This document shows positions 1 to 64,000 of a stretch of 64,000 bases of DNA, piece after piece. How positions within the stretch are numbered: position 1 is the first letter of the stretch; every line of letters begins with the position of its first letter. Under the pieces are notes generated by a model, which was not told the origin of the DNA, ran no database searches, and saw only the letters and a program-made list of their open reading frames with translations. Location: the sequence record DRR378314_1378; one strand, written 5' to 3'. Made by a program: the position numbers and the translations under genes.

Positions 1-176
1 ATTTAAGTAAGTTAGATGTAAAAGTAGGCGATAAGATAAAACGTGGCGACAAAATTGCTGAAATAGGTGCTACTGGACGCGTAACTGGCCCACATTTAGA
101 TTGGCGATTTAACTGGAAGGGCGAGCGCTTAGATCCCGCACTTATGATGATAGACACCTTAGCGAAGAAAAAGTAG
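1..176 (+). CDS. M23 family metallopeptidase, C-terminal fragment (truncated by window start)
   Basis: Frame from position 3 reads LSKLDVKVGDKIKRGDKIAEIGATGRVTGPHLDWRF..., a typical M23 C-terminus; TAG at 174-176. Confidence 0.85.
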   Translation, partial: LSKLDVKVGDKIKRGDKIAEIGATGRVTGPHLDWRFNWKGERLDPALMMIDTLAKKK

Positions 177-181
177 AGAAC

Positions 182-613
182 ATGACAACAGAAGTTAATC
201 GCGATGAAATCATTGCACAACGAATAGTAGAATCAACTACCTCTGTGACAAAAACCGTTTTTCCAGGTCGCACAAATCACCATAATACATTGTTTGGTGG
301 TGATGCTTTAGCTTGGATGGATGAAGTTGCCTTTATTGCAGCAACACGCTTTTGCCGTAAACCCTTAGTGACTATTTCATCTGATAGAGTTGATTTTAAA
401 GAGGCAATTCCTGCAGGCACGTTTGCAGAACTTATCTCTAAAGTAGTGCATGTTGGTAATACTAGTTTACGTGTTGATGTAGAAATTTTTCTTGAAACAA
501 TGCACAAAGATGACAAACACTCTGCCATTACTGGTAGTTTTACCTTTGTTGCTGTTGATGACAATCACAGGCCAACACCGGTAGTTTGCGATAAAATGAT
601 TTACGGTTTTTAA
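182..613 (+). CDS. Acyl-CoA thioesterase (hotdog fold, YciA-like)
   Basis: TNHHNTLFGG...WMDEVA motif; C-terminal FTFVAVD...PTPV. Confidence 0.9.
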   Translation: MTTEVNRDEIIAQRIVESTTSVTKTVFPGRTNHHNTLFGGDALAWMDEVAFIAATRFCRKPLVTISSDRVDFKEAIPAGTFAELISKVVHVGNTSLRVDVEIFLETMHKDDKHSAITGSFTFVAVDDNHRPTPVVCDKMIYGF

Positions 614-625
614 TTATAAACTAAT

Positions 626-654
626 AAATAGCACTCATAGTAAGTGCTATTTTT
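626..654 (+). terminator. Intrinsic terminator between convergent genes
   Basis: AAATAGCACT-catagta-AGTGCTATTT hairpin running into a T tract. Confidence 0.7.
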
Positions 655-763
655 AGATAATCAAAAGAACACATCATACTTTATTTGAAATAATAATAAA
701 CTTAGCATTAAGTGTATTAACTAAAAAGAGTAGGCCAATAAAAGAGAAGGTCTATTAAATTAG

Positions 764-2083
764 CTATAACATCATGGCTGCTATCCAACCAAATGCAAGC
801 AAAGGGAGGTTAAAGTGTATAAAGGTAGGCACAACCGAGTCCCAAATATGGTCGTGTTGGCCGTCTGCATTTAAACCTGAGGTTGGGCCTAATGTAGAAT
901 CTGAAGCAGGGGAGCCTGCATCGCCTAAAGCACCTGCAGTACCAACAAGAGCAGCCGTTGCCATAACAGAAAAGTTTAACTCCAAACACAATGGGACAAA
1001 AAGGGTGGCAATTATTGGCACGGTTGAAAAAGAACTACCAATTCCCATAGTTATCATTAAGCCGACCAATAAAATTAATGCTGCTGCCAAAGGTTGATTA
1101 CCTTCTATAACCCCAGCGGCACTTTGTACTAAGGACGCAACATCACCTGTGGCTTTCATTACAGAGGCAAAACCTTGAGCTGCGATCATAATAAAGCCAA
1201 TCATTGCCATCATAGCAACCCCTTTACTAAATACGTCGTTATTTTGCTCCCATTTAACAATGCCAAATAAGCTAAAAATCATCACACCAACAAGGCCCCC
1301 CAATATCATCGAGCCACTTACATTCTGAGCGATTAAAGATGTTATTACGGCAGTTATTCCAACAAGCAAAACCTTTTTGGGTTGCTGCACAGTGACGTCG
1401 ATTGTCTGCTCTTCTAAATCATTTGTTTTATAAGTGCGGCGTTTTCTGTAGCTAATAAATACCGCAATCAAAAGCCCGATGAACATGCCAATTGCAGGTA
1501 TTATCATTGCCATGGGGACTTGCGTATTTATAATTTCTAGCCCATTTTCAACTAAATTTTTATGTAATATTGAATACAAATAAATTCCGCCAAACCCATA
1601 GGGTAGCACCATATAAGATGTTGCAAGACCAAACGTTAAAATACACGCTATGGCTCGGCGGTCTAATCGCAGCTTATTAAACACAATTAATAATGGTGGG
1701 ATCAAAATTGGTATAAAAGCAATATGCACCGGGATAAGGTTTTGTGAAGATATAGCACATATTAATATTATTGATAATATAAAGTAGCTAAGCGCACTTT
1801 CGCCTTTATTTGAAGTGTTCACTTGCGATAATAGTTTTGCAGCAAGGATTCTGGTGAGGCCAGACTTTGAAATCGCAACAGCAAATGCTCCCAGCATGGC
1901 ATAACTAAGGGCAATCTCTGCGCCGCCGGATAAACCCGCATTAAATGCATTCAATGTTTCTGTTAAGCCAAGTCCTGCACTTAATCCAGCAACCAATGCG
2001 CTAAGTGTCATAGCAACAATAACATTTACACGGGCCAGCGTTAGCCCAAGCATTAATAAAACACCGATTACAACTGCGTTCAT
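764..2083 (-). CDS. Na+/H+ antiporter-family (NhaC/YuiF-like) membrane transporter
   Basis: Many hydrophobic helices; [15 protein letters not shown] and DGQHDHIWD motifs. Confidence 0.85.
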
Positions 2084-4071
2084 AAAGATCTCTTAGCTTT
2101 TGTTTTAATTGATTTTACCAGATCATAGCTGTGTTTTTTACGTTGCTGCGTGAATTCATCACCTTTATATCGTACATCGCTGTATAACTGAGCAAACTGC
2201 AGGAAAAGTGAGCCTTTCTCAGCAAAATGCTCACTCGCTAAATTGAGATAGTGCAGTGGAGTTTGACTAGCCGTGTGATCAAACCCATTTTTAGCGCACC
2301 ATAACTGAATCTCTTTATAGTGCTTTACTAGCAAATGCTCATCTATTTTTGTTTTTTTAGGCCAATTTAAATAAACAAAATAACTAATAAAAATAATGAC
2401 GATAGATAAAATAACAAATAAAGAAATTTTCCATAGCTGGCTGTTACCAAATAAGCGTTTGAAAAATGAACTTTGCTTTTGTTGATCGAAACCAAGCACC
2501 CAATTGGTCCATTTGTAATCTAGGTTTTCTAAGTTTAAACGTAACCAATTAAAGCCAGGTATTTGATTGAACCTCAATAAACTAAAATCTAAGTTATTTG
2601 TAAACTCATTATTAAGTGATTGCATCTGTGAAAGTGAACCATTCAAACGTTCAGGTGAAACAACGGCGGTTGCATCAAAAATTTGCCAACCTTTATCCTT
2701 TATATACACTTCAACCCATGCATGAGCATCATACTGATAAACACTTAAATACTCATCTTGCTTATTTAATTCTCCACCCAAATACCCGGATACAACTCTG
2801 GCAGGAATACCTACAGTTCTAAACATAAACGCCGCTGCACTGGCATAGTGGCCACAAAAACCTCGTTTATTATTAAACATAAATTCATCAATAGTATTAT
2901 TGCCTGTCATAGGTTCTGGAGTAAGGGTGTAGGCAAAACCCTTATTTAAAAAGTGTTCTGTTAAGGCGGTTACAAATGCGCTATCGCTGTTATTTTTTTC
3001 ATATAAAGACAACGCTAACTGCTGAGATTGCACATTATATTGTTCAGAGTTTGCAAGCGTTAAGTTTTGATAATGGTTAATTCTATCTAATTGAGGAGCA
3101 TTTAAGGGCGAACTTTTTACGTCGTAATTTATATTGTTACTTAAGTAGCGCTTGCGTATAAGCAAACCTTGCTCTGTATTTTTAACATCAGAATTTGGTG
3201 AATGTGCTTGTCCTATGCCATATAACCAAGGCTGTGAGGAGGGCTCAGCAATAATCGTGTATTGTGAATTAAATTGGCCCGTATTGCTTACCGGCTTTTT
3301 AATACGTTGTTGGCTCTTCAAAAAGTCCGATACTAACCAGGTGTGCCCATCAAATTTATCATGGATTATAGCTCGCCAGTAGTACGGTGGCGCAGGTGGG
3401 TTGCTTTTACTTAATTTAGCCCTAAAAACAAGCTCATCTGAACGAGACAGCTTTGCTATATCAAAAGGGTTAACGCTTTCTGACAAGCCCGTTTTAGCAA
3501 GCTTAGGCCCTGGTAATTGCCAAAAAGCAGGTAGTTTTGGTAAAAATAGCAATAAAAATACAGCCACCGGTAAAGCGAGCAATAACATTTTACCACTTTG
3601 CTTCGATGCAATTTTTAAACTATGTTTACTTTCAATAAGTGCTAGCGCGGCAAAATTAAATACATACAAAGCGCTCACACATAATGTCGCCATGATCGAC
3701 TGCGAAAATAGATAGACTGTTGATAAACTAAAAAAACTTAGTAAAACAATAGTTTGATAATGTTTTTTGGTTTTGGCTTGCAGCAACTTAAACAGACTAG
3801 ACAAAATAAGCATGGCAACAAACAAAGTCACTGTATCACCAAATCCAATTTCGTAAAGTAACAACACAAGAGAAAAGCCGGCCAGAATATTTGCATATAA
3901 TGTGCTAGGTTTTGGCTTATTCATTATAGTGATTGTAAAATTCCAAACACATAAAATGGCCAATAATGATGAAAAAACAGGAGTCAGCTCAGACATTAAA
4001 AATAATACAACTATGCCATAAATTATTGATAAGCTAATATTTATTGATTTTTCATTATGATGTTTTTGCAT
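2080..4071 (-). CDS. DUF3488 + transglutaminase-like membrane protein (TgpA-like)
   Basis: N-terminal TM helices; GFCGHYA, HAWVEV and FDAT catalytic-triad motifs; follows MoxR and DUF58 genes. Confidence 0.9.
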
Positions 4072-5068
4072 CTTGGCTCTCAGTGCTCGAGTTAAAACGA
4101 CTCAATGCAATTAAACATGCAGTAAAGTGTTCACGACCTTTAGCCATGGAATAAAGCTGATTATTTAATTTAAGTGCAAAAGCATGATCGTGTAAATGAG
4201 CTTGGGTGATCAAATAGCTTAATTGACTTAGTCTTGCTTCGGCATTACCTTGTAATTGAGAATAGTCGTATATCATTGGTGTAGAAGCATAATTAACAAA
4301 ATCTTTTACCATAAGCTGCTGTGTTTTTGCATAATGTTTCCACGATACTCTTTGTAAACCCATACCATGTTGATGATCAACCAAACTATCAAATTCATCA
4401 ATTCCATTGCCACGTTTTAAATCGCCATCAGTGTTATGACCATCAACCATTAAGTTATTATTTTTATGCGGATTAATTTGCTTAGGATATACAAAAACGG
4501 TTTCTTCGATATGCATGTAACTCCAAACAGAAACCAAACCAAACGGGTACTGACTCAGTAATTTTATTCTTTCTAACGGATAACGTCCTCTGCTTTCGTA
4601 AGGTAATGAAACTGTTATGTCTGTCTTGTGTTTTATGTTATCTAGGTTATGCAATAATTTTTTTTGATAAATAAATTGGAGTGACTGACATAATTTATCT
4701 GTTGAAATATCAAAAACTAAGCGTGGTGAAATAGGGGAGTAGTCATTATTTTTTGATTTAAACTTTACAGTTACACCCTTCACATTGGAGTAACCAATTA
4801 ATATAGCCAAAATCAAAACAACTAACATTAAATAAGCCATAGCCAAAATTAAGTTGTTTTGATAATTTATCCCTAATATAAAATTTAAAACGCAGACAAA
4901 TAAAAAACTACAGCCCATTTTTGAAGGTAAAACATAAATCGTATTATGTTTTAGAGTCAGTGTATTGCCGGTATGTTTATTTTTTAGCAGCTTTCTAAAT
5001 AGTGCCTTTTTAAAGTTAGCAAATAAAAAGCCACTGTGTTTGTCCTTTAACCCCTTTGCAAATAGCAT
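4055..5068 (-). CDS. DUF58 family protein
   Basis: YPFGL and RVSWKHYAK motifs; conserved position between MoxR and transglutaminase. Confidence 0.85.
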   Translation of the reverse strand: MLFAKGLKDKHSGFLFANFKKALFRKLLKNKHTGNTLTLKHNTIYVLPSKMGCSFLFVCVLNFILGINYQNNLILAMAYLMLVVLILAILIGYSNVKGVTVKFKSKNNDYSPISPRLVFDISTDKLCQSLQFIYQKKLLHNLDNIKHKTDITVSLPYESRGRYPLERIKLLSQYPFGLVSVWSYMHIEETVFVYPKQINPHKNNNLMVDGHNTDGDLKRGNGIDEFDSLVDHQHGMGLQRVSWKHYAKTQQLMVKDFVNYASTPMIYDYSQLQGNAEARLSQLSYLITQAHLHDHAFALKLNNQLYSMAKGREHFTACLIALSRFNSSTESQDAKTS

Positions 5069-5071
5069 ATT

Positions 5072-5977
5072 CTACAAAGGCACAGGAACAGCGTTTAATA
5101 ACTGTTTTATTTGTAATTCGCTTGTTTGTTCATCAATTCCTAATCGATGAGCAGTCACACTTTTAAAAACAGTTTGTACATCATCGGGAGTGACAAAGTC
5201 TCTACCTTCTATATAGGCCCAAGCTTGTGCAGCTTTACCCAATGCTATGCTGGCTCTAGGTGACAACGGATTAGCAAAAACGCCGCTTTGGCGAGTATAA
5301 GACACCAGCTCAATAATGTAATCAATGATAGGTTCAGAAATAGCCAATTTTAAAATTTCAGACTGTATATCAATTAGTTGAGAAGAGTTTATGCGTTTAG
5401 GAAGCGATTCATAATCACGATTATTAACACCTAAAATAAGCTTTCTTTCTGCTTCTTTTGGTGGAAAGCCTAAACTTATCCGCATCATAAATCGATCTAA
5501 TTGTGATTCTGGTAAAGGGTAAGTGCCTGATTGATATAAAGGGTTTTGTGTAGCAATGACAAAAAATGGTGTTGGCAGGGGGTATATATCACCATCCATC
5601 GATACTTGTTTTTCTTCCATTGCCTCTAACAATGCACTTTGTGTTTTTGGCCCAGCACGGTTAATTTCATCTGCTAACACGACTTGACTAAAAACCGGTC
5701 CTTTATGAAATGTGAAAGTGTGCTCATTTGAATTAAAAATACTGGCGCCTAAAATATCTGATGGCAGTAAATCACTGGTAAATTGAACTCGCTGATAAGA
5801 TAACCCTAAAACAGATGCAAGTGCATGAGATAATGTAGTTTTTCCCATCCCAGGTAAATCTTCAATCAATAAGTGTCCTTGACTAAATAAGCATGTTAAA
5901 GCGAGTTTAATTTGTGTTTTTTTACCAAAAATTACCTGTGATAAATCATCAATTATTTCTGTGACTGTAGAATGCAT
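5072..5977 (-). CDS. moxR: MoxR family AAA+ ATPase
   Basis: EDLPGMGKTT Walker A, LADEINRA Walker B, ATQNP and LPESQLDRF motifs. Confidence 0.92.
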   Translation of the reverse strand: MHSTVTEIIDDLSQVIFGKKTQIKLALTCLFSQGHLLIEDLPGMGKTTLSHALASVLGLSYQRVQFTSDLLPSDILGASIFNSNEHTFTFHKGPVFSQVVLADEINRAGPKTQSALLEAMEEKQVSMDGDIYPLPTPFFVIATQNPLYQSGTYPLPESQLDRFMMRISLGFPPKEAERKLILGVNNRDYESLPKRINSSQLIDIQSEILKLAISEPIIDYIIELVSYTRQSGVFANPLSPRASIALGKAAQAWAYIEGRDFVTPDDVQTVFKSVTAHRLGIDEQTSELQIKQLLNAVPVPL

Positions 5978-5984
5978 AGTAACC

Positions 5985-6374
5985 TTAAAAATGTTCGACT
6001 ATTTCTAATCGTTTCATTACAGTATCAACTTTTTTTGCGTTGAATGGCTTAGCAATAAAACCTTTAGCGCCGAGCTCCCAAGTATTTTGTACATTCTCTA
6101 AACTATTATGTCCGGAGCACATTACAACATGGGTGTGTGGGTAATTATCATTTAAAAATTCGAGAATTTCAGTACCATCGGTATCCGGTAACTCTATATC
6201 GAGAAAAATGACATTAGGGGATTTTTCTTTGATTAATGATTTTGCAGATTCAAAATCACGGCTTTCCAAAATATCTTCAAAGCCTAACTCAGTTAAGATT
6301 TGATTTAAGTAGTCACGAATATCTTGAACATCATCAATAATCAAAATAGGTTCGAGTGGGCGCACAAATTCCAT
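5985..6374 (-). CDS. Single-domain response regulator (CheY-like receiver)
   Basis: IIDD, FLDIELP and KPF receiver motifs. Confidence 0.9.
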   Translation of the reverse strand: MEFVRPLEPILIIDDVQDIRDYLNQILTELGFEDILESRDFESAKSLIKEKSPNVIFLDIELPDTDGTEILEFLNDNYPHTHVVMCSGHNSLENVQNTWELGAKGFIAKPFNAKKVDTVMKRLEIVEHF

Positions 6375-6566
6375 GTTGTTTACTTCTTGTGATACAGCTT
6401 AAATTGTAGTTTTAATACTATGCTAAGCGATAATGAAGCTCAAGAAAGATACCGTAATAAAACCAACTATTTGAAATAAATCATTATAATGTCCGATACC
6501 GTCTAGTATTGGACATAGAGAGATTGTTCACAGGTATAAAGCAGGTTTGTTGTGTGGCTATTTATA

Positions 6567-6594
6567 ATAACCTATAATTTATATTATGTTAAAT
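6567..6594 (+). other. dif: dif-like XerC/XerD site (attL of the DJR prophage; XerC arm probably the host's)
   Basis: ATAACCTATAA-TTTATA-TTATGTTAAAT: canonical XerD arm plus 6-bp spacer; 18 bp identical to 19494-19511. Confidence 0.9.
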
Positions 6595-6790
6595 GCGATA
6601 TAATCTGTCATTTTGTCGTGTTTCCCTTGTTGGCTTTAAATTTGGCTTGTACCCTTCATTTGCACAAGTTTTCCCGCTTTTGCGTGCGATTAACTAAATT
6701 GATTAAACCCCTATTAATCAATCTAAAAAAATCATCAAAGTTTCTTCCGCGTGGGCGTAAATCAATTACAACGTCAAAGGATAAGGAATT

Positions 6791-7264
6791 ATGACTAACT
6801 TTAAGCAGTTACTTTTTCGTGCTGGATTTATGAATTTTGGTAAGCTTGACCGTAAAGCCGCTATGCAGTTTTTACATATTAAAACTGAGCGCACGCTTGA
6901 GCGTTGGATAGCAGAAAACAAACCATGCCCCCGCGCGGTTGTCATGCTTGAACAACGCATCAGTGGCGCGGTTTCTCAAAATAAATTATGGGATGGTTAT
7001 TATATTTGTCGGGATGGCTACTTGTGGACACCCAGCGGCAAGCGCTATGAAGCAAGCTACATTAACAAAATTGATTTTTTACAGCGCTCTGTGCGTTACA
7101 ACGAAAGTAACGTTGCAGGACTTCAAGCACAAATTGACCATTTGAATGAACTCGTTAAAGCAAGTGACACCCTAAAAACAATTGGAAACGATTTAATTAA
7201 AATGAGTGACCGATTTAAACTAAAGGATATAGTAATGAAATATGGAGACAAAAAAAGAGCATAA
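6791..7264 (+). CDS. HTH + DUF3653-like protein, candidate Xer-activation factor (XafT-like) or regulator
   Basis: N-terminal HTH (AAMQFLHIKTERTLERW), then WDGYYICRDGYLWTPSG and a C-terminal coiled coil; AAGGA RBS; adjacent to attL. Confidence 0.6.
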   Translation: MTNFKQLLFRAGFMNFGKLDRKAAMQFLHIKTERTLERWIAENKPCPRAVVMLEQRISGAVSQNKLWDGYYICRDGYLWTPSGKRYEASYINKIDFLQRSVRYNESNVAGLQAQIDHLNELVKASDTLKTIGNDLIKMSDRFKLKDIVMKYGDKKRA

Positions 7265-7289
7265 ATAAAGGCCGTACATCACGGCCGCT

Positions 7290-8717
7290 TTAATTAATAT
7301 AATCTACTATGTGTTTGTACCTATTCAAAATATCAGGATTTTTCCTTAGCCTGTCCTCTAAGTCATATGATAACCACCAATCTATTTTCATATTTTTATG
7401 TCTAGCTATTTGCTTTTCCAATGCCTCGGTTAAAGCTGTAGTTATTTGAGTATTAACTACTAATAAATATCCGTCAGGCTGGTAATCAGTCAAGCATTCA
7501 AGTGATACATCAGCTCTAGCAACAGATTGTTGCTTTGATTTTTTCAATTTAGTCTTACATTGAACAATCATATTCCCAATATCTTTTGAGTTTATATGGG
7601 ATGCTCTCATGTTGTTTTTAGAATATTTTTTATCAAATGTACAGATTATGTCCCGGCCGTTATCCCCCTGTTGAGTCGGTGCTACTTTTTTAGGGCTATA
7701 AATCCATGGTTCTCTTTCTAGCAATTCTAAAGTTAGGTTTTCGAAATCCGCGCTGTCGTTCCTACAATTTATATTCCATTCAAAATTTCTATCAGAAAAC
7801 AAATAGTAGTTCTCTATGCTTCTTCGTTCAGCTAGAAGCATCAATTCTTTATTGTAAGCATGATGGCTACAATCAAACTCTAGAAATAGTATGTGTTCAA
7901 CGCCTGTTACAATCAGTATATTTTCATGTGTTATAAAATCAACAACACCTGCTTTGTGTTCAAGCTTATTAAGTATTTTCGTTGCTTTTTTCGCGCCTTG
8001 CTTTGGTATTATATTTTTAGCTTTAGAGCCATAGATTTCAATAGTAGATGAAATTCCTTCAAGGTATTTGGATTTATCACTAATTGCCTCAGATAGAAAT
8101 TTAATCATAGATGTGAACTTTGAGCTTTTGATAATGCCCAGTCCCGTTTTTAAGTCTCTAAAGTAATACCAATTAGGTTCATTACGAAAATTCAGAATGT
8201 AGTCTACTTTACGCTTCTCACCTATTATTTTTGTTGCACAATCACCCCAGTCCTTAAATGAATCCATTTCAAAGTATTGATGCTTTGCTTCATTCTCAAA
8301 TATTTCTGATTCCACCTGGTGAATAAACAGAATATCAGTGAGTATGCTATGCATTAGCTCAAAATCTTCAGGTGATAACAATCTTATTTTCTCATTCAAG
8401 GGTTGGCAAGGAAACATAGCCATACCACCTAAAACATCACCACAAAATCCTGTGTTAAGTGACATAAATCTATATGTCACCCCACTACTAACCTTTGAAT
8501 AAGAAGCTAGTAAAATAGGCAGTATAAGAGCGAAATCTTGATTGTGGTAGTCGTCAGCCTCAAAATAGCAGAAGGGTATATAAAACCCCTCCTCCTTTAT
8601 TAACTTAATCCTCCAGTGATTACAGCAGCTAAAGAATAGCTCTATATCTCCCGACTCCACACATTCCTTAATGACATACCCATCCTTTTTACATCTTTCG
8701 AGAAACTCTTGAACCAT
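7290..8717 (-). CDS. Cargo protein with C-terminal Mrr-like PD-(D/E)XK restriction endonuclease domain
   Basis: ADFENLTLELL...GDNGRDI...IVQCKT motifs; AT-rich; lies after the lysis genes. Confidence 0.7.
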   Translation of the reverse strand: MVQEFLERCKKDGYVIKECVESGDIELFFSCCNHWRIKLIKEEGFYIPFCYFEADDYHNQDFALILPILLASYSKVSSGVTYRFMSLNTGFCGDVLGGMAMFPCQPLNEKIRLLSPEDFELMHSILTDILFIHQVESEIFENEAKHQYFEMDSFKDWGDCATKIIGEKRKVDYILNFRNEPNWYYFRDLKTGLGIIKSSKFTSMIKFLSEAISDKSKYLEGISSTIEIYGSKAKNIIPKQGAKKATKILNKLEHKAGVVDFITHENILIVTGVEHILFLEFDCSHHAYNKELMLLAERRSIENYYLFSDRNFEWNINCRNDSADFENLTLELLEREPWIYSPKKVAPTQQGDNGRDIICTFDKKYSKNNMRASHINSKDIGNMIVQCKTKLKKSKQQSVARADVSLECLTDYQPDGYLLVVNTQITTALTEALEKQIARHKNMKIDWWLSYDLEDRLRKNPDILNRYKHIVDYIN

Positions 8718-8756
8718 CTTTACATCCCTTTAATACATAATATCTATATAATTCCA

Positions 8757-8912
8757 TTAATTAAGTGCATTTACTAGTGCCTCAACTAATTCATCATCCA
8801 GTTTATTGTCTGATTTTTCTGCTAGGTGCTTTGCAGTCGCTAAACACACTCTTTTTACAAAAGCCTCAGTTAGTAGTTTAACCGCTAAATATTTACCAAT
8901 TGCCGTTAGCAT
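8757..8912 (-). CDS. PM2 P18-like small lysis protein (51 aa; not in ORF track)
   Basis: MLTAIGKYLAVKLLTEAFVKRVCLATAKHLAEKSDNKLDDELVEALVNALN; last gene of late operon; GGAGG RBS. Confidence 0.65.
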   Translation of the reverse strand: MLTAIGKYLAVKLLTEAFVKRVCLATAKHLAEKSDNKLDDELVEALVNALN

Positions 8913-9055
8913 AATTTACCCTCCAGTAATTCAACTCTGTTTTCCAATTTATTAATAATGGCTTTTAGCCAGTTAATATCATTTTTTAATGTTGCGATTG
9001 TTCCCGCAGATGCAGCAACTTGAACAACAATGATTAATACCGTGTTTGTATCCAT
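8906..9055 (-). CDS. PM2 P17-like holin candidate (49 aa; not in ORF track)
   Basis: MDTNTVLIIVVQVAASAGTIATLKNDINWLK...: one hydrophobic segment plus coiled coil; translationally coupled to neighbours. Confidence 0.6.
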   Translation of the reverse strand: MDTNTVLIIVVQVAASAGTIATLKNDINWLKAIINKLENRVELLEGKLC

Positions 9056-9462
9056 TATGTTCGCGCCGCCGTTGCTATACTGTCCGCTGTTACTGCCGCA
9101 TTTAATAGCGGCCTGTAAATTGGTTTTAATATCAAATCATCGTCAAAGATTTCGTTAAAAAAACCTTCATGGTCGTCATGCGCTGCAACCATGGCTTTTA
9201 GCCAAGTCATATTAGCGATTTTGTAATTGTGGTCGAGCTTATCCCGATTAAGCACAAAGCCCGCGTTTGGGTACTTGATGTAACTACTGTCATTCACAAA
9301 GAATTGAATTTCAGCCAGTAGCTTACTAATCGGCTTTGTTACTGGCGCGATAGCTTCACGGCTTGTTTTGATAAACCGCGTTAACGCATAGTAAGCGGCG
9401 CACATGATAAAAATGGTCGGTAAATTGCGTTCGATAGTATTAACCATAAAACCCCCTTTCAA
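9055..9462 (-). CDS. PM2 P6-like virion membrane protein
   Basis: N-terminal TM segment; size and position after the P5-like gene. Confidence 0.6.
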   Translation of the reverse strand: MKGGFMVNTIERNLPTIFIMCAAYYALTRFIKTSREAIAPVTKPISKLLAEIQFFVNDSSYIKYPNAGFVLNRDKLDHNYKIANMTWLKAMVAAHDDHEGFFNEIFDDDLILKPIYRPLLNAAVTADSIATAART

Positions 9463-9910
9463 ACCCCTGTTTTATCTCTGTCATTGAATATGGGTTTTCG
9501 CCATTTTCCATGTGAATCATTGCCGCGATAACTTCGGGATAACTGTCGTCATTTAGCGGTGTATCAGGTGAAACCCCCGCCTTATGACTAACAAAATTAA
9601 TATAATTAGCGGTGTCGTTTTCGTTCTCAGGAGCCCATCGCGACACAATGCCGCTAATGGTGTTTATCTGATATTTGATAGCGTAATTCCTTAGAATACG
9701 CGCCGCAGCTCGCAAACCGTAAAACGGGGCGCTAAATACAACAAAGCGCCCGTCATCCCCCGCCATGCCTTCCCATGCGTCTGCGGTTTTTTCAATGTTC
9801 AACGGATTGTTATTGCGAATGCCGCGCGGTGCATCGCTTAATTTTGACGGGTAAAGCACAAAGCCCAAACCCGCCAGCGCAACTAATAAAGCATGTTTAA
9901 TTTTCATCAT
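9440..9910 (-). CDS. PM2 P5-like virion/lytic protein
   Basis: N-terminal TM; RGIRNNNPLNI...RWAPENENDT...HMENG motifs. Confidence 0.8.
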   Translation of the reverse strand: MMKIKHALLVALAGLGFVLYPSKLSDAPRGIRNNNPLNIEKTADAWEGMAGDDGRFVVFSAPFYGLRAAARILRNYAIKYQINTISGIVSRWAPENENDTANYINFVSHKAGVSPDTPLNDDSYPEVIAAMIHMENGENPYSMTEIKQGFERGFYG

Positions 9911-10878
9911 GCGCGCTCCTGCGTTATCTGGACAACGCCACCAATCGCGTAAACCTCATTATCCGTCCAAACTCGGTTAAAGCGTGAGTTTGCAACATCC
10001 CCATCAACCTGCCCATTCGTCCCCGACTGTTCAACCATAAAAAACCTGTGCGCGCCCGCTGACAAAGCAATTCCAGACGCACCATTCCAAGCAATCTCGC
10101 CATAAAAAGGCCCCCCACTACTCCAACCATAGTCACCCAATGCTTCCGTTGTAGGGTCGCCCACCGTATAAAACAGTTTTGGGGAGCCGCTTTGCTCTAC
10201 TAAATATTCAAGCACCACGTTAATCTTAAAGGGTACGCCGTCCATGCGGCTTGGTACAATTAAATCAAAATATGGAACGTTTAAGCTTTCAAGCTGCGAG
10301 CGCGTTAAACTTCTTCCGTATTGCCAAGGCATAACCCCGTTCTTTATTGTTCCGCTGTTTTTGAATAGCTCCTGCTCTGCGCTGTCGGTTATCCAGCACT
10401 TAACATCACCATAGGCGGTTAATTCAAACTCTTGATTTGCTTTGTATTTACGGCCATTTTGAACAACGCCCTCAACCACTTTCAAGTCTTGCCCACCTAT
10501 CCAAATATCATTATCACACTCAAGACGGGCGATAATGCGCGACGGGTCATTTTCAAGCAGATTGTAAATGCCATTACCAATGAATTCTTGTGAACCTAAA
10601 ATAGTTTGTTGACGGGTCGAGACCTGCTTAAAATCGAACGGCACTTTGCCCGCCCATATAGCCAGCTCTTGCGGTGCATCACTAACTAGTGTGACTTTAT
10701 CAAACTCAATGTCGTTTAAGCTCATGCCTTGCCACACAATCGAATCCATGACCACAGAGCCTTGCATGTATACACGAATACGTGTAACAGGCGCAGCCTT
10801 TAAAACGTGTATGCTTTTACCGTACTGATTAACTTCAAACACTTTGCCCGCAGGTAAATCACCTGATTCAAAAATCAT
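9907..10878 (-). CDS. Spike / receptor-binding protein (PM2 P1 position)
   Basis: 323 aa, beta-rich; synteny between P10-like and P5-like genes. Confidence 0.6.
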   Translation of the reverse strand: MIFESGDLPAGKVFEVNQYGKSIHVLKAAPVTRIRVYMQGSVVMDSIVWQGMSLNDIEFDKVTLVSDAPQELAIWAGKVPFDFKQVSTRQQTILGSQEFIGNGIYNLLENDPSRIIARLECDNDIWIGGQDLKVVEGVVQNGRKYKANQEFELTAYGDVKCWITDSAEQELFKNSGTIKNGVMPWQYGRSLTRSQLESLNVPYFDLIVPSRMDGVPFKINVVLEYLVEQSGSPKLFYTVGDPTTEALGDYGWSSGGPFYGEIAWNGASGIALSAGAHRFFMVEQSGTNGQVDGDVANSRFNRVWTDNEVYAIGGVVQITQERA

Positions 10879-11849
10879 TATTTGCGCCCCATAAATAAAG
10901 CTAGAATTGCAACACCACCTAAACCGATAACAATATAGGTCATTGATTTGTTGGTACTGATTGCGAGTTGTTGACCGTCTGAGCGGCTTGCATGGTCTGC
11001 AAACTGCATTGCTTGCTTATGTGCCAGAATCGTTTGGTCTCCCGCGTTATTGTACGCTTCACTGATTTTATCGACTGCACCCTCGGCCAGTGCTGCCGCC
11101 AGATTGCTGTTATTATCAATCGAGTAATAAGCTAAATCAGCCATGCCTTGATTGGCGTTTTCTATCGCACCCGTTGTGGTCAACAACGCGTTATTGGAAA
11201 AGGCTGTATTGTTGCCGTGCATATTTTCGGCGCTTTGGATGACTGCATAGGCTAAATCGCTATTTTCAGCAATGGCCGAATCAGCCAGTGCATTTTGTGC
11301 ATTGATACTATCGCTTGCCAGATTACTATTAGCCGCTAGCGCATCGGAGCCAAAACCAAGCGAACTCGCCATAATATCAAGCATCCCGCTTTGCGTATCG
11401 CGAGCAAAATCAAATGCGTTATCCTGAGCACCACCCATTGCATCAAGTACATTATTGCCAAAATCAAAGGCGTTATCCTGAGCTCGTCCCGCTGCAATTA
11501 ATGAGTCATTACCAAAGTTAAACGCCATACTTGCGTTGTCGTTGGCAAAGTCGAGCGAATCTCGATTAACATCGCTTGCAAAATCGAACGCGTTTGAAGT
11601 GACATTTTCGGTCATGTATGCGTTATCGCTGGCAATATCGCCAACGGTCGCACCCATTTCGGCTACATTGCCGTTCATATCGCCCCAAATACCTATCAAG
11701 CCATCTACTAGGCCGTGGTCTGTTTGGGTGATGTTATAAGAATTACCATTCCCGTTTGTAATATAGCCGTTATTATCACCTTCAACACCGATACTTGTAC
11801 TTGTGTTGTTAGTGGTTTGATTACTGTTAGAGCGTGATTTACTGCCCAT
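10878..11849 (-). CDS. PM2 P10-like virion protein
   Basis: Probable start MGSKSRSNS; NGNGN and TDHG motifs; A/N/D-rich repeats; C-terminal TM. Confidence 0.7.
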   Translation of the reverse strand: MGSKSRSNSNQTTNNTSTSIGVEGDNNGYITNGNGNSYNITQTDHGLVDGLIGIWGDMNGNVAEMGATVGDIASDNAYMTENVTSNAFDFASDVNRDSLDFANDNASMAFNFGNDSLIAAGRAQDNAFDFGNNVLDAMGGAQDNAFDFARDTQSGMLDIMASSLGFGSDALAANSNLASDSINAQNALADSAIAENSDLAYAVIQSAENMHGNNTAFSNNALLTTTGAIENANQGMADLAYYSIDNNSNLAAALAEGAVDKISEAYNNAGDQTILAHKQAMQFADHASRSDGQQLAISTNKSMTYIVIGLGGVAILALFMGRK

Positions 11850-12204
11850 GTAGCACCATCCTAAAAACCGCGTACCCAGACGGCGCGGTCTCAAAAAAGT
11901 TGAAATTACAATGCTTGAGTAAGCGCGTTAGCGCTGATCGCTTGGTGTGGAATAGAATTGATGTTAAGCCGAGCTTTTTAGCTAGCTTGATTACAATGTA
12001 GCTTGCTTGCTTTAGGTTTTGCCCTTGAGCACATACAACCGTCAATGAGCGCCCATCAACTCTTAAAACAAAATAAACACCGCAAATATTAACGAAACGC
12101 GAAACGCCTTTTTCAACCTCGCGTTTAACGCAGTTAAAATCAGCAAGCGAACCCGCCGCTTGCTCGATTTTGTGAAGTTCGGAAAACCGACAGAACTCAA
12201 GCAT
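11839..12204 (-). CDS. PM2 gp-j-like protein
   Basis: Position between P8-like and P10-like genes; ILFHTKR motif. Confidence 0.55.
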   Translation of the reverse strand: MLEFCRFSELHKIEQAAGSLADFNCVKREVEKGVSRFVNICGVYFVLRVDGRSLTVVCAQGQNLKQASYIVIKLAKKLGLTSILFHTKRSALTRLLKHCNFNFFETAPSGYAVFRMVLHGQ

Positions 12205-12380
12205 TATTTTTTAAGTAAAAATAAAGCAACTAAAGCCACAGCGCCGATAATCAGAATTTGATTATTATTGCTGGAACCAAAGCTAACCGAGCCACCATGA
12301 AAACCAACCTTTGCGGATTGGTCTCCCGTTCCCGAACTTGCCGCGCTTGAATTGCTGGCACTCATGCCGCCGCCACCCAT
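12204..12380 (-). CDS. PM2 P8-like membrane protein (58 aa; not in ORF track)
   Basis: MGGGGMSASNSSAASSGTGDQ...GGSVSFGSSNNNQILIIGAVALVALFLLKK resembles PM2 P8 as recalled. Confidence 0.75.
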   Translation of the reverse strand: MGGGGMSASNSSAASSGTGDQSAKVGFHGGSVSFGSSNNNQILIIGAVALVALFLLKK

Positions 12381-12493
12381 TACACCGCCGCCTTATCTTT
12401 ACGCATGTATTCACGGACTTTTTCAGCAACGATTGCACCGATTGCCGCGATTGCCACAGCGTAAGCAAACGCTTTTAAGCCTTTTTTACTCAT
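12380..12493 (-). CDS. PM2 P4-like small membrane protein (37 aa; not in ORF track)
   Basis: MSKKGLKAFAYAVAIAAIGAIVAEKVREYMRKDKAAV; start and stop overlap both neighbours. Confidence 0.65.
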   Translation of the reverse strand: MSKKGLKAFAYAVAIAAIGAIVAEKVREYMRKDKAAV

Positions 12494-12876
12494 GATTTCG
12501 CCACCTTTAAAAGAACGCTCACAGCAAGCAACCCACCAAATGCCAGAATAACTTGTTTTTGAGGGAACCCGAACACCATCACTTCGGCTGGTTTTGCAGA
12601 TTGTGCAACCGGTGTTTTTGGTGTATCAACCATCACCGCCGCGCCGTTTTCAAATTCAACGTTGTTTTCATCGTCAATGCGCGCTTGGCCTGTCGATTTT
12701 TTCATTGCTTGAATTTGCTCATACTGCCCGTAAAGGTTTAACGCATTGCCGAGCGCATTATTTACACCACCCGTAAAATTGCCCCATGCTGATTGTTGCG
12801 GCATTACTGCGATATTATCAATCGCATTGGAGGCGGCGGCATTAGCCGCACCCCCTACTGCACCTAAATTAAACAT
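12490..12876 (-). CDS. PM2 P3-like membrane protein
   Basis: Directly after the capsid gene; C-terminal TM. Confidence 0.6.
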   Translation of the reverse strand: MFNLGAVGGAANAAASNAIDNIAVMPQQSAWGNFTGGVNNALGNALNLYGQYEQIQAMKKSTGQARIDDENNVEFENGAAVMVDTPKTPVAQSAKPAEVMVFGFPQKQVILAFGGLLAVSVLLKVAKS

Positions 12877-12884
12877 GCAACCCC

Positions 12885-13694
12885 CTAGAATGAGCTTTTA
12901 GCGTAATCATCAAAGTAGTGAACAACAACCTCGGCGGGCCCAGTTGCCCCCACATCAAGACGCAAGCGCATATCATTGATAAGTGGGTCAAGCATTAGGC
13001 CGCCGAACACATCACCATCAAGCATCAAGTCAATCGCGTGAACACCCGCTTGTGGTTTTCGCCCGTTTTGCTTAAGGATATGGTCGTGCAGGGCTTTCGG
13101 GATGTTATCGCGCCACTTGATATTATTTACTAAGAACTCAGACGAATTGATGTTCGGGTGTTTGATTTCAATAAGTGCAATATACGCACCCACTGGGCGC
13201 GGTAAATCCGCAACCTCTTGAACACCTTCAACTAGATTCATTCGGAATGAGCGACGCTTAAATAACCAGCTCGGCGCAGTCGGTGCGGCCTTTTCGCAGA
13301 ACGCTTTAATGACTGGCGCGGTTGCAGCTTGGTCAATATCAAACTTGATTTGACACAACTTAATGCCCGCAGTACCCAAACCAAAAAAGCGCTCTACAAC
13401 TAAATCAGGTTTCACAGGGCTGCGAACTTCTGAGCGTGCAAAGTGCATCGTTGCATAGCCCGCTAATTTTTCGCGGTTGAAATAATCGTTTTCTTTCAAT
13501 AAATCTTCAAGCGTTGCGTATTCTGTTAGTGTACGACCGTTAATTTCTACCTTAACGTTTTTGATTTGTGCCGCAGTAACGCCCGTAAATAAAAAGTGTA
13601 TTTTTTCATACGTTGCGTTTACTGGTAATGAAAGTGAAGCAGTACCGCCAGCGGTAACGCCTGTAATATTGTTAAGTGGTGAAATCTCGCGCAT
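12885..13694 (-). CDS. Double jelly-roll major capsid protein (PM2 P2-like)
   Basis: 269 aa; GVTAAQIKNVKVEINGR, CQIKFDID, APSWL and ADLPRPVG match PM2 P2 segments as recalled. Confidence 0.93.
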   Translation of the reverse strand: MREISPLNNITGVTAGGTASLSLPVNATYEKIHFLFTGVTAAQIKNVKVEINGRTLTEYATLEDLLKENDYFNREKLAGYATMHFARSEVRSPVKPDLVVERFFGLGTAGIKLCQIKFDIDQAATAPVIKAFCEKAAPTAPSWLFKRRSFRMNLVEGVQEVADLPRPVGAYIALIEIKHPNINSSEFLVNNIKWRDNIPKALHDHILKQNGRKPQAGVHAIDLMLDGDVFGGLMLDPLINDMRLRLDVGATGPAEVVVHYFDDYAKSSF

Positions 13695-13704
13695 GAGCTA
13701 CCCC

Positions 13705-13812
13705 TTAACCTAAAACAATGCGTTTTACTGGACGGGCAGCGCGAACATTTGAAAGAACCGCCAAAATTGCAAGCGTAACGCCCACAGGGATTAAAACTTT
13801 TTTATCTAACAT
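13705..13812 (-). CDS. PM2 P7-like small membrane protein (35 aa; not in ORF track)
   Basis: MLDKKVLIPVGVTLAILAVLSNVRAARPVKRIVLG; AGGT RBS; directly upstream of the capsid gene. Confidence 0.7.
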   Translation of the reverse strand: MLDKKVLIPVGVTLAILAVLSNVRAARPVKRIVLG

Positions 13813-13878
13813 GATTTGATACCTAATTTAATTAAAGGCGCGATTGCCCGTTAAAATTCGGTATTCAATAAATCAATC

Positions 13879-13944
13879 ATTTCGCTCTTTCGTCCAACGG
13901 ATTTCGCTCCCCCTATAGCGAAAAGAGCGAAATTTCGCTCTTTT
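13879..13944. promoter_or_regulatory. Operator cluster upstream of the structural operon (TTTCGCT repeats and a 24-bp perfect palindrome)
   Basis: ATTTCGCTC at 13879 and 13901; AAAAGAGCGAAATTTCGCTCTTTT at 13921-13944. Confidence 0.6.
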
Positions 13945-13946
13945 AT

Positions 13947-14171
13947 TTACTCAACATCAATGAAAACCCCTATCTTCAACCCTAGATGCTCTGCTATTTG
14001 ATCAGCTCTTTCTACTGTTAACTTAGCTTTTCCACTCATAACTCGGCTAAAACTGGCTTGTGATATACCAATTTTTTTCGCTATTACTTCACCTTTAATT
14101 CCCTTTGCTTTCCTTTCCCTTTCAAGTGCAAACCTCAATAAATCAGCCAAGCCTACATCTCGAATATTCAT
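13947..14171 (-). CDS. XRE-family HTH transcriptional regulator
   Basis: IAKKIGISQASFSRVMSGK helix-turn-helix. Confidence 0.85.
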   Translation of the reverse strand: MNIRDVGLADLLRFALERERKAKGIKGEVIAKKIGISQASFSRVMSGKAKLTVERADQIAEHLGLKIGVFIDVE

Positions 14172-15001
14172 TGACCGCCCCGCAAATCATTAAAGGTTAT
14201 CTTTTTACATTCGCCTATGAACTTTGATTTTTTATCAACGTTTATCATGTAGGGTTCAATATTTCCTATTCCGCCGCGCGATTTAACAAGATAATAAAGC
14301 CGCTCATCTTCATACTCTGCGTTTTGCTTACTTAGCTGTATTACGTCCGCTATTTCTGCATCAAGTTCGACTGATATTAACTTTGCATCATGGCGGGATT
14401 CTTGAGCGCCTAACACCTTGCGTGGACTGTTGTTCCATATCGTTTTTGGCACTTCCTGCGAGCGCTGAAAGATGGTGTGAAGGATTAAGCCAAATTTGCG
14501 GCCACCTGTAGCCATTTCGCCTATTATGGTGTCATCTTTACCCGCAGTACTGGCAAGCTTTGCAAGCTCTTCAATGATTACGTGCAACTCCCTGTTACCA
14601 TCTGTTGCCGTCCACATTACCTGTGCAAACCAATGAAGCTCAGCAACGCGGGCATCTTTCAGTTTTGAGCCTTTTAAGGCGGGGCTGAATTGCGGTGAAT
14701 ACGCAACAATGAACTTTTTACCACTTCGCCATGCAGCAGCGAACGCTTCCACGAATTTCGCTCTTGTTTGGTAGTGGTAAACAGGTCGGTTGTTAATGCC
14801 ATTGAACGGGGAGTTTTTGCGGCCATCGTATTTATAATCACCGTACATGTCGAATATGGCTACATGCTCACCTACTAAACCAAGTAGCTTTACGGCGGTT
14901 GTTTTACCGCCGCCAGTACCCGCCAGATAGCAAACATGTTTTGCTTTAAGTGAATTGTTTTCATTAACTGGCACTAATAGTAACCTCACCGCTTTGGTCA
15001 A
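14168..15001 (-). CDS. FtsK/HerA-type genome-packaging ATPase (PM2 P9-like); start codon uncertain
   Basis: AGTGGGKT Walker A, VIIEEL Walker B, GRKFG and FQRSQ motifs. Confidence 0.85.
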   Translation of the reverse strand: MTKAVRLLLVPVNENNSLKAKHVCYLAGTGGGKTTAVKLLGLVGEHVAIFDMYGDYKYDGRKNSPFNGINNRPVYHYQTRAKFVEAFAAAWRSGKKFIVAYSPQFSPALKGSKLKDARVAELHWFAQVMWTATDGNRELHVIIEELAKLASTAGKDDTIIGEMATGGRKFGLILHTIFQRSQEVPKTIWNNSPRKVLGAQESRHDAKLISVELDAEIADVIQLSKQNAEYEDERLYYLVKSRGGIGNIEPYMINVDKKSKFIGECKKITFNDLRGGQ

Positions 15002-15611
15002 ATTGCATGTTAGATTTAGCAGCCTTTTGAGCTTTTAAATCTTCCGCTTTTTGCATGTTAATTTGCTTATAAATTGATAGCCCCGCCATTGCGAGAACAC
15101 CGAATAATTCCAATTCTTCACGATAGCGAATTAGCCACGGTGGGAGCGTTGCGCCTTTGGTGTATTTCGCCAGCACTGGCACGGCTTTTTGTGCAATGAC
15201 TTGCTTTGTGTCGTGGTCGATAGTAACGGGAACGCTAAACATTGATTCAACAAAACCAGCCCCCGTATCAACAAAGAACCCAGCAGCAGCGGCGGTATCT
15301 TCTTCGCTCATTTTCTGTGTTTCGGTTTGCTCTATTTGCTCGCCTGTTTCGCTTTGTGTTTGCGTGGTATTTGCTTGCTGTGCAAGTGCATCGAGTTCGG
15401 CGTATTCTTCATGTAAATTTTGCTCAAACGGAACACCCACATTAATCTCGCTAGCTTGCTCTGATTCCTGCGATTGCTGCAAGTCCTGTGATTGCACCGA
15501 AGATGAAGAATCCGAACCCATTCGTAGCCCCTCCATCGCTTGTGCAACTAGTGTTTTTTTCGGTGCTGTTTGTGTTGTTTCGCTCATTATTTTCGCTCTC
15601 TTTAATTTCAT
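14964..15611 (-). CDS. Hypothetical phage protein (Q/E/S-rich N-terminus, hydrophobic C-terminal segment)
   Basis: Lies in the operon upstream of the ATPase; likely start at MSETT. Confidence 0.55.
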   Translation of the reverse strand: MKLKRAKIMSETTQTAPKKTLVAQAMEGLRMGSDSSSSVQSQDLQQSQESEQASEINVGVPFEQNLHEEYAELDALAQQANTTQTQSETGEQIEQTETQKMSEEDTAAAAGFFVDTGAGFVESMFSVPVTIDHDTKQVIAQKAVPVLAKYTKGATLPPWLIRYREELELFGVLAMAGLSIYKQINMQKAEDLKAQKAAKSNMQFDQSGEVTISAS

Positions 15612-15942
15612 TGTTAACGCTCTGTATCGCTTGTATTACTTCGGGTGGCTGCCATTCATCCGCTTTAATTTCGCTTGGAATTTGCGGGGTGTTTAGTGGT
15701 TGTGCAATTTCGCTTTCAATAGCGGAATTTTCGCCCATGTTTTGCCCTATGGCTTTTTCCCATTTCGCCTGTAGTTTCGCCCCACTTCGTTTATCCATTC
15801 CGCAGTTTGGGCAGTGTAAATATAAATATTGTTTACCCGTTTTTTGTCGGCGAATAGCTGCGAACCCGCCGCAAGCGTCACACTCACAAGCACCTAAATC
15901 AGGATTGCTTGATTTACCTTTAACCGCCATACTCACCCCCAT
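15451..15942 (-). CDS. Zinc-ribbon protein with C-terminal TM (PM2 P14-like activator candidate)
   Basis: CECDAC...HCPNC cysteine pairs; position after the replication gene. Confidence 0.55.
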   Translation of the reverse strand: MGVSMAVKGKSSNPDLGACECDACGGFAAIRRQKTGKQYLYLHCPNCGMDKRSGAKLQAKWEKAIGQNMGENSAIESEIAQPLNTPQIPSEIKADEWQPPEVIQAIQSVNNEIKESENNERNNTNSTEKNTSCTSDGGATNGFGFFIFGAITGLAAIAGIRAS

Positions 15943-16135
15943 TAATTAACTCGTCTAAATCACAAAGCCTTAAAACACGTTCAACGCTCTCAATCCGTGA
16001 ATACAATTCATCAAAACAGGCGATTGCATCATCAATTGCACCCTCAGCCATTTCGATTTTTTTACCCATTTGCAAAGCGCCGAGCTTTTTAGCTTGTTGG
16101 ATTTTTTCTTTTGCGGCGGCTAGTTTTTTACTCAT
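15920..16135 (-). CDS. Small hypothetical protein (PM2 P13 position)
   Basis: Coupled to the replication gene stop; coiled-coil-like. Confidence 0.5.
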   Translation of the reverse strand: MSKKLAAAKEKIQQAKKLGALQMGKKIEMAEGAIDDAIACFDELYSRIESVERVLRLCDLDELINGGEYGG

Positions 16136-18038
16136 AATTAATTGTCTCTTGATGTAATTGGTTATTTCTAACCTTAAATTGTGTGATTGTTCTTAGTGCT
16201 GCATCATCTTCATAGTAAGTTGCACCGCGTAGAACGCTGTTTCTTATCTCTTGAGGTATTAAAGCGATGGGATTCAACCTATCACCCGCGCCTATTTGCC
16301 AATCATTAGCGGGGTGGTTACAGTTATTTTCAGTGCTCCAAGTAGCGCCGCTGTCGCGACTTTTAAGAGAAAAACGCGCGTCACGCGTTGTTAAAAGGCG
16401 AGATTTAAAAACCTGTGTAATACCTACAGTTCGCTTTTTTTGCTCCCCGTACTCGTTAACCCCATCACCCACACGGGAAATTTGAAAAGGCCTTTCAGTA
16501 CGCTTTGCAAACGCACCACCCATAAGATGAATAAACCGCGCAAACTGTGAGTTATCAGCAGCCTTGAAAACTTCACGGAGTCGCTTAGAGCCTCGGCCAA
16601 CTCGCTCAGTTTTTGCGCGTCTAAACTCACGCCATAAACCAACACTTGCACCACCAACAAACTGAAATTGACGAATGCGCCAACGACTAGCCCAAGCACC
16701 CACATTAAGCACAAGGCCACTTTCACTATTAAATTCATTACCTGTTTCATTGTCTGTTTCACCCTCTACATGATTTGCATTAATGTTTTTTGAAATATAT
16801 TTAGCGATATAACCCACCGCCGAACTTTTTGAAGAATCTATTTTTTCAGCAGTAAAACGCGCTTGCTCTGCGCCTTTTTCGTCACCGTCCACTTGCATTG
16901 CATATTGTTTAATTGTGTTTGTTGTTGCTTGTTCATCCTTTGGTAGCATGAACAAAAGCATGTGCCAGTGTGGTGTAGCGTCATGGTGTGGCTCAACAAC
17001 GCGAACGCCAAAAACAGGAACGCCCGCCTTTGCTAATTCGGCGCGGACTTTTGCCCACTGATTAACTAAAAAGGCTTGTGTTTCTTTCGGGGTCGCATTG
17101 TTGTATTTTTTGCTGTTTGCGTGGTATTTACTCGGCGCGGTAATGGTATAAAACACAGCATTCATACCTTGCGTTTCTGCATATTCTTCATAACCCCGAA
17201 TACGTACCATTAATTCAACGCGGCGAATCTCTGGATTAGAAACCGACCCCTTGAACACCTCAGCCAAGTCGAGAATGGTTTCGCCGTCTTCGCTTTCAAG
17301 TTGCATTGAATCCAACCATTCCTGCTGGGATTTTTTGGCATAACGAAATTCATTAACGGCCTGTAATGACGCGTAAGGGCTGTTTTTCTTATTCACTAAG
17401 CCAAGAGTTATGTTTAAGTGCTCTAAGGTCATATCACGCATTCTATTAAGCTTGCGTAGCCACCACTTATCACAACACATGCGCTTAATGGCTATTTCTA
17501 ATTTATCCGCCATTAATTCACTATTGCCGCCCTTTTCCATAAACGTTTGGAACACCGACCAAGCGGGGGCGGTTTCGAGCTGGCTAACAGTAAATTCAGC
17601 CAATTTTTTATAGGTGGTTAATACAAGTGCGGTGGCCTGTGCAAGCGTCATATCTTTATCAAATGTGATAATGCTTTCTTGCTGGCAAACTAGCGCTAAT
17701 TGCTTTGCTTTATCGCGGCGGCATTTTTCACGTTGCAATTCAGTGATTGATAATGGTGAACGGGCCACTATTTCATTTACGCGCTTTATTAGTTCGCGTA
17801 AATAAATATTAGCGCTGCGCTCTGGATTTTTGGCTGTAGCGGAATTAAAGCGGGCGGCGTAAGTCTTTGCGGCGTGGCGGCGCAGGTAAGTGGTAGGTAT
17901 GTTTTTTAGTTGCTCTTTGACGTATTCAGCAGCTTTATCAAACCCAAATGCAGGAGAACAAAACGGCACAGGGCGGACTAACTCAATTGGTTTCAGTCCG
18001 CCTTTTACTGGTTCGTATGCAATTGGTAAACTACGCAT
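16128..18038 (-). CDS. Rolling-circle replication initiator, P2 gpA-like HUH endonuclease
   Basis: FYTITAPSKYH, EPHHDATPHWHML and GYIAKYISKNI (YxxKY), W...WRIRQFQF motifs. Confidence 0.92.
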   Translation of the reverse strand: MRSLPIAYEPVKGGLKPIELVRPVPFCSPAFGFDKAAEYVKEQLKNIPTTYLRRHAAKTYAARFNSATAKNPERSANIYLRELIKRVNEIVARSPLSITELQREKCRRDKAKQLALVCQQESIITFDKDMTLAQATALVLTTYKKLAEFTVSQLETAPAWSVFQTFMEKGGNSELMADKLEIAIKRMCCDKWWLRKLNRMRDMTLEHLNITLGLVNKKNSPYASLQAVNEFRYAKKSQQEWLDSMQLESEDGETILDLAEVFKGSVSNPEIRRVELMVRIRGYEEYAETQGMNAVFYTITAPSKYHANSKKYNNATPKETQAFLVNQWAKVRAELAKAGVPVFGVRVVEPHHDATPHWHMLLFMLPKDEQATTNTIKQYAMQVDGDEKGAEQARFTAEKIDSSKSSAVGYIAKYISKNINANHVEGETDNETGNEFNSESGLVLNVGAWASRWRIRQFQFVGGASVGLWREFRRAKTERVGRGSKRLREVFKAADNSQFARFIHLMGGAFAKRTERPFQISRVGDGVNEYGEQKKRTVGITQVFKSRLLTTRDARFSLKSRDSGATWSTENNCNHPANDWQIGAGDRLNPIALIPQEIRNSVLRGATYYEDDAALRTITQFKVRNNQLHQETINYE

Positions 18039-18297
18039 CTATTAAAAGCGCCGCCCAATCGCACATTGCACCATCTAATAAATGCCCTTCTTCATGCTGT
18101 CCATTATCATGCAGGCAATCAACCAAATCACAAATTAACTCAATTTGCTCGGCGGTAGGCTTTACGTTTAACTCAATCGACTTACCAATTGATTTGCGCC
18201 AACCTCTCGACAACTTAACGGCCACAGCAGATAAAACAATGTGAGCTGTCGCAACGGTAAAATCAAGACCGCCTGTTATGCCTTGCGCTTCATTCAT
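18031..18297 (-). CDS. Hypothetical early phage protein
   Basis: Translationally coupled within the early operon. Confidence 0.55.
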   Translation of the reverse strand: MNEAQGITGGLDFTVATAHIVLSAVAVKLSRGWRKSIGKSIELNVKPTAEQIELICDLVDCLHDNGQHEEGHLLDGAMCDWAALLIDA

Positions 18298-18518
18298 AAC
18301 GTCACCATTTTAGATTGCGTTGCGCGAACTAAAGCGCGGCGGCGCAGCTCGTCATTTTCGACCGGTGTTTTGATTTGCTCTTTGATTTGATTTTCGCGGG
18401 CAAGCTCTGCTTTTTTATTTTTAAATGCAAGCTTTAGCTGTGCAGCTTTGCCACGCGCATAATCCCAATGACTTTCACTGGACTTTAATTCGGTTATTTC
18501 AACTTTATATTGGCTCAT
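18294..18518 (-). CDS. Hypothetical early phage protein
   Basis: Translationally coupled within the early operon. Confidence 0.55.
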   Translation of the reverse strand: MSQYKVEITELKSSESHWDYARGKAAQLKLAFKNKKAELARENQIKEQIKTPVENDELRRRALVRATQSKMVTL

Positions 18519-18520
18519 AG

Positions 18521-18892
18521 TTAAATAACCTCGCGTAATTTTTCAACCAATCCGCAACCAATACCAATCCTTTCGGGGTTTGAGTCTTGGAAATCTACAA
18601 AAGTATTAAGGCGCTCTTTGGCTGTTTTAATGTGCTCTTTTACGTGCTCTGTTTGAACTTGTTTCTCAAGGCATGATAGATAACCAATTATTGCGGCTAT
18701 GCTTGCTTGGTCTTTACCTCTGAACACAATCACTGGTTCATCTTCTGGTATCCAGTAGCCACCGTTATGACTCCAGATTCTACTATTTAAAAAACAGTAT
18801 TTAGGGTCTTGATTTGGTGTTGGTAGTGGGCTTGGTGCTGGGGTATTCCAGTCTGCATTTTTAACTGGTCTTAGTGTTGTTGCGCTATTCAT
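18521..18892 (-). CDS. Hypothetical early phage protein (first gene of early operon)
   Basis: AAGGTGA RBS; DEPVIVFRGKD motif. Confidence 0.6.
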   Translation of the reverse strand: MNSATTLRPVKNADWNTPAPSPLPTPNQDPKYCFLNSRIWSHNGGYWIPEDEPVIVFRGKDQASIAAIIGYLSCLEKQVQTEHVKEHIKTAKERLNTFVDFQDSNPERIGIGCGLVEKLREVI

Positions 18893-18939
18893 AAATCACC
18901 TTTGGCATTGGTAAATTGATTCGTTCACTTTGGCTTAAT

Positions 18940-18975
18940 AAAAAAGCGGTTACTGTATATTTAAACAGTAACCGC
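18940..18975 (-). terminator. Intrinsic terminator in the leader of the early operon
   Basis: Perfect 11-bp stem GCGGTTACTGT/ACAGTAACCGC followed by T6 on the minus strand. Confidence 0.75.
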
Positions 18976-19042
18976 CAAGCCAAAGGACATGGTTAACAGG
19001 CGGTTAAGCTTGTTGAAATGGATGATAGACCACGCAGCGCCA

Positions 19043-19086
19043 CCTAGTCTACATCATGCCATCTAGTGCATATCATGTGGACTAGG
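19043..19086. promoter_or_regulatory. Inverted-repeat operator in the divergent promoter region
   Basis: CCTAGTCTACAT-N20-ATGTGGACTAGG (1 mismatch) between the repressor and the early operon. Confidence 0.5.
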
Positions 19087-19129
19087 ACTATAATCAAAAA
19101 AGTGACATGCCAAGACGGACACAAAACGT

Positions 19130-19408
19130 ATGAAAATAACGAATTCATTTGAGCTTTTAGAATGGTTTAAAAGCACCGCCGATATTGACTCTGATTACAT
19201 GGTTAGTAAATTGACTGGCATATCAAAACAAACGCTTAGCCATGTAAGAACTGGCGACCGTGATTTTTCAGAAACTATATCGTTGCAACTTCTTTTGATT
19301 GCTGAACACCCTGAACCCTTAAAAACACTGGCTTTAATAGAGGCTGACAAGGCGGAAAAGAAGGGTAAGCCAGAGGTGGCTAAAATGTGGCGTAAAAGTG
19401 CAGCTTAG
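19130..19408 (+). CDS. DUF3693-like HTH repressor candidate
   Basis: SDYMVSKLTGISKQTLSHVRTG HTH and C-terminal EADKA...W; divergent from the early operon. Confidence 0.7.
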   Translation: MKITNSFELLEWFKSTADIDSDYMVSKLTGISKQTLSHVRTGDRDFSETISLQLLLIAEHPEPLKTLALIEADKAEKKGKPEVAKMWRKSAA

Positions 19409-19483
19409 ATGAAAACTACCCCCGACATTTTGTCGGTCTCGTTTTGTGAAAATGCCCGCCCCGCGCGGGTTGTAAGCGTATGT

Positions 19484-19511
19484 TATGCTTACGATTTATA
19501 TTATGTTAAAT
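19484..19511 (+). other. dif: dif-like XerC/XerD site (attR; XerC arm probably phage-derived)
   Basis: TATGCTTACGA-TTTATA-TTATGTTAAAT. Confidence 0.9.
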
Positions 19512-19528
19512 AAGATAAATTAATAACC

Positions 19529-19533
19529 ATAGC
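19529..19533 (+). repeat. 5-bp target-site duplication ATAGC (left copy)
   Basis: Immediately precedes TGTAAG; identical to 63978-63982. Confidence 0.9.
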
Positions 19534-19746
19534 TGTAAGGGGTTGTTCATTTCTAGAATAATGATGATATGAGGATTTTCGCCCTCGTCTTTTGGAAAAG
19601 CCCATTATTACTGGGTTTGGTGAACCATGAGCGCAAAATTAAGTAAATTCGGATTACGCTTGGTTTTAGACGAAACCTGTTCAAACTGACTCATTCCCCG
19701 ATCATTCCTGCTCATTATACGTTTAGAATTAGATCATTCCTGATCG

Positions 19747-19796
19747 TTTAACTTTCCTTTAAATACACTTTAAACGCCTTTTAAACGCTATTTAAA
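19747..19796. repeat. TTTAAA array, 11-bp period (left end)
   Basis: TTTAA(A/C) at 19747, 19758, 19769, 19780, 19791. Confidence 0.85.
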
Positions 19797-19815
19797 TATT
19801 TTGAGCTGCCGATGT

Positions 19816-20958
19816 TTAAACTTTTTCGGCAGCTACAATTGTATTGAACGTTGGGCCTAGCTCTACGGTGATCATAAAACCTTGATACGATATTTTTACT
19901 TGGTTGCCTATATAAGCAAATGTATTTGGATTTTGAACAGCGTTCATTAGTTCGTGTATTTGCTCAATTGCTAGTTGGCCAGTTAAAAACTTTTCAATTT
20001 GAGCGCTGCTGACTGTAACAGCGCTACTATATATAGGTGCGTTTTTACGTGACAACTCGTTTAGTAAATTTACAGGCAAGTGCCCTAACGTAAATTGCTG
20101 GCTATCTGGTACCGACTTTTTAAGCGCTAACTTTGCTGCTTGTAAGTTTACCTGCTTTATATAGTACTGCTGAGATTTTAAAACTGCTTCGTTAAATTGT
20201 GGTACCGCTAACTTTTGAATGTCAGTTGATAACGTCATAACTGATTTACCCGCTGCAATGTCTGCACCTAGCCATGCTTTACCAGGATTATAATCCCAAC
20301 CCAAATCAATGCCTGGTAACTTACTCAGTTCTTCGCCTGTTGATGGGTCTACCACTTTAAAAGACTCAGTAAACTTTTTAACTGCTTCTGGCTTAGTTAC
20401 TGATAATCCCATGCGTGCAATATCACGCGCATTAAGTGATACCACCTTACACCTGCAGTTATAACCATTTGGCGGATAATGTGTATCCCAAAACGGATGA
20501 TCTACAGGCAGTAAAATGTAATTCCACTTACCGTGTTCAGGTCTTACACGGCTATCACCAGCTGTTAAGTATAATAAATATGGCCTGCGCTCTTTTAAAC
20601 GTTCTTGTTGTTGCCAACGGCCAGCTGCACGCGCAGTGTTTTTATTGTTTTGATATATAACTTTAGTACGCCAGCCCCGTTTGCCATTGTATGACCAACC
20701 GTGATCATCAACTATTTTGTCAAAGCGCTTTCTAAAGTCCGATATTGTCTCGCCATCACTAATCGCTTTATCTACTGCTTTATATAGCTCGTTTATAATT
20801 TCGATTTGTGTTGCACCGGCAACGGTAAATGCTTTGGCGTGAACTAAGCCTTGTAAGTCTTTATATGACTCACTAGTAAGCTTAATTTTGTCTTTGAAAT
20901 GAGAAATGGCTTCCTTGAACTTAACAAGGTCGCCATATTGTGGAGCTGGTAAGGCCAT
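19816..20958 (-). CDS. Mu gp30 (F)-like minor head morphogenesis protein
   Basis: AFTVAG, DSRVRPEH, YPPNGYNCRCKV and GWDYNPG motifs. Confidence 0.9.
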   Translation of the reverse strand: MALPAPQYGDLVKFKEAISHFKDKIKLTSESYKDLQGLVHAKAFTVAGATQIEIINELYKAVDKAISDGETISDFRKRFDKIVDDHGWSYNGKRGWRTKVIYQNNKNTARAAGRWQQQERLKERRPYLLYLTAGDSRVRPEHGKWNYILLPVDHPFWDTHYPPNGYNCRCKVVSLNARDIARMGLSVTKPEAVKKFTESFKVVDPSTGEELSKLPGIDLGWDYNPGKAWLGADIAAGKSVMTLSTDIQKLAVPQFNEAVLKSQQYYIKQVNLQAAKLALKKSVPDSQQFTLGHLPVNLLNELSRKNAPIYSSAVTVSSAQIEKFLTGQLAIEQIHELMNAVQNPNTFAYIGNQVKISYQGFMITVELGPTFNTIVAAEKV

Positions 20959-20959
20959 A

Positions 20960-21502
20960 TTAGTGCACTTTTAGCGACTGTTGAATGTCTTGAATTTCGT
21001 TTCTACGTGAATTATCACGGCTATTACCAAAGAAGAAATTCAATATTGACGCTACAACGGTGCCCAAAATAAAGCCCAAAATGGTGTCTGCAAAGCGTGT
21101 TGCGGTATCTGGTATTGTTAAAAACGTTATACAGCCTATGTATATAACCGTTGCAACCGACCAAAACCACGCATAGTAATAAATGAAGCGTTTAGAAAAC
21201 TTATCATCTTGATTAAGTGCCTGTATCTGCATGTTGCGGGCGCTTTGGGTATTTTTAAACGCTAAATCATCAAGCTCTTTTTCACGGTTTAATACCAGCG
21301 TTTTGAACTCGTTTTTAAAGGCTTGTGATTGTTGAATACGTTCAAATGCCTGTTGTGGTGTATCACCGTTGGTTAGGTTCTGCGCCATATCAAGCACTTT
21401 TGAGGCCACTTTAGATCCATTGTCGCCCCCTATCCAACTGCCTATTTTTTTATCCAGGCCTGTGAGCTTTGCAAGGCCGAGTGCTATTGTAATTGGGTCC
21501 AT
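20960..21502 (-). CDS. Holin-like membrane protein
   Basis: SARNMQ motif followed by two TM helices and FFFGNSR. Confidence 0.6.
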   Translation of the reverse strand: MDPITIALGLAKLTGLDKKIGSWIGGDNGSKVASKVLDMAQNLTNGDTPQQAFERIQQSQAFKNEFKTLVLNREKELDDLAFKNTQSARNMQIQALNQDDKFSKRFIYYYAWFWSVATVIYIGCITFLTIPDTATRFADTILGFILGTVVASILNFFFGNSRDNSRRNEIQDIQQSLKVH

Positions 21503-21504
21503 AG

Positions 21505-21948
21505 TTATACCTTTATATAGTCATCGTAAGATTTGCCGTCAATTTTAATAAGCTCTAAACCTTCAAGCTTTTTATACTGACGAACGAGGCTTTTAGCGGT
21601 TGTAAAATCACATGTGTTGTACTCAGTTTTTTCATACAACTCTGGCATTTCTTTTTTTGCACGGCGCTTACCCCATACTTTTTCTGCATCTTTTATTGAT
21701 TTGGCTGTGTATTTGGCGCGGGTTCGTTTGCGCCAAAGATCAGGGATACATGTAGGACGCTCATTGTCTTTAGAGTACCAGCCGCCCTTAATTACATCGT
21801 CTACGTAAACTACTAAGCTTGTTTTAGACTCAGATACGCGCCCGCGTGTAACTGTTATTTCAAACTCACCGTATTTGAAAATAACAGAGCCAAAAAAACC
21901 TGCTAAGTGCTTCTCTATCTCTATCCACTGCTCTTTTGTGATGGCCAT
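21505..21948 (-). CDS. Hypothetical phage protein
   Basis: Within the operon, with a plausible RBS. Confidence 0.6.
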   Translation of the reverse strand: MAITKEQWIEIEKHLAGFFGSVIFKYGEFEITVTRGRVSESKTSLVVYVDDVIKGGWYSKDNERPTCIPDLWRKRTRAKYTAKSIKDAEKVWGKRRAKKEMPELYEKTEYNTCDFTTAKSLVRQYKKLEGLELIKIDGKSYDDYIKV

Positions 21949-21958
21949 AAGCGCCCCG

Positions 21959-22573
21959 CTACAGTTTTGCTATATCGAGTGAAATTGCTTGTTCAATACC
22001 TTTATCATCTTGCTTGTAAAAGCGGATAAAACGGCTCGAATCAACCACACCAACAGACTCTGCAATAATGTTCATGGCTTTGGTCCATTTGCCTGAATCG
22101 TCTGAAATTTCGAGTTTACGCAGGGCTAAAATGCGTTGAGGATTAAGTGATCCTTGCTTATCGGTATTGAATGTTTTGCTTACAATGGCTTTAATGTTTT
22201 GATTGCCGCCTTCGGTCCATTCGTCCAGGCATTGATCAATTAACTCTTTAGCAAGGCTAAGTTCTGGGCCAAGTTCAATGCGCTCTTGGGTTTGGAGTGT
22301 TACTTTTAGTAGGCTATCAAAAGTGCGCAGCGTCACATTCCCTTTTTTACCGCCTAAACTAACGCCATGCTCTTGCGCTAATAGCTCTATAAAGTCGTCG
22401 GCTTCGGCCATTAAGCTTTGCTTAAACTCTGCCAGTGCTTCTTGCATTTCAAGGGCTTTATCAATGGCTTTTTTAACAAACTCATCTTTGATCAAATCGG
22501 TTGGTTTAATGTTGGCAACGGCTACTAAATTACCCTTCCCATCTTTTAAGTAACCTTCAGGAACATTATTCAT
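21959..22573 (-). CDS. DUF3164 family Mu-like phage protein
   Basis: GGKKGNVTL...AKELIDQCLDEW...FIRFY motifs. Confidence 0.8.
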   Translation of the reverse strand: MNNVPEGYLKDGKGNLVAVANIKPTDLIKDEFVKKAIDKALEMQEALAEFKQSLMAEADDFIELLAQEHGVSLGGKKGNVTLRTFDSLLKVTLQTQERIELGPELSLAKELIDQCLDEWTEGGNQNIKAIVSKTFNTDKQGSLNPQRILALRKLEISDDSGKWTKAMNIIAESVGVVDSSRFIRFYKQDDKGIEQAISLDIAKL

Positions 22574-24065
22574 CGTCTATCTCCACAGTTTTAGAATTAG
22601 CCTCGTTCATGCCTGCCATAAACTCATACTCCATTGCTGTTTGAGCAACGTCTGCTAGTGCTGAGTCTGAAATATCAGGGAATTGCGAGGTTATTTTTTG
22701 CTTAAGTTCGTCCAGGCTTTTAGATGCCTGAGCAAATTGAAAAATCTGTTTGATGGTGTCGTCACTCGCGTGATCAAACACATCAAATTCGTTGGTTAGC
22801 TCTACGGCATCCATTTGTTTTTTGGCAAACTCAGTTTTAGCAGCCGTGGCTATGCCTTGGCCTTCATCGGGTACCTCAAGGATTACTTCGCCATCTTTTG
22901 GTTTTGGTACACCCAGTTCTTGATAAGCCCAGTCTTCACCTACAGGCACAATACGGGCTGTTTCGCGTACGCGGGTTACTGTGTCGGTGTTGATCTCACG
23001 CTTGTCTTTAAAGATGAATTTAGGAGGCTCACCGCCATCAAAATTTACTGTATGAAGTGAATTTAAAAGCTGGTTACGAAAAGAGGCAACAAGTGCCCTG
23101 TCTGAGCGTTGATTATCGCCTGCACGTTTTGCGTGAGTTTCACTGGCTGCACGTGCACCACCATTTTTTTGCTCGGTTGCTAGTGTTTGGCTGGTAAGCG
23201 CTTTGCTTATTTCAGCATTACAAAAGTTAACAAGGCGCTCTGGTACTGGCTCGCCAGATATTTTGCTTTCAATAATATCAATGCTAGTGTCATCAGGTAT
23301 GGCAGCAATGCCATCACTCACCAGCTTAGCTAAGCCATCTAATAAATTTTCAATGTCTTTGTCTTTACTGGCGATTGGGTATTTGCCCACGGGAAATGGA
23401 ATACCAAAGCGTTCGCACAGCTGTACAAAAAACTTAAAGCCGCCGTGTTTAAAGGTCCACGGCCAAAAGCAACTACTTAATAATGCGATACCATACGGGT
23501 TTTCTGCGCTTGGCATGTGGCGAACGCATGACCAGCGTCGTTGATCGACTAACTCGCCTTGTGGGTTTTCGCTGGTTTTTACAAGCAGCTCGTGATCACT
23601 ATTAAACGCAAAACGGCTGTTGCGCCAAGTCTCTACATATTCGGGTTGCCAATGGCCCTCGTGCTTAATGTACTTGCCCAAGTGGGTCACACTAAACCCG
23701 TTTAAAATAGCGCTGTAATTGTGCCAATCCATATCGGCCCATTCTGTATGAGCACACGGTTTACGCGCAAAAAACGCTTTAGCTAGTTCATAACTTTTTA
23801 AGCTGGCGGCATCGTCACCGCCTGGTACTAACTCGGTATTAAAGCTAAATAAACCGCTACGTAGCGAGCGCAGTTCACCAATAACATGGGCATCACGGGC
23901 TATTTCTTCATAAATAGCGGTGTTTTTACCTGCGCGACGCAATATTGGATCAGGGTTTGGTAGCTCAGTAATAAGCGACGTTAGGCTTGGGTCTATACGG
24001 TTTTGGTCAAACATACGCGTAAGTGCGGCGTATGCTGTAGATTTAATGCGTGGCTTGCTATACAT
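22566..24065 (-). CDS. Portal protein (Mu gp29 / DUF935)
   Basis: RDAHV, NPYG, ERFGIP.PVGKY and EISKAL..QTL motifs. Confidence 0.9.
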   Translation of the reverse strand: MYSKPRIKSTAYAALTRMFDQNRIDPSLTSLITELPNPDPILRRAGKNTAIYEEIARDAHVIGELRSLRSGLFSFNTELVPGGDDAASLKSYELAKAFFARKPCAHTEWADMDWHNYSAILNGFSVTHLGKYIKHEGHWQPEYVETWRNSRFAFNSDHELLVKTSENPQGELVDQRRWSCVRHMPSAENPYGIALLSSCFWPWTFKHGGFKFFVQLCERFGIPFPVGKYPIASKDKDIENLLDGLAKLVSDGIAAIPDDTSIDIIESKISGEPVPERLVNFCNAEISKALTSQTLATEQKNGGARAASETHAKRAGDNQRSDRALVASFRNQLLNSLHTVNFDGGEPPKFIFKDKREINTDTVTRVRETARIVPVGEDWAYQELGVPKPKDGEVILEVPDEGQGIATAAKTEFAKKQMDAVELTNEFDVFDHASDDTIKQIFQFAQASKSLDELKQKITSQFPDISDSALADVAQTAMEYEFMAGMNEANSKTVEIDDE

Positions 24066-25797
24066 GATAGCCCCTTATTTGTTTGGTCACTTTGCGGCTA
24101 TTAACACGGGGAATACCACCCGCACCAGTGCTGGCTATCATCCATAAAATGGCTAAGCCACAGCTTAAATCGTAGTGATGGTTTGTTTGCTTCTCAGGCC
24201 AGTTTTCAAGCTCATCAAGAAGTAACCGACACCGTGAATGAAAGGCAATCTGTGCGGGTGTATTCGTTACATAAGTTTCTAATGAGCCTATACGTTCCTC
24301 AGCAGGTATGGTTGCTGTAACACCGCGTAACGGCAGTGCTATACCTTGCTCTAGGCCTGTGGTAATAAATTGGCTGCGCATAAAATCAAAGGCGTTGTTG
24401 TTTTCAAAGCCCCACACGCGGCAGTTATATTCTTTTTGCGCGCGTATTAAATCGTTTAATAAGCGGCTGGTACCACGCACTTTACGGCTTTCGTACTCAA
24501 CGTGTAGTTTTTGTAATTCATTGGAGTAAAAGCCCACTAATATTGCGCTGGGGTCGGCTTTTTCGGTTTTGCCCATACTTGGATCACATGCGCCGTAAGG
24601 TATCCATTCGTTTAAGCGATCAACCCAAAAATCAAACTGGTAAAATATGGCTTCTTCGTCGCTTTTGGCAATGCCTTGCATCTCGCGGTTAAACTCACGT
24701 TTATTAGCCGCCCACATACACATTAAATCGTAAAGCGAACGTACACTCGGCCAACTAGTCGTAGCACCCTTAAGCATTTGCTTTTTGCGCTTGATCCAAA
24801 ACTTAAACGACGGTTTTTGCTCTGTTGAAACCGCTTCACCTTTGGCTGCGGCACGTTTTTCAAAGCGTTTGTCGTCATGCACCATTAAATCGCGGCATTC
24901 TTCCCATAGGTCCATGCGTTCAGGCATTTGCTCGATGGCTTTAAAGCGGTGAACTATGTGCCCTGGTGCTTCTTCAGCACGGCTTATTGGGTCATCGTTG
25001 TTTAAAACTGTGTTTACCCCTAAGAATTTTACGGTGCCATCAGGTGGGCCAAGGTATTGCACGGCTGCTTCTAGAAAGCGCCAGCGGTTATCACGCTCAG
25101 TAGGCGATTTTGCCTCGGCATCGGTAATAATGTCATCGGATAGCAGTAGCTTAGGGCGGCTGGCACCATGGAACGTACCGCGTACAGATTGCTCAGCACC
25201 GCGGCTTTCAAAGCGCACACCTTGGGCTGTTACAAATTCGCCTAACTTCCAAACTGGGGATTTTTGACATACTTCAGGGAAGTCTAACGCCAAGTTATTA
25301 TTGTTAAGCAGTTCGGTCTTAACCACCTCGAGTGTTTTTGTTGGCATTTTGGTTTCAGCGCCAAACAAAATAATAAAGTCGATGAATTGGGTTATTTTGG
25401 CAAGGCCCAGGTCTTTGCATATATCAGGGTCTTGCAGTAGTGCTTGTACGGCGACATAAACGGGCGCTATTTTTACGCCAAGGGTACTTTTACCCTCACC
25501 ACGTGGGGCAACAAACCAGTTTTTCCAGCCGTTTTTTAGCTTAAGTGCTTCTGGGAACCAGTTCATAAAGTAGCTTTGGAATTCAGAGGCCTCTTGATCG
25601 TCATCAAGCCACATATGATGTGGAAAATACGTATACACAAAAAACTCAAAGTCGCCAGCTAGCACCCGTTTGCGGCGCTCTTTTACAGCTGCAGGGCTTG
25701 GGTCAATATTGCGCTCTTTGGCTTCAATATCACGGCGTAGTGAGCCGGTGATTTGTTCTATTTCAGCTAAGAACTTACGTGAATTCATATCGGCCAT
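24058..25797 (-). CDS. Terminase large subunit
   Basis: APRGEGKST, RPKLLLSDD and ACDPSMGK nuclease motifs. Confidence 0.9.
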   Translation of the reverse strand: MADMNSRKFLAEIEQITGSLRRDIEAKERNIDPSPAAVKERRKRVLAGDFEFFVYTYFPHHMWLDDDQEASEFQSYFMNWFPEALKLKNGWKNWFVAPRGEGKSTLGVKIAPVYVAVQALLQDPDICKDLGLAKITQFIDFIILFGAETKMPTKTLEVVKTELLNNNNLALDFPEVCQKSPVWKLGEFVTAQGVRFESRGAEQSVRGTFHGASRPKLLLSDDIITDAEAKSPTERDNRWRFLEAAVQYLGPPDGTVKFLGVNTVLNNDDPISRAEEAPGHIVHRFKAIEQMPERMDLWEECRDLMVHDDKRFEKRAAAKGEAVSTEQKPSFKFWIKRKKQMLKGATTSWPSVRSLYDLMCMWAANKREFNREMQGIAKSDEEAIFYQFDFWVDRLNEWIPYGACDPSMGKTEKADPSAILVGFYSNELQKLHVEYESRKVRGTSRLLNDLIRAQKEYNCRVWGFENNNAFDFMRSQFITTGLEQGIALPLRGVTATIPAEERIGSLETYVTNTPAQIAFHSRCRLLLDELENWPEKQTNHHYDLSCGLAILWMIASTGAGGIPRVNSRKVTKQIRGYHV

Positions 25798-26303
25798 TAG
25801 TCGCTTAACTCCTGATCGAGCTTAGGCGCAAAGGCCGTGAGTATTTCAACAAACTCAGGGGCAAAGTCTGGGTATTTGGTTGATACAAACTTAGCGAGTA
25901 TTTTAACGACCTCAGCAGCTATAGTGCGTTTTTCAAGGCGTTTATTACCACCTGATATCTTCATTACCTTGCTCATCATGTCGGTGAGTGAGCTGAGTAT
26001 TTTGGTACGTTGGTCAAGTGATAGCGCTGCACCTTCAGGCGATTTTAAAAGCTCAAAGGTTTCGTTAACTTGAATGGTGAATTCTTCAATAAAGTCGGTG
26101 GTAAACTCCCCTGCTGTGCCTTCACTGCGGCGGCTTGCTGCGCGGGCTAAATCCCAATCGTCGCCGTTGTCTTTAGCTTCCATTTTCCAGCGTCGTGCTG
26201 TGCCGTCGGCCACGCTGTGTTTTATGGCAGCCACACTTAACGCGAGCAGCTCGGTTACATAGCTGTGGCGTATAGCGTTTTTCTTTTCTGCAGGGTGCGC
26301 CAT
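25797..26303 (-). CDS. DUF1804-like terminase small subunit
   Basis: MAH... HTH and TARRWK...GDDWD.ARAA; directly upstream of the large subunit. Confidence 0.8.
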   Translation of the reverse strand: MAHPAEKKNAIRHSYVTELLALSVAAIKHSVADGTARRWKMEAKDNGDDWDLARAASRRSEGTAGEFTTDFIEEFTIQVNETFELLKSPEGAALSLDQRTKILSSLTDMMSKVMKISGGNKRLEKRTIAAEVVKILAKFVSTKYPDFAPEFVEILTAFAPKLDQELSD

Positions 26304-26641
26304 TAGTTCATCAACCCATTTTTTACAGCATAGGCTATCAGCGATACAGCTAAGCCCGCAGAGCCACCCATAGCAGCCACCTTAACGCGCTGGTTAGTGA
26401 GCTTTTCTTCAACCTTCGCTAAGCGCTCGTCTTGCTTATTAATGGCTGTGACTTGGCGTTTTTCGCTTTTTTCTATATCAATCTTTAAGCTATCTGTTAT
26501 TTCTTTTTGACGTGCTTCGCTTTTTTCAATGCTTTGGTGAATATCAGCTTTAATGTCTTTTAAGTCATTTAAAATAGCCGCCTGACTACCCTGTATTTCA
26601 CCGATGGCTTGAAATAATAAGTTTTCTTGTTCTTGATTCAT
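26303..26641 (-). CDS. Coiled-coil protein with C-terminal TM (lysis/packaging region)
   Basis: IGEIQG motif, coiled coil, hydrophobic tail. Confidence 0.55.
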   Translation of the reverse strand: MNQEQENLLFQAIGEIQGSQAAILNDLKDIKADIHQSIEKSEARQKEITDSLKIDIEKSEKRQVTAINKQDERLAKVEEKLTNQRVKVAAMGGSAGLAVSLIAYAVKNGLMN

Positions 26642-26650
26642 GGGTGGTCC

Positions 26651-27094
26651 TTACGGTTTAAATACTTTAATGCCCGTCCATGTAGGCGTGCGTACATCAA
26701 AATGAAACCAACTTACTTGCCCTTCAATGGCAGTGATGTAGGGGAATTCTTGCGGGTGGGCTAATACGTAATCACGAACTTGCTGAGCGGTGTAATTAGT
26801 AAAACTGCAATCGAATGCTTTACCTAGCTTGTGCTGGCTGCGTTTTGCGCCAATAGTGCAATCAAGTGGGCGATAGCCACGATATTGATTAGCGCCACCC
26901 CAGCTCCAGCTATTTACAGTGCATGGGCCAAATGTGTCGCGTAACTTTTGCAACATACGCAATGCGCGGTCATCAAATAGGTGGTTCAAAAACAAAGGGT
27001 CGTCTTTATAAAGCTCAAATATGGCTTTTGGTACTAATTCTTGAAACGTAAAGCTTGGGGCAGTCGGTACTACCACTTTTCTTTTAAGCGCCAT
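26651..27094 (-). CDS. Peptidase M15-type endolysin
   Basis: RGYR...SQHKLGKAFD...WFHFD zinc-peptidase motifs. Confidence 0.8.
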   Translation of the reverse strand: MALKRKVVVPTAPSFTFQELVPKAIFELYKDDPLFLNHLFDDRALRMLQKLRDTFGPCTVNSWSWGGANQYRGYRPLDCTIGAKRSQHKLGKAFDCSFTNYTAQQVRDYVLAHPQEFPYITAIEGQVSWFHFDVRTPTWTGIKVFKP

Positions 27095-27335
27095 GCTGCT
27101 GAGTCCTCATTTTAGTTAAATGTTGTTTTGTTAGGACGTAACAGGCAGGTAAGCGGGTATTACGCGCCGGCTTTTTGTTCGCTGGGTTTAGCAGCGATTT
27201 AACGCGGGTACGCAATGCGGGCAGGTCTTTTAGCGGGCAACGGCGAGAAATTGCTATTTGCTCGGCTTTAGAACTGGCCTTAATAATTTGTTGAGCTAAA
27301 AACTCAATAAATGGCGCATGCACTGTATTTGTCAT
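27084..27335 (-). CDS. Hypothetical protein (first gene of lysis/packaging operon)
   Basis: ORF overlapping the endolysin start. Confidence 0.5.
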   Translation of the reverse strand: MTNTVHAPFIEFLAQQIIKASSKAEQIAISRRCPLKDLPALRTRVKSLLNPANKKPARNTRLPACYVLTKQHLTKMRTQQHGA

Positions 27336-27458
27336 GCTGGTAGTAAATCAATTTAGGAGGTTGGGTAACACTGTAAAGTTGTTTGCGGCTAGGGCTTTCG
27401 GGCTGGTCTATTAGGTTAAATTAAAAAGGCTTGCATCTGCAAGCCATAAATAAAGAGA

Positions 27459-29114
27459 TTAACCTTCTAGTGCATTTAATGCAATTTCGATAGCATTTTC
27501 TAATTTGCTTAATGCTCCTTTGATTAATGATGGGGAGTACACTTTAGAGTGTTCCTGTACAAATTGGTAAATTCCCTTCAAAATATCACTTTCTTTGGAT
27601 AAATAATTATCAGCGCTGACAAACTTATACCTTTGATAAAGGTATTCACAAAAATACTCTATATCGTTATGGTTCCAATTTTTGATGCATTCCTCCCATT
27701 GCTCAATATTCAACTCTTGCAGGATTGGTGTCATTTGATAATTGGCATTACCATAAAGTTGTGATTCTTGAAAAGAGGACTTTAATGATTTAAATAACTC
27801 GTCATATTCACTCTTAACTTGTTTTTTCTGTATATCTTTTAAATATCGTTTTTCTATTTCTGCATATGGGCTATTTTCGATATTTAAGTTCATGTTCCCG
27901 CGAGATGAATAAAATTTCTTTTTATCAGCTAACGACTCTACTTTCTCGAATGTAATTTTATCGTTCTCAGGTATGTACATGTTTTTTACAAGATAATCGT
28001 AGTAATATAAGCATTGGAAAAACTTACTAACTTCAACTGAATGTGTAAGTAAAATGTACTTTTCAATTTTCCTTAAACCTTTGCTGAACTCGACATCACT
28101 TAATCTCGATATGTTATTGTACAGTAAGCTATCAAGCGGCGAATTATTCTTTGGGAGTTCATGTAAATTCAAAACATCAGATAGGTCTATATTTTTGCCT
28201 ACAATAAATTTAATAAAGCTTTTATTCAATTGAAGGGATTGCCTTAAACGTAAATTTAATTTTTCCTTATTATCAGTAATATCAAGCATTTCATGTATTT
28301 TCATATTTTCAATGTAATACTTTTTAGAAATCAACAAACCATCCCTTAAGAGCATTGTTTTTACTAAATCTAAGTTCACATTACTACCCATGTTACTCAA
28401 GTGTTCTAAAAGTTTATCAAGTCTCTTTAATGTTCGATTTAGAATGCGTAAGTTATAAAGATTGTACATGTTTATAAATATTTCTATATCAGCTTGTGAG
28501 TTAATTAGATGGTTCAATTTTGATTTTAGAATTTGATATAAATCAGCACTACTAGGGTCATAATTTATGGCTTCAGAGAATGTTTTTTCAATAAAGTATT
28601 TCTCAAGTTTGAGTTCTTTTTCATAAGTGACGAATAAAAATTTATTTTCACTTTGTGTAAGCCTCAAACATTCCCCAATAATATGTTTTTTTAAAGAAGA
28701 GCATTCGATACGCTCAATATCATCTATAATAAAAACTTCATCAGTAATGTTTTTCAGCATATAGTGTTTTGCAGCACCTGCAGAACCTTTAATAAAGCTA
28801 CTAATGATACTAGTGCCGCCAGTAGCTTTCTCTGCTGTAGTAAGTAGATGTGTTAGATGGGTTACCCCTTTTGTATCATGCTTTTCTTCTAAATATCTTT
28901 TTGCTATTAATAAATCTTTAAAGTCATCTAGTGATGTAATACCTAGTACCGATAGATATGTGATTTTATATTCGAATTTATTTTTGAGTTCAGTAGTCAA
29001 AAACTTTTCAACATAGTAAGTTTTACCAATGCCCCATTTACCAGTAAATATAATCATGGGTGGGTATGAGTCATCGTTGAATAAATCATTTATCTGAGTT
29101 GCGTAGTCTTGCAT
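27459..29114 (-). CDS. KAP-family P-loop NTPase (cargo)
   Basis: GKWGIGKT Walker A, YLSVLG and IIDDIERI Walker B; very AT-rich. Confidence 0.8.
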   Translation of the reverse strand: MQDYATQINDLFNDDSYPPMIIFTGKWGIGKTYYVEKFLTTELKNKFEYKITYLSVLGITSLDDFKDLLIAKRYLEEKHDTKGVTHLTHLLTTAEKATGGTSIISSFIKGSAGAAKHYMLKNITDEVFIIDDIERIECSSLKKHIIGECLRLTQSENKFLFVTYEKELKLEKYFIEKTFSEAINYDPSSADLYQILKSKLNHLINSQADIEIFINMYNLYNLRILNRTLKRLDKLLEHLSNMGSNVNLDLVKTMLLRDGLLISKKYYIENMKIHEMLDITDNKEKLNLRLRQSLQLNKSFIKFIVGKNIDLSDVLNLHELPKNNSPLDSLLYNNISRLSDVEFSKGLRKIEKYILLTHSVEVSKFFQCLYYYDYLVKNMYIPENDKITFEKVESLADKKKFYSSRGNMNLNIENSPYAEIEKRYLKDIQKKQVKSEYDELFKSLKSSFQESQLYGNANYQMTPILQELNIEQWEECIKNWNHNDIEYFCEYLYQRYKFVSADNYLSKESDILKGIYQFVQEHSKVYSPSLIKGALSKLENAIEIALNALEG

Positions 29115-29147
29115 ATGAAGTTCCTTTTTAATTTAATACAAACTATG

Positions 29148-29345
29148 TCAACTCCTATAACTTATCAAGACTTTATAAGCCTCCCTGTACTCATCCATTA
29201 AACCCGTTACATCTAACCCCATAACTTTTCGTTGGTTAATGTAACGGGAGAATAGGTTTAAACCGTATTCGTACTGCCACTGCTTTGGCTTTTTACCGCC
29301 GCTAAGTTGCAGCGCAGTGAGCAGTACAAAGTTATTGTTTTGCAT
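29148..29345 (-). CDS. Hypothetical phage protein
   Basis: Coupled to the upstream gene. Confidence 0.5.
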   Translation of the reverse strand: MQNNNFVLLTALQLSGGKKPKQWQYEYGLNLFSRYINQRKVMGLDVTGLMDEYREAYKVLISYRS

Positions 29346-29583
29346 GTTTATGCTTAGGGATGCTTTGAATTCTTACTTCATTACCGTCGGTAATACGGAT
29401 GAACTCAAACCAACAATGAATGCACACAGTGTGATCGTTATAAACCTCGCCTTCTGGTGGGCGCATGGTTTTTAAAGTGTTATCGCACTTAGGGCATTGG
29501 TAGTGAATAACCAACTTATTACGGGTTAATACACCTTTAAAAAATGCTTCGCATTCTGCTTTAATATCGCTTAACAGTTCCAT
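29332..29583 (-). CDS. Small zinc-finger protein
   Basis: CPKC...CIHC. Confidence 0.55.
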   Translation of the reverse strand: MELLSDIKAECEAFFKGVLTRNKLVIHYQCPKCDNTLKTMRPPEGEVYNDHTVCIHCWFEFIRITDGNEVRIQSIPKHKHAKQ

Positions 29584-29591
29584 ATTGCCCC

Positions 29592-29999
29592 CTACAAACT
29601 TAAATTTAATTGTGTTTCGTGCCCCTGTTCGTCTTGGTATGCACTGTAAATACTGCTTACTTGCTGGCGAGTGATCTTAAAACGCTTAACCAGCTGCTGA
29701 ATGTTGCTGCTTTTTGTGTCCAGGGCTTGGCAAATTTGTTGATTGCGAATTTGCATTAGCACCTTATGTAGCATGGGTATTTGATAGCTTGAGCCTACGT
29801 TTGCGTCTATTAGCTCTTGGACCAAGGCTTTACCAAATACTTTAACTACTTCGTGATCCTCCGTTGGCTTTTCAGGGATATAAAACATCTGCCCTTGTTG
29901 CTCGGTGAGTATCGCAATGGTTTTCTCAACCCCCAAGTGTTTAACTATGCGGCGCAGCCCATGGGGTAATGCTCGTAAATCTATGGTTGATTCGCTCAT
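29592..29999 (-). CDS. Mor/C-family transcription activator
   Basis: G..FYIP, RNQQI and a C-terminal HTH. Confidence 0.8.
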   Translation of the reverse strand: MSESTIDLRALPHGLRRIVKHLGVEKTIAILTEQQGQMFYIPEKPTEDHEVVKVFGKALVQELIDANVGSSYQIPMLHKVLMQIRNQQICQALDTKSSNIQQLVKRFKITRQQVSSIYSAYQDEQGHETQLNLSL

Positions 30000-30193
30000 G
30001 ATTGCTCCTCAAATAAATACTCTAAGCCGCTTTCACGCTCGATGCGGCGTTGCTCGTGGTAGTCTTCAACATTACGGCGTATGCGCCCTTTTTTAAGCGC
30101 AGTGGCTTTAACTGGGCGATAGCGTTCTTCCTCTGTATAAGGTGGCTTACGCGGGTTAATGGTAAAATTTTGATACTCTTCGTAATTAGCCAT
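29996..30193 (-). CDS. Hypothetical phage protein
   Basis: Coupled within the early operon. Confidence 0.5.
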   Translation of the reverse strand: MANYEEYQNFTINPRKPPYTEEERYRPVKATALKKGRIRRNVEDYHEQRRIERESGLEYLFEEQS

Positions 30194-30592
30194 TTACGCC
30201 CCCTGCTTTGTTTTATGACGCGCTAACCACTGCTTAAGTACTTCGATAATATGCGGCCATTGCTGTGCGCTTTGGCTGAGCTTTTTACCTTGTAAGTGCT
30301 TTTCACAAAACGAGTCGCATGCTTGTTTTGAATCGATACTTACCGCACCAGCGCGGCTTAACTGACCCCACAGGCTGTAAATCATTTTTAACTGAGCCGG
30401 TAACTGCTTTTTGCCTGCGTTTGGATTCATTGAACGGTAACGTGTAAGCAGCTGTTGTTGCTCAAGCTTGGTAAGCTTTACGCATGTATTAGTGCGGCCA
30501 TCACATATGTACGACACATTAAGTTGGTGGGTATCTTGGTCGATACCCGCCGCCTTTTGTGCAATTTTGATTTGTTGGATCAAGTTGCTCAC
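30194..30592 (-). CDS. gemA: GemA (Mu gp16 / DUF1018)-like protein
   Basis: IQQIKIA..., QLKMIYSLW and IIEVLKQW motifs. Confidence 0.8.
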   Translation of the reverse strand: MSNLIQQIKIAQKAAGIDQDTHQLNVSYICDGRTNTCVKLTKLEQQQLLTRYRSMNPNAGKKQLPAQLKMIYSLWGQLSRAGAVSIDSKQACDSFCEKHLQGKKLSQSAQQWPHIIEVLKQWLARHKTKQGA

Positions 30593-30948
30593 GCGCTTTC
30601 CTCCATTGGGGTTAGCTCAAAAGCCACAGCGGGCTTTAACGTGATGACCTTAATGCCCCAATCGACCATGCCATCAATAAATATACGCGCTAGGTTTGGG
30701 TGTAAGTTGTTAAAGCGAATAGCCAATTGCTCAGCCGATTTAACGCCTAAAACGTGCTGAATAGTGAATAGCTTTTCGGCTATCAGCATTGAGAACGCGG
30801 CTTTGATATTGCCGTTGCAGCTGTCGATAAACTCGCCAGAACCTTGTTTATCAGCAAGTACAGCCAGCATATGTTGGGTGCTTATGGTGTCGTTTACTGC
30901 TAAACGGGCGGTAAAACGTGGAGTGTTTAAATTAATTGAAAATGCCAT
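30589..30948 (-). CDS. Hypothetical phage protein
   Basis: AAGGA RBS; follows the MuB moiety. Confidence 0.55.
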   Translation of the reverse strand: MAFSINLNTPRFTARLAVNDTISTQHMLAVLADKQGSGEFIDSCNGNIKAAFSMLIAEKLFTIQHVLGVKSAEQLAIRFNNLHPNLARIFIDGMVDWGIKVITLKPAVAFELTPMEESA

Positions 30949-30961
30949 GATTAAATCCTTA

Positions 30962-30989
30962 TTTAAAATGTGTTTAAACAGCGTTTAAA
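30962..30989. repeat. TTTAAA array, 11-bp period
   Basis: TTTAAA at 30962, 30973, 30984; a partial unit at 30951. Confidence 0.75.
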
Positions 30990-33882
30990 CCGCTGGTTTA
31001 TTAAGTACTGATGAAAAAATGCCATTGACTAACAGCTTGTCTACGGCAGTGTCTGGGTTTTTGTTGGTGTGGTTAAGCAAATGCGGTAACAAGTTTTCAA
31101 CCAGCTCACGGGCGTTGCCCTCAACGCGTTTGTGCAGCCATTGCCACCACTTTGGATCGTTTTGGGCGAGTTTTACGGTGCCCTCGGTTAGCTCTAAAAA
31201 CAGAGTGCGAATGTCTTCAACTGTGATTTGGCCAATGGGTTTAGGCCAAAAGCACACGCGGCTTGCTATGAGTTCGTAACGCTCTTGGGTTTGCAGTTTG
31301 TCTACTAGTTGAATGTTGCCAACCAGGGTTACACCTACAATGGCTTGGTCGCTTATGGTACGCAGTGGGTCAAGCGAGTTAGGTTTGCACTTATCGGCTT
31401 CGTCTAAAATAATTAGGCGGTCTGTGTCACGCAGTGCGCTAATAATTTTTTGCATGTTTTTATAGGCACTTGGGCAGCGCGATAAGCCCAGGGCTGTGGT
31501 TAATTGTTCAAGCACTTGGGTGCTACTGGTTTGCTCGCTGCCGGCAATTAAAATGGCCTCTTTGTTATGGCGGCAATACTCCGCAATGCCTTTGGTTTTA
31601 CCCAACCCTGCTTGGCCTGCAAACACACTAAAACGTTTACGTTGTCGTGCTTGGTCGCAGGCCATAGCAATTAGCTTTGATGTGCTGGTAGGAATAAAGC
31701 GCACATCACCGTACACAATGCTTATTTGTTTACGCTCAGTAAGTTCACCGCCTGCTTTGCCTTGCTCAACCTCTGCAGGGCAAATAAGCGCCCAAATGTC
31801 GTGCAGGTGCTTGGTGGGCTTTGCGTTGTACTTGCCATTAATTAATTGGCTAATAGATGCAGGGCTTTTACCCATACTTACCGCAATGCTGGCGCTGGTA
31901 ATGTTTTGCTCGCGTATTTCGGGTGATTGTAAGCGCAAGCAAATACGCGCTGCGAGTTCACGGTCAGTTTTGTTATATGACTTATTAAAGCCGCTGCGTT
32001 TTTCAATCTCGGTGATGGCCGCTTCACCAAATAACTGGTGCCAAATTTGTGTAATGATTTTTTCAGGGTTGATGGTGCATTTGTTTGCCAGTACTTCTTT
32101 AACTGACTGCAATGCAAAGCCACAGTTTAGCTCCTCGGCGGTCATGCCTGTGATACTTAGCTCTTGGTTAATTAGCTCAACACGCAGGGTTTGCTCGGGC
32201 GTGTATGGGTGTGGTTGGCTATAGCTCATAAGTGTGTTCCTTGCGTAAATTGGGTTGTCTAATAATTCGTTTAGGTCGATATCGTGTTGTGGCTGTGCGG
32301 GTGTTACATCAAAATCAAAAATGTTTACCGGTGCCTCTTGTGCTGCAATACCTTTAATTGGTGCTGCAAACTTAGCCACTGAGTCAACATCGACAATGCG
32401 CTCTTGATTCTCTTGGGCTTCAATCTCACGGCGTTTGGTATCAATGCGTTTTAAGCGACCAGTGCGGCGCTTGCTTTCGGCTTGCTCAATGCGTGATGTA
32501 GGTACCGCGTGCGATTTAGTTTTTAAGTTAGCGAACATTAAAAACTCACCGTTTAGCTTATAAAGCTTGGTGTAGCTGTCGTCGTGTAGGTCGTAAGCGG
32601 CAACAAGCTCTTGGCCGTTAAACTGGTGTAAAAAGTCAGCTGAATAATCACGTTGATGTAAGCGAAAGCGGCCACGGCGAATATTGACGGTTTCGCGCGG
32701 TAGCATGACAAAGTCACCCTCTACTGGTGGTACGCGCTCGATGTTTTCGTCCCACACTTGTTGGCGGGTTTTGCCTTTTACCTCGGGGTGCTCGCTGTTG
32801 TGGTAGTCGTTTAAAAACGCTTTAAATTCGCCTATCCATTCGTCTACGCTTGGCAACTTACGTTTGCCTTGCTTGGCCTCTTTAAGTACCAGTTGTTTGT
32901 GGCGGTCGTCGTGGTCGCGCCCGCAATAGGTGCTAAAGCGTTTACCAACACGGTCTTCCATGTGTAAAAAGAATCGCTCTATCCACTTAACACGGGCATT
33001 GCCTGGTATGGCAAAAATTACGTCTATTTCAAACTGGGCATAAAAGCCAGTGGTGTCGTCGTTCATCAGTTTGTTTTTGTAGCCTGAGCCGTTATCAAGG
33101 TAAAACATGGCGGGTACGTTGTTATGCACTTTAATAGCGCGGCTTATTGCTGCTAGCGTATCGAGTGTGCTTTCGGCGTAGCCGAGTTCCCAGCCCACAA
33201 TGCAGCGACTTGCTACGTCTTGAAAGGCCGTTAATTCGGCGCGATAAGGCTTACCCGTTTTTGGGTGTGCTAGGTATACGTCGAGCGTGTGGCCATCGCC
33301 GTTATACATAACACCAGGCTTAATATTGTCGGTTGAGCGTAAAAGGTGGTCTTTATGTTTTTCACGGTAAAGTTTTGCCCCCATACGATACGGGCTTTGT
33401 GGGCCTAGCTCATGTGGCAGTGCATTTATAAAGCGGCGTACTTGGTGATGCTCTGCCTTGTAACCCTCTTTGTTTAGTTGGTCGGCTACTTGTGCAAAGC
33501 TTGGGCTATTAGGGCTGTGGTAAAGCTCAAGGCAGCGGGAAAGCCAGCTGTACTGTGTTTGTGCTTTGCCTTTGTGGTTGGGTAATAGGCCATTAATGCC
33601 ATTGTCTTTGTAAGCATTGCACCAGTTATACACGGTTGCACGCCCTGGTAATTTACCCAGTGCATCAATAGCGGTTGCAAGTGTGGCCATTGCTGTGTTT
33701 GCGCGGTACGCAGTAACCAGCGCTTCAAATGCCTTTTGTAAACCGCACTCTTGTATTAATAAGTGGCGAACTACCACTGCCCTACTTTGGGCTTTTTTAC
33801 GGGCTGTTTCGCTGGCGTTTTGCCAACTCAGCTCGTTACCTGTGCTGGGTAACTTATTGTATTTTTGAACTGCAGGATGCAT
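30985..33882 (-). CDS. MuA-like DDE transposase fused in frame to MuB-like AAA+ ATPase (965 aa)
   Basis: DDE motifs NGDGH, YLDNGSGY and WIERFF in residues 1-551; HTH, GQAGLGKT and LIILDEAD in residues 552-965; internal AAGGA-N8-ATG at 32229. Confidence 0.9.
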   Translation of the reverse strand: MHPAVQKYNKLPSTGNELSWQNASETARKKAQSRAVVVRHLLIQECGLQKAFEALVTAYRANTAMATLATAIDALGKLPGRATVYNWCNAYKDNGINGLLPNHKGKAQTQYSWLSRCLELYHSPNSPSFAQVADQLNKEGYKAEHHQVRRFINALPHELGPQSPYRMGAKLYREKHKDHLLRSTDNIKPGVMYNGDGHTLDVYLAHPKTGKPYRAELTAFQDVASRCIVGWELGYAESTLDTLAAISRAIKVHNNVPAMFYLDNGSGYKNKLMNDDTTGFYAQFEIDVIFAIPGNARVKWIERFFLHMEDRVGKRFSTYCGRDHDDRHKQLVLKEAKQGKRKLPSVDEWIGEFKAFLNDYHNSEHPEVKGKTRQQVWDENIERVPPVEGDFVMLPRETVNIRRGRFRLHQRDYSADFLHQFNGQELVAAYDLHDDSYTKLYKLNGEFLMFANLKTKSHAVPTSRIEQAESKRRTGRLKRIDTKRREIEAQENQERIVDVDSVAKFAAPIKGIAAQEAPVNIFDFDVTPAQPQHDIDLNELLDNPIYARNTLMSYSQPHPYTPEQTLRVELINQELSITGMTAEELNCGFALQSVKEVLANKCTINPEKIITQIWHQLFGEAAITEIEKRSGFNKSYNKTDRELAARICLRLQSPEIREQNITSASIAVSMGKSPASISQLINGKYNAKPTKHLHDIWALICPAEVEQGKAGGELTERKQISIVYGDVRFIPTSTSKLIAMACDQARQRKRFSVFAGQAGLGKTKGIAEYCRHNKEAILIAGSEQTSSTQVLEQLTTALGLSRCPSAYKNMQKIISALRDTDRLIILDEADKCKPNSLDPLRTISDQAIVGVTLVGNIQLVDKLQTQERYELIASRVCFWPKPIGQITVEDIRTLFLELTEGTVKLAQNDPKWWQWLHKRVEGNARELVENLLPHLLNHTNKNPDTAVDKLLVNGIFSSVLNKPAV

Positions 33883-33891
33883 TGCTCTCTC

Positions 33892-34797
33892 CTACTTGGT
33901 ATTAAAACGATCGTTGAACATGGCGAGCATGTATTCACGGTTTGCTTGGGCGTCTTGCCATTCGTCTTCGGCAAATTGTGGTATGCACTCAGCGCCGGCT
34001 AAATGCTCAGGGCCAAACTCGCCGCTTAACCGATTTAACATGTGGGTTATACGCTGTTGAATGGCTAGCCATAAATGCCATGTTGTTTGTGCTGCGCCTA
34101 TGCGGTGGTTTAGGTCTAGGTCGCGGGCGTTACAGAGCTGCTCTACCATGGCAATAAACTCTTCGAGCGACTCATTCACAACGGCATTATGTGCAAACGA
34201 TTTTTGGCGCACCTGTGCAACCAGCATAGGTAGCTCGTACATTTGCTTAGGGGCCTTGGTTAAGCGCTCGGTCTCTAGCGCATTAATGAGCGTGGCTGTT
34301 TGATCTTCAAGCTCGGTGTGCTTGTCTTTTAGCTTGCGAATTTCTTTACGGAACTCACGGACTGATAAGTCGTTAAGCGTGTCTAGGTCGTCGTCATCTA
34401 ACGATTCAACGGTTTCAACCGGTAAACGCGCCATTTCAATCAGCTTGCTTTTGTTCATGTTTAAAAGCGCCGACGTCGGCGCTTTTGACTCTGGCAGCGC
34501 TAAAAACATTTTTGCTACCGCGATGCTGCTTTGAGCTGAACGTGGTGCAATAGAGTATTCACGTAGCTTGCGTTCAAATTCACCGTGTGTTGAATGCATT
34601 TTGATGGATAAATAAATAAGCCCGCGCTTTGCGGTATCTACCAGCGCTTGCTCTTCCATACGCACAACCAGTTGCCATGCTTCGTCAACAGAATCTGGCA
34701 TTACAAGTTGTATGTGCCCTGCCATCTTCTCGATTTTGGCACTGAGTTGCTGCTGCTCTTCGGCAGAGAATGTTTGATCCATTAAATCAGTGCTCAT
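33892..34797 (-). CDS. DUF3102-like Mu-type phage protein
   Basis: G....IK....HGEF...APRSAQ motif; GGAGG RBS before ATG at 34797. Confidence 0.7.
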   Translation of the reverse strand: MSTDLMDQTFSAEEQQQLSAKIEKMAGHIQLVMPDSVDEAWQLVVRMEEQALVDTAKRGLIYLSIKMHSTHGEFERKLREYSIAPRSAQSSIAVAKMFLALPESKAPTSALLNMNKSKLIEMARLPVETVESLDDDDLDTLNDLSVREFRKEIRKLKDKHTELEDQTATLINALETERLTKAPKQMYELPMLVAQVRQKSFAHNAVVNESLEEFIAMVEQLCNARDLDLNHRIGAAQTTWHLWLAIQQRITHMLNRLSGEFGPEHLAGAECIPQFAEDEWQDAQANREYMLAMFNDRFNTK

Positions 34798-34915
34798 AAC
34801 GGCCTCCAACGGCGTTTATGCGGCTGGCTTTACAAAATGCAGACGGTTTTTGGTCTTTGAGTGTCATTGTTTTTAGCCTTATATGGGTTTTATATCGGGT
34901 GGTGTAATGGTGCTT

Positions 34916-35383
34916 TCAGTCTTGGTTATCGTTGTTGAGTAGCGACTCTGAAATATAACGCTGCATGGCGGTTCGCTCTTCTATCTCCATTTGCAGTTCG
35001 GCGTGTTGCTGTAACAGCTGAGAGCGTTGGTCAACGGCTTTAAACAAAATAGGTTTTAGTAGCACGTTGGCAGGCTCTGTTGAGCGCACGGCATAACACA
35101 GCGCTGGCAAATAATGCATTGGCATATAGTTGCTTTGACTTGGGGCTAACCATTTATTGAGTTTGGCTTGGTCTACATCGTTATTTTGAGCGCGGAGTGC
35201 ATCGTTCATGCGGTCAGCTATTACTGGGCGACTAAAGCCTGAACGCTTCATGGCTGAGCATACGCTGTGAATAAACAAGTGGTATATATCGCAATCAGGC
35301 GCTACGTCGGCATCTAAAATGCTTTTAGTGAGTTGTTTTTGCTGTGCCATTGTTAAATTTTCCATGGTAAAAATCTCTTGCAA
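34916..35383 (-). CDS. Putative DNA-binding phage regulatory protein
   Basis: SRPVIADRM...LNKWLAPS motif; located after ner. Confidence 0.55.
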   Translation of the reverse strand: MQEIFTMENLTMAQQKQLTKSILDADVAPDCDIYHLFIHSVCSAMKRSGFSRPVIADRMNDALRAQNNDVDQAKLNKWLAPSQSNYMPMHYLPALCYAVRSTEPANVLLKPILFKAVDQRSQLLQQHAELQMEIEERTAMQRYISESLLNNDNQD

Positions 35384-35417
35384 AATTACATTGATTTAAT
35401 ACGCGTGATTGCCGATG

Positions 35418-35684
35418 CTATTGCTCACTGGCTAGTAATTCGCGTAACGCTTGTACTTTTTTAGCACGACAATCTTTGTTTTTAATGTAGGCAGGTACAT
35501 CTGGGAAAATAACATCTACCGGTTTACCGATAATCTTGGCAATGGCAGCAGCCACTTTGTATGAGGTGGTATGTTGATAAACAACACTGCTAACATGCGA
35601 TAGGTTTAAACCTAGCGCAGTAGCAACAATTGACAGTGAATAGCCTTTTTCTTCAAGGGCTTGTTTAATTTGCTCTGGTTTCAT
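35418..35684 (-). CDS. ner: Ner-like HTH regulator
   Basis: MKPEQIKQALEEKGYSLS...IAKIIGKPV..IFP; divergent from the repressor. Confidence 0.8.
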   Translation of the reverse strand: MKPEQIKQALEEKGYSLSIVATALGLNLSHVSSVVYQHTTSYKVAAAIAKIIGKPVDVIFPDVPAYIKNKDCRAKKVQALRELLASEQ

Positions 35685-35769
35685 TGTAAAGTACCTTTTG
35701 GTTTACATTCTCTTTTCAGTTCTTTGGCGAGATAAAAAGAGAGTGTTTTTGTTAATGTGTGCCGAGTAT

Positions 35770-35894
35770 AGTTTCAATATATTGAAACTGTCAACGACAT
35801 AAACTCTAATTTTTAGCATTTCAATGTTCAATATATTGCACATTATTGATTTTGCTTGTAATTTAAATGGTTAAAAGTTTCAATAAATGAAAAC
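35770..35894. promoter_or_regulatory. Three repressor-operator palindromes
   Basis: AGTTTCAATATATTGAAACT (35770-35789, perfect), GTTCAATATATTGCAC (35826-35841), GTTTCAATAAATGAAAAC (35877-35894, overlaps repressor ATG). Confidence 0.75.
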
Positions 35895-36561
35895 TTTTTT
35901 GCGAGATGAACGTAACAGGCTAGGACTAACCCAAGCAGAAGCTTCTAAAGCGATTGGTGTTGGTAAAACTACTTTTCTACGTTGGGAGGCTGGATATCCT
36001 ATTCCTTCTGATAAATTAATAGCTTTATCTGATATTGGTTTTGATATTACTTATGTGCTTAAAGGCATAAAAACGGAACATCTACCAGTAAAAAAATCAT
36101 CCAGTACTCTTTTACAAACTGGGCACCCTGACTTAATTGCCGTACCTCAATATGATTTATCAGCCAGTGCTGGTGGTGGCGCATTAGTGGTAGCTGAGCA
36201 CCCTATTGCTCGTTTTGAACTGTCAAAGCGTTGGTTAGAACAACACAACTTACATAATAAGAAGTTAACCGTTGTTCCCGTTCGCGGTGATAGTATGGAA
36301 AACACACTTCACGATGGTGATTTAACGCTGGTTTCGTTGATAGATGATTTATCAGAAGCACGTGAAGGTGTCTGTGTTCTGCGCTTTGATGATGAGATTT
36401 TTGTAAAACGTATTCAGTACGATTTTAAAACTAAGGGCTATAAAGTCACTAGTGACAACAACGCATACTCTGGCTTTTTTGTTGATGTTGAAGATATAGA
36501 ATCTGGCAGGTTTACAGTGCTTGGCCGTGTAGAGCGAGTGCTGCAAAGGACAAAGGTTTAA
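35887..36561 (+). CDS. CI-like repressor (XRE HTH + S24 autopeptidase)
   Basis: HTH; ASAGGG cleavage site; GDSM and FVKR catalytic motifs. Confidence 0.92.
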   Translation: MKTFLRDERNRLGLTQAEASKAIGVGKTTFLRWEAGYPIPSDKLIALSDIGFDITYVLKGIKTEHLPVKKSSSTLLQTGHPDLIAVPQYDLSASAGGGALVVAEHPIARFELSKRWLEQHNLHNKKLTVVPVRGDSMENTLHDGDLTLVSLIDDLSEAREGVCVLRFDDEIFVKRIQYDFKTKGYKVTSDNNAYSGFFVDVEDIESGRFTVLGRVERVLQRTKV

Positions 36562-36594
36562 ATAGTAACGTACAAATTTTAATGGATTATATTT

Positions 36595-37260
36595 ATGCGA
36601 GTCTGGTTAGAAAAAAATAAAATATACTTTGATACTTTTGCACCTATATCATTAAGCATTGCAGCTCTTTTTGTAGCTATTGCATCTTACAAATTAGCTG
36701 ATCAGCAGCTAAAGCTATCTTCTTTGAATGCTAAACCTAACTTCTATTTAAAGGAAATCTCTTTATATGATCCAGTCGCAAAGCATGCGAATGAGACTGA
36801 GCTGAGAATATACAATTCAGGAGAAGAAATTAGTAATTTTAATAAAAATGTAAATTCAATAATTATAGTTGAACAGTATAAAGAAACAGAAAAGATTGTC
36901 TCTTATATACCAATAATTGGATACTATGATGTTAGTTTTAATTCTTCAGATCCAACTGGTGAATTATCGATTGTTAAAGGTCATAACAATAATGCTAAGT
37001 TTTTTGATGTTTATGTTGAATTCCAAAATTCTAAATTTAATGACAAGTATGGTTTTGTTTTCATATCTCTAAAACATTCAACTCAAATTACTTACACAAA
37101 TAAACTTGGAGAAGATGGCGAGTCATTCTTTATAGACACTTCTCCTGTTAGCTCTGTTGAATACCAAAAGTTTATGAGTAACTACAATGCCAGTGATCAT
37201 ATTAGGTTATATGATTTATCTTTAAGCGATATTGAAAATGTACTGCAAAGTAAAATATGA
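36595..37260 (+). CDS. Cargo protein with N-terminal TM, probably co-transcribed with the repressor
   Basis: Single hydrophobic helix; AT-rich. Confidence 0.6.
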   Translation: MRVWLEKNKIYFDTFAPISLSIAALFVAIASYKLADQQLKLSSLNAKPNFYLKEISLYDPVAKHANETELRIYNSGEEISNFNKNVNSIIIVEQYKETEKIVSYIPIIGYYDVSFNSSDPTGELSIVKGHNNNAKFFDVYVEFQNSKFNDKYGFVFISLKHSTQITYTNKLGEDGESFFIDTSPVSSVEYQKFMSNYNASDHIRLYDLSLSDIENVLQSKI

Positions 37261-37312
37261 TCTCTACAAATGGAACTGATTGGAACTCGCTTAAACACCA
37301 ACAGATTGAAAA

Positions 37313-38305
37313 CTACAGTTCGCTATTACTTTTTATCTGTCCGTACTTTATATAGCATTCACCTTTAAAGTCATCATATAAGTATTTGTTATCTTGACAT
37401 TTTTCAATTTGGCTTTGATCTATCCAAAAATTTATAATACTGATCAGATGAGATTGCCTCTCAAAAGAGAAGAAGTTGTGGTATTTCAAATAACCTTTAT
37501 CTAACAAACTTCGTTGCAATGCAAAAATATCAACTATCATTTCAAAAACAGTTGCTAACGGGAATTTAAAAATAGAATAATGTTTTATACCTATCGCATC
37601 ACAGATAGCTTTCAAAACGTCTTCAAAAATTAATAAAAGCACGATAATTTTTACTTTGTATGGATTGATTTGTGAACAAACTGCAGTGACAATTTTCTGG
37701 TCTTTATCATTAATAATGTGCTTAACTAATTCATATTTCATTTCATTCATATTTAGCCCCCTTGCAATGGTAAATACTTCTTTTTCAAAATTAATAAAAA
37801 AGGCAAATATGTATTCAACACGATTTTCGTCAACTTTATTATGAACATCATCTTTTGACTTAGGTTTAAGGTAGAAGCGGCAATATATAGATGTCGCATC
37901 ATTTGCCCTGATTAATTTGAACCCACCATTGTTAATCGCTGCTTCAAATTTTTCTTTAAAAAGTACAAGTTCTTTGTGGTAGAGATCTAATTTATGCTCA
38001 AATTCTTGCCTTTCCAAATTCCTTTTTTGATACTCTAAGTTTTCCTGAAATTGAATCGCTCTGAAATTCGCTGTTGCAAGTGTTGCCAGTGGAATTGATG
38101 AGCCCATAATCCATAATGGAACCGACATAAAAGTAAAAAAAGTCTCCAATGATTTTTTACTTGGCCACTCAAGTGATAAGTTATCGTTTTGCCATATGAA
38201 GCACATTAAGATAAAACTTGTAGCAATTGGTATTACAGTTGCTAACTTAAAGTATTTATAGTTGAACACACTTGGAGTTTTTACTTTTTGTTCGTCTTCA
38301 GGCAT
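37313..38305 (-). CDS. Cargo protein, two N-terminal TM helices plus soluble domain
   Basis: Hydrophobic segments then coiled coil; GGAG RBS; AT-rich. Confidence 0.6.
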   Translation of the reverse strand: MPEDEQKVKTPSVFNYKYFKLATVIPIATSFILMCFIWQNDNLSLEWPSKKSLETFFTFMSVPLWIMGSSIPLATLATANFRAIQFQENLEYQKRNLERQEFEHKLDLYHKELVLFKEKFEAAINNGGFKLIRANDATSIYCRFYLKPKSKDDVHNKVDENRVEYIFAFFINFEKEVFTIARGLNMNEMKYELVKHIINDKDQKIVTAVCSQINPYKVKIIVLLLIFEDVLKAICDAIGIKHYSIFKFPLATVFEMIVDIFALQRSLLDKGYLKYHNFFSFERQSHLISIINFWIDQSQIEKCQDNKYLYDDFKGECYIKYGQIKSNSEL

Positions 38306-38478
38306 GGTAGTTCTCTCCTTGATAGTTCGAAGAAAATATCAGATAGCACACATATGTAAAGTGTTTTACTCTACCAACATATTAGGGTGTGTTTTATTTT
38401 GTTAATAATTTGTTCAGTTTGGTTCTATATAAAGAGTTTTTGTACTACAGTGAGGTTTCCAAAACTAGAGGGAACTTT

Positions 38479-39429
38479 ATGAAAGTACGTATTATGGGAT
38501 TTACTATTGATCCTACCGAAAAGCCTAGCCTAAATCATTTAATGACAAATATTGAATCAAATTTTATCGACACCAATAAAAATGATGAAAAAAGAGGTGG
38601 TCGTTTACTTTTTGTTGATACTGAATCATATAACGACTATTACGTTGGCTTAGTTATTACAGCTAAAGACGCTAAAACGTATTGCCAGTTAAAGCAGGAT
38701 GCAAATGGCGCAATGAAACTAGTTGTATCTGATCTTGATCCTGATTCGAGCTTGATGGAGTTTAACTTTTTTGTTGTTAAAAAAGATAATGGTGTGGGCC
38801 TTTATCAGCATTATCATCAGTCTTGCAGTATGAATGGTGCGATGAAGCTGCTTAATCAACGTTTCAATATAGTACATCAGCAAAAAGTTGATGAAGCTAA
38901 AAAGCAATATATTCAGAATGAGAAGCTCTCTAAAAAGAAGGCAACTACTAAAGCTAATAAAGAACATCATGACCGCTTTAAATGGCAAATGCTTGTTAGT
39001 GAAGAAAAGCTAAACATAATTCTTGCTCACATGAAGCGAATTAAAGCGTTAGAATTAAACTTTTCGACTTTAGAGGCTGAGGCCGATGAATTTAGAGTGT
39101 TAAAAGATCACTTGGTAAAAAATACTCAACGCTTTCTTTTTAGTCAGCAATCAAAATTCAGTGATTTGGTTAACAATGTCATAACATGCGTAAATGATTC
39201 AAATGCTGATTCTGGTCGTGTTATTGCTGTCGATATTAACGATAATGAGCAAACATTTGATATTTCAGAAAACTTAGATATTTTTGGTGTGTATGACTTT
39301 GATGATGTCACTAAAGAGATTGACTTATTAGACATCGATGATTTTGCAAGTAGCTGGATGATTGAAGAGTTAATTAATATTTGTGAAGATCGTTCAGAGT
39401 ACTTTAAAGCTAAACTTAAGATAAAATAG
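38479..39429 (+). CDS. Soluble cargo protein, partner of the downstream TM protein (RexA/DUF4747-like architecture)
   Basis: GAGG RBS before ATG at 38479; 11-bp gap to the next gene. Confidence 0.55.
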   Translation: MKVRIMGFTIDPTEKPSLNHLMTNIESNFIDTNKNDEKRGGRLLFVDTESYNDYYVGLVITAKDAKTYCQLKQDANGAMKLVVSDLDPDSSLMEFNFFVVKKDNGVGLYQHYHQSCSMNGAMKLLNQRFNIVHQQKVDEAKKQYIQNEKLSKKKATTKANKEHHDRFKWQMLVSEEKLNIILAHMKRIKALELNFSTLEAEADEFRVLKDHLVKNTQRFLFSQQSKFSDLVNNVITCVNDSNADSGRVIAVDINDNEQTFDISENLDIFGVYDFDDVTKEIDLLDIDDFASSWMIEELINICEDRSEYFKAKLKIK

Positions 39430-39440
39430 AGGAACAAACT

Positions 39441-40052
39441 ATGGCTGGCATAAAGGTTCTACGCTACTGCTTAGTGTTTTCTTCCCTTATAATTGCGATT
39501 ATTTTTTGTTCTACTATTTGCTTAGATTTAGATCCAAATAAAGTGGTTAATTTTTATCAAATAAATATACGTAATAGTTTGTTTACTGGTTTTTTAACTC
39601 TTGGAGGTTTTTTACTCTCGCTAAAAACATTTATTATTGTTAAGTTGAAAGAAAATGTTTACGACCATGATGAATATGAAAGCCGTTTTAAAGAACAAAG
39701 TAAGCATAATACTAAATTGGTATTTTATGCACCGCTCAAAAACCTTAGTGACTTTTTATTTTGGACTGTAGTTAGCTGTATCAGTGCAGCTATAGCACAA
39801 CTAACACTCGGTTTATTTAACTGTTTTTATACAGCCTTGATTGCCATCTTCTTGGCAATATTTGCTGTTTGTGTGCTTATGTATTCGTTGTATCTTATCA
39901 AGCTATGTTTAGATGATTGGTTTGAATTTTTAAATATAGCAAGGGCAGTTAAGCAAATAAAGGAAGAAGAGGAAGAGAAGAAAAAAGAAAGAAAAAAACT
40001 CCGTTCCAAACTCTTCTATGCAAATTCTAAGGTATATAAAGCCCCTAAATAG
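39441..40052 (+). CDS. Four-TM cargo membrane protein
   Basis: Four hydrophobic helices; GAGGA RBS; charged C-terminal tail. Confidence 0.6.
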   Translation: MAGIKVLRYCLVFSSLIIAIIFCSTICLDLDPNKVVNFYQINIRNSLFTGFLTLGGFLLSLKTFIIVKLKENVYDHDEYESRFKEQSKHNTKLVFYAPLKNLSDFLFWTVVSCISAAIAQLTLGLFNCFYTALIAIFLAIFAVCVLMYSLYLIKLCLDDWFEFLNIARAVKQIKEEEEEKKKERKKLRSKLFYANSKVYKAPK

Positions 40053-40062
40053 GGGCTTTTTT
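40038..40062 (+). terminator. Intrinsic terminator
   Basis: AAAGCCCCTA-A-ATAGGGGCTTTTTT. Confidence 0.8.
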
Positions 40063-40150
40063 GTTTAAGGAAGTGATTTTATGCAAATTCCTGTAAGCGA
40101 TTTTAAGCACCTTACTTTGTTTTAGGCTACATTGCCTTGAGTGCAGACCG

Positions 40151-40209
40151 TTTAAACACGCTCAGTTTAATTTAAACACGGTTTAAATATGGTTTAACTT
40201 GGATTTAAA
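40151..40209. repeat. TTTAAA array, 11-bp period (near prophage centre)
   Basis: TTTAA(A/C) at 40171, 40182, 40193, 40204; an extra copy at 40151. Confidence 0.8.
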
Positions 40210-40210
40210 G

Positions 40211-40591
40211 TTATGGTTTAGTGTTTTGGTGGTTAAGCCATGTTTTATGAAATTGTTGCTTGGTGGGCTTGAACTCTAAATATAGATCGTTAGACATAGT
40301 AAGGTTGTTATTAAGCGTTAGCCGAATGTACTCAGACTCCGTTATAATTTGATCAGCATAAGCTTGGTTTACAGCATCTAAAAAGTCTGTGCTTGGGTTT
40401 GATTCTAATTTATTGGTAAGTGCTGCATATAATTGCGGCATTGCTTCGTCGGGGTTTGATGATAGGTATTTATCTGGGTTGTTGTAATAGACATAGGCAG
40501 CTATACCAATACAGTGCAAAACGATGGCTGCTGCGATAACCCAAAGTAGTTTATTAAATTTTTTTAGATATGTTTGTTTGATCATAACCAT
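40211..40591 (-). CDS. Hypothetical protein with N-terminal TM
   Basis: ORF with AAGGA RBS. Confidence 0.5.
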   Translation of the reverse strand: MVMIKQTYLKKFNKLLWVIAAAIVLHCIGIAAYVYYNNPDKYLSSNPDEAMPQLYAALTNKLESNPSTDFLDAVNQAYADQIITESEYIRLTLNNNLTMSNDLYLEFKPTKQQFHKTWLNHQNTKP

Positions 40592-40679
40592 TCCTTGGTG
40601 ATTTTGTATTTATTGAATATAGTTGTTAACAAATAAAGTTCAACTTAAATGAACCGAACAAATACTAAAGAGATATCAA

Positions 40680-41390
40680 TTGACTATAAATGAACCAAAT
40701 CACTATGCAAGAAACTTAAAGTTTGTTTCAACTCTATTTATTCTATATTGGGTTTTAGGGTTAGAACCTACCTCAGATGAAATACGATTGGCATTCATCA
40801 ATTACAAAATCACCAATGTAAATATGTTAGGTTGGATTGCTCACATTGTTTTATTTTACGTTTTATGGGCATTTCTTGTATCAAAAAAACATGATTTTTC
40901 ACGAGACTTTAAAATTAACTTTAGCAATAAATGGGCAGGGAAAGAGATTAAAATTAATAAAATAAAGCATCTCACCATAGCAAATAATGACTATGTTGCT
41001 AACTGGAAAGAGCCTTATGAAGCAAAGTATTTGAAGAAAGTTGAACAAAATAGTGATGGCGGCGTTGGACCATATAGAATAGAGCTTACCGGCTTTGCTT
41101 CTGGGTTAAACACCAATAAACCAGTAACCACAAAACCATACATTCGCTATATTGTTAAATATCCAAGTATGAGTTCAGAAGGAAGTAGTGAAAGAATTGG
41201 AGGCTTAGTTAATATTTCAAAACTTAGTTGGCACTATTGGATGTTTACAATTCTTATTCCTTTTTATTATTTTAAATTTAGCATAACTAATAGTCACTTC
41301 CAAGACACTACATTGCCTCTGATAATGTTTGTGCTCGCATTTTTGTCCAGTTTATTAAATTGGCAATCTATACAATTTCCATTTGGTTAA
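40680..41390 (+). CDS. Cargo membrane protein (2 TM + loop + 2 TM)
   Basis: Hydrophobic helices at both ends; AT-rich. Confidence 0.55.
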   Translation: MTINEPNHYARNLKFVSTLFILYWVLGLEPTSDEIRLAFINYKITNVNMLGWIAHIVLFYVLWAFLVSKKHDFSRDFKINFSNKWAGKEIKINKIKHLTIANNDYVANWKEPYEAKYLKKVEQNSDGGVGPYRIELTGFASGLNTNKPVTTKPYIRYIVKYPSMSSEGSSERIGGLVNISKLSWHYWMFTILIPFYYFKFSITNSHFQDTTLPLIMFVLAFLSSLLNWQSIQFPFG

Positions 41391-41450
41391 ATATTCCTTG
41401 CAGTGTGATTGATACCCGCTTAGCCTATATACGTTACCCCATTCCTCCCG

Positions 41451-41497
41451 CTGTAAAGTCTTTTCCAGCGGTTCAATAATTACTCCCCGCATACACT
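41451..41497 (+). promoter_or_regulatory. Putative activator-dependent late promoter (head operon)
   Basis: CTGTAAA-N4-TTTCCAGC-N22-TACACT; same spacing as 51352-51398. Confidence 0.65.
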
Positions 41498-41532
41498 GGG
41501 TGCCACTTAGTTAGTTTATTGGCACTTGGAAC

Positions 41533-42678
41533 ATGGCAGACAAAACAACCCAAAACACCCAATTTGATTGGTTTGAAGTTTTTAAAGCAGGCACGCAAAC
41601 CGACGCTAAGGGTGTTACTCATTCGTTTAGCGAAGCTGATTTAAACAGCGTTGTAACAAACTTTAAACCCAAAACCGCCCCGCTGGTTATTGGCCACCCT
41701 AAAATGGACGACCCTGCTTGGGGCTGGGCCAGTGAATTAAAAGCGGTTGGTGGCTCGTTGTTTGCCAAAGCTGAAGATGTATGCGCTGAGTTTGCACAAG
41801 CCGTTGAAAGCAAGCGCTACCCTAACCGCTCTGTACGTTTAGAAAAAACTGATAACGGCTATAAACTGGCACACATTGGCTATTTGGGCGGCAAGCCCCC
41901 CGCTGTTGAAGGTTTAGCTTGGCATTTTAACAAAGCTGATGACGCCGACACCCTTACCCTAGAATTTGCTGCCGGTGATATTGACAACATATCGCTGCGC
42001 ACATCAAACACCCTTACCCGTCTAATGGGCAACTTGCGCAACTTTTTAACTGACCGTTTTGGTAGTGAAGCGGCTGACAAAGTTGTGCCCGATTACGAAA
42101 GCGAATGGTTAAAAGAAGAAACCATTATTGCTGAGCACGAACGTGCTAAAGCCAATGCGGGTGAAGGTGCTGAATTTAGTAAAGGCGACGTTGACGCCAC
42201 ACCACCCACCCATGAGGACAATGCAATGGATGAAAAAGAAAGAAAGGCGCTGCAAGACCAGATTGATGCAGCTAACGCTAAAAACGCGAAACTTGAATAC
42301 GCGCAGCGTGTTGCAGCGGCTAACACCTTTATTAACAACGAAGTGAACGGCGGTAAAGCCCCGCGTTTAACAAACACCGAAGGTGTGGCTGAGTTTATGG
42401 CCAAGCTGGATGACGGCGACACCACTTTTGAGTTTGCTGCCGCTGACGGTAAAAGCCAAGAGCTTAAACCCGCAGCGTGGTTTGAAGGCTTTTTAAAGGG
42501 CTTGCCTGAGCAAACAGGCTTAACTCACGAGTTTAATAAGAACGATAAAGACGGCGAAGTCACTGACGACAGTGCAGAAACTTTGGCAGCGAAAGCACTT
42601 GAATTCCAACAATCACAATCTAGCAAAGGCATTGAAATTAGTATTACTGCCGCGTTAGACCACGTTAAAAAGGCATAG
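41533..42678 (+). CDS. Mu I-like prohead protease/scaffold; internal scaffold start at 42226
   Basis: APLVIGHP...PAWGW, YPNRS and LGGKPPAV motifs; in-frame GAGGA-N7-ATG at 42226. Confidence 0.85.
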   Translation: MADKTTQNTQFDWFEVFKAGTQTDAKGVTHSFSEADLNSVVTNFKPKTAPLVIGHPKMDDPAWGWASELKAVGGSLFAKAEDVCAEFAQAVESKRYPNRSVRLEKTDNGYKLAHIGYLGGKPPAVEGLAWHFNKADDADTLTLEFAAGDIDNISLRTSNTLTRLMGNLRNFLTDRFGSEAADKVVPDYESEWLKEETIIAEHERAKANAGEGAEFSKGDVDATPPTHEDNAMDEKERKALQDQIDAANAKNAKLEYAQRVAAANTFINNEVNGGKAPRLTNTEGVAEFMAKLDDGDTTFEFAAADGKSQELKPAAWFEGFLKGLPEQTGLTHEFNKNDKDGEVTDDSAETLAAKALEFQQSQSSKGIEISITAALDHVKKA

Positions 42679-42682
42679 AACC

Positions 42683-43078
42683 ATGGCACAACCAGGATTT
42701 ATTAGAAACTTTAGCTCAGAAGATATCATAGCTGCTAACCGCTTGGTGGTTGTATCGGCTGCGGCTGACTTTCATGTGGCGTTGGCGGTTGATGCCAGTG
42801 CCATGTATGCAGGTGTTACCGAGCAAGGCACAGATGAGCATTTGCGTGTTGACGTTGTAATGACCCAAAGCGCGCCAATTGAGTTTGGTGAAGCATTAAT
42901 TGCCGGCACCCCAATTGTGGCTGACAGCGAAGGTAAAGCCGTTGAGTTTGACCCTGCTAACTTTGTGGGTGAAAGCGAAGTGTACGTTGCAGGTTGGGTT
43001 ATGGAAGACGGTGAAGCCGGTGTCATCGGCGACGTATTTTTAAACCCGCATGTGTTAGCAACAATTCCGAGCGCATAA
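42683..43078 (+). CDS. Capsid cement/decoration protein (DUF2190-like)
   Basis: Between protease and capsid genes; D.EGKAV motif. Confidence 0.65.
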   Translation: MAQPGFIRNFSSEDIIAANRLVVVSAAADFHVALAVDASAMYAGVTEQGTDEHLRVDVVMTQSAPIEFGEALIAGTPIVADSEGKAVEFDPANFVGESEVYVAGWVMEDGEAGVIGDVFLNPHVLATIPSA

Positions 43079-43119
43079 CGCGCTTGGATTAACTTAAATT
43101 TATAAAGTGAGGATTTGCC

Positions 43120-44055
43120 ATGAGTAATGGTATGCCATTTACCCCCGACGTTGAGCAAACGGCCATCGCCATTGCTTATCGTAATAGAGCGCTGGTTGCA
43201 GATACACTTGCACCCTATTCACCTGTTGGTTTACGTAACTACAAATGGACTGAATATAAAAAAGGCGAAAAATTTACAGTCGTTGATTCAAAAATTGGAC
43301 GTAAATCAACCCCTAATCAAGTTGAGTTTAGTGTTGAAGAGAAAACCGGTTCAGTGGTTGATCATGGTTTGTCTGATGTGGTGCCGAATGACGATGTAAC
43401 CAATGCGCCTGCAAACTATAACCCGCGTACTCATGCAGCGGAGAGCTTAACTGACTTAGTATTGCTTAACCGTGAAATACGCGTTGCCACTATGTACAAC
43501 AAGTCGGCTAACTTTGGGAGTACTCAATCATTAGCTGCAGCAGGCCAAAAGCGTTTAGATGACGCGTCGCTTGATATTTTACCGTTCTTTTTAGAAATGC
43601 TCGATGAACCACTGATGCGCCCTAATGCAATGACATTATCGCAAAGTGTAGCTACAAAATTGCGAACTCACCCTAAGTTGTTAAAAGCATTTAATGGTAC
43701 CAGTGGCGACGAGGGCTTAGTGCCATGGAGTTACATTAAAGAAGTGCTAGAGCTTGAGCATGTAACTGTTGGCCAAGCACGCCTTAATACTGCGAAGAAA
43801 GGCCAAGCAGTTAATTTGCAAAAGGTTTGGCAAGATACCTTGTCGTTTACTTACCATGACCCGCTAGCCTCGTTTAATAACAACCGCATGACCTTTGCGC
43901 TCACCGCCCGTTATGGGTCGCGTACTTCGGGTAACCGTGACGTTGCTGCTGGTTTAAATGGTGGTGTTGAAATCATGGTAGGCGAAGCAGTACAAGAACA
44001 AATTATTGCCAAAGACTGCGGTATTTTGCTAACCAATGTGCTGACGCCAGCGTAA
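43120..44055 (+). CDS. Major capsid protein (HK97 fold)
   Basis: 311 aa; TAIAIAYRN...LNREIRVA; strong RBS; followed by a terminator. Confidence 0.85.
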   Translation: MSNGMPFTPDVEQTAIAIAYRNRALVADTLAPYSPVGLRNYKWTEYKKGEKFTVVDSKIGRKSTPNQVEFSVEEKTGSVVDHGLSDVVPNDDVTNAPANYNPRTHAAESLTDLVLLNREIRVATMYNKSANFGSTQSLAAAGQKRLDDASLDILPFFLEMLDEPLMRPNAMTLSQSVATKLRTHPKLLKAFNGTSGDEGLVPWSYIKEVLELEHVTVGQARLNTAKKGQAVNLQKVWQDTLSFTYHDPLASFNNNRMTFALTARYGSRTSGNRDVAAGLNGGVEIMVGEAVQEQIIAKDCGILLTNVLTPA

Positions 44056-44078
44056 TTAATCATTGTTGTTCCCTGTGT

Positions 44079-44115
44079 AAAAGCCCCAGTACCGACTTGC
44101 TCGGGGCTTTTTTTT
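44079..44115 (+). terminator. Intrinsic terminator after the capsid gene
   Basis: AAAAGCCCC...GGGGCTTTTTTTT. Confidence 0.75.
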
Positions 44116-44131
44116 ACTAACTGAGGTGTGC

Positions 44132-44599
44132 ATGTTTACTACAGAACAAGCAGTTATAGACAAAGTTGGCATTAATACGCTGTTGCAATTTGCGTCTAAT
44201 AAATTTAACGAGGTAGGCACTCGCGTGACGCGTGATGATGTTGAAGCCGCGCTTTTAAGTGAGACGTACAGCGAGTTGCAAGAGCAAATTAACGCCTGGT
44301 ATGTGCAAGCACAAAAAAATGTAAATGCGGTTATAGCGGGTTATGTATCGCGGTTTGCGTTAAACCAAGATGCTATTAATAACTCGGTATTGCCAGGCAT
44401 TGCTAACGATTTAATGCATTGTGAGTTAGCCACGAACATTGCTGACGAAAACCTTAAAGCCCTTAAAAGTAACGCCATGGCGATGCTTGATAAGGTTAGT
44501 AAAGGTGTGATCCAAATTAAGGAAGATGCGCCTGCAGGCGTAAGAACTGGGATGCGAACAAAACCTGCAAGCTCTCAATTTAATTGGGACCGCTATTAA
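44132..44599 (+). CDS. Mu gp36 / DUF1320-like head-tail adaptor
   Basis: IAGYVSRFAL...AMAMLDKVSKG motifs; synteny. Confidence 0.7.
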   Translation: MFTTEQAVIDKVGINTLLQFASNKFNEVGTRVTRDDVEAALLSETYSELQEQINAWYVQAQKNVNAVIAGYVSRFALNQDAINNSVLPGIANDLMHCELATNIADENLKALKSNAMAMLDKVSKGVIQIKEDAPAGVRTGMRTKPASSQFNWDRY

Positions 44600-45021
44600 T
44601 GGCGGGTGTATTTATAAATATAACTGGGAATGCCCTACCGCGCTTAACCCAAATTGCAAACGTAAGCGGTGAACCAGCTGATGTATTGGACGACATTGGT
44701 GCATTTTTAGACATGGACGTCACCACCCGATTTTTACGTGAAGTAACCCCCGAAGGCCGTAAATGGGAGCAATCGCAAGCAGCAAAAGACCGTGGCGGTT
44801 TAACGCTGACTGATGAGCGCAACCTTGCTGGCTCTGTTACGCATAACGTTAATGGCAATACGCTTGAGCATGGCTTAGGCGAAAAGTATTCAGCTATACA
44901 TCACTTTGGCGGTGAAACTGGCCGCAATAAAAGCGTGACGTTACCTGCACGGCCAATACTGGGTATAGCAGCAGTACAAGAGGCTGAGATTAACGACATC
45001 ATTACTGACTGGTTAATTTAA
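44599..45021 (+). CDS. Mu G (gp31)-like virion morphogenesis protein
   Basis: RF....PEG.KW, YSAIHHFGG and LPARPILG motifs. Confidence 0.85.
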   Translation: MAGVFINITGNALPRLTQIANVSGEPADVLDDIGAFLDMDVTTRFLREVTPEGRKWEQSQAAKDRGGLTLTDERNLAGSVTHNVNGNTLEHGLGEKYSAIHHFGGETGRNKSVTLPARPILGIAAVQEAEINDIITDWLI

Positions 45022-45055
45022 AGAGCATTTAAATGGCATTTAACTTTGATTTAAA
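45017..45055. repeat. TTTAAA array, 11-bp period, spanning a stop/start junction
   Basis: TTTAA(A/C) at 45017, 45028, 45039, 45050. Confidence 0.8.
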
Positions 45056-45476
45056 CAACATAGAAACCCTGCTAAACAACACTGTTTTTGATGCGAGCGT
45101 GGGGTTTGCCAGCGATTTTAATCATGTGCGTGAGCATGCTGTACACACTGCGCAGCTGTTTGTATTGCCATTGGCTGATGACAACACCAACACCAATGAA
45201 GTACACGGCGTTGATGAATACCAGATTAAAGATGTGTTTGCGGTGATGATTGTGATCCCCTGCGCTGCAGGTAATGCCCACAGCGATGCACAAGTAAAGC
45301 AATTGCGCAGTGATGTAAAAGCGGCGATTGCGGGATGCCAATACCCTGGGTGGGACCCAATAAAGCTTGATAAGGGTCGCACCATTGAGCTTAACAAAAA
45401 AACCAACAACCTAATTTACCAGTGCCAGTTTAGTGTAACTGGCCTACATACCGTAACTGTGAAGGTGATGCCATGA
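45033..45476 (+). CDS. Tail terminator-like protein
   Basis: Position before the tail tube; size. Confidence 0.6.
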   Translation: MAFNFDLNNIETLLNNTVFDASVGFASDFNHVREHAVHTAQLFVLPLADDNTNTNEVHGVDEYQIKDVFAVMIVIPCAAGNAHSDAQVKQLRSDVKAAIAGCQYPGWDPIKLDKGRTIELNKKTNNLIYQCQFSVTGLHTVTVKVMP

Positions 45477-45676
45477 GCAAACAAACCGAACAGCAATCAA
45501 CAAAACCCGCTGAACAAAAGGCTGTTGTAAATACAGTCCCTAAAAAGTCCCGCGCGATGACGATTGCCGAAAACGTTAACCAGGTGCTTGCAAGTACTAA
45601 AGGTAACAGAGACGAACTAGCTGGCGCTTTTAACTTAAAAAGCGGTGAGCTAATCAAAGTGGAGACTAACGCATGA
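45473..45676 (+). CDS. Small hypothetical tail-region protein
   Basis: Coupled start and stop with neighbours. Confidence 0.5.
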   Translation: MSKQTEQQSTKPAEQKAVVNTVPKKSRAMTIAENVNQVLASTKGNRDELAGAFNLKSGELIKVETNA

Positions 45677-46569
45677 GCTGGCGATTTAAAGACAAACTCA
45701 TTTTAGCGGATGCCCTGGGTACAACCTTAACGGGCCTACATGCAATTTATGCCAGTGACGTTGAATTGGCCCTTGAAAGCGAAAGCGAAAAAGACGAGCT
45801 AGAAACCAGTCACAGCGGTGCTAGCCTTGAAACGTTTTACGGTGAGCACATAAGCCTTAACTTTAAAACACCATTGGCTATGAGCGGCACTGTGGGTAAT
45901 GAGCCTGCCTTTGCCCCGCTGTTATTAGCCTGTGGCATGGTGCAAGTGGCTGATGCAAGCAGCGTTACGTTTACCAAAGGCGCGGCTGTAGCGGTTACCT
46001 GCAAAGTTCGCTTTGGTAAAAACACCCACAACATTAGTGAAATGAAAGGCAACGTAAGCTTTGCACTTGAAAAAGGCAAGCCGATGCTGAACTGGCAGTT
46101 TAAAGGGTTATTTAGTGCGCCGGTTGCAAGTGCTGCCACCCCTACTGTTGATTGGGATCGTTGGGTGCGCCCCGAAGTACTCGGCGTAAGTAACAGCAGT
46201 GATTTTAAGCTTAACGATGTTAAACGTACCCTGCACAAGCTTACGGTTGACTTAGGTAATAACGTGGTGTTTGACCGTGCCATTAACCATGAAGAAATAA
46301 TGATAACTGGTCACGAAAGCAGCGCCAATTTTACGCTAACCGCCGAAGAACTGGCCAGCTTTAACCCGTTTGACGATGTTGGCAAAGTGCAAAACTTTGA
46401 ATTTACCCACGGCACTGCAGCAGGTAAAAAAGTCACCATTATTGGCCGTTACCAAATGCCCTGGCCTAAATACACCAGCCTGGACTCTGAATTAACCGGT
46501 TATGAGTTTGACGGAAAACTGGTACCCAGTGGCGCTGGTTATGACGAACTAACGATAGTGTTTGAGTAA
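45673..46569 (+). CDS. Major tail tube protein
   Basis: P.FAPLLLACG motif; C-terminal G.DELTI; precedes chaperones and tape measure. Confidence 0.8.
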   Translation: MSWRFKDKLILADALGTTLTGLHAIYASDVELALESESEKDELETSHSGASLETFYGEHISLNFKTPLAMSGTVGNEPAFAPLLLACGMVQVADASSVTFTKGAAVAVTCKVRFGKNTHNISEMKGNVSFALEKGKPMLNWQFKGLFSAPVASAATPTVDWDRWVRPEVLGVSNSSDFKLNDVKRTLHKLTVDLGNNVVFDRAINHEEIMITGHESSANFTLTAEELASFNPFDDVGKVQNFEFTHGTAAGKKVTIIGRYQMPWPKYTSLDSELTGYEFDGKLVPSGAGYDELTIVFE

Positions 46570-46757
46570 TGGCTATGCGATTTCAAGCAATCAATATGAC
46601 AAATGTTGATAAAGGGAACGTTGAATTTTACACGGTCATTGCAAAGCCAAAAGGGAAAGCGCCAAGTTACTGCAGAGACAGTAACGGCATACTTAAATTT
46701 AATAGTCTTAAAGCCGCTAAAGACGAGGCTAAACGATTAACAAAAGCATATAAGTGA
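46569..46757 (+). CDS. Small basic hypothetical protein inserted in the tail operon
   Basis: 62 aa; coupled on both sides. Confidence 0.45.
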   Translation: MAMRFQAINMTNVDKGNVEFYTVIAKPKGKAPSYCRDSNGILKFNSLKAAKDEAKRLTKAYK

Positions 46758-47092
46758 ACTTTAAAATGAAATTAAAATTATTAAACGACTTAAAAACTGC
46801 CTTAATTAGCGCCCCCCTCAACTTTGAGTTTGGTGGCCTAACGTTTAAATTTACTGCAAAAATCAAGTTGCTAACTCATAGCGAAGTTACTGCAATAACG
46901 GCACGAGAAGGTGCTGACGATGCTGATATTGTACGCGAGCTATTAGTGGGTTGGGATGACTTTATTGACGATGGCAAAGGTGTGCCCTTTGATAAAAGCA
47001 CCCTTAATGAATTGCTAGTTTACGGTGGGTTAGCCTCTCGTTTAAGTGTTGAGTGTATTAACGCCCAGTACCGTATCACTGAAAAAAACTAG
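46754..47092 (+). CDS. Tail assembly chaperone (G-like)
   Basis: LVGWDD...PF motif; ends ...EKN* on slippery GAAAAAAAC. Confidence 0.8.
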   Translation: MNFKMKLKLLNDLKTALISAPLNFEFGGLTFKFTAKIKLLTHSEVTAITAREGADDADIVRELLVGWDDFIDDGKGVPFDKSTLNELLVYGGLASRLSVECINAQYRITEKN

Positions 47093-47457
47093 CCGATGTT
47101 GCTAGGTGGTTTTTGGGCGACCTAGCAGCAGACAGTAAAACCCTGAATGACGACGAAGCCCATTTTGGCGCACCTACAAAGGACGTGCCACACGATGAGG
47201 AAACATTGTTTGTATTGCCCCCTAACCATACGGCGGTAGTGGCATTAACCACCGCTAGCAGCCAGTGGCAACGGGATAACCAAGGGGTAGAAATTGCCCT
47301 TGATTATGCCAGGGCTGATATAGCCTGGCGTTATGCAAATATAACCCTTAACCCCGATGATTTTGCAAAACTGCAAACCCTAGAGCGCACCATAATTGGT
47401 TTAATAAGGCGACCCGATGAGCAACAACTTGAATTTGGCGTTACGCTTAAGTTATGA
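47089..47457 (+). CDS. Tail assembly chaperone extension (T-like), reached by -1 frameshift
   Basis: Open -1 frame from 47089; SQW...ALDY motif; no good independent start. Confidence 0.75.
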   Translation, partial: LADVARWFLGDLAADSKTLNDDEAHFGAPTKDVPHDEETLFVLPPNHTAVVALTTASSQWQRDNQGVEIALDYARADIAWRYANITLNPDDFAKLQTLERTIIGLIRRPDEQQLEFGVTLKL

Positions 47458-50365
47458 CGGTAAAGCTGTAACCACCGGTGCGCGCCAAAACGTAAACGAA
47501 CTAAACCGCATACCCCAAGCAGTGCAGCGCCAAGTTGCGGCTAACCAGCAGTTAGGTGCTAGCCAAGCCCGTATTATGCAGCAGCAAGGCGCAATGACAC
47601 GGCAGCTGGGGTTAATGAATACAGCGTATGGGCAAATTGGTGCAACGCTCACGACCTTGGTAGGCATTGGCACGGCAACCATGTTTATGCGTGACACTGG
47701 CGCTGCCCAGTTGCTAGATACCAGATTAAAGGGATTAAGTAGCTCAGCTGAAAACTACGCTAAAGTACAAGAATACTTATTTGCCACCTCTGACCGTTTA
47801 AACACCGGTTACACCACCCTTGCAGACTCTTACAGTAAAATATTAACGCTGCAAGATGCTGGCGTTGTTACCCAAACCCAAGGTAAAGCAATTTTAGAAG
47901 GCATGGCCAATGCGGCTGCTAAAACAGGTGCCAGTAATGTGCAGCTTGGGCAAAGTTTATTTGGTATGACGCAAGGGATGACTGCCGGCGTTTTACGTGC
48001 TGAAGAGTTAAACCAAGTAACCGAACCTATGCCAGGGCTTTTACAAAAACTCGATAAAGCAGCCGGAGGTGTAGCAGGTAGCTTTAGAAAAATGGTGAAC
48101 GCTGGTCAAGTAACTAGTCAGATGTTTAAAGCCTACCTCATTAAGGCATTAAATGATTATGCCGGTGCGGCTGAGGCCACAGAAGGTAAAATAAACGCCA
48201 GCTTTGCGGAAATGGGTAACGAGTACCAGCGTTTAATACGTAAATACGAAGAGCCAGTAAATTTTGCCGTAACCAGTGTTATTGACGCAATTACCGAAAG
48301 TATGGCGTATTTACGTCAAAACGAAGACGCTGTTGATAACTTGGTATTTGCAACCAGTGCATTAGCTACGGTATTAACGGGCCATTTAGTAGCGGGTTTA
48401 AGTGCCAGTGCTGCTGGTTATGTTGCAAATATTGCAGCTAAGAACCGTGCGTTAATTGCTGATGCTGCTCTTGCAAAACAAAACCAGGCTAATGCTGTTT
48501 TAGAGCTACAGCGCGCGGCACAAATGAAAGCGTATGCTCAACACACACTTGCTGTGGCTAATACTACTAATTTACGTACAGCTGCTGTTGCCCGCTTAGC
48601 CGCTGCTAATACCCGCTATACAGCAACACAAGCTGCGGCAACTACCGCAACCAATATTTATACAGCTGCCGCTGGGCGAGCAACCTTAGCATCACGTGGA
48701 CTCGCTACTGTAATGGGGTTATTAGGTGGGCCAATTGGTTTAGTGGTCACTGCTGGCATAGCCTTGGCCTACTATCTGAGTGAGAGTGAAAAGGTTGAAA
48801 AGCAAACACCGAAGCTAGAAGCTAAGCTTTATGATTTGGGTGCTGCGTTTGATTCGATTGATAATAAAAAAGCAGCGACTCAGCTTAAACAAACCCAAAA
48901 AGAAATAACAGCCTACACGACTAAAATAGAGCAAGCGTATACAAAAATAGCTGGACTTAAAGCGCGCCAAGAAAACGCAAAAGGCACACGTTTTGCTGGT
49001 TTATATCAACGCCAGATAGACGAAACTCAACAGTATATAAATGAACAAGCAAAGCTGCGCGCTGAGTCAATGAAAACAGCCGCTGAAATTGCCAATGTAA
49101 AACAAAACCTAGACTCACTTGATTGGACAAACGCCACTGCACCAACAAGTACAACAGCCAGTGCCCTACCCGATAATATTAAACGCTTAGAAGTAAGTTT
49201 GATGGGTGAAGAAGCCCGCTTAAAAGACAGCTACGAAATGCGTAAGCAAATGGTGATCGTTGCCCGTGAAAACGATGCAGCTAATAAAGTTAAGTACGAC
49301 GCCATTTTAAAACAGCTTGATGTTAAATATAGCGAAGACCTAAAAACCATTGCACAAAAACGTGAAACCGACAAAACGCGTATACAAAACCAAGCTGAAG
49401 AAAAACGTAAAAACGATTTACAGCGGGATTTAGAAAACCGTATTGCTGTAGTTAAAGGATTTGCTGGGCGTGAAGCACTGGCCGCTTACAATAACGAACT
49501 GAGTGTTGAACAAGCCCGCCAACAAGCGCGCGTTGATGCTAAACGACGAGGGCAAATAGGTTTAGCGGCCAATGATGATGCAGGCGAACTTAAATACAAT
49601 GCTGATAATCAAATTCGTGATTTAGAGCGCCAAACCGAATTAAATTCAGCAGCCGGCTATTTTAGTCAACGTGAAGCAGATGAAGCAGCCCACCAGGAAC
49701 GGTTGTTTCAAATTAAAAACCGTTATGCGGGTGCGCTGCAAAGTAACATTGTGGCGTTCGCTAATTTTGAGAAACAAACCGAAGCAGATAAAGCGAAGGC
49801 CATTGTTGGTTTAGGCGCAGCTACATTTAAAACGATGGCAGGCCAAAGCAAAACAGCCTTTAAAGCTTACAAGGCGTTTGCCATTGCTCAAGCGATTATA
49901 AATACATATCAAAGTGCTACAGCAGCGTTTAACTCATTGGCAGGTATTCCTATTGTTGGGCCTGTGCTTGGTGGTGTAGCCGCAGCCGCTGCTGTTGGCT
50001 TGGGCATGCAACAAGTTAGGCAGATTAAAGCCCAGCAACCCGCAGGTATTGCGCACGGTGGTTTAGATTATGTGCCGAATGAATCTACCTATGTTTTACA
50101 ACGTGGTGAGCGCGTATTAAGCCCTAAACAAAATACCGAAATTAGCCAAATGGCACGGCGTTACAATGCAGGTGGCGCAGCTAATGATGGTGGTGGCTCA
50201 GGTGTAAATATACATATAACCAACCAAATTACTGTACAAGGTGGTGCGGATGAACAAACATCGCAAGCCGTTGGCCAAGACATAGCACGCCAAGTTGTAG
50301 GTGTTGTGGTGGCTAACATTCAAAGTAATGGTGCCATCATTAAAGCTGTACGCGGTGCAGCTTAG
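47417..50365 (+). CDS. Tape measure protein
   Basis: 982 aa, Ala-rich; GVLRAEELNQV tape-measure motif; C-terminal AHGGLDYVP. Confidence 0.92.
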   Translation: MSNNLNLALRLSYDGKAVTTGARQNVNELNRIPQAVQRQVAANQQLGASQARIMQQQGAMTRQLGLMNTAYGQIGATLTTLVGIGTATMFMRDTGAAQLLDTRLKGLSSSAENYAKVQEYLFATSDRLNTGYTTLADSYSKILTLQDAGVVTQTQGKAILEGMANAAAKTGASNVQLGQSLFGMTQGMTAGVLRAEELNQVTEPMPGLLQKLDKAAGGVAGSFRKMVNAGQVTSQMFKAYLIKALNDYAGAAEATEGKINASFAEMGNEYQRLIRKYEEPVNFAVTSVIDAITESMAYLRQNEDAVDNLVFATSALATVLTGHLVAGLSASAAGYVANIAAKNRALIADAALAKQNQANAVLELQRAAQMKAYAQHTLAVANTTNLRTAAVARLAAANTRYTATQAAATTATNIYTAAAGRATLASRGLATVMGLLGGPIGLVVTAGIALAYYLSESEKVEKQTPKLEAKLYDLGAAFDSIDNKKAATQLKQTQKEITAYTTKIEQAYTKIAGLKARQENAKGTRFAGLYQRQIDETQQYINEQAKLRAESMKTAAEIANVKQNLDSLDWTNATAPTSTTASALPDNIKRLEVSLMGEEARLKDSYEMRKQMVIVARENDAANKVKYDAILKQLDVKYSEDLKTIAQKRETDKTRIQNQAEEKRKNDLQRDLENRIAVVKGFAGREALAAYNNELSVEQARQQARVDAKRRGQIGLAANDDAGELKYNADNQIRDLERQTELNSAAGYFSQREADEAAHQERLFQIKNRYAGALQSNIVAFANFEKQTEADKAKAIVGLGAATFKTMAGQSKTAFKAYKAFAIAQAIINTYQSATAAFNSLAGIPIVGPVLGGVAAAAAVGLGMQQVRQIKAQQPAGIAHGGLDYVPNESTYVLQRGERVLSPKQNTEISQMARRYNAGGAANDGGGSGVNIHITNQITVQGGADEQTSQAVGQDIARQVVGVVVANIQSNGAIIKAVRGAA

Positions 50366-50413
50366 TTGTTAAGTGTTTGAGATTAGTGTAAAAAGGAGTT
50401 TTAAAGCGAGGGA

Positions 50414-51298
50414 ATGTTCATGAGTAAAAACCTTAAAGAAACAGCAACAAATATTTTTAAACAGTCAAATAGAAACCCTGCAATTTACTCTATTTTTATA
50501 GCTATATTTGGTTGTGCTTTTTTTGTATATGAGTTTTTTAACACATTTAGTTTTAATTTAAATACCCCTATTGAGAATTGGGTTGCCACGGCTTCATATT
50601 TTAACAATGTTTTTTCACCAATACTGTTATTTGTATCGATACTTTTGCTATACAGAACTTGGAAAGATTCAAAAACTGCTCTCGAATTACAAAAAATGGA
50701 GCTGGAAGAGACAAAAAAAGTGCTTTTGCAGCAAGTTGATTTACAGAACATCCCTATTGTTCAACAATCTATTTTAAGTTTAGTGGATGATTTAAATATT
50801 TATTTAAATAAGGAGATTACTTTATGTATTGATAATGAAAAGCATACGATTACAACAATGAAACCGAGAGAAGGTTCAATGGATAAACTTTATTGCATCA
50901 ACAAATTGATTATTGAATATTATACAAAAATTGCACTAGATAAAAATAATAAAGTGACTAATTCTTATCGGAATATATTAAATAGCGGGAATTTGAGCTT
51001 CCCAGAAACAGAGTTAAAAGCACTATCATTGTTATTAAAAGCTATCGATAAGTCAGAAAAAAAAGAATTTATAGAAATAAGTTTATTTAGTAAATTTGAT
51101 TTGCGAGTTTGGCTATTTTTCTCTTATAAATTATATTCTTTGAAAGGAAAAAAACGTAAATATGGTAATGGGTATGATTATGATGAGATGTTTGAAGTAA
51201 TAGCCACTCTTACTTATAAAAGATTAAAAAAATCTTCTTGGCTCTCGAGTTTGCCTACAGCTTTTCGGCATGAATTAGAGCTAAAGGAAATTAAATAA
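50414..51298 (+). CDS. Cargo (moron) protein, two TM + coiled coil + soluble domain
   Basis: W...ASYFNNVFSPIL..SILLL...LELQKMELEET; AT-rich island in the tail operon. Confidence 0.6.
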   Translation: MFMSKNLKETATNIFKQSNRNPAIYSIFIAIFGCAFFVYEFFNTFSFNLNTPIENWVATASYFNNVFSPILLFVSILLLYRTWKDSKTALELQKMELEETKKVLLQQVDLQNIPIVQQSILSLVDDLNIYLNKEITLCIDNEKHTITTMKPREGSMDKLYCINKLIIEYYTKIALDKNNKVTNSYRNILNSGNLSFPETELKALSLLLKAIDKSEKKEFIEISLFSKFDLRVWLFFSYKLYSLKGKKRKYGNGYDYDEMFEVIATLTYKRLKKSSWLSSLPTAFRHELELKEIK

Positions 51299-51351
51299 AC
51301 TTACCGAGTGAGTTTGTTTTTTTAATAATATTGTTTGCTATTACTATAAAA

Positions 51352-51398
51352 CTGTAAACCCCTTTCCAGCCGAAAGCTTTCCCGCTAAATTTTATACT
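51352..51398 (+). promoter_or_regulatory. Putative activator-dependent late promoter (tail-tip operon)
   Basis: CTGTAAA-N4-TTTCCAGC-N22-TATACT. Confidence 0.65.
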
Positions 51399-51423
51399 CG
51401 TTACCAGTGTTTTATTATGAAAC

Positions 51424-52038
51424 TTGGTAACGATGCAACCACTCCCCCTACCCAAACGGCCTAAGCTCTCTAACTTTACATTAGTACCCAATAGCCAAAT
51501 ACACTTAAATAAAGCCAATAATGCTACCGAGATTTACGACCTTGAGGGTGCTTACTGGGAATTTGAAATTGAACTTGCTAATGTACCTGAGCGCGATGCG
51601 TTAGCCCTTGACGGTTTTATTGCCAGCCTGCGCGGCCAAGTGGGCACATTTACTTTAATTGATTACCGCCGTGAGCAGCTTGATAAAGACTTTGTAGGCT
51701 ATGTGCGTGGTGCAAACCAAGATGGCAATATTTTAAACATTGATGGCCTACCCGCTAACCAAACCCTGCTGGTTGTTGGCGAACGTATGCAAGTAGGCGT
51801 TGGCCAAAACACCGAACTTAAAGTATTAACCCAAGATTTAATGACTGACTCATTTGGCCGTGCCACGGTTATATTTGAATCCCCTCTACGCAAAATACCT
51901 GCAGACAATACACACATTACATTTAAACAACCGGTTGGTTTGTTCCGCCTTGCTGATAACAAGCAAGGGCTTGCCAGTGCGCAGTATAAAAACGGCATCG
52001 TCACCAGCTGGAAAATCAAAGGGCGGGAGGCGTTTTAA
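51424..52038 (+). CDS. Distal tail protein
   Basis: First tail-tip gene; FIASLRGQVG motif. Confidence 0.6.
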   Translation: MVTMQPLPLPKRPKLSNFTLVPNSQIHLNKANNATEIYDLEGAYWEFEIELANVPERDALALDGFIASLRGQVGTFTLIDYRREQLDKDFVGYVRGANQDGNILNIDGLPANQTLLVVGERMQVGVGQNTELKVLTQDLMTDSFGRATVIFESPLRKIPADNTHITFKQPVGLFRLADNKQGLASAQYKNGIVTSWKIKGREAF

Positions 52039-52628
52039 TGGAAAGCCTAAATGCCGCTCTACTCGCTGACTTAGCCACCAGTGGCCGCGCTCGCTTTTTT
52101 GTACGCCTGGCATTTAAAAGTGGCGATGTACTGTTACATACCGGTGTGGGTGAACGCCGCTTTGCTAATTTAACTTGGTATGGCGTGGGCATGCTCGGCA
52201 CTGTAAGTGAGATACCCGCCAACGATAAAAACGACAGTGCCCGCATACGTTTAACCCTACACACCCAAGACCAGGCTATTTTAGCTGAGGTAGCCGAAAA
52301 CGACCCAATAAGCCAGGGCTGTGAAATATACCTAGTGACTGTTGATGAACACTATCGCGTTAGTCAAAGCCAGCTGCTTGAAAGTGGGTATATAGTTGCC
52401 TGTGACGTAGAGCGCGGCGCTGTATCGCAAATACAGCTATCTGTTGCGGGAGAAAGCGAGCGCTGGAAAGAAGCCCGTTTAAATCAGCGTTGGAATGATG
52501 CCACCCAAAAGTCACTTCACCCGGGTGACGTGTTTTTTAGTGAACAAACCAGTGCCAACAAACAAAACCTACCTGATACACAACCTGGTAACTACATAGG
52601 AGGGCCACGCAATGAACGTCGCCGCTAA
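52038..52628 (+). CDS. Tail tip/hub protein
   Basis: LHTGVG...WYGVGMLG and Q...HPGD.FF motifs. Confidence 0.65.
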   Translation: MESLNAALLADLATSGRARFFVRLAFKSGDVLLHTGVGERRFANLTWYGVGMLGTVSEIPANDKNDSARIRLTLHTQDQAILAEVAENDPISQGCEIYLVTVDEHYRVSQSQLLESGYIVACDVERGAVSQIQLSVAGESERWKEARLNQRWNDATQKSLHPGDVFFSEQTSANKQNLPDTQPGNYIGGPRNERRR

Positions 52629-53022
52629 GCTTGCTGCTTTTATCAATCAGCGTAATTGTGAACCCTTTAAATGGGGTAAAAACGATTGCTGCTTATTAGT
52701 GGCTGATTGGGTGCTCTTTGCAATCGGTAGCGATTTAGCTGCGGATTTTAGAGGTAAATACCGCACAGAAAATGGTGCATTTAAACAATTATTTAAACGC
52801 GGTTTAAACGATGTTCAAAGCGTGTTTAAAGAGCGTTTAAACCCTGCTATTGCAGTTAGTTATGCCCGCCGTGGTGATTTGGCGTTAGTTGAATTTAATA
52901 ATGAGCTTGTGGGTGGGATTGTAGCTATAAACGCCGTGGTGTGTGTAGGAGAGCATGGATTGGTGACGTTAGAAATGGATGCTGTTAAAGCCGTTTACCC
53001 GCTGGAGCTACGCAATGTCTAA
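52612..53022 (+). CDS. NlpC/P60-like tail tip assembly protein (DUF6950-like)
   Basis: PFKWGKNDCC...FRGKY...ARRGD motifs. Confidence 0.75.
   Translation: MNVAAKLAAFINQRNCEPFKWGKNDCCLLVADWVLFAIGSDLAADFRGKYRTENGAFKQLFKRGLNDVQSVFKERLNPAIAVSYARRGDLALVEFNNELVGGIVAINAVVCVGEHGLVTLEMDAVKAVYPLELRNV
52780..52841. repeat. TTTAAA array, 11-bp period, inside a coding sequence
   Basis: TT(T/C)AAA at 52780, 52792, 52803, 52814, 52825, 52836. Confidence 0.85.
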
Positions 53023-56000
53023 GGTTGTAGATACTGTTGTTAATGTTGTTGATGACGTATTTGACTATACGGGTTTAGGCGCACTGTGGGATTCGTTAGC
53101 ACCTGACTTGCCTGAGAATGATTTAGCGACTTTAGGCCAAGGTTTGCAAAAAGGCATAGACCAACCACGCCGTATTACCTTTGGACGTGACCGTGTGGGT
53201 GGTGTGATTGCCCATCAAGCGGAGGTTGAGAAAGGCGATAAAAAATGGATGCAGTTAATTGTACTCATTAATGGCGCTGCTATTGATGCCCTCGAAGAAA
53301 TTTATATTGCTGATAAAAGGCTAAGCGAATACCCAAGTGAAAGCTGGGATTATTCGCTCAGTGATGGCCGCCAAACCACAGCGAATACAAAAGCAGTGGC
53401 TAAAATGGCAGGCTGGACCAGTGAGCATGTGGGCTTTGGCCAAAGCTATATTTTTATAGAGATTGAAAATAATCGTGAAGTGTTTGAAGACGGCATAAGC
53501 GATATGGGTTTTTTAATACGCGGTGCTCGTGTATGGGACCCACGCGATACAAGCCAAGACCCTGACGATGAAAGTACCTGGCTTTGGAGCCAAAACGCCG
53601 TGTTATGCGCCCTGCACTATGTACGGTTTTATGGCGCATATGAGGTACCATTTAGTCGATTGCCGCTTCAGTGGTGGATTGCGGCAATTAACGTGTGTGA
53701 TGAAGAGGCCGAGTTTACCGACGCTGAGGGCGTTGTTACCACTGAACCACGTTACACAACCAACGGTAGCTTTACATTTAGCACTAAACCAATAGAGGTT
53801 TTAAACCAGTTAGAAGCTTGCTTTGCAGGTAAAATTTTTAGGCAAATGGGACAATGGTATGTGCGTGTAGGTGCCTGGTATGGCAACCCAACGTACACAA
53901 TTAATCAGGATGATGTACACGGCAATATTAAAATAAAATGGCACGCTGATTTACGCGACCGTGCCAATGTTGTTAGAGCCACATTTACCGATCCTCAGCA
54001 AAACTATGACCGTACAGATGCCCCGCCTGTTGTGTCTGATGGATATCAAACTATTGATAACCAGGTGTTAGAAAAGTCAATTTCATTGCCGTTTGTCCGT
54101 AGTAGCACCACAGCACAACGCCTAGCCACAATACATTTAGAGCAAACACGTTTAGGTGAAATAGAGCTACCGCTTAAACATAAAGGCTTAGCTGCAGCGG
54201 TTGGCCGCACAGTGCTTTTAAACTTACCGAATGAATCAATAAATAACAAAATTTACCGTGTTATTGAGCGCCGTTTTAGATTAGATGGGGGCGTTACCTT
54301 GATGTGTATTGAAGACGGCCCCGATTTATGGGCTGATAACATAATACCAGGCGCGCAGGATTTAACCCCAAACAGCGATTACTTAGTAGGCAAACCTCAG
54401 CCTATTTTTGATGTACGGGTGACCATTGATGGTGACGGTAACGGTGTAATAAAATGGAACCACCCGACCCCGCTTGCAGTAAACGAATATGATATTGAGT
54501 TTATTAATACTGCGGCTAACGAGCCGGTATTTAAAACCTCTGTTACGTATACGCAGGTCACAATCCCAAATTTGCAGCTGGGAGAATACACCGCGCGTAT
54601 TAGTGCTAAAAACATATTTGGCCAGCGCTCATTGCTTGTAGCTGTGCAATTTAGTGTACTCACCCCTACCTTACCTACGGTTTATGTAACAGCTGATTAT
54701 AACCAAATTACGCTCACTGCCGAGATTGCAGCAGCAGGCATTGGCACCGCGTTTGAATGGGAATTTTTGGGCACTGCAGCACAGCCACATAATGGCGAAC
54801 GTATACTTGCACAGATTTATAACCGCATTGGTTTACAAAGTGAAACCGAGTATAACTTTAGAGTACGCAGCGTTAATCACCTTGGCGCAAGTGACTGGGT
54901 GAATGTAACGGCCACCACGACCACCGTTGATTTAACTGAGTATATTAATGAATTACCCCTCACTAAACTAAGCGAAGAAGCACAAACCCTTATTGCGGAC
55001 ATTGACGCGCAAGTTGACCGTTTGCGCCCTGAAACAGAAAACAACCTGCCCAGTTTAATAGCTAAAAACATCAACGCGATAACGGGACTTGCTGAAAAGG
55101 TGCAAGTGATTGACGCTGAAAATCCAAACAATTTACAGCAACAATTGGCCGATTCAAACAGCAAAATAAACGATTTAGAGCGTGTAACAGAGGTATTAGA
55201 CGCCTCTATAGATGACAGCTTACCAGCGCTAATCAAACTCAATAATATTGCTATAGAGCAGCAACGTTTAGCACAGCAAGATATGAGTTTATCGCTACTA
55301 AATGTAACGGGTGCCTATACTAACTGGCGTAACGAATACGAGCGCCGTTCGCTTAACAACGAGCGCTTAATAGATGCTGCCGTGTATGTTGATCCAGACA
55401 CGGGCACCATTATTAATCGTGCCTATGCTATCGCTGAGGAAAGCTTTAATAGCGCCACAGTTATGATTGAGGGCGTTAACAGCAAGATCACTCTTGCGTC
55501 ACAGCAAATCCAGCAATCACAAAACAGGTTAAGCCAAGCGGAGGCTACACTCCTTGTGCAATCCGCGCAAATCAACCAAAAAGCCACGTTTGCTGAGGTT
55601 GACGGGCAAATTGCTGGCGCACTAGCTGCGCTGCAACCTGCCTACAGCTGGCAGTTTAATACAGGCAATGAAGGGTTTGATCCAGATAGCCATAACGCCC
55701 AGGGCTATATTGTGGTCACAACGCAAATTAGTAGCCCTGTTATTAGCTATAACGCAGATGAAAACCCGATGTTTCGCCTGCGAATACGTAAACACGCAGG
55801 TGCTACATGGAAAGGCGATATTAAATTTAATGGCGGCACCACTACCCTACATTTGCCAGAGCCAACCAGTAATGAGTTTGAGACTTTAACCCTTGATGCC
55901 ACAGGCGCAGCAGGCTACACGGGCACCATTACTAGCCTAGAGTTTGACTTAGGCCCCTGTGATATCGACTTTATAGAAGTCGGTAAACGTGGCGCGAATG

Positions 56001-59000
56001 ATTTAGCCCTTGCTGATATAACCTCACGCACAACCGAGCTTGAGCAAGATATTAACGCGGCCACGGGTATTATGGGTCAGTACGCGACCACCGCGTGGGT
56101 TAATGCGTTGGGTTATCAAACGCAAAGCAATGTACAAACGTTGATTGACTCGTTTAATGCTCAATACAGCATTGCCACCACGCTGCAAGAGTTTGCAGCG
56201 AATAATACAATTGTAAAAGCTAATACAGCACAACTTTGGATAGATGCCTCAGATGCGATTATTAAAAGCCAAGTCATCAGTGTTTTAAACAGTGAGGATG
56301 GTGTAAACCAACGCATAAGTAGTGCTGAGCAAAGCATTGATGCCATGGCGGGTGAAATTAGCCAAAGCATTACTCAGGTGGCGGGCCTTGCCCTTGATGT
56401 TAAAGACCAAAGTTTGAGTGACATACTCAATGAGTACAATCAGCTTATACAAAATAATGAGTTGGCAGCACAAAGTGTTAGCCTGGCTATTGCAAACCAA
56501 AAGCTCACGGCTGTAACAGACGATATTAAGTCACTCGCAACGCAAACATTGGAATTAGCGGGTTTATACGGTCAAAATGCGGCATTTTTAACAAGCCTAA
56601 ACAGCGCCTTTGCAAATGAAGCAACTGCCCGTTCAACCACAGAACGTGAGCTGCGCGCGGAAATAATTAACGAAGGAACACGCTCTATAGCCCAAGCGAA
56701 TGAACGCTTAGAGGCAACCGTGGGGTATTGCATAGATGCTGATGGCAACCGTGTTGATGAAGCAGATGCCCTAGCCTGTATTGCTGCGGGCCATGAATGG
56801 ATAGCGGGCCCATTAGTTGAATTAATTAATAATTACACGGCTGTATTTGTTGGCGCTCAAGGCTACCAAACGGCGGCGAACGTGCAGCAGTTTATTAGCA
56901 CGTTTGATGGTCAATATGGCATTACGTCCCTCATTCAAACAATTAATGAAGAAGGAACAGTTTTAGATGCAAAAGAAGCTAAGCAATGGATTGATTCCTC
57001 AAACGGCACTATTGAAAACGTTATTACTCAGTATGTTAATAAACCAAATGGTATAAACGACAACATCGCGTTTGCGTATGACTTAATACAAGCTAATGCC
57101 GACGAAATCAGCGCCAGCGCCACCGCACAGCAACAATTATCGGCTCGTATGGATAACGCCGAAGCGGATATAAATACCCTTGATGCGGTCATTGTCACAG
57201 AGCAACAAGCGCGTGCAAGTATGGGGGCACAGCTACGCATTGAGTTCCAAACGCAAGATTTAGCGATGCTGGCCACCGCCAATGAATATACCCGTGCAGT
57301 AACTGGTTATTGCGTTGATGCCAATGGCGAACGTGTTGATCAAGATGATGCCGTGCAATGTGAACTTGACGGCCATACTTGGGTTGACGGCCCTGCCGTG
57401 CAGCGCGCCGTTGAAATTGGTGCAGCTTGGGTAACGTTGCAAGGCTATCAAACACAAAGTAACGTAAGCCAACTGCTTGATACCTTTAATGCCACGCATC
57501 AAATAAGTGCGACACTGCAAGAGTTTAACGACAACAACACTATCACTAAAGCCAACAATGCCCAGCAGTTTTTAAATGGTAAAGACGCTTATTTTGAAAC
57601 CCGCATTACTGCCTTTAATGCCGCAGATGGTGGCGTTGATGCTAAATTTAGCGATGTCTCACAACGCCTCGATGCTGCCGAAGGGTCACTATCTACCAGT
57701 ATTGTGCAAATTCAAGGACTAGAGCAGAGCCAGCAGTTTAATGACCTAAACGAAGTCATAGCCGCGTATAATCAGCTATTAGATAACAAAGAGCTGTCAG
57801 AACTTAAAATAAAAGCCGCGTTCGCTAACGAAAAGCTACAAGCCCAAACGAGCGAACTTGACAGCATTGCTCAGCAACAGCTTGAACTAGCCGCCTTATT
57901 CGAAAGCAATAACGCGATTATTACATCCGTAAGTAGTGCTTTTGCTAATCAATACCAAGCAAGCGTGGTGCGCGACCAACGCTATCAAGCCACGTTTGAC
58001 AATGTAACCGCGCGCTTTAGTGATGTAACCACAGCCATTGCCACAATTGATGAAGCCAATACGCTACGTGATATTGAGTTTGAATCGTTTGTTGCCGATA
58101 CCATTGCCAGCTTTGACGAAGTAAGCGAAACCTTTGCGAGTCAAAATCAAGCCTTCAGCACGCTACAGCAAACACTGACCGCTAAAATTGAAGCGGACAC
58201 CGAGGGCGCTAAAGACACCGCTATAGCTACAGCGCAAGAGTATACGCGCACCGCTGTGGGCTACTGCTTAAATGCACAAGGCCAAATCACCAGTGAAAAT
58301 GATGCGGTTAAGTGTGTTGCGGATGGTGGCTCATGGGTTCAAGGCCCATTGGCTGAATACATTGCCAATCTACAAATCAGCGACGGTGAAAACAGCGCCA
58401 GCATTAAACAGCTACGCCAACTCTTTACCACGGTTGATGGTAAGTTGGTTGCCCGTGGTGGCTGGACACTCGACAACAATGGCCGTGTAACAGGTATCGC
58501 TGGTTATAACGATGGTGTATTAGCCAGTATAGATATTGTGGGAGATATAATACGCCAAGGTGCGATGGTAGAGGGTACGTTTGTGCCTACTTCTTACGTT
58601 GATAATAGCGACCCACTGAAACCTCAGCATGTTATACGTGGGCGTTTAGTGCTGGGTGATGGTCACGAAGTTAAAAATCTTGAGGATATAAAAGCGCAAG
58701 ATGGTGCGGATGGAAAAGACGGGAAAGATGGTATTGATGGTCAAAACGGTGCAACTGGGCCGCAAGGTATCCCAGGGCCTAAAGGCGTGGATGGTCTATC
58801 TACCTATACATGGTTAAAGTATGCAGATAACGCCAATGGTTCGGGGCTTAGCAACTTACCCACTAACAAACAGTATATTGGCTTTGCTTACAATAAAACC
58901 ACGCCTACCGAGTCAACCAACCCCGCTGATTACAAATGGTCAAAAATAAAAGGCGAAGATGGCGCAAACGGTACGGATGGTGTCCCTGGTGCCAAAGGTG

Positions 59001-60154
59001 CTGACGGCCAAACAACTTACACATGGATTGCCTACAGCGACAACGCCAGCGGTTCGGGGATGTATCAAATCCCTAACAGCAATACTAAGTACATTGGTAT
59101 TGCGGTAAATAAAATCACTGCTACGGAGTCAACAAACCCCGCAGATTATACCTGGTCTTTATCTAAGGGGGCTGATGGTGCAGATGGTCGTAATGGTACA
59201 GATGGCCAAAATGGTCGTGATGGAAATGATGGCGCAAATGGCTCCCGTGGTGCGGGCAAGTATGAAGTGGCTACATCAACAGGTGCGTGGTCAGACGCCA
59301 CAGCGAACAACGCGCTGCCCGATGGCATCCCTGTTGTTGGTGACATTGTTAATATTTTAAAAGCCAGTGACCCAACGGTCGAAACCGCTAAAAAATACAA
59401 TGGCTCAGCGTGGGTCGCGTATACGTTAATCGTCAACGGTAACAGCCTGTTTAAAGGCTCAGTCGATGGTGAGGCATTCAAAGCGAACACCCGCATTGAA
59501 TCACCACGTATTGATTTGATAGGTGGCGCATTTATGAAAATTGAACTCGCCAGCGGCTTTGGACCCGATAATTTGTGGTACTGGTACGGGCCTAAAATCA
59601 TGAGCAATGGGCTACCCCACCTTTCGGCTCTGCGTAAATCTAACGCTCTTGAATGGAAAGACACCGCAGGAAACGCGTATTTTGGTGGCGCAATCACAGC
59701 GGGCATATTAAGTACCGCACTGAGTACAACCAGTCTATCGTCAACAGCCAGCGTAGTTATTGGCCCATTTGGTAGTAACGGCGGTGTGGTTGATATTGTG
59801 TGCTCGTTATTAGCCACATCACGAGGAACAGGAAGGTCGGATAACCCGCCAGGCCCACCGAGCGCTCCCGAATATACCATACACCTTTATGAGCAAATTA
59901 GTGGTCAATGGGTAAGCCGCAAGATGCAGTCCTACACAGGTACCACTTACTATGATGATGGTTACGACTTTGAATCAAGGAAATATCTTTGGATGGCCAG
60001 TCAATCTTGCTCGGGATCATTTACTTACACAGATAACAAACAAACCACCGTCGATCGAATCTATAAATTAGCTATCACCCGTCGCACAGGTTTCATAACT
60101 TCCGCGTCATATTCACCGACACAGAAATTAACTTTAGTATCTCAAGAGGACTAA
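53015..60154 (+). CDS. Giant central tail fibre / host-specificity (lambda J-like) protein with FN3, internal repeats and collagen-like segments
   Basis: Start MSKVV; N-terminal tail-tip domain (VWDPR, AAINVCDE, YTTNG); FN3-like YNFRVRSVN; G-X-Y runs near 58700-59260. Confidence 0.85.
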   Translation: MSKVVDTVVNVVDDVFDYTGLGALWDSLAPDLPENDLATLGQGLQKGIDQPRRITFGRDRVGGVIAHQAEVEKGDKKWMQLIVLINGAAIDALEEIYIADKRLSEYPSESWDYSLSDGRQTTANTKAVAKMAGWTSEHVGFGQSYIFIEIENNREVFEDGISDMGFLIRGARVWDPRDTSQDPDDESTWLWSQNAVLCALHYVRFYGAYEVPFSRLPLQWWIAAINVCDEEAEFTDAEGVVTTEPRYTTNGSFTFSTKPIEVLNQLEACFAGKIFRQMGQWYVRVGAWYGNPTYTINQDDVHGNIKIKWHADLRDRANVVRATFTDPQQNYDRTDAPPVVSDGYQTIDNQVLEKSISLPFVRSSTTAQRLATIHLEQTRLGEIELPLKHKGLAAAVGRTVLLNLPNESINNKIYRVIERRFRLDGGVTLMCIEDGPDLWADNIIPGAQDLTPNSDYLVGKPQPIFDVRVTIDGDGNGVIKWNHPTPLAVNEYDIEFINTAANEPVFKTSVTYTQVTIPNLQLGEYTARISAKNIFGQRSLLVAVQFSVLTPTLPTVYVTADYNQITLTAEIAAAGIGTAFEWEFLGTAAQPHNGERILAQIYNRIGLQSETEYNFRVRSVNHLGASDWVNVTATTTTVDLTEYINELPLTKLSEEAQTLIADIDAQVDRLRPETENNLPSLIAKNINAITGLAEKVQVIDAENPNNLQQQLADSNSKINDLERVTEVLDASIDDSLPALIKLNNIAIEQQRLAQQDMSLSLLNVTGAYTNWRNEYERRSLNNERLIDAAVYVDPDTGTIINRAYAIAEESFNSATVMIEGVNSKITLASQQIQQSQNRLSQAEATLLVQSAQINQKATFAEVDGQIAGALAALQPAYSWQFNTGNEGFDPDSHNAQGYIVVTTQISSPVISYNADENPMFRLRIRKHAGATWKGDIKFNGGTTTLHLPEPTSNEFETLTLDATGAAGYTGTITSLEFDLGPCDIDFIEVGKRGANDLALADITSRTTELEQDINAATGIMGQYATTAWVNALGYQTQSNVQTLIDSFNAQYSIATTLQEFAANNTIVKANTAQLWIDASDAIIKSQVISVLNSEDGVNQRISSAEQSIDAMAGEISQSITQVAGLALDVKDQSLSDILNEYNQLIQNNELAAQSVSLAIANQKLTAVTDDIKSLATQTLELAGLYGQNAAFLTSLNSAFANEATARSTTERELRAEIINEGTRSIAQANERLEATVGYCIDADGNRVDEADALACIAAGHEWIAGPLVELINNYTAVFVGAQGYQTAANVQQFISTFDGQYGITSLIQTINEEGTVLDAKEAKQWIDSSNGTIENVITQYVNKPNGINDNIAFAYDLIQANADEISASATAQQQLSARMDNAEADINTLDAVIVTEQQARASMGAQLRIEFQTQDLAMLATANEYTRAVTGYCVDANGERVDQDDAVQCELDGHTWVDGPAVQRAVEIGAAWVTLQGYQTQSNVSQLLDTFNATHQISATLQEFNDNNTITKANNAQQFLNGKDAYFETRITAFNAADGGVDAKFSDVSQRLDAAEGSLSTSIVQIQGLEQSQQFNDLNEVIAAYNQLLDNKELSELKIKAAFANEKLQAQTSELDSIAQQQLELAALFESNNAIITSVSSAFANQYQASVVRDQRYQATFDNVTARFSDVTTAIATIDEANTLRDIEFESFVADTIASFDEVSETFASQNQAFSTLQQTLTAKIEADTEGAKDTAIATAQEYTRTAVGYCLNAQGQITSENDAVKCVADGGSWVQGPLAEYIANLQISDGENSASIKQLRQLFTTVDGKLVARGGWTLDNNGRVTGIAGYNDGVLASIDIVGDIIRQGAMVEGTFVPTSYVDNSDPLKPQHVIRGRLVLGDGHEVKNLEDIKAQDGADGKDGKDGIDGQNGATGPQGIPGPKGVDGLSTYTWLKYADNANGSGLSNLPTNKQYIGFAYNKTTPTESTNPADYKWSKIKGEDGANGTDGVPGAKGADGQTTYTWIAYSDNASGSGMYQIPNSNTKYIGIAVNKITATESTNPADYTWSLSKGADGADGRNGTDGQNGRDGNDGANGSRGAGKYEVATSTGAWSDATANNALPDGIPVVGDIVNILKASDPTVETAKKYNGSAWVAYTLIVNGNSLFKGSVDGEAFKANTRIESPRIDLIGGAFMKIELASGFGPDNLWYWYGPKIMSNGLPHLSALRKSNALEWKDTAGNAYFGGAITAGILSTALSTTSLSSTASVVIGPFGSNGGVVDIVCSLLATSRGTGRSDNPPGPPSAPEYTIHLYEQISGQWVSRKMQSYTGTTYYDDGYDFESRKYLWMASQSCSGSFTYTDNKQTTVDRIYKLAITRRTGFITSASYSPTQKLTLVSQED

Positions 60155-60157
60155 ACC

Positions 60158-63100
60158 ATGGCAGCATTTACAGCTAGTCAAGCCAGCGTGACCAACGGCT
60201 CAAAAGTGGTCACAATCAACAGCGGTGAAAGCACCGCAAATATACGCAAAGGTGATTTTTTAGTTCTTGGTACCTTTTCCCCCGTGGAGATTTTACGCGG
60301 CTATGTCAGCACGGGGGGTGTGCAGTCGCTAGAGCTAATTAAAGCGTGGGACAGCGGTAATCAAAGTAACCAAAAAGCGATTGTGATACCAACAACGGTT
60401 GAGGTTCGTACCGCTGTTACGGCATTACAAAATGCTAACACCCTCGTAAATGATAATTTTGCAGCTATGCAAGACTGGCAAACAAAAACAGGCACCGTCA
60501 CATTTACAAACCAAGATGGCACAACATCGACCATTAAAACCCTCAAGCAAATGGAGAATGAAGCTAACGCCCAATTAGCAGAATATCACCCCTACCCATG
60601 GGCTATGCGTAAAGTAGAGTTTGAAGCTCTCCGATCAGCTAATAATGAAAAGTATGCTGCCAGTGGGTTTGTCCATAAGGGTAAAGCCAGAAGTAGTGCA
60701 TCAGGAGGTATCGCAGGTGATGGCCTATACTCTTATATAGCTGCCCCTGTAAATACGTTAAGGCTTGGTTGTAGTTCCGAGGTGTCGGATGCATTTGGTA
60801 AAAGTAAAAAATCAACAAGTGTGATTTCTATTGCAGGTGTAGATACTCTATTAGATTCAATGTCAACGGCATTTTCTGGATATTGTTTTATAAAACTCCC
60901 TCCCGCTGAAGATGGCACACGCACGTATGATAGCGCCACAGGTATTCCAGTCACACACGCAACACCAGCAATCGCGTTTGCGAGCGAAACTGCGACCAAT
61001 AAAGTGGTTACAGATCGTGTAGATACGTGGGGATTTGAAGCCTTTTTACGTGAAATTAATGATGCTGACCCGTTTGTTTATGACTATGGCCTGATTCAAA
61101 GCCGCGCTACAAGTATCAATGGTGTGTCCACAGTTGATGATAATGTGCGCCCAATCACATATTTTGCGTGGTACGGGGGTGATACAACTAGTCGAGGTAA
61201 AGGTGTTAATTGGCAAACAGCTACTGAAGCACAACGTATAGCTATTGCAAGTGACCCTTCGAACAATATCTACTTTGATGATGCCACAGGCAAGTTTTAT
61301 CAATGGTGTATCCGTGGTCGCAGTTTTGCTGGTTTGGGAAATGGGGATTGGTCGAATACAGACGCAAGCGACCCTGCGTTGAATACTGGTTTACAATTTA
61401 ACAGCACCCTTTCAGTTGTTAAACCCCAAGGTATTAAAGATGCCGTAAATAAGTCGATTGCTAGTTATACCGATGACTTGATTGGTGATTTTTTAAATTA
61501 CAATAATAGTTTTATTCAAGCTGAGGGCTTTAAAAGCTCAAGAGGCACTTTTGCTGTAAGGGCGGGTACAATCTCCAATAATAACCAATACGCAGTAAAT
61601 GGTCAGTGCTACTTCCTCGTTTGCGGCACAGTAAATAGGCTAAACCAAGGAGCTTATCACCCTAGTTTAAACCCTTCAGGATCAAGAAAGTGGCGAGATG
61701 TCAAAAGTGGCGGACCTGTACTTAATGCATCTGACGAATGGCAAGGTATTGAGAACACGCAGTGTGTTCCTACCAAATCATCAGATGCTTTTAACGTGCA
61801 GCCAACAGGTGTGGTGCCTCAACCATCAGCATCATCAACTACGGGATTTATAGATGGACCCGCAGGCAGCGGCCGACCAGACGGCCGTTTCTATGATGCC
61901 ATCTACGCAAGCGGCCAAGGCGGTGTCTGTCGCGATATGCGTTATTCAGCGTGGGGTTTAACTAAAGAAGATTTTGCCGAAGCGGATTTAGCAATTAAAT
62001 CGGGTGAGTACCGAGGGCGTGAAACTTTGTTTAAAGTATGTTTTAAATTCGCCACTCCATTTTATTTTAGTAACTCTAATGTAGGTAGTAATGTTTATTT
62101 CAGAACTGAGGCAAACAACGCTGGGTCATTGTTTGACTTCGAAACTAATGGAATAACACGTCAGGCATCAGTAATAGTGTATCAACCACAAACAGGCTAT
62201 GTGGGTTATGGTGAACTTCATCCATCTACAGGACATATTAAGCTGTTAGGCCGTAAAGATAATCTATTAACTAAATCTAGCGGTTCATATACAGGAAACA
62301 TGACCAGACTGGATAGGTGTTATATTTTAGAAGTTGAGCCAGTCAGTAGTGTTGCTGGAGAGTTTACACATACTGAGGTTATAGGTGATCCAGCTAACAT
62401 CTTACAGTGTGATGCTTTAAAAGACGGATGGGTTGGAAGTTGGAATTCTAAAATACCTGATGGTTTGGGTGTAATGGATTCACCTTTCACATATCCTGTT
62501 TCAAAGAGTGACTCTGGTACTTACTCTCAAATAGGTAATGCAAATAATGTTTTAAGCTCAGGGGCTATGGGTATTGACATTACTAAAAATATCAACGGTG
62601 GAAGTTTGCTTAATACGTTAGACCGTATCGCTGTTTGTCACTATAAAACAAAAACAGGTATAACCAGAAACAGTGCTAATAGTGAAATTTACGGTGGCAC
62701 TGAAGGTATTGGTGGTGTTTTTATAACCCAAGGTTATTTAGAGTGGGCGGGAGTTGGTCTTGGTTATTCCCTAACTGGTAAGGTTTTAGATTCCACTGGT
62801 GATGGTAACAGCCTATTTTTCAACAACATCCCGTTGGAGGATTTTAAGATATACAATGGCAAGCTAGGGGGTTGGACAAGTAATGAAAAAGCCAACCCTA
62901 CCCATACTACCACCTACAATTTTGGACCTCCTGAGAATAGTCCCGTGGCTTTCAAAGCGCTAAGCTACAACGTAGCAGAAAACCAGCAAGGCTTTATTAA
63001 TTACGCATACACAGAGCTCACTCACAACGGCACAGATTGGGGTGATGATGGCAAAATTCACCTCGTAAATAATCAAACAACCATGCTCGATGAAAATGGT

Positions 63101-63166
63101 AATACTGTTTTAGTCGGCACAGCACAAATCGTAGAACCACTTGGGTGGATTAAAAATGACAAATAA
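60158..63166 (+). CDS. Side tail fibre / receptor-binding protein
   Basis: N-terminal ASVTNGSKVVT anchor-like motif; G/S/T/N-rich; follows the J-like gene. Confidence 0.7.
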   Translation: MAAFTASQASVTNGSKVVTINSGESTANIRKGDFLVLGTFSPVEILRGYVSTGGVQSLELIKAWDSGNQSNQKAIVIPTTVEVRTAVTALQNANTLVNDNFAAMQDWQTKTGTVTFTNQDGTTSTIKTLKQMENEANAQLAEYHPYPWAMRKVEFEALRSANNEKYAASGFVHKGKARSSASGGIAGDGLYSYIAAPVNTLRLGCSSEVSDAFGKSKKSTSVISIAGVDTLLDSMSTAFSGYCFIKLPPAEDGTRTYDSATGIPVTHATPAIAFASETATNKVVTDRVDTWGFEAFLREINDADPFVYDYGLIQSRATSINGVSTVDDNVRPITYFAWYGGDTTSRGKGVNWQTATEAQRIAIASDPSNNIYFDDATGKFYQWCIRGRSFAGLGNGDWSNTDASDPALNTGLQFNSTLSVVKPQGIKDAVNKSIASYTDDLIGDFLNYNNSFIQAEGFKSSRGTFAVRAGTISNNNQYAVNGQCYFLVCGTVNRLNQGAYHPSLNPSGSRKWRDVKSGGPVLNASDEWQGIENTQCVPTKSSDAFNVQPTGVVPQPSASSTTGFIDGPAGSGRPDGRFYDAIYASGQGGVCRDMRYSAWGLTKEDFAEADLAIKSGEYRGRETLFKVCFKFATPFYFSNSNVGSNVYFRTEANNAGSLFDFETNGITRQASVIVYQPQTGYVGYGELHPSTGHIKLLGRKDNLLTKSSGSYTGNMTRLDRCYILEVEPVSSVAGEFTHTEVIGDPANILQCDALKDGWVGSWNSKIPDGLGVMDSPFTYPVSKSDSGTYSQIGNANNVLSSGAMGIDITKNINGGSLLNTLDRIAVCHYKTKTGITRNSANSEIYGGTEGIGGVFITQGYLEWAGVGLGYSLTGKVLDSTGDGNSLFFNNIPLEDFKIYNGKLGGWTSNEKANPTHTTTYNFGPPENSPVAFKALSYNVAENQQGFINYAYTELTHNGTDWGDDGKIHLVNNQTTMLDENGNTVLVGTAQIVEPLGWIKNDK

Positions 63167-63791
63167 ATTAGACACTATTTTAGAGTTTATCGTCCTCGGT
63201 GACGAACAAGCCCCGGTTCTTAACGAGCAGGGTTTACCCACGCTCAAACAGGGGCCAATAGCCAAACCCTTAGACGGACTTATTGCCAAGGGCAAAATCA
63301 GCAACATTGGCATGTTTGCTGAGCTACAGGCACAAAAAGAGCAATGGGATTGGGCGCGTGATTACTACGATTATTTGGTTGAACTAAACCGAGTAACCGA
63401 GTTCAACGCCAATTTACCCAAGCCAGTGGCCCATGAAGATGGCACACTGACCAAAGTTGAGCCCCTACCAGAACCAACAGCGCCAGAGCGTCCCGCTCTT
63501 AAAACTGTTGAACAAGTGCTGGCACCGTATACTAAAAAAATTCAAAAGATGAAGGGGCTTGAGTTTAAGGACGTAAAGGTTTCGCTAAGCGAGACAAATC
63601 AAAATGGGTTGTCAGCTCTGAAGACGGCACTTGATTTGGCAAAAGAGTTTGGAGTAGAAGAACAGTTTTTTCCCATCAAATTCAATGCTGAAACATCAAA
63701 CGGAATTGAAGTTGTAGACTTGTTAAGTGAGACAGAGTTTAAACAGTTTGGTTTAAGTTTTATTTTGGCGCGAAAAGCATTCTTTAGTTAA
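63141..63791 (+). CDS. Tail fibre-associated/assembly protein
   Basis: Last gene, coupled to the fibre gene; ends ARKAFF. Confidence 0.55.
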   Translation: MGGLKMTNKLDTILEFIVLGDEQAPVLNEQGLPTLKQGPIAKPLDGLIAKGKISNIGMFAELQAQKEQWDWARDYYDYLVELNRVTEFNANLPKPVAHEDGTLTKVEPLPEPTAPERPALKTVEQVLAPYTKKIQKMKGLEFKDVKVSLSETNQNGLSALKTALDLAKEFGVEEQFFPIKFNAETSNGIEVVDLLSETEFKQFGLSFILARKAFFS

Positions 63792-63793
63792 AA

Positions 63794-63870
63794 TTTAAAA
63801 AAGGGTTTAAACAGTGTTTAAACCCTACCCTTTCTAAATGTAAGTAAACATCTTTTAAACAATGTTTAAA
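63794..63870. repeat. TTTAAA arrays at right end (includes hairpin AGGGTTTAAAC-AGT-GTTTAAACCCT)
   Basis: TTTAAA at 63794, 63806, 63817 and 63854, 63865. Confidence 0.75.
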
Positions 63871-63977
63871 TTTCACTGTTCATAGCTCAAAAAATACAAA
63901 AATAAAGCCTATTTAACATAATTTAGAGTGTTCTAAAATCTAGCGTCTTTTTTTCTAAATTCCTGCGGCGGCTTACA

Positions 63978-63982
63978 ATAGC
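63978..63982 (+). repeat. 5-bp target-site duplication ATAGC (right copy)
   Basis: Immediately follows the terminal CTTACA. Confidence 0.9.
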
Positions 63983-64000
63983 GATTAATCGCACCAATTG

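Follow-up and report, generated by a model that had tools for sequence, protein, structure and literature searches.

The 64,000-nt stretch of Pseudoalteromonas DNA that we analysed (record DRR378314_1378; hereafter the window) very probably carries an apparently intact temperate corticovirus, which lacks a recombinase of its own and was inserted at dif by a host XerCD exchange with the help of a DUF3653 protein (probability roughly 0.8). The element is 12,917 bp long, is bracketed by an exact 18-bp repeat, and encodes a PM2 P2 capsid protein, a P1 spike, P3, a packaging ATPase and a P12-type Rep (Table 1). Capsid families and gene order place it in the Corticoviridae (PM2-like, Vinavirales), and the full corticovirus genome at a syntenic host dif agrees with the original prediction, made from the letters of the window, of a corticovirus relative integrated there. 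The PM2 phage group has dsDNA, and a circular form of the genome is implied by the attL/attR structure alone.

The reference phages were PM2 (AF155037), Cr39582 (NC_042121) and GXT1010 (MK424903), all of Pseudoalteromonas. Among the 24 ORFs taken as genes, 20 have tblastn matches in GXT1010 and 15 in PM2, in conserved order, and all PM2-homologous genes are open and close in length to those of PM2. The PM2-syntenic set had been predicted to include five small genes (35-58 aa; the gp l, gp k-position, P8-like, P4-like and 35-aa genes of Table 1); all five match GXT1010 (52-79% identity), three match PM2 and four match a PHROG. The replication/lysogeny module is very similar to that of PM2 (Rep 80%, orf a 77%, orf c 70%). 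The virion module is far from PM2 and nearer to GXT1010, with P2 being 44.6% identical to PM2 P2 over 269 of 269 residues and 66.5% identical to that of GXT1010.

Table 1. Features of the corticovirus element and of the adjoining prophage (window coordinates; percentages are identities).
Feature	Coordinates	Strand	Basis
attL, regenerated host dif	6567-6594	+	Host XerC arm ATAACCTATAA, central region TTTATA, XerD arm TTATGTTAAAT
PM2 orf a homologue, DUF3653/XafT-like, candidate Xer activation factor	6791-7264	+	77% to PM2 orf a
Cargo gene occupying the variable slot that separates gp l from orf a; 475 aa, GC about 0.34	7290-8717	-	
gp l homologue, 51 aa	8757-8912	-	71% to PM2 gp l; with next gene (8757-9055), phrog_402 and phrog_37192
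Gene at gp k position, 49 aa	8906-9055	-	59% to GXT1010 3007-3153
P6-like virion protein	9055-9462	-	40% to PM2 P6; with next gene (9055-9910), phrog_20312 and phrog_873
P5-like virion protein	9440-9910	-	53% to PM2 P5; PHROG match of lytic-enzyme type
Spike protein P1	9907-10878	-	Pfam Spike_JR2 56.4 bits, Phage_spike_P1 34.1 bits; 30% to PM2 P1 over 8-323
orf j homologue	10878-11894	-	32% to PM2 orf j; with next gene (10878-12204), phrog_20836
121-aa gene common to GXT1010	11839-12204	-	66% to GXT1010 11832-12179
P8-like, small membrane/structural gene	12204-12380	-	51% to PM2 P8; with next two genes (12204-12876), phrog_8911, phrog_37720, phrog_19558
P4-like, small membrane/structural gene	12380-12493	-	71% to PM2 P4
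P3-like, small membrane/structural gene	12490-12876	-	40% to PM2 P3; Pfam PM2_P3 42.8 bits
P2 capsid protein	12885-13694	-	Pfam P2_N 82.2 bits, P2_C 77.9 bits (cut-offs 25)
35-aa gene	13705-13812	-	71% to GXT1010 10220-10324; position of PM2 5406-5510, annotated 'structural protein P7'; no Pfam or PHROG family match
HTH_3 regulator, 74 aa	13947-14171	-	Pfam HTH_3 36.7 bits
P9-type packaging ATPase	14168-15001	-	70% to GXT1010; phrog_2666; Pfam DUF87 24.6 bits; 31% to PM2 P9 over residues 125-223
Genes at PM2 orf h, P14 and P13 positions, probable late-gene regulators and unknowns	14964-15611, 15451-15942, 15920-16135	-	52-54% to GXT1010; second ORF, weak Pfam Lar_restr_allev match (E 0.0011)
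P12-type replication initiator, GPA family	16128-18038	-	Pfam Phage_GPA 392.3 bits; 80% to PM2 P12
orf e-like	18031-18297	-	44% to PM2 orf e
orf d-like	18294-18518	-	39% to PM2 orf d
123-aa ORF	18521-18892	-	No match (tblastn against related phages; Pfam, PHROG)
PM2 orf c homologue, HTH DNA-binding regulator adjoining attP	19130-19408	+	70% to PM2 orf c; phrog_4441 'HTH DNA binding protein', E 2.5e-23
attR, attP copy	19484-19511	+	Phage XerC-side arm TATGCTTACGA, TTTATA, TTATGTTAAAT
KS10-like transposable (Mu-like) prophage, 44,444 bp, separate from the corticovirus	19534-63977		Mu-type genes

At 12.9 kb, the element is larger than the three reference phages (10.1-10.6 kb), and it has three genes that they lack, encoding the 475-aa cargo protein, the 74-aa HTH protein and the 123-aa ORF. 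The cargo protein has no match in Pfam, PHROG or NCBIfam and no homologue in the reference phages. A weak PADLOC match (PDC-M58A, E 5.7e-5) and an Atlas feature search, which as a lead only scores 0.97 to clusters with Mrr_cat in 83% of members, make it a candidate Mrr-type (PD-(D/E)xK) nuclease and possibly a defence gene. The 74-aa regulator, for which tblastn likewise finds no homologue in the reference phages, has a weak match to the NCBIfam RstR family (22.4 bits; cut-off 80).

The element is flanked by two exact plus-strand copies of the 18-mer ATTTATATTATGTTAAAT, at 6577-6594 and 19494-19511, as the original prediction had stated. With up to two mismatches allowed, this 18-mer is found twice in the window, where 0.05 matches would be expected, and at least two matches occur in 0 of 100 shuffles; a repeat search of the window pairs the same two copies. 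Comparison of the left and right 28-mers reveals that the central region and the XerD arm are identical, while the XerC arm differs. Specifically, the 11-bp XerD arm of the right site is identical to that of the host, and its XerC arm equals the host arm at 4 of 11 positions. The free PM2, Cr39582 and GXT1010 genomes also have the right-hand arm TATGCTTACGA, which identifies the right site as attP; the attP predicted for the element, TATGCTTACGA-TTTATA-TTATGTTAAAT, indeed matches the dif-like site of all three. In addition, an nnnnCTTACGA arm is found in a further locus (L099) and in five IMG/VR contigs, one of which has CTTACTA instead. attP is thus conserved: of 8 phage-type sites counted as independent, 7 have CTTACGA as their inner 7 bp and the eighth has CTTACTA. 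The position of attP between orf c and orf a is common to the window element and the three reference phages. PM2 itself is described as lytic.

The left site is the genuine host dif of chromosome 1, syntenically conserved in related species. A 28-mer of the dif type lies at the syntenic place in six relatives (L001-L006), the dif 24-mer is present in 31 of 39 Pseudoalteromonas loci collected around the same flanking gene, and the relatives G001 and G002 have one exact site each. In three complete relatives the distance from dif to dnaA is 50.7%, 51.4% and 48.9% of the chromosome, i.e. about 180 degrees. The comparison with empty-site strains that had been proposed yields two such sites. In relative L001, which is 99.06% identical to window 1-6594, dif continues straight into window 19512-19533. 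In run X5, from another isolate, one contig lacks exactly 12,917 nt (6576 to 19494), and the joined ends have 18 letters in common. We aligned all four flanks with the L001 empty site and with the attP of PM2, Cr39582 and GXT1010. The two outer flanks (left of attL, right of attR) match the empty host site, and the two inner flanks (right of attL, left of attR) match phage attP.

Contigs of X1, the only run with the whole stretch and probably its source, show the integrated form only, with neither a circle nor attB. This would fit a fixed remnant that integrated once via dif and can now neither excise nor form particles, a reading that we regard as quite unlikely: the open PM2-homologous genes of near-PM2 length and the two intact recombination sites argue against it, as does the absence of the element from a 99%-identical relative, which makes the acquisition recent. 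Furthermore, the related phage phiCAH24 is spontaneously induced to high titre, according to the accessible text of a preprint (bioRxiv 10.64898/2026.02.19.706829).

The element had been predicted to carry no recombinase gene, and integrase, resolvase and transposase Pfam families match 0 of 38 ORFs of at least 60 aa in 6567-19511 (E <= 0.01). The sole recombinase-type signal is a weak match of the 163-aa ORF at 15451-15942 to phrog_95 'integrase' (E 0.0012, 18.5 bits), with no Pfam recombinase match. Together with the several ORFs that have no family, this signal could point to an unrecognised enzyme of the phage (a 123-, 163- or 215-aa protein, or the HUH Rep) as the integrating agent, with the identity to dif merely marking the target. 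Such an enzyme is highly improbable, because no ORF resembles a tyrosine or serine recombinase in size and motifs, the crossover lies inside a base-for-base copy (17 bp) of the host Xer site, as is typical of Xer exploiters, and the same module is present in filamentous Xer-exploiting phages (PMC12715192). Host enzymes of the required type are encoded by the near-identical relative G001, namely XerD (394.6 bits; cut-off 329.6) and a second, XerC-like Xer-type recombinase (270.8 bits).

The gene next to attL points to TLC-phi as the closest Xer-exploiting model. The orf a homologue starts 196 nt past the XerD arm of attL and matches Pfam DUF3653 (21.6 bits; under the cut-off of 22.4) and NCBIfam VC1465_fam, the Xer recombination activation factor family (E 2.2e-8, 34.1 bits; under the cut-off of 70). 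All 25 members of the orf a family match both models. Among the 14 IMG/VR loci that include upstream DNA, 13 have a Xer site 196-218 nt ahead of the orf a homologue. The protein thus appears to be a remote relative of XafT, the Xer activator of TLC-phi, although XafT has an HTH domain and Pfam finds none in the window homologue. In TLC-phi, as described in the accessible text of PMC6744903, XafT is an XerD-binding activator, and DUF3653 genes are grouped beside dif.

The original prediction had drawn its parallel to CTX, VGJ and TLC together. TLC-phi is the closest model of the three, as an XafT-like DUF3653 gene adjoins the site. In CTX-phi, two inverted dif-like sites in single-stranded DNA fold into a hairpin that serves as attP; the window element does not have this form, since 6567-19511 contains no inverted dif-like site and the XerD-arm 11-mer (up to one mismatch) is found only at the two flanking sites. 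The attP of VGJ-phi has two canonical arms and a central region that lacks homology to dif on its XerD side; the site found here differs from this too, since the central region TTTATA equals that of host dif and the XerC arm is degenerate. A CTX/VGJ-type integration, in which XerC makes the first exchange, replication resolves the Holliday junction and the DUF3653 protein is, for example, only a regulator, is therefore an unlikely route. CTX-phi and VGJ-phi do rely on basal XerC activity (PMC9226527), the similarity of orf a to XafT is sub-threshold, and the literature searched holds no demonstrated recombination role of PM2 orf a. However, a XerC-first path would be poorly served by an attP whose degenerate arm is the XerC arm, the identical central regions make both exchanges possible, unlike in VGJ, and the spacing between the site and the DUF3653 gene is fixed in the 13 loci mentioned above.

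The junctions show a reciprocal exchange within the shared 18 bp, which leaves a perfect dif at attL and a perfect attP at attR. In the XerCD mechanism that we favour, host XerC and XerD would perform this exchange. The DUF3653 protein would act as XafT of TLC-phi does, activating XerD without FtsK, and might also steady a synapse in which the XerC arm is imperfect. With its perfect XerD arm and degenerate XerC arm, this attP reverses the TLC-phi design, and the strands may accordingly be exchanged in another order. Since both sites remain intact, the reaction should be reversible; excision would restore a 12,917-bp circular dsDNA genome, and PM2-like particles would then be made with the P12-type Rep, the products of the P2, P1 and P3-P8 virion genes, and the P9 ATPase. 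No demonstrated Xer dependence of any corticovirus was found in the literature searched, and the accessible text of PMC11630473 calls the Xer dependence of Vibrio tailless prophages at dif inconclusive and reports integrases in many of them.

Both the phage kind and its mode of integration have been published, and the window element is a further member. A presumptive dif site in PM2 was described in 2023, dif-type double-jelly-roll (DJR) prophages of Vibrio in 2025 (PMC12715192), and phiCAH24, a PM2-like phage of Pseudoalteromonas for which the authors propose an IMEX, in the 2026 preprint (bioRxiv 10.64898/2026.02.19.706829). As far as the accessible text of that preprint goes, phiCAH24 shares host genus, phage group and an 18-bp flanking repeat with the window element; the repeat belongs to a putative dif that lies opposite oriC (about 180 degrees away), and the circle contains the motif once. 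Induction, particles and integration beside dif of a naive strain were shown experimentally for phiCAH24, whereas the window element is known from sequence alone; set side by side by description only, the two may be different species or close relatives.

The Vibrio dif-type DJR prophages (12.9 +/- 1.0 kb; module P15/XafT, P16/RstR, attP; PMC12715192) and NO16 ('Asemoviridae') resemble the window element in being integrase-less, with dif-like flanks sharing 17 bp on one arm, a module of repressor, XafT-like regulator and attP, and a variable cargo slot (PMC12715192; PMC9966536). They differ in host genus and dif sequence, and the capsid protein of NO16 is only about 31% identical. TLC-phi of V. 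cholerae uses host XerCD at dif with a DUF3653 factor beside attP, in a fully reversible reaction that regenerates dif, according to the accessible text of PMC6744903 and PMC9226527. However, TLC-phi is a satellite filamentous phage rather than a corticovirus, and its attP has a degenerate XerD arm, in contrast to the degenerate XerC arm found here, so its attP design is not that of the window element.

The DNA to the right of the corticovirus is not plain host, since a second prophage begins 22 bp after the right site. Its boundaries were derived by comparing the window with the L001 empty site and with run X5; its ends read TGTAAGGGG... and ...GGCTTACA, with a 5-bp target duplication ATAGC. 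It encodes Mu F, Mu portal, Mor, GemA and a MuA/MuB-like fusion. The literature search returned no paper on a dif-adjacent position of KS10-like prophages, and relatives of this prophage adjoin dif in 20 of 27 loci.

The corticovirus element is bracketed by two Xer sites (Table). The exact 18-mer ATTTATATTATGTTAAAT occurs twice in the window, at 6577-6594 and 19494-19511, and allowing up to two mismatches retrieves just the same two matches; the mean for shuffled sequences was 0.05, and none of 100 shuffles gave two. The sites share their central region and XerD arm and differ in their XerC arms, as the original prediction had described, and the G+C content is 0.43–0.47 in the interval from about 9 kb on versus 0.31–0.40 in the left flank. 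The relatives' locus L001 matches window positions 1-6594 at 99.06% and then continues straight on with positions 19494-19533; it is an empty site that lacks exactly the corticovirus element. A contig of sequencing run X5, from a different isolate, jumps from 6576 to 19494, with 12,917 nt absent and 18 letters common at the joint. The proposed comparison with empty-site strains has thus yielded an empty site in the 99%-identical L001 and, independently, in X5. A search for a circle or attB in X1, probably the source run of the window, gave contigs of the integrated form alone, which does not bear on excision; all 23 runs found exist as contigs.

Table. Features of the window and attP sites of sequenced free Pseudoalteromonas corticoviruses
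Feature	Position (strand)	Details
Host flank gene	4055-5068	
Left 28-bp Xer site (attL, host dif)	6567-6594	ATAACCTATAA-TTTATA-TTATGTTAAAT
orf a homologue	6791-7264 (+)	
Cargo gene	7290-8717 (-)	475 aa
Spike P1	9907-10878	Pfam PM2 spike P1 domains
PM2 P3	12490-12876	Pfam
Major capsid protein P2	12885-13694	both Pfam domains, 82.2 and 77.9 bits (cut-offs 25)
HTH gene	13947-14171	74 aa
ORF with weak PHROG 'integrase' match	15451-15942	163 aa, E 0.0012
GPA-type replication initiator	16128-18038	Pfam, 392.3 bits
Gene of unknown type	18521-18892	123 aa
Right 28-bp Xer site (attR)	19484-19511	TATGCTTACGA-TTTATA-TTATGTTAAAT
KS10-like transposable (Mu-type) prophage	19534-63977	44,444 bp, starts 22 bp past the attR XerD arm
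MuA/MuB-like fusion	30985-33882 (-)	965 aa, phrog_310 and phrog_296
Third exact XerD arm, inverted	63911-63921 (-)	TTATGTTAAAT, 56 bp inside the right end of the Mu-like prophage
PM2 site	between orf c and orf a	XerC-side arm CGTGCTTACGA, then TTTATA-TTATGTTAAAT
Cr39582 site	between orf c and orf a	XerC-side arm TGTACTTACGA, then TTTATA-TTATGTTAAAT
GXT1010 site	between orf c and orf a	XerC-side arm TGTGCTTACGA, then TTTATA-TTATGTTAAAT

In a six-way alignment, the right half of attL and the left half of attR match the two sides of the phage attP, while the outer halves of attL and attR match the two sides of the empty host site. A reciprocal crossover within the common 18 bp regenerates both dif and attP intact. 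With attL and attR in the window, attB in a relative of 99% identity and attP in the free phages, all four sites are available as a clean natural example. In the phage XerC-side arm, the outer bases are variable and the inner bases are kept: the inner CTTACGA is present in seven of eight independent sites and reads CTTACTA in the eighth, the eight including L099 (an IMG/VR locus) and four metagenomic contigs other than PM2 and Cr39582. Because the inner bases are kept while the outer ones vary, this pattern argues for an arm that is functional and protein-bound rather than drifting. With the filter applied, one of four IMG/VR contigs with a close capsid homologue (L099) has an attP-type site; the other three may have had their borders cut, or may be of another type.

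The host flank gene retrieved 39 loci, all from Pseudoalteromonas, with L001 the best at 99% identity. The syntenic position in the six closest loci reads A[TC]A[ACG]CCTATAA-TTTATA-TTATGTTAAAT, and a 24-mer match with at most four substitutions is found in 31 of the 39. The 24-mer is near-unique in two whole genomes: each has one exact copy, and the near-identical relative G001 has a further one, with 2 mismatches, on another contig. The distance from dif to dnaA in three complete chromosomes is 50.7%, 51.4% and 48.9% of the circle, and dif1 of Pseudoalteromonas lies about opposite ori1 (PMC7858055). Given the conserved syntenic site and its position opposite dnaA, the left site, including its unusual XerC arm, is the genuine chromosome-1 dif of Pseudoalteromonas. 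G001 encodes two Xer-type recombinases, one of which is XerD (394.6 bits, above the cut-off).

Whole or partial homologues of orf a also adjoin dif in seven loci of other Pseudoalteromonas species (L010, L019, L029, L031, L032, L035 and L036), among which the corticovirus capsid gene is present, within the fetched DNA, only in L010; in this genus, Xer exploiters and what is left of them seem to crowd around dif. Eight loci (L058, L059, L062, L065, L072, L076, L114 and L119) have dif-like sites of a second family, in which the centre is TTTACG and the arm either CCCATAA or CCTATAA; this family may represent the second chromosome's dif. Sites with the TTTACG centre are used by orf a-bearing elements and by the Mu-like phage alike.

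The gene content between the sites is that of a PM2-like virus. Besides the Pfam assignments, PHROGs matches add a packaging ATPase, virion proteins and regulators, and tblastn against the three Pseudoalteromonas corticoviruses with sequenced genomes matches 20 of the 24 genes to GXT1010 and 15 to PM2, with order kept. The PM2-syntenic virion module claimed from sequence alone is therefore borne out, with P2, P1 and P3 identified by Pfam and gene order as in PM2 and GXT1010, and so are the five small genes said to be missing from the ORF track, which are ORFs of 35–58 aa with homologues among the small genes of PM2 or GXT1010. In its replication and lysogeny genes the element is close to PM2 (Rep 80%, orf a 77%, orf c 70%), whereas the virion genes are nearer to those of GXT1010 than to those of PM2 (capsid 66.5% versus 44.6%). 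Three genes, the 475-aa cargo gene, the 74-aa HTH gene and the 123-aa gene, are without counterpart in PM2, Cr39582 and GXT1010. The low-G+C cargo gene lies between gp l and orf a, in a slot that is empty in PM2 and filled by a different gene in GXT1010. The cargo protein has no Pfam match even at E up to 5 and no curated family; a feature search places it near Mrr-type restriction endonucleases, which is a lead only, and its PADLOC match is weak. The gene is a candidate for an Mrr-type nuclease and perhaps has a role in defence.

The claimed lack of a recombinase gene also stands: none of 38 ORFs of at least 60 aa matches a recombinase family, and the only contrary hint is the weak PHROG match of the 163-aa ORF. 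The orf a homologue scores 21.6 bits against Pfam DUF3653 (cut-off 22.4) and 34.1 bits against the NCBI model 'VC1465 family Xer recombination activation factor' (cut-off 70, E 2e-8). All 25 aligned members of the orf a family match both models, and by these profile comparisons the homologue is a predicted remote member of DUF3653; no other DUF3653-like protein is encoded in the window. A Xer site lies 196–218 nt upstream of the orf a homologue in 13 of 14 IMG/VR loci with upstream DNA, with phage-type arms in some (circular genomes) and host-type arms in others (prophages). Some of these sites have a TTTACG centre, which suggests variants aimed at a second dif type.

In TLC-phi, XafT binds XerD and activates it without need of FtsK, and genes for DUF3653 proteins are clustered at dif (PMC6744903); XafT also aids synapsis of imperfect sites (PMC9226527). 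Since orf a appears to be a remote DUF3653 member adjoining the site, this precedent favours XerCD recombination with an orf a helper. Specifically, XerC and XerD would be the enzymes of exchange, with an order of strand exchange that may differ from that in TLC-phi, and the orf a protein would act as a XafT-like helper. The sites differ from those of TLC-phi, in which the XerD arm is degenerate, in that the XerD arm of the window corticovirus is perfect and its XerC arm is conserved but degenerate. The design fits neither a reaction of the CTX type, as the element contains no hairpin partner site, nor one of the VGJ type, as the centre is identical to that of dif. A complex prediction for the orf a protein (alignment A2) with XerD of G001 gave no verdict (score 0.00) and speaks neither for nor against binding. 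Overall, the interpretation of the element as an intact, dif-integrated corticovirus relative using host XerCD is supported, with XerCD and a XafT-like helper as its most likely mechanism; we assign a probability of roughly 0.8 to this statement as a whole, and less to the helper part. In the parts of the literature on PM2-like and dif-type tailless prophages available to us, no experimental evidence of Xer dependence was found.

The PM2 group has long been taught as lytic, and the corticovirus locus supports it as a temperate group living at dif. PM2-like prophages were described by Krupovic and Bamford, who, on integration, named CTX-phi as a recombinase-less phage using XerC/D (PMC1950889). 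Kalatzis et al. proposed XerCD integration for NO16 and pointed to a 28-bp stretch of PM2 as a presumptive dif site (PMC9966536); its sequence is the one found here. Ma and Zhang defined 'dif-type' DJR prophages of Vibrio (12.9 ± 1.0 kb, n = 140), with a P16/RstR, P15/XafT and attP module and cargo hot spots (PMC12715192). For the Pseudoalteromonas PM2-like prophage phiCAH24, a 2026 preprint reports integration beside dif in a naive strain and an 18-bp repeat belonging to dif, at about 180 degrees from oriC (10.64898/2026.02.19.706829). As this type of element has already been described, the gain from the corticovirus is incremental and its novelty low; the putatively dif-seeking transposable neighbour merits attention.

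The DNA to the right of attR is not plain chromosome but a Mu-like prophage. It encodes F, portal, terminase, Mor, GemA, a MuA/MuB-like fusion and a CI-type repressor, together with head and siphovirus-type tail genes. The prophage is bounded by TGTAAGGGG... and ...GGCTTACA; compared with L001 and X5, where the site is empty, 5 bp (ATAGC) are duplicated. The nearest sequenced relatives, KS10 and TJ1, share this layout, F being at the left end; the MuA-like transposase and MuB-like ATPase form one frame in the window, whereas they are two adjacent genes in KS10. The packaging genes are on the minus strand and the head and tail genes on the plus strand, an arrangement for which inversion or misassembly was ruled out by the same left end followed by the F gene in 27 loci and in KS10 and TJ1. 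The inverted XerD arm near the right end was ruled out as the border of a Xer-integrated element, as it lies inside a Mu-like prophage whose ends are set by the 5-bp duplication versus the empty site. It adjoins a repeated TTCTAAA(A/T)T motif, a putative transposase-binding repeat. The arm is kept in the window and six other genomes, has one mismatch in a seventh, and is absent from the copies in genome G024; in the last 1 kb of KS10 and TJ1, no XerD-arm motif was found at up to two mismatches.

The left end of the Mu-like prophage is associated with dif. In a search of 140 Pseudoalteromonas genomes with the left-end DNA, 32 match and 30 loci are listed, of which 27 have an F homologue after the end motif. 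In 20 of these 27 loci, an exact XerD arm of the same orientation precedes the left end by 20–375 bp (20–35 bp in 11 of the 20), and in a further three it does so by 0.9–1.3 kb. Three of the 27 lie behind the apparent right end of another copy, one of them also among the three at 0.9–1.3 kb, and two have no XerD arm within about 1.4 kb. As the XerD-arm 11-mer occurs just 6–9 times per genome, the association is far from chance. Among 401 genomes sampled across the family, the pattern is present in one, itself a Pseudoalteromonas. The neighbouring sites vary in their centres (TTTATA, TATATA and TTTACG), and the spacers vary between species. Furthermore, the phage DNA is 92–96% identical across species whose flanking gene is only about 55% identical, which argues for repeated horizontal insertion rather than one old event. 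The window and G030 have 5-bp duplications, as does G007 if three extra bases are counted as part of the end. Two genomes are without a simple 5-bp duplication: in G008 (L043/L050), where the two ends lie on separate contigs, 25 bp are directly duplicated, and in G002 (L045/L052) the 5 bases on the two sides are mutual reverse complements.

We regard as evenly balanced the proposal that the Pseudoalteromonas KS10-like lineage inserts non-randomly beside the XerD arm of dif-type sites, with a constant end toward dif and with XerD or the XerD-bound site as target selector; the selector would be a speculative mechanism on top of the observation. Target selection of this sort would resemble that of Tn7 with TnsD, or of the res-site-hunting Tn5053 family. 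If the proposal is true, the dif region of the genus is exploited in two unrelated ways at once, by Xer recombination of the corticovirus and by targeted transposition of the Mu-like phage, and a true targeting mechanism would be both a new site choice for a transposable phage and a new use of the Xer system. We found no description of a Mu-like prophage preference for dif in the literature searched; Mu-like Pseudoalteromonas phages were described by Duhaime et al., and the available parts of that paper do not mention dif (PMC5498523).

Two further observations concern the Mu-like prophage. Across window positions 19494-21000, run X8 contains both the Mu-occupied junction and the unoccupied continuation after 19533, with no corticovirus in the run, and X8 may be a mixed or polymorphic culture. 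In addition, the motif TTTAAAC-N4-GTTTAAAC is present in 12 loose copies (repeat family D1), all inside the Mu-like prophage, mainly intergenic and near the right end (30962-30990, 52792-52842, 63795-63871 and others), and may be a regulator or transposase binding site.

Follow-up and report, generated by a model that had tools for sequence, protein, structure and literature searches.

P15 beside the regenerated dif of a PM2-like corticovirus prophage, a diverged HTH-DUF3653 protein and candidate Xer activation factor

We analysed a stretch of 64,000 nucleotides (sequence record DRR378314_1378; hereafter the window) and, from sequence comparison, judge it fairly likely that the gene at 6791-7264 is P15 (ORF a) of a PM2-like corticovirus residing as an IMEX at its host's dif site, and that it encodes a diverged HTH-DUF3653 protein which would act as an Xer activation factor. 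The HTH-DUF3653 superfamily contains two experimentally shown Xer activation factors, XafT of the TLC phage and XafV of the VGJ phage; the former was established in PMC6744903 and PMC9226527, and the latter (ORF136, 18% identical to XafT, its gene lying right beside attP) is reported in the accessible part of a 2026 preprint (10.64898/2026.06.12.731946). The link between P15 and XafT was published before as an inference (PMC12715192, December 2025), and the available portion of that study defines dif-type double-jelly-roll (DJR) prophages, calls P15 a xafT homologue, places the attP of PM2 at 747-763 and describes left-armed and right-armed attP sites and a cargo slot adjoining p15. An earlier study (PMC9966536, 2023) describes a presumptive dif site in PM2 and the XerCD integration of NO16-like DJR phages. 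As the gene, the family link and the PM2 attP are already in print, what the window contributes is a further example, together with some comparative support that is independent. The literature that we searched contained no biochemical test or experiment on any P15-type protein.

The gene and its product are as follows:

6791..7264, + strand: ORF a/P15 homologue of 157 aa, with an HTH, a DUF3653-like core and a long C-terminal helix

An AAGGA Shine-Dalgarno-like stretch lies 8 nt upstream of the ATG, and residues 67-83 of the protein read WDGYYICRDGYLWTPSG. The ORF claimed in an earlier note on this DNA is real, and the HTH claimed with it was borne out by an AlphaFold2 model (mean pLDDT 93.3, pTM 0.59) with a three-helix, HTH-like N-terminus (helices 21-28, 33-42 and 47-57), followed by a short beta region (71-87), a long helix of 54 residues (88-141) and a last helix (144-156). 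The same note had read a coiled coil here; as the long helix is known from a predicted model, this amounts to the prediction of a long helix, with oligomerisation putative. Foldseek returned no match in the PDB at E<=0.001, the rows obtained being weak Cro/cI-type HTHs with no solved DUF3653 structure among them, and a predicted complex of P. aliena XerD (285 aa) with residues 1-110 of the cognate ORF a homologue scored 0.00 (mark 0.32), which counts neither way. A tblastn search of 50,697 phage records matched five, each at 77-80% identity, namely PM2 and Cr39582 (two accessions each) and GXT1010, and two RefSeq records name the products of PM2 ORF a and Cr39582 gp01 'DUF3653 domain-containing protein'. 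The protein also matched phrog_18872 over residues 1-157 (E 2.9e-86), and this full-length similarity, combined with the position that the gene has kept in a syntenic PM2-like genome, places it in the P15/ORF a family. A word-indexed search yielded 52 homologues out of 59 candidates, the named sources being mostly Pseudoalteromonas.

The gene lies at the left end of a prophage of 12.9 kb, a PM2-like corticovirus (about 6567-19511), which corresponds to the PM2 map reversed and opened between PM2 ORF c and ORF a, and which comprises, besides the gene itself:

6567..6594, + strand: attL, the regenerated full dif, with the host XerC arm ATAACCTATAA (6567-6577), the central TTTATA (6578-6583) and the XerD arm TTATGTTAAAT (6584-6594)
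6595..6790, + strand: spacer of 196 bp from attP/attL to the gene, with conserved blocks AAGTTTTC, CAATCTAAAAAAATCAT and CTTCCGCG
7270..7286, scored on both strands: terminator-like hairpin after the 6791-7264 gene
7290..8717, - strand: cargo gene of 475 aa, lacking in PM2, in the variable slot that separates the Xaf-like gene from the lysis genes
8757..18892, - strand: PM2-like body of lysis and virion genes (Pfam, PHROGs)
9907-10878, - strand: spike P1 (Pfam)
12885-13694, - strand: coat P2 (PM2 double-jelly-roll P2_N E 3.4e-23, P2_C E 7.7e-22)
13947-14171, - strand: Xre-type HTH gene (HTH_3 E 4e-9)
14168-15001, - strand: packaging ATPase, HerA-like (Pfam)
16128-18038, - strand: GPA-type Rep (Pfam E 1.9e-117)
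19130..19408, + strand: ORF c/P16-like HTH protein (phrog_4441 'HTH DNA binding protein', E 2.5e-23)
19422-19436: terminator-like hairpin after the ORF c homologue
19484..19511, + strand: attR, with the phage XerC-side arm TATGCTTACGA (19484-19494), the central TTTATA and the XerD arm TTATGTTAAAT

The earlier note had assigned the element to a double-jelly-roll virus, and the P2_N and P2_C domains, spike P1, the GPA-type Rep and membrane protein P3, which Pfam also finds in the prophage body, confirm it; PHROGs add a P5-type endolysin and a virion protein. The P16-like gene sits where ORF c does in PM2, directly upstream of attP in the circular phage, and PM2 ORF a has a hairpin at the equivalent 3' position. 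The Xre-type HTH gene separates the packaging ATPase and coat genes, where the PM2 map has the small gene VII only. The XerD-family HMM found no tyrosine recombinase in window positions 3001-23000, nor did the Pfam scan of 21 prophage ORFs show one. The cargo protein has no Pfam or PHROG family; its C-terminus (residues 343-463) weakly matches the PADLOC candidate-defence family PDC-M58A (E 5.7e-5), and Mrr_cat is found in 83% of the members of its nearest ESM Atlas clusters (score 0.97), which is no more than a lead. The gene probably encodes a defence-type nuclease with an Mrr-type, restriction-endonuclease-like C-terminus. Directly right of attR, Mu-like phage genes fill 19816-63791 in two blocks of opposite orientation: a minus-strand block (19.8-34 kb) with Mu F, Mu portal, DUF1804, DUF3164 and a 965-aa rve + Mu-transpos_C + AAA_22 protein, and a plus-strand block (41.5-63.8 kb) with a tape measure and very large tail proteins, with an S24 repressor at 35887 (+) and a low-GC stretch (0.32) at 36-40 kb between the blocks. 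This region looks like an inversion or two elements. The GC skew of the window is dominated by prophage gene orientation.

The 18-mer ATTTATATTATGTTAAAT occurs in exactly two + strand copies, at 6577-6594 and 19494-19511, and with up to three mismatches it has four matches, against 0.36 expected, a number reached by 1 of 100 shuffles. The XerD arm of attL ends 196 bp upstream of the ATG, and the gene does therefore lie just inside a dif junction, as had been claimed. Of 41 Pseudoalteromonas genomes, 38 contain the 24-mer CCTATAATTTATATTATGTTAAAT (at most 2 mismatches), 34 of them in one copy and four in two, the second copies mostly having TTTACG as their central region, and the reversed pattern used as a control gave 0 matches; the left-junction type is the dif of the genus Pseudoalteromonas. 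The right-junction type is present in PM2 and Cr39582, between ORF c and ORF a. An empty site was seen as well: in a contig of run X2, an oyster metagenome, 6576 is joined to 19494 over 18 letters that fit either side, and contigs of two further runs (X4 and X13) end in ...CCTATA immediately before 19494, as loose ends of an unoccupied dif; a contig of X1 spans the whole stretch, and this run, from which the DNA may come, is not independent evidence. With dif-type sites on both flanks, one of them regenerating the dif that is found genus-wide, with an empty site and with no integrase, the element is an IMEX, and it is mobile.

At attR, the XerC-side arm is degenerate, and the XerD arm and central region are perfect. 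Free-phage-type contigs, PM2 and four others, carry cttacga (four) or cttacta (one) on the XerC side, and integrated copies carry the host CC[TC]ATAA. Other degenerate arms (CTTATGT, CCTGTGT) occur in more distant prophages of Pseudoalteromonas, and in every case they differ at the innermost bases, which in all phage arms seen were ACGA, ATGT or GTGT as opposed to ATAA in the host, next to the XerC cleavage point.

Several further features of these sites were noted. The phage XerC-side arm of attR lies within a 14-pair hairpin (window 19467-19497, GTAAGC...GCTTAC) that abuts the central region and was not seen in PM2, and a third exact XerD arm TTATGTTAAAT, inverted and lacking an XerC arm, is found at 63911-63921 (-), just past the last tail gene of the Mu-like region. 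In PM2 (663-773), the annotated ORF b starts at an ATG inside the attP XerD arm, and ORF b* just upstream, in the phage arm; the ORF b frame in the prophage (window 6586-6603) stops after 5 codons, and so ORF b is probably no gene. The dif sites of Pseudoalteromonas are of two types, with central TTTATA or TTTACG, and in one P. maricaloris genome both are occupied by prophages whose attP has the matching central region; this suggests that Pseudoalteromonas has phage variants specific to a chromosome, as known for Vibrio IMEX. One Pseudoalteromonas assembly (G371) contains a 10,236-nt contig (C308) with both ends made of the att core plus the same 4 nt, which reads as a circular or tandem phage genome, along with separate attL-type and attR-type junctions.

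The earlier note had called the protein XafT-like (HTH + DUF3653) by eye, and the call holds at the level of the superfamily, with both curated cut-offs missed. Pfam DUF3653 (PF12375), the check that had been proposed, matched residues 64-96 on profile positions 6-37 of 66 (E 2.4e-4) with 21.6 bits, 0.8 bit short of the gathering score of 22.4, and NCBIfam NF040522 (VC1465_fam, 'Xer recombination activation factor') matched residues 19-101 (E 2.2e-8) with 34.1 bits, 36 bits short of its cut-off of 70. On the same NF040522 scale PM2 ORF a scored 31.2, VGJ ORF136 41.8 and a true member (locus L042) 94.3 bits; since XafV, a factor reported as validated, also falls under the cut-off, a sub-threshold score is no argument against function. 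As to specificity, NF040522 matched 7 of 14 control genomes at E<=0.01, presumably through its HTH half, and 0 of 14 at E<=1e-8, the level at which it matched 9 of 300 genomes of the class, one of them over the cut-off. When 1.84 billion representatives were searched with the family profile, 129 proteins matched at E<=1e-3, and of the 110 homologues aligned (109 of these plus the window protein, with short fragments and one 1811-aa protein left out) 68 matched DUF3653 and 98 matched NF040522 at E<=0.01, the best at 1.7e-28. Fifteen short profile matches considered as bona fide XafT were rejected, all 15 being under 70 bits.

Profile comparison carried the assignment further. The ORF a family alignment (A1) matched an alignment of five of the sequences from the 300-genome search, found solely through NF040522 (A7), with an hhalign probability of 98.6% (E 8.8e-16) over 72 columns and residues 19-93, a region that spans the HTH and the W-G-x-L-TP-G core, and the probability was 99.5% against a partly circular set; by BLASTP, the window protein was 31% identical to a true NF040522 member over 65 residues (E 5e-4). 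Against XafV alone, A1 gave 9% (E 0.0036), the W-G-F...G-x-L-x-P-x-G core aligning nonetheless, and A7 gave 97.1%. The protein thus has profile-level homology to the XafT/XafV superfamily across both HTH and DUF3653 core, and its gene lies directly beside the dif-like attP of an integrase-less element.

The missed cut-offs, and the HTH itself, would also suit a protein that regulates transcription and nothing else, an early repressor whose DUF3653-like core is a dimerisation or effector module unrelated to Xer, XerCD then recombining attP with dif through FtsK or basal activity and with no phage factor. Against such a purely regulatory P15 stands the homology to the XafT family in the non-HTH core (residues 58-93), the activity of XafT having been attributed to DUF3653 and not to DNA binding in the available text of PMC6744903.

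The same alternative can be compared with the genomic setting of Xaf-like genes. We surveyed the DNA upstream of the gene in the window and at 20 loci taken from genome and viral contigs, 21 sequences in all (a partly redundant set, L007 and L040 being one contig), of which three had no upstream DNA; among the 18 evaluable loci, 16 had an XerD arm (at most 1 mismatch) with the central region 196-236 bp before the start codon. One of the other two (L009) had no recognisable site within 400 nt upstream of the homologue, and the other (L041), for which no such site was counted, has only 207 nt of upstream sequence. We then took the PM2-type capsid as the starting point: among 401 genomes of the order, PF18628 turned up in 22, at 25 places, for which up to 10 kb was fetched per side, and genes were scored as Xaf-like (A3 HMM, E<=1e-10) or as tyrosine recombinases (XerD-family HMM, E<=1e-10). 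A Xaf-like gene was present at 13 places, a tyrosine recombinase without a Xaf-like gene at seven and neither at five (one a 3.9-kb contig and one at a contig end), and no place had both (hypergeometric p ~0.002, relatedness ignored), though a weaker recombinase match (E 9e-6 to 8e-9) lies within 10 kb of three Xaf-positive places. For each of the 13 Xaf-like genes, there is a dif-like 28-mer upstream, at 20-250 bp from the open frame. This tight, repeated linkage to dif-like sites, and the absence from integrase-bearing relatives, are unexpected for a general early repressor.

Both gene-to-site orientations occur among the capsid-survey loci. Three loci with the XerD arm proximal (L100, L105 and L107) have the architecture of the window, with canonical dif beside the gene and a second site with a degenerate XerC arm 10.8-12.4 kb away, just before which an HTH gene ends. 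At another place (G619:C33), two corticovirus-like elements flank one canonical dif, and each has a Xaf-like gene of its own that faces the site, on the XerD-arm side in one element and on the XerC-arm side in the other. In a tree of 22 Xaf-like proteins labelled by the dif arm that faces the gene, the labels changed 5 times, against a mean of 7.6 in 500 shuffles, 20-23 of which were as low, and the Pseudoalteromonas clade (100/99) fell together with a XerC-proximal XafT-like row (96/92), the deep branches not being separated. As the tree yields no clean rule from subclass to orientation, we draw no inference from it on which recombinase is activated.

The earlier note had the gene transcribed independently from just inside the dif junction, a claim that found no support: between attL and the gene (6595-6790) there is no + strand sigma-70-like consensus site (the scan gave 5 sites against 4.7 expected, none upstream of the gene on +). 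What the spacer does contain are the blocks listed above, which are conserved among 8 aligned upstream regions, and, at 6695-6725, an imperfect palindrome (inverted repeat I2, 12 nt, 92% complementary). A promoter-like site across the PM2 attP, its -35 element in the phage arm and its -10 element in the XerD arm (9 of 12 matches), was rejected, being not conserved in the prophage and no more frequent than in shuffles. According to the available text of PMC12715192 and PMC1950889, p16 and p15 form one leftward operon, and a citing passage of PMC1950889 describes P15 and P16 as transcriptional repressors of the leftward early operon. PM2 has no terminator-like site between ORF c and ORF a, and the prophage has one after the ORF c homologue. 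Integration separates the gene from p16. It is shown directly that integration at attP puts the gene at the prophage end opposite to p16 and the promoter, next to the regenerated dif, and this separation may shut the factor off in the lysogen.

The repressor function described for P15 and P16, and the conserved palindrome upstream of the gene, are what a solely regulatory P15 would lead one to expect. Furthermore, PM2 was long deemed strictly lytic and yet keeps P15, a conservation that a regulatory role would explain. Considering this together with the core homology and the linkage to dif, we regard a regulator without a part in Xer recombination as unlikely.

We therefore set out how a P15 that activates Xer recombination might work. 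After infection, the circular genome would express p16-attP-p15 from the leftward early promoter; P15, multimerising through its predicted long helix, would contact the host XerCD through the DUF3653 core and promote FtsK-independent recombination of attP with dif. We lean towards an exchange initiated by XerD, in which the factor would also stabilise a synapse that has a poor XerC arm, and the HTH would probably provide the repressor or regulator role reported for PM2 P15. The central region of attP is wholly identical to that of dif, so that both strand pairs could be exchanged and the reaction would be reversible, allowing excision. The earlier note had proposed that the prophage steers its own integration or excision in the way of XafT. 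Superfamily homology, the position beside attP/dif and the lack of an integrase in the prophage favour self-steering, and 'the same way as XafT' is not established, given a mirror-image attP, a gene on the XerD-arm side and a homologue, XafV, that the accessible part of the preprint describes as working on XerC-initiated reactions only.

The last two of these points could indeed be taken to mean that P15 stimulates XerC-initiated or synapsis-limited reactions, as XafV would, rather than switching on XerD: its gene lies on the XerD-arm side of attP and on the same strand, as xafV does in VGJ, and XafT-like genes lie on the XerC-arm side. We consider this quite unlikely, as the degenerate arm of attP is the XerC one, differing at the bases by the XerC cleavage point in every phage arm seen, the attP central region is fully dif-identical, unlike that of VGJ, and profile similarity is higher to the XafT set (98.6%) than to XafV (9%), albeit with deep relations that the 22-protein tree does not separate. 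It is also conceivable, though we hold it doubtful, that P15-type proteins form a third mechanistic class, in which attP would keep only the XerD arm and central region, XerD would exchange first, a multimeric factor would hold XerC on its non-cognate arm, and integration would cut the factor off from its promoter. The last step would follow from attP lying inside the p16-attP-p15 transcription unit, integration itself making the cut.

If P15 does work as an Xer activator, then the XafT/XafV strategy reaches beyond filamentous phages and their satellites to membrane-containing dsDNA viruses common in marine bacteria, and PM2 and Cr39582 offer a tractable Pseudoalteromonas system for the replacement of FtsK by a small protein. 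The mirror-image attP, its XerC arm degenerate and not its XerD arm, would give a useful natural contrast to TLC. If P15 proteins also form a class of their own as described, the transcription unit would contain a built-in directionality switch, which could likewise explain the unexplained loss of XafT after TLC integration (the protein was undetected after integration, in the available text of PMC9226527), and the classic 'lytic' phage PM2 would be a temperate IMEX.

Among known systems, PM2 P15/ORF a (NP_049890) and Cr39582 gp01 are the closest, with 77-78% full-length identity, the same phrog, the same flanking genes and, as here, a location directly downstream of a dif-like attP. The copy in the window differs from both in being an integrated prophage, apart from its p16-like gene, and from PM2 in having the 475-aa cargo gene after the P15 homologue. 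The dif-type DJR prophages of Vibrio (PMC12715192) and the NO16-like 'Asemoviridae' (PMC9966536) are, in the available text of both studies, likewise integrase-less DJR prophages between dif-like sites, with a P16-attP-P15 module and, from p15 to the lysis genes, a cargo slot of variable content; relative to the Vibrio prophages, the element described here has another host genus and a CCTATAA-type XerC arm, and is otherwise an ordinary member.

XafT (VC1465 of the Vibrio cholerae TLC satellite phage) shares with the window protein an HTH followed by a DUF3653 core, with the profile homology of 98.6%, and its gene likewise adjoins the attP of an element at dif that has no integrase. The window protein differs in its NF040522 score (34.1 bits against a family cut-off of 70) and in an extra helix of ~55 residues. 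Its attP mirrors that of TLC, which has a degenerate XerD arm according to the available text of PMC9226527, whereas here the XerC-side arm is degenerate; the gene is on the XerD-arm side, as opposed to the XerC-arm side in XafT-like loci, and its carrier is a dsDNA membrane-containing virus, where that of XafT is a filamentous phage's satellite. XafV (ORF136 of the Vibrio phage VGJ) resembles it in a sub-threshold NF040522 score (41.8 vs 34.1 bits) and in the order along one strand of XerC arm, central region, XerD arm and gene, found in VGJ and here, but compared directly the two are only weakly similar (hhalign 9%, E 0.0036), the XerC arm of the VGJ attP is canonical and its central region does not match, where ours has a degenerate XerC-side arm and a dif-identical central region, and XafV is reported, in the part of the preprint available, to work solely on XerC-first reactions. 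Lastly, XerD is activated in the cell by the FtsK gamma domain, in whose place a Xaf factor would act (available text of PMC9226527); the corresponding text of PMC6744903 reports no sequence relationship between FtsK and XafT.

Follow-up and report, generated by a model that had tools for sequence, protein, structure and literature searches.

Phased TTTAAA arrays conserved in Mu-like prophages of Pseudoalteromonas as candidate gyrase-wrapping or bending modules

A Mu-like transposable prophage from the genus Pseudoalteromonas, contained in a window of 64,000 nucleotides (the whole stretch analysed from sequence record DRR378314_1378), carries arrays in which the hexamer TTTAAA recurs with an 11-bp period. 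The evidence supports the arrays as non-random and phage-specific, with purifying selection acting on their DNA, synonymous sites included. Our preferred reading, with a probability of roughly 0.4, is that they are modules for gyrase wrapping or bending through which the prophage is organised for transposition.

The bounds of the prophage were set where similarity to three relatives (G001, G004 and G005) begins and ends in sequence comparison, and they are flanked by a 5-bp target duplication, ATAGC, at 19529–19533 and 63978–63982; 5-bp duplications of their own are also found in G004, G005 and G014. A Pfam scan identified Mu F, Mu portal, Mu transposase, Mor and GemA domains, with a single Mor-family gene and with the MuB moiety fused to MuA. 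The arrays and related features are listed in Table 1. The initial annotation had described six arrays, all of which were recovered at the same coordinates, although several of the units it counted carry one mismatch (TTTAAC or TTCAAA). It had also taken the outermost arrays to mark both ends of the element; because the prophage runs from 19534 to 63977, between the copies of the 5-bp duplication, these arrays are subterminal rather than terminal. Array lengths are 28–77 bp, and the unit is palindromic and often reads GTTTAAAC. Along the prophage the arrays occur every 3.5–11 kb as well as beside both ends, the near-central array and the one after the G-like gene lying at 0.46 and 0.57 of the genome and the others at 0.005, 0.26, 0.75 and 0.996. 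The near-central array is located between variable low-GC cargo and the head-gene module. The coding sequence that holds the 52780 array, previously labelled NlpC/P60-like, is matched by Pfam to DUF6950 (E 2e-34), and the NlpC/P60 assignment was not seen. The end arrays adjoin or mix with 22-bp-spaced transposase-type repeats, which are probably transposase end-binding sites at 63931..63967 and distinct from the arrays; for their binding role we presume a correspondence with the 22-bp end sites of Mu. One further TTTAAA, at 19815, is in a hairpin loop. The control region at 35685–35886 contains TTTCAAT/ATTGAAA palindromes and no arrays.

Table 1. Coordinates, in the window, of the prophage, its TTTAAA arrays and its end repeats.
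Feature	Position	Strand	Location and composition
Mu-like transposable prophage	19534..63977	.	44,444 bp; left end TGTAAGGGG..., right end ...GGCGGCTTACA
Left end repeat	19551		TTCTAGAA, matching the right-end repeats
Left subterminal array	19747..19796	.	213 bp inside left end, right after Mu F-like stop; exact TTTAAA at 19758, 19769, 19780, 19791 (11-bp spacing), degenerate TTTAAC at 19747
3-unit array	30962..30989	.	Over stop codon of fused MuA-MuB gene; exact TTTAAA at 30962, 30973, 30984; ribosome site of next gene directly downstream
Two-unit pair	32810..32826	.	Within MuA-MuB coding sequence
Near-central array	40151..40209	.	0.46 of prophage length; exact TTTAAA at 40151, 40171, 40182, 40204; TTTAAC at 40193
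Minor pair	41640..41667	.	Units 22 bp apart, within head protease gene
Post-G array	45017..45055	.	Spans stop of Mu G-like (Phage_tail_S) gene and next start; exact TTTAAA at 45017, 45028, 45050; TTTAAC at 45039
Minor pair	49826..49864	.	Units 33 bp apart, within tape-measure gene
Six-unit intragenic array	52780..52841	.	Inside DUF6950 coding sequence (52612-53022); exact TTTAAA at 52780, 52792, 52803, 52825, 52836; TTCAAA at 52814
Right subterminal array	63794..63870	.	Two blocks, 107 bp inside right end: 63794-63822 (units 63794, 63806, 63817) and 63854-63870 (units 63854, 63865); TTCTAAAT repeat at 63832 between the blocks
Third end-type repeat	63831-63839		TTTCTAAAT
Transposase-type end repeats	63931..63967	.	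Two 15-nt repeats, TTCTAAAATCTAGCG and TTCTAAATTCCTGCG, 22 bp apart

The window contains 128 TTTAAA hexamers against 84.7 +/- 9.8 in 100 shuffles, none of which reached 128. Between positions 19700 and 64000 there are 16 adjacent pairs spaced by 11 or 12 bp, compared with a mean of 0.15 and a maximum of 2 in 300 shuffles that preserve dinucleotides inside 500-bp blocks, a result that upholds the earlier claim of unusual spacing. All short spacings in the window fall within this interval (12 at 11 bp, 4 at 12, 7 at 22 and 6 at 33). The 19.7-kb flank at 1–19699 holds 23 hexamers and no pair within 70 bp, in keeping with the statement that the host DNA of the window lacks arrays. Helical phasing is equally evident over 15 lineages, in which 114 of 135 spacings of 10–12 bp are exactly 11 bp, with 12 at 12 bp and 9 at 10 bp; the spacers in these lineages have a GC content of 0.61, compared with a genome GC of 0.44. 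Tandem Repeats Finder (TRF) returned only weak period-11 rows on the arrays (score 35–42).

Arrays are present in 23 of 23 related proviruses, in which the same pattern read backwards as a control was found 0 times, and they occupy the same places in the 10 relatives that were read whole. Triple arrays number 31 in five complete Pseudoalteromonas genomes; 28 of them are within the Mu-like prophage, one is 0.5 kb beyond its right end and two are found elsewhere. The left site has four exact units in 8 of the 10 full relatives, the records of G019 and G020 being without an array there. The 30962 site has at least three exact units in 19 of 27 related loci and two or three units in all 10 full relatives, and the 32810 pair maps to 32807–32831 in 8 of the 10. 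Nine of the 10 full relatives have the near-central array, mapping to 40177–40188; in G022 this interval contains a 3-unit array that is unmapped. The 45017 array is present in 10 of 10, with 2 to 5 exact units, and in some relatives its intergenic part contains inserted extra units. Right-end arrays were found in G004, G005, G011, G014 and G019; the other records stop earlier or diverge. The minor pairs are shared less widely, that at 41640 mapping to 41650–41651 in 5 of 10 full relatives and that at 49826 to 49842 in 4 of 10. A gene insertion has removed one further conserved site from the window, at a place equivalent to about 27.4 kb. A 20-kb inversion that defines the Pseudoalteromonas family has one breakpoint at the left-end array and the other at the central one, and the arrays may be prone to recombination.

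The intragenic array shows selection acting on the DNA itself. At third positions of degenerate codons with an invariant amino acid in the DUF6950 gene, 0 of 7 vary in the hexamers and 43 of 48 vary outside them (Fisher p 3.9e-6), so that the predicted conservation at synonymous sites in related Mu-like phages was indeed observed. Over the whole gene, 27 of 30 columns are invariant in the hexamers and 159 of 381 elsewhere.

The same arrays, with 11-bp period and GC-rich spacers, are found in distant Mu-like phages. In all five cultured marine Mu-like phages with pairs (HS6, martha 12B12, MuM16-1, ZX4290 and 1.136.O), a TTTAAA-N5-TTTAAA pair lies at 0.47–0.52 of the record, directly after F or G in four of them and about 1.9 kb after F in MuM16-1. 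In the Pseudoalteromonas family and in G037 the arrays are longer and numerous, and some of them lie at the two ends or within a gene. In G037 one array lies at 0.51 of the record, and the arrays at its two ends stand in exact register, on the 11-bp period, with the innermost end repeat; G037, G029 and others have an array at the A|B gene junction. Many arrays of distant relatives are directly upstream of start codons, and some of their spacers contain a Shine-Dalgarno sequence. Among 20 picked array-bearing viral records, 13 encode either a Mu portal or the C-terminal domain of a Mu transposase; the remainder are mostly short fragments. The hexamer is common to phages whose core proteins are 22–30% identical and whose GC content ranges from 0.34 to 0.55, and it is unchanged across phages that differ in end repeats, repressors and transposase N-termini.

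In the reading that we favour, the arrays would be cis-acting DNA elements, neither RNA nor coding features. Within each, over 30–60 bp, highly flexible AT blocks (TTTAAA, whose central step is TpA) alternate with GC-rich 5-mers at every helical turn, an alternation that would make bending in one direction easy and suit the DNA to wrapping on a protein surface. Nucleosome-positioning repeats of the form (TATAAACGCC)n likewise alternate a TA-centred AT block with a GC block in each turn, with a 10-bp period and a left-handed wrap. The arrays resemble them in the anisotropic bendability that comes from AT/GC alternation and differ in their 11-bp period; since this exceeds the helical repeat, it would fit either underwound DNA or right-handed wrapping of the kind that occurs on gyrase. 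Host gyrase may be recruited by the arrays, or tight bends or plectoneme tips may at least be pinned by them; this would hold the prophage in a folded domain of high supercoiling, where its two ends come together for replicative transposition. The closest known element is the essential right arm of the central strong gyrase site (SGS) of Mu, which wraps the GyrA C-terminal domain, and in the Pseudoalteromonas family the module would have been multiplied to about eight sites, near mid-genome, after the G-like gene, beside the transposase-type repeats at each end and elsewhere. That the motif stays constant while other parts of the phages differ, with none of the tested DNA-binding families tracking it, fits a conserved host reader or indirect readout. 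We infer that gyrase may be this reader, and supercoiling and end synapsis the purpose.

The annotated gyrase cut of Mu at 17879/80 is followed by TTTAAA at 17894, TTTAAA at 17915 and TTTAAC at 17927, and the right arm of the SGS reads TTTAAA-N15-TTTAAA-N6-TTTAAC. According to PMC11626157, the AT blocks of this arm face the GyrA C-terminal domain, and PMC10052514 describes the right arm as essential, a central position as best and off-centre ones as worse, and one central site as needed. PMC6379681 gives the genome-wide (Topo-Seq) motif of E. coli gyrase as two 47-bp arms with a 10.75-bp GC/AT period, the printed consensus arm showing TTTAA blocks between G/C runs. The arrays share with the Mu SGS phased TTTAAA-type AT blocks split by GC-rich DNA and the presumed character of a cis-acting DNA element of a transposable phage; like its arm, which measures about 35–50 bp, they consist of phased, flexible AT blocks, here with an 11-bp period. 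The SGS is at mid-genome, immediately past gene G, which is also where the cultured marine relatives have their pair, and in the window one array follows the G-like gene and another lies at 0.46. On the other hand, the Mu SGS is a single site with a defined cleavage core, whereas the window has about eight arrays with no matching core detected; these arrays comprise 2–6 units at strict 11-bp spacing, and some are subterminal or intragenic. A Mu-type model predicts neither eight sites nor sites 100–260 bp from the ends. The E. coli gyrase motif is similar to the arrays in length and in AT/GC period (10.75 vs 11.0 bp) but is degenerate, reflecting indirect readout, whereas the arrays keep one exact hexamer. 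A matrix for E. coli gyrase, taken from PMC6379681 and validated on Mu, where its top score is at 17876 in the SGS, scored no more than 5 of 34 arrays higher than random windows (p<0.05). With this matrix the presumed cleavage core was not enriched beside the arrays (mean z -0.18 +/- 0.17), and in the five cultured phages the top peaks lie elsewhere than the TTTAAA pairs. The earlier suggestion that the arrays load gyrase or a nucleoid protein for domain organisation gains from the same phased motif in the SGS right arm and from the mid-genome pairs of cultured phages, and loses from the few arrays that the E. coli matrix singles out.

Since the E. coli matrix does not single out the arrays, a sequence-specific protein stays a serious rival, though in our estimate a tentative one: the arrays would be cooperative sites for a phage or host protein that oligomerises along one helix face and acts as an architectural or silencing factor, comparable to P2 Cox at its cox boxes, ParR at 11-bp iterons or H-NS-type silencers at their nucleation sites. 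None of the six hexamer positions varies, synonymous sites included, and the 11-bp spacing is very sharp, features more suggestive of an oligomeric protein that reads the sequence directly than of loose bendability. The palindromic unit suits a dimer, triple arrays are rare in the host chromosome outside Mu-like prophage, and the register of the G037 end arrays with the end repeat hints at a link to the transposase complex rather than to gyrase. The cox boxes of P2 and the 11-bp parC iterons of R1 are short once-per-turn repeats like the arrays, and they bind an oligomerising protein; prophage N15 has centromere sites dispersed along its genome; the arrays differ from all of these in having palindromic hexamers as units with unrelated spacers. 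The element integrates by transposition and therefore needs no partition. ParR, ParB, ParM and Cox/Xis families were absent from the 47 and 43 prophage proteins in Pfam and PHROGs scans, in which remote homologues could be missed. Neither DUF3164, GemA, Mor and DUF1804 nor the Mu I-alpha domain co-occurs with the arrays. Of the readers put forward in the initial annotation, DUF3164 is present in the pair-less B3, KP12, RC1 and Phi06_2974 B and absent from the array-bearing G029, GemA is annotated in the array-less Mu and/or JBD5, as are Mor and DUF1804, and DUF3102 was not detected in the window by Pfam or PHROGs. The Mu DNA-binding domain PF02316 does not track the arrays either, being present in the array-less Mu, JBD5 and RC1; it was found in 0 of 4 family relatives (G001, G005, G022 and G031), in neither G037 nor the transposase N-terminus of the window, and Mu operator/enhancer boxes were rejected as an identity for the arrays. 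Constancy of the hexamer over such divergent phages would require a specific phage protein as reader to be unusually conserved yet undetected.

A doubtful idea is that a large clade of Mu-like transposable phages uses a distributed 'topological code', its arrays set next to the end transposase sites and in register with them, in the middle of the genome and spaced out along the rest. Gyrase and/or the transposition machinery would read these arrays, which would fold the whole prophage into a multi-loop supercoiled domain and maybe block self-insertion. Self-insertion immunity and packaging, as put forward in the initial annotation, are speculative. We regard it as unlikely that the arrays nucleate or regulate the MuA-fused MuB, or are extra transposase sites, and so provide genome-wide target immunity against self-insertion. 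MuB prefers AT-rich DNA, and the regular distribution of the arrays with copies beside both ends, their place at A|B junctions and their near restriction to Mu-like elements are consistent with such a role; attracting MuB, however, is expected to attract insertions, not to repel them, and Mu and JBD5 carry MuA and MuB without arrays. The arrays are also unlike the end repeats of their own phage, TTTAAA being kept where the repeats differ: the latter are of TTCTAAA/TTCTAGAA type in the window and of CTTTTGCACA type in G037, on which ground transposase end-binding (att) sites were rejected, and no 22-bp end-type repeats are found near the internal arrays.

A role as Mor/C-type activator sites or UP-like elements of middle or late promoters, or as parts of terminators at operon borders, seems improbable. 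Arrays do lie at module borders, before lysis/packaging (in relatives), head, tail and tail-tip genes, some abut intrinsic terminator hairpins, and the prophage has one Mor-family gene; but they are equally found at both ends, in the transposase gene, in DUF6950 and over ribosome sites at A|B junctions. No coding-strand sigma-70-like promoter was found in or just downstream of the arrays (19400–59399), promoter-like sites are not enriched (45 vs 46.4 expected; 26 vs 40), and downstream of the 52780 array there is no conservation beyond coding needs. The conserved promoter-like TTTACA-16-TAAATT of the lysis operon is about 100 bp past the array and its terminator, and the -10 required after the activator site in Mor/C-dependent middle or late promoters was not found at the arrays (19400–59399), by which these promoters were rejected. 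Action as RNA, with UUUAAA repeats serving as processing, translation or frameshift signals, is very improbable: UUUAAAC is a known slippery heptamer and the arrays 5' of start codons could suit such a role, but the unit is palindromic, arrays lie on either side of genes, on both strands and in untranscribed-looking end regions, an exact 11-nt period has no RNA rationale, and there are no Rfam matches.

The single SGS of Mu is the textbook example of chromosome-domain organisation by a DNA sequence, and the reason for its superiority over other gyrase sites is still debated. Relative to single central TTTAAA pairs, multiplied, subterminal and intragenic arrays are new. The arrays form a natural series, with 2 to 6 units in central or subterminal positions or embedded in a gene under measurable selection, and since all copies share one exact hexamer and spacing, the features that drive gyrase wrapping or plectoneme pinning in vivo become testable, as does whether transposable phages use several sites to join their ends or shield themselves. 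If the reader is instead a specific protein, an architectural factor common to many Mu-like phages would be revealed.

The window contains 128 TTTAAA hexamers, against 84.7 ± 9.8 in dinucleotide shuffles, and all of the short spacings between them fall within positions 19700–64000, with 12 pairs at 11 bp, four at 12 bp, seven at 22 bp and six at 33 bp. Adjacent pairs at 11 or 12 bp were observed 16 times; in 300 shuffles that preserved dinucleotides inside 500-bp blocks the mean was 0.15 and the maximum 2. This excess, found in the comparison with shuffles that the initial annotation had proposed, rules out chance as the origin of the arrays. All six arrays lie at the coordinates at which they were first described, and several of the units described there carry one mismatch (TTTAAC at 19747, 40193 and 45039, and TTCAAA at 52814). 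The 23 hexamers of the flank (1–19699) have no neighbor within 70 bp, in agreement with the claim that host DNA and the neighboring prophage are free of arrays. Tandem duplication is ruled out by the unrelated spacers and by TRF, which detects the arrays as weak period-11 rows and nothing stronger.

By Pfam and PHROGs assignments the prophage, whose host genus is Pseudoalteromonas, is Mu-like and siphovirus-type, with genes for Mu F, Mu portal, TerL, DUF1804, Mor, GemA, a CI/LexA-type repressor, and head and tail proteins. The fusion of its MuA and MuB is matched over residues 1–965 in all 27 related loci, and its N-terminus has no Mu DNA-binding (I-alpha) domain. Both prophage ends are flanked by a 5-bp duplication, ATAGC, and the relatives G004, G005 and G014 have 5-bp duplications of their own. 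With the ends so placed, the outer arrays lie 213 and 107 bp inward of them, in subterminal positions, and do not mark the ends themselves as had been claimed. At the right end, arrays flank and adjoin TTCTAAA-type repeats spaced 22 bp apart, which are likely transposase sites. In the stretch between the left end and the left array (19553–19745), GATCATTCCTG occurs twice, together with a conserved TATAAT and, on the minus strand, a conserved ORF of 43 codons. The relative G001 (L161/L162) has, at its ~20627–20700, a tandem duplication of the left end's terminal 37 bp. A PM2-like corticovirus prophage stops ~125 bp short of the left end. Despite the phage being a transposing one, the flank of the G004 provirus (515–2234) is 69–76% identical to host-side DNA of the window (4758–6505), and the two may represent the same neighborhood or a shared island. 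Positions of these features are compiled in the table.

Table. Positions and properties of features in the window and of the distant Mu-like record G037.
Feature	Position or size	Strand	Terminal sequence	Details
PM2-like corticovirus prophage	8757–19408 (~8.7–19.4 kb)			major capsid protein phrog_8536, packaging ATPase, 636-aa replication initiator
Prophage left end	19534		TGTAAGGGG...	placed by comparison with three whole related proviruses
551-aa low-GC gene	27459–29114	−		weak P-loop matches, KAP and AAA_22, E ~0.01
Fused MuA-MuB	30985–33882	−		single 965-aa frame: rve and Mu-transpos_C, then HTH_3 and AAA domain
Prophage right end	63977		...GGCGGCTTACA	placed by comparison with three whole related proviruses
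G037	39.3 kb, GC 0.55			canonical Mu gene order; core proteins 23–44% identical

The transposases encoded by the 27 related loci in IMG/VR are 73–97% identical to that of the window. At least one triple array is present in each of the 23 whole related records searched, and a control pattern, read backwards, gave 0 matches in the same 23 records. The 10 fully fetched relatives share array places at, in window terms, ~19.77, 30.97, 32.8 (a pair), 40.18, 45.03, 52.81 and 63.8 kb. An additional array site near 27.4 kb in the relatives is gone from the window, having been displaced by the 551-aa gene, which looks like inserted cargo or a defense-type gene; in the relatives this site holds an array of three units and, after it, a terminator. 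The six-unit array in the DUF6950 gene (52612–53022) lies within coding sequence, and in the relatives its hexamers are invariant while the codons beside them drift. Among third positions of amino-acid-invariant degenerate codons, with G011 and G031 excluded for a frameshift and indels, 0 of 7 vary within the hexamers versus 43 of 48 outside (Fisher p = 3.9e-6). Conservation at synonymous sites, which the initial annotation had named as a check, is thus observed and rules out codon usage as the origin; both explanations set aside there, codon usage and tandem duplication, indeed fail. Given the amino acids and the codon usage of the phage, the array codons have a probability of ~0.006. The array falls in the most variable, gapped stretch of the protein when compared with the array-less homologue of Vibrio phage ZX4290. 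In the G011 homologue, a 2-bp deletion within the degenerate array unit causes a frameshift.

Scanning IMG/VR for four exact TTTAAA units gave at least 115 stretches. Among the matches listed, 21 are from the Pseudoalteromonas family and many are AT-rich tandem repeats, and further ones, in moderate-GC DNA, have unrelated spacers. Twenty records of this last kind were chosen by eye from the listed matches; a Mu portal and/or a Mu transposase C-terminal domain is encoded by 13 of them, whose seven companions include six fragments of 4–16 kb. Over 15 lineages, successive hexamers are spaced by 11 bp in 114 cases, 12 bp in 12 and 10 bp in nine, as expected of the helical phasing proposed earlier, and the 5-nt spacers are 61% GC compared with 44% for the genomes. 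In G037, the arrays at both ends abut the end repeats; others lie at the A|B junction and at two further junctions, and one stands at 0.51 of the genome. In G029, another distant Mu-like record, the A|B junction and the TerL|portal junction each carry an array with the same hairpin beside it; this hairpin, TTTCAGGCTGCCTGAAA, adjoins all three arrays of the record (~8240, 23045 and 36040), between the upstream stop and the array. We also searched ten cultured DUF3164-bearing phages, Mu and JBD5 for pairs. A TTTAAA-N5-TTTAAA pair is found at 0.47–0.52 of the record in five marine phages (HS6, martha 12B12, MuM16-1, ZX4290 and 1.136.O), directly after F or G in four of them and ~1.9 kb after F in MuM16-1, and most of the five have extra pairs near the ends or beside gene A. 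KS10 has a single, off-centre pair, and the same search found none in Mu, JBD5, B3, KP12, RC1 or Phi06_2974 B. Among the papers listed by literature searches on TTTAAA in Mu-like phages or with gyrase, titles and abstracts describe no such arrays.

The best-supported mechanism, to which we assign a probability of roughly 40%, is that the arrays would wrap or bend DNA as the right arm of Mu's strong gyrase site (SGS) does, multiplied and redeployed along the prophage. Passages of PMC6379681 describe E. coli gyrase sites as having two 47-bp arms with a GC/AT period of 10.75 bp, and a consensus arm in which TTTAA blocks alternate with G/C runs; for the Mu SGS, passages of PMC10052514 describe the right arm as essential and a central position as the best, and a part of PMC11626157 places the AT repeats of this arm facing the GyrA C-terminal domain. 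The Mu and JBD5 genomes are without arrays of the type in the window. In Mu, TTTAAA at +15 and +36 and TTTAAC at +48 come after the annotated gyrase cut (17879/80), which lies between genes G and I. The arrays thus resemble the SGS in their phased TTTAAA-type blocks, and its mid-genome placement is matched by the pairs of the five marine phages. An array directly follows the Mu G-like gene of the window, as the SGS follows G in Mu; this gene (Phage_tail_S, 44584–45021) lies between gp36-like and gp37-like genes and not after F. On the other hand, the single central site of Mu does not predict the eight sites of the window, nor the subterminal ones. The published E. coli gyrase matrix was checked by its best score in Mu, which falls on the SGS. 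The arrays score in high percentiles of this matrix, but relative to random windows of equal size p<0.05 is reached by only 5 of 34, and there is no enrichment of the cleavage-core part; most of the signal is gone under this control, and the result counts against the gyrase reading.

The main rival, which we consider somewhat improbable, is that a putative sequence-specific oligomeric protein reads the arrays, since the strict hexamer and strict spacing resemble direct protein recognition. The arrays at both ends of G037 keep an exact register of 11 bp (22 and 33 bp) with the innermost end repeat, and in the window such register (within 1 bp) is seen for the proximal right block only. Of the candidates put forward in the initial annotation, DUF3164 and GemA do not follow the arrays. 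DUF3164 is present in G030, G031, G033, G034, G037 and G048 and absent from Mu and JBD5, but it was rejected because it also occurs in four phages without any pair (B3, KP12, RC1 and Phi06_2974 B) and is missing from the array-bearing G029. GemA, like Mor and DUF1804, occurs in array-less Mu and/or JBD5, and a search of the window for DUF3102 gave no match. The Mu I-alpha or repressor-type domain is not supported as a reader; the I-alpha domain is absent from the family and G037 and present in array-less phages. Repressor operators are excluded, as the control region of the prophage uses other palindromes; scans for promoter-like and terminator-like sites show no enrichment, with none on the coding strand at the arrays scanned, and an Rfam search gave no match. 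A host regulon is ruled out, as triple arrays in five whole Pseudoalteromonas genomes are nearly restricted to the prophage: of 31, 28 lie inside, one 0.5 kb beyond and two elsewhere.

Compared with the canonical order of Mu, JBD5, G037 and ZX4290, the left arm of the prophage (19534–40209, from the repressor to gene F) is inverted, with 40210–63977 as the other part, and this arrangement of the left ~20 kb is common to 10 of 10 full relatives. The breakpoints coincide with two arrays, the left subterminal and the near-central one, and canonical relatives carry a left-end and a central array at exactly these two places. Because both junctions coincide with arrays, we infer from gene order that an ancestral inversion probably took place between the two. 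Short palindromic homology and gyrase-mediated illegitimate recombination are both possibilities. The interval from the repressor to the central array (36595–40052) holds low-GC (0.32) genes without assigned function, and two ORFs of no assigned function lie between that array and the head protease (40211–41390); neither region is common to G001, G004 or G005. In JBD5 the equivalent gap, from G to the protease, carries anti-CRISPR genes. Real, conserved and under selection, the arrays are architectural elements at the level of DNA in a broad group of Mu-like phages.

Follow-up and report, generated by a model that had tools for sequence, protein, structure and literature searches.

A one-base deletion joins the transposase A and MuB-like B genes of a Mu-like prophage in one reading frame

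Transposase A and the MuB-like AAA+ protein B of a Mu-like prophage are encoded as a single open reading frame in the stretch of DNA analysed here (the window, 64,000 nucleotides), which comes from one strain of a Pseudoalteromonas-type bacterium. We found that a single missing nucleotide near the end of A accounts for the joined frame, and that A and B are separate, mostly overlapping genes in the relatives. Most probably the A–B ORF is a frameshift allele, accidental and specific to this strain, in an otherwise intact prophage.

The fused reading frame and its two moieties

30985–33882, minus strand: fused ORF of 965 codons with no internal stop, comprising A(1–542), nine frame-shifted residues, B(1–414) and a stop
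32257–33882, minus strand: unaltered portion of transposase A (Mu type; residues 1–542), with HTH_32, rve core and Mu-transpos_C
32256–32258, minus strand: site of the 1-nt deletion, GAC-AAC in the window and GAT/GAC CAA in relatives, 27 nt before the B ATG
32230–32256, minus strand: linker of nine codons, NPIYARNTL, in the B frame, in place of the native last 12 residues of A
32219–32257, minus strand: former C-terminus of A, QPNLRKEHTYEL, no longer read in frame; its ancestral TAG stop lies at 32221–32219, and it overlaps the B start by 11 nt
32238–32242, minus strand: Shine-Dalgarno-like AAGGA, spaced 8 nt from the B ATG; 6/6 aligned sequences share AAGGAA
30985–32229, minus strand: MuB-like gene, 414 aa from the ATG at 32229–32227, with an N-terminal extension of ~90 aa, a putative HTH and then the AAA+ domain

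An earlier note on this DNA had described a single 965-aa ORF at 30985–33882 that joins A and B, divided as 551 + 414 aa. On re-reading, the frame is stop-free, the division is correct, and the junction (AAC CCA ATT TAC GCA AGG AAC ACA CTT ATG AGC on the window minus strand) is letter for letter as reported, including the AAGGA-N8-ATG at 32229. The frame is not a chance ORF, since it stays open over 2.9 kb and gives two strong family matches, to PHROG 310 'transposase' over residues 16–506 (E 1.5e-101) and to PHROG 296 'DNA transposition protein' over residues 656–959 (E 6.9e-42). The Pfam domains of the fused protein are HTH_32 (83–151), rve (214–295), Mu-transpos_C (390–449), HTH_3 (656–689) and AAA_22 (747–862). 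Exact look-up in a collection of 15 billion proteins returned no identical copy of either the fused protein or B.

The A moiety is 93–97% identical to stand-alone relatives of 554 aa and qualifies as a DDE transposase by its rve (33.3 bits, cut-off 32.6) and Mu-transpos_C (49.7 bits, cut-off 21.7) domains; D196, D263 and E302/E309 are invariant in 31/31 aligned relatives, and the window has them too. The last 12 residues of A are variable or missing across 31 relatives, and the conserved tail motifs precede D542 and are thus kept in the fused protein. No PDB chain matched the A half by sequence (phmmer, E ≤ 0.01), MuB being the sole PDB match, to the B half. There, fused residues 658–863 match the solved MuB of Mu (8xvb, E 3.8e-11) in an alignment that begins at MuB residue 16, with the Walker A motif GQAGLGKT at 756–763 and the Walker B motif ILDEAD at 825–830 in fused numbering. 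A MuB-like AAA+ gene (AAA_22, 51.7 bits) lies directly downstream of A, as in Mu. The HTH_3 domain scores 25.2 bits in the fused protein (cut-off 23) versus 19.5 bits in B alone.

Stand-alone B proteins are typically 401–432 aa long (37 matches), the best match being a 414-aa protein with 96% identity along its full length. The start of B is conserved in 6/6 aligned sequences, and the stand-alone 414-aa proteins begin at the same place. Judged from these sequences, the internal AAGGA–ATG is the native start of B, and free B is probably still made because of it, which lends plausibility to the earlier suggestion that an internal ribosome-binding site could yield free MuB. A complex prediction for B with the native A tail (residues 480–554 of P0001) scored 0.48, with a control at 0.34, which speaks neither for nor against a pairing.

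The missing nucleotide and the arrangement in relatives

In a DNA alignment with five close Pseudoalteromonas loci the window carries a single gap, and the 11-nt ATGAGCTATAG/TAA overlap occurs in 5/5. In all five of these loci, and in 3/3 contigs from sequencing runs other than the source, A ends ...QPNLRKETTYEL-TAG and B overlaps it by 11 nt in the +1 frame, the overlap reading ...ACT TAT GAG CTA TAG in A over ATG AGC TAT AGC in B. The window still encodes QPNLRKEHTYEL-stop in its +1 frame, matching the C-terminus of the relatives' A. The three non-source contigs (X2, X22 and X3; 95–99% alike) have an extra base (G) behind 32256.

Homologues are present in 20/140 Pseudoalteromonas genomes. 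None of the 18 loci holding both genes has the fused form, and in 18/18 A has its own stop ≤23 nt from the B ATG; the genes overlap by 1–23 nt in 16/18 (11, 8, 4, 1, 23 and 0 nt across clades), and in G008 and G019 A and B are in frame with one stop between them (TAA-ATG). Among proteins, the fused form was absent from 64 word-index matches, all A-only, 533–716 aa long and covering ≤59% of the query, and from the best 150 of 3640 matches among 1.84 billion representatives (144 A-only, 6 B-only).

These comparisons bear on how the frames came to be joined. The earlier note had proposed a stop lost at TAC 32247–32245, and TAC is indeed one substitution from TAA or TAG; loss of a stop would fuse the genes in lineages with in-frame A and B and one stop, such as G008, G019 or KS10 gp16/gp17. 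Here, however, A and B lie in different frames and the true TAG persists out of frame at 32221–32219, and the actual cause in the alignment and the run contigs is the 1-nt deletion at 32256–32258. A decayed stop at TAC is ruled out as such, TTTAC being the same in 4/5 close relatives, where A reads it as AAT TTA CGC (Leu-Arg codons); we give a lost stop practically no credence. The same note had left mutation and sequencing error side by side. An artefact is unlikely; on that reading the strain would in truth carry the extra base and keep A and B as two genes, like its relatives. An artefact would account for a difference of one base in one genome, and should the ancestral form have been GACCAA, the form of L003 and the three run contigs, the change would be loss of one C from CC, a small homopolymer. 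The support for the deletion consists of assembled contigs, and the only run that repeats it, X1, is the probable source run and may be the data set behind the window itself, which makes a systematic platform error conceivable. Against this, the separately assembled X1 contig is identical to the window over 1101 bases (0 gaps, 0 differences, mean word depth 121.8), the context AGACAACCC holds no long homopolymer, and error-prone data should break other frames, where no further prophage ORF in the window is broken. Of the two options in the earlier note, mutation is thus the likelier, because an independent contig assembly repeats the deletion at a word depth of ~122.

A real deletion could still have been selected. 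If the lineage gained from tethering the ATPase to the transposase, with free B still supplied from the internal start, one would expect both moieties to be complete, and they are: just 12 poorly conserved residues of A are replaced, the native start signal of B is kept, and the rest of the prophage is intact with a clean 5-bp target duplication. A bulky partner on B is also not necessarily inactivating, since a GFP–MuB fusion still forms filaments (PMC11292022). The fused form nevertheless occurs in 0/18 genus loci, 0/64 matches, 0/150 best representatives and 0/3 non-source contigs, the nearest relatives (93–97% identity) are unfused, and the linker is out-of-frame A sequence without sign of adaptation. 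A natural fusion, as entertained in the earlier note, therefore finds no comparative support, with two genes in every relative examined and the joined frame interrupted at the junction (stop or frameshift) in every close relative, and we regard selection for it as very unlikely. Programmed recoding, in which a +1 ribosomal frameshift normally makes some A–B and the window has hard-wired it, is more improbable again. The tight overlaps of 1–23 nt in 16/18 loci would suit it, and other transposons build fusion transposases in this way: the OrfA–OrfB transframe fusion of the IS3 family arises by a programmed ribosomal shift and is required for an active transposase. As in IS3, the fusion here comes from two overlapping ORFs in different frames; unlike in IS3, it stems from loss of a base in the DNA of a single strain, and the relatives make a complete A with no shift at all. 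The lengths and sequences of the overlaps also vary by clade, unlike a conserved recoding signal, and the fused peptide is not on record.

We infer that the deletion arose recently and by accident, without selection, in a resident prophage. Its recency is suggested by the other prophage ORFs, all of which are full length relative to their orthologues in G001 and G005, and by the intact 5-bp target duplication. The same intactness can be turned against an accident: the prophage has no other decay, whereas some relatives have split genes (a 311-aa gene in G005, the tape measure and DUF6950 genes in G001). The window copy is if anything better kept, which would fit a still-active element with an equally functional fusion.

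Predicted products and known transposase–ATPase pairs

Under the accidental-frameshift reading, the lost base would put translation of A into the B frame nine codons ahead of the B start, and ribosomes on A would bypass the A stop and continue through the whole of B. One predicted product is the chain A(1–542)-NPIYARNTL-B(1–414), of ~106 kDa, lacking only the poorly conserved last 12 residues of A. A second predicted product is free B of ~46 kDa from the native AAGGA-N8-ATG, at a level probably below that in the relatives because termination–reinitiation coupling at the A stop is gone. No free A is predicted. In Mu, the A C-terminus contacts B transiently, firing its ATPase and dismantling B filaments; a covalent B on every A protomer would probably perturb transposition more than aid it.

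The pair resembles Mu in that A has rve and Mu-transpos_C domains and B, just downstream, matches MuB (8xvb) with its Walker A and B motifs. It differs from Mu in that B has 414 aa, compared with 312 aa in Mu, with ~90 extra N-terminal residues, in the divergent gene layout around the repressor, and in the joining of A and B as one ORF in the window strain. The best match among isolated phages is Burkholderia phage KS10, whose gp16 (transposase) and gp17 (DNA transposition protein) align with 97% of the fused query at 31.3% identity in one tblastn piece; the similarity is distant. KS10 likewise has a repressor upstream that is divergently transcribed, but its gp16 and gp17 lie in the same frame, parted by a stop and 9 nt. 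TnsB–TnsC of Tn7/CAST and IstA–IstB of IS21 show the same division of labour between a transposase and an AAA+ regulator, but as separate polypeptides. In these systems the flexible C-terminal tail of the transposase makes transient contact with its AAA+ partner (PMC9371665). A listing-level search of the open-access literature found no natural single chain of transposase and AAA+ protein (MuA–MuB or TnsB–TnsC).

The prophage and its position beside dif

19534–63977, no strand assigned: whole Mu-like prophage, 44,444 bp, with ends 5'-TGTAAGGGG... and ...GGCTTACA-3'
19529–19533, plus strand: left 5-bp target-site duplication, ATAGC
63978–63982, plus strand: right 5-bp target-site duplication, ATAGC
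19484–19511, plus strand: dif-like 28-mer (XerD arm TTATGTTAAAT) at a distance of 22 nt from the left prophage end; hybrid copy left by the neighbouring PM2-like prophage

The prophage has the TG...CA termini with short terminal inverted repeats and the 5-bp target duplication of Mu, and the same ends are found in G001–G005. The duplication is ATTAC in G003 and TTAGT in G004 and, only if 3 further nt are counted with the left end, CTAAT in G001; a 25-bp repeat takes its place in G002 and an inverted pair in G005. PHROG matches identify the regulatory and morphogenetic genes of a Mu-like phage (repressor/Ner, Mor, Mu F, portal and terminase; Phage_Mu_F 72.2 bits), and a tail terminator and tape measure were also found. 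Positions 28000–40000 of the window had no megablast match among 50,697 phage records. One weak hint that relatives of the prophage may form particles is a contig, 95–99% alike, in X2, which is labelled a viral metagenome.

In 13 genomes as well as the window, this prophage lineage adjoins the chromosomal dif site, with different 5-bp target duplications. Of the 29 genus genomes with the end motif, 12 have the left end 18–66 nt from the XerD arm of dif, always in one orientation, and so does the window; the distance is 338 nt in G045, and in the other 17/29 the end motif lies elsewhere. The right end of the phage carries an inverted motif resembling the XerD arm. In G005, dif is at 1,579,822 of 3,439,009 bases, and the first 2.5 kb of contig 1 of that genome hold no ORF of at least 150 aa. 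A family-wide scan with the loose pattern XerD arm-N15–45-TGTAAG matched 14/401 genomes, and controls matched about as often.

The neighbouring element in the window is a corticovirus (PM2-like) prophage at dif. The element encodes a P2-type major capsid protein that shares 44.6% identity with PM2 P2 along its full length and 66.5% with the capsid protein of phage GXT1010, its rolling-circle Rep matches Phage_GPA at 392 bits, and it is flanked by 24-nt dif-like direct repeats (6577–6600 and 19494–19517). It is missing from G001 and G005.

A single ancient insertion at the side of dif, inherited vertically, was considered and rejected: the target duplications and the spacers from dif to the prophage end differ between genomes, and the prophages are 84–90% identical where the host flanks are just 69–76% identical. 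Mu inserts almost anywhere, and such near-random insertion is not what this lineage shows, clustering as it does beside dif. We put forward tentatively, at a little short of even chances, that a 5-bp-duplicating Mu-type lineage prefers positions ~20–340 bp from the XerD side of dif, always with its gpF-side end facing dif, and that the A–B chain is a natural tethered variant of transposase and target selector, maybe active. Candidates for the selector are the B protein, unusually long and with a putative tandem HTH, the transposase A, and XerD/FtsK of the host when bound at dif. A listing-level search of open-access text found no Mu-like phage that targets dif; if the preference is true, it would be a targeted pathway new for transposable phages as far as that search shows.

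The fused ORF by itself carries little weight, as one more prophage frameshift allele, and it cautions against taking single-genome gene fusions for designs where two genes overlap out of frame. The window nonetheless supplies, already assembled by nature, a chain of full A, 9-aa linker and full B with which to test whether tethering of A to its AAA+ partner is tolerated, a question that bears on the mechanism of Mu and Tn7/CAST, where the tail–ATPase contact is transient (PMC9371665). More valuable than the fusion is the dif context, in which independent Mu-type insertions form a clean series next to dif. If the clustering is confirmed, the way in which transposable phages choose their targets, and whether Xer/FtsK may be involved, could be put to a direct test.

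The A-B reading frame and its prophage

The ORF that joins A (the MuA-like DDE transposase) to B (the MuB-like HTH and AAA+ protein) lies on the minus strand within a Mu-type prophage.

30985–33882, minus strand: fused A-B ORF, 965 codons
32229–32227, minus strand: ATG start codon of B, within the junction sequence
32242–32238, minus strand: AAGGA, 8 nt upstream of the B ATG
19534–63977: complete Mu-type prophage, 44,444 bp, with TG...CA ends (TGTAAG/CTTACA) and a 5-bp duplication
19529–19533 and 63978–63982: perfect target duplication ATAGC flanking the prophage

The N-terminal 550 residues of the fused protein contain HTH_32, an rve integrase core and a Mu transposase C-terminal domain, and in the C-terminal 414 residues an AAA_22 module follows an HTH_3-like stretch; Walker A and Walker B motifs are both found in the B half. 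In PHROGs the N half is a "transposase" (E 1.5e-101) and the C half a "DNA transposition protein" (E 6.9e-42), and residues 658–863 match the solved MuB protein 8xvb (E 3.8e-11). With 965 codons free of stops and family matches in both halves, the single ORF described in the earlier note is confirmed, and the junction bases quoted there are exact.

The prophage ends read TGTAAGGGG... (left) and ...GGCTTACA (right). Its layout is divergent, with a minus arm encoding Ner-like, A-B, Mor, endolysin, terminase, portal and Mu-F genes, and a plus arm encoding the repressor and the head and tail genes, including a tail terminator, a tape measure and a 2391-aa fibre. The element shows these tested features of a Mu-type transposable phage: its transposase is of the DDE type with a Mu-C domain, its ATPase is MuB-like, its ends are TG...CA beside a 5-bp duplication, and its late genes are Mu-like. 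It has no close relative among phage isolates, and in its prophage form is common in Pseudoalteromonas. Between the lysis genes and Mor lies a gene for a 551-aa P-loop protein (27459–29114, minus strand; GKWGIGKT motif, PHROG 4740, no Pfam hit) that is missing in genome G005 and 51% identical in G001, and is a variable cargo gene, possibly for defence. The fibre gene (52979–60154, plus strand) has collagen-repeat and fibronectin type III matches, and the C-terminal half of its tail-fibre-like product is strongly divergent among relatives.

Origin of the fusion

In the 554-aa Pseudoalteromonas relatives A ends in ...ELLDQPNLRKETTYEL, whereas the window reads ...ELLDNPIYARNTLMSYSQ. Translation of the window shifted by one base gives QPNLRKEHTYEL-stop, so the native A end persists, out of frame. 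In a DNA alignment of the window with five close genome loci (L001–L004 and L006) there is one gap, and it lies in the window (GA-CAACCC versus GAT/GAC CAACCC). The A stop is 11 nt past the B ATG in all five relatives (ATGAGCTATAG or ...TAA), with B in the +1 frame of A. The gap and this frame relationship together indicate that a single-base deletion at 32256–32258 shifts A into the B frame at a point nine codons ahead of the B ATG. The cause of the fusion is a one-base deletion acting on an out-of-frame gene overlap.

The earlier note had offered two other readings, a stop codon lost at TAC (32247–32245) and a natural A-B fusion. The first is ruled out, since this TAC is ordinary A sequence kept unchanged in four of the five close loci. 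The second gains no support from the relatives. Among 5.8 billion clustered proteins, searched at lengths of 530–1689 aa, there were 64 matches, all stand-alone transposases of 533–716 aa that each cover at most 59% of the fused query, the nearest being 554-aa Pseudoalteromonas proteins at 93–97% identity. HMMER, run in full against 1.84 billion representatives, found 3640 matches, and no protein spanning both A and B was present among the best 150 (144 A-only and 6 B-only). Stand-alone B of about 414 aa is the rule (37 hits; the best at 96% identity over 100% of the length).

Homologues occur in 20 of 140 Pseudoalteromonas species genomes. Among the 18 genus loci with both genes, a count that omits G084 (fragmented) and G046 (only part of B), no A without its own stop was found: the genes overlap by 11 nt (six loci), 8 nt (six), 4 nt (two), 1 nt (one) or 23 nt (one), and the remaining two have TAA with an in-frame ATG immediately after it. 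A surface-level literature search likewise found no natural transposase-AAA+ single chain. These comparisons offer no support for the fusion as a design; the A-B ORF represents a mutant allele rather than a new architecture.

Burkholderia phage KS10 is the best isolate match (31% identity). Its A and B share one frame with a stop between them, and in its locus (L024) only the stop codon parts the two genes. A and B are likewise in frame in a different clade of this family (L059 of G008 and L061 of G019), where ATG comes directly after TAA. In that clade and in KS10, a stop-loss fusion of the kind imagined in the earlier note could arise.

All sampled words of the region are present in sequencing run X1, which may be the source of the window assembly. 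A contig built independently from X1 shows no difference from the window across 1101 bases (mean word depth 121.8). The contigs of three further runs, two of them metagenomes (one viral, one marine) and the third from another organism, are each 95–99% alike and have one extra base behind 32256. This evidence, at the level of assembled contigs, gives good though not final support that the deletion is real, and we consider an artefact very improbable. The window prophage is colinear with those of G001 and G005 at 84–90% identity. All of its ORFs except A-B are full length relative to their orthologues; G005 and G001 have one or two split genes each. In G005 a 311-aa head-region gene is split to 157 aa, and in G001 the tape measure is 527 aa versus 982 aa and DUF6950 71 aa versus 136 aa; all three are intact in the window. 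The deletion is thus the only visible lesion of a well-kept prophage, which fits a recent event. The otherwise intact prophage also leaves room for a tolerated fusion.

Predicted products

Judging from the layout, the early promoter region that lies downstream of the Ner-like gene would drive transcription, and the product would be a chain of some 106 kDa consisting of A(1–542), NPIYARNTL and B(1–414). Free B would come from de novo initiation at the conserved AAGGA-ATG; free A cannot be made. A has lost 12 residues, a stretch that varies or is missing in many of 31 relatives, and its conserved tail motifs, which come before D542, are retained. The main effect of the deletion would therefore be the covalent A-B link rather than loss of the tail. 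In Mu, the C-terminus of A stimulates the ATPase of B and takes apart the filaments that B forms. The TnsB tail of Tn7 and CAST is described as a flexibly linked hook for TnsC (PMC9371665). By analogy with these tails, permanent attachment of B might disturb the capture of targets and immunity. Against this, GFP-MuB is described as still forming filaments (PMC11292022). Our guess is that activity of the predicted fusion is possible but less likely than not.

Insertions beside dif

The prophage begins 22 nt past dif, the chromosomal Xer recombination site, at which a second prophage is integrated.

6595–19483 (6567–19511 with flanks): PM2-like corticovirus prophage, 12.9 kb, integrated at dif
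9440–9910: its transglycosylase
12885–13694: its major capsid gene, the protein 44.6% identical to PM2 P2
14168–15001: its HerA-like ATPase
16128–18038: its Rep, with a Phage_GPA match
6577–6600 and 19494–19517: 24-nt direct repeats flanking it, containing TATATTATGTTAAAT

The 15-mer TATATTATGTTAAAT is the central region and XerD arm of E. coli dif (PMC2731167), and its exact sequence occurs once only in each of the genomes G001, G003, G004 and G005. The PM2-like prophage is absent from the two genomes compared, G001 and G005. Tailless prophages at dif have been described in Vibrio (PMC11630473).

The left-end motif of the Mu-like prophage is present in 29 of 140 genus genomes. In 12 of these, and in the window, a XerD arm lies 18–66 nt upstream of the left end on the same strand; in G045 it is 338 nt away. 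The left end lies elsewhere in the other 17 genomes. The dif-side cases are window 19484–19533 and loci L025, L026, L030, L031, L043, L044, L046–L048, L050, L051, L014 and L099. The target duplications differ between insertions (ATAGC, ATTAC, TTAGT, CTAAT), the dif-to-end spacers vary among genomes, and the host flanks are 69–76% identical versus 84–90% for the prophages. These differences suggest independent insertions, all in a single orientation, into one dif-side hot spot.

About 55 nt inside the right terminus is an inverted XerD-arm-like motif, ATTATGTTAAATAG (63909–63922, minus strand), kept in G001, G003, G005 and G038, the last with an insertion that is not at dif. The motif might tie end recognition to Xer proteins. 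Three non-dif insertions, L034 (G032), L040 (G040) and L042 (G046), lie 9–12 nt downstream of an imperfect 11-6-11 palindrome that they have in common, of the type ATGTCCAATAC-TAGACG-GTATCGGACAT, which may be a second recombinase-site-like hot spot. In G002 (L031/L088) the prophage lies between 25-bp direct repeats, in G022 (L086) a right end abuts a left end with 5 nt (GTTAA) between them, and in G001 (L092) a degenerate second left end and a Mu-F gene fragment lie about 100 nt past the right end; these arrangements look like signs of repeated insertion at one spot.

A surface-level literature search found no description of Mu-like phages clustering beside dif. The fusion is in itself of little interest; the clustering of this phage lineage beside dif merits separate study.
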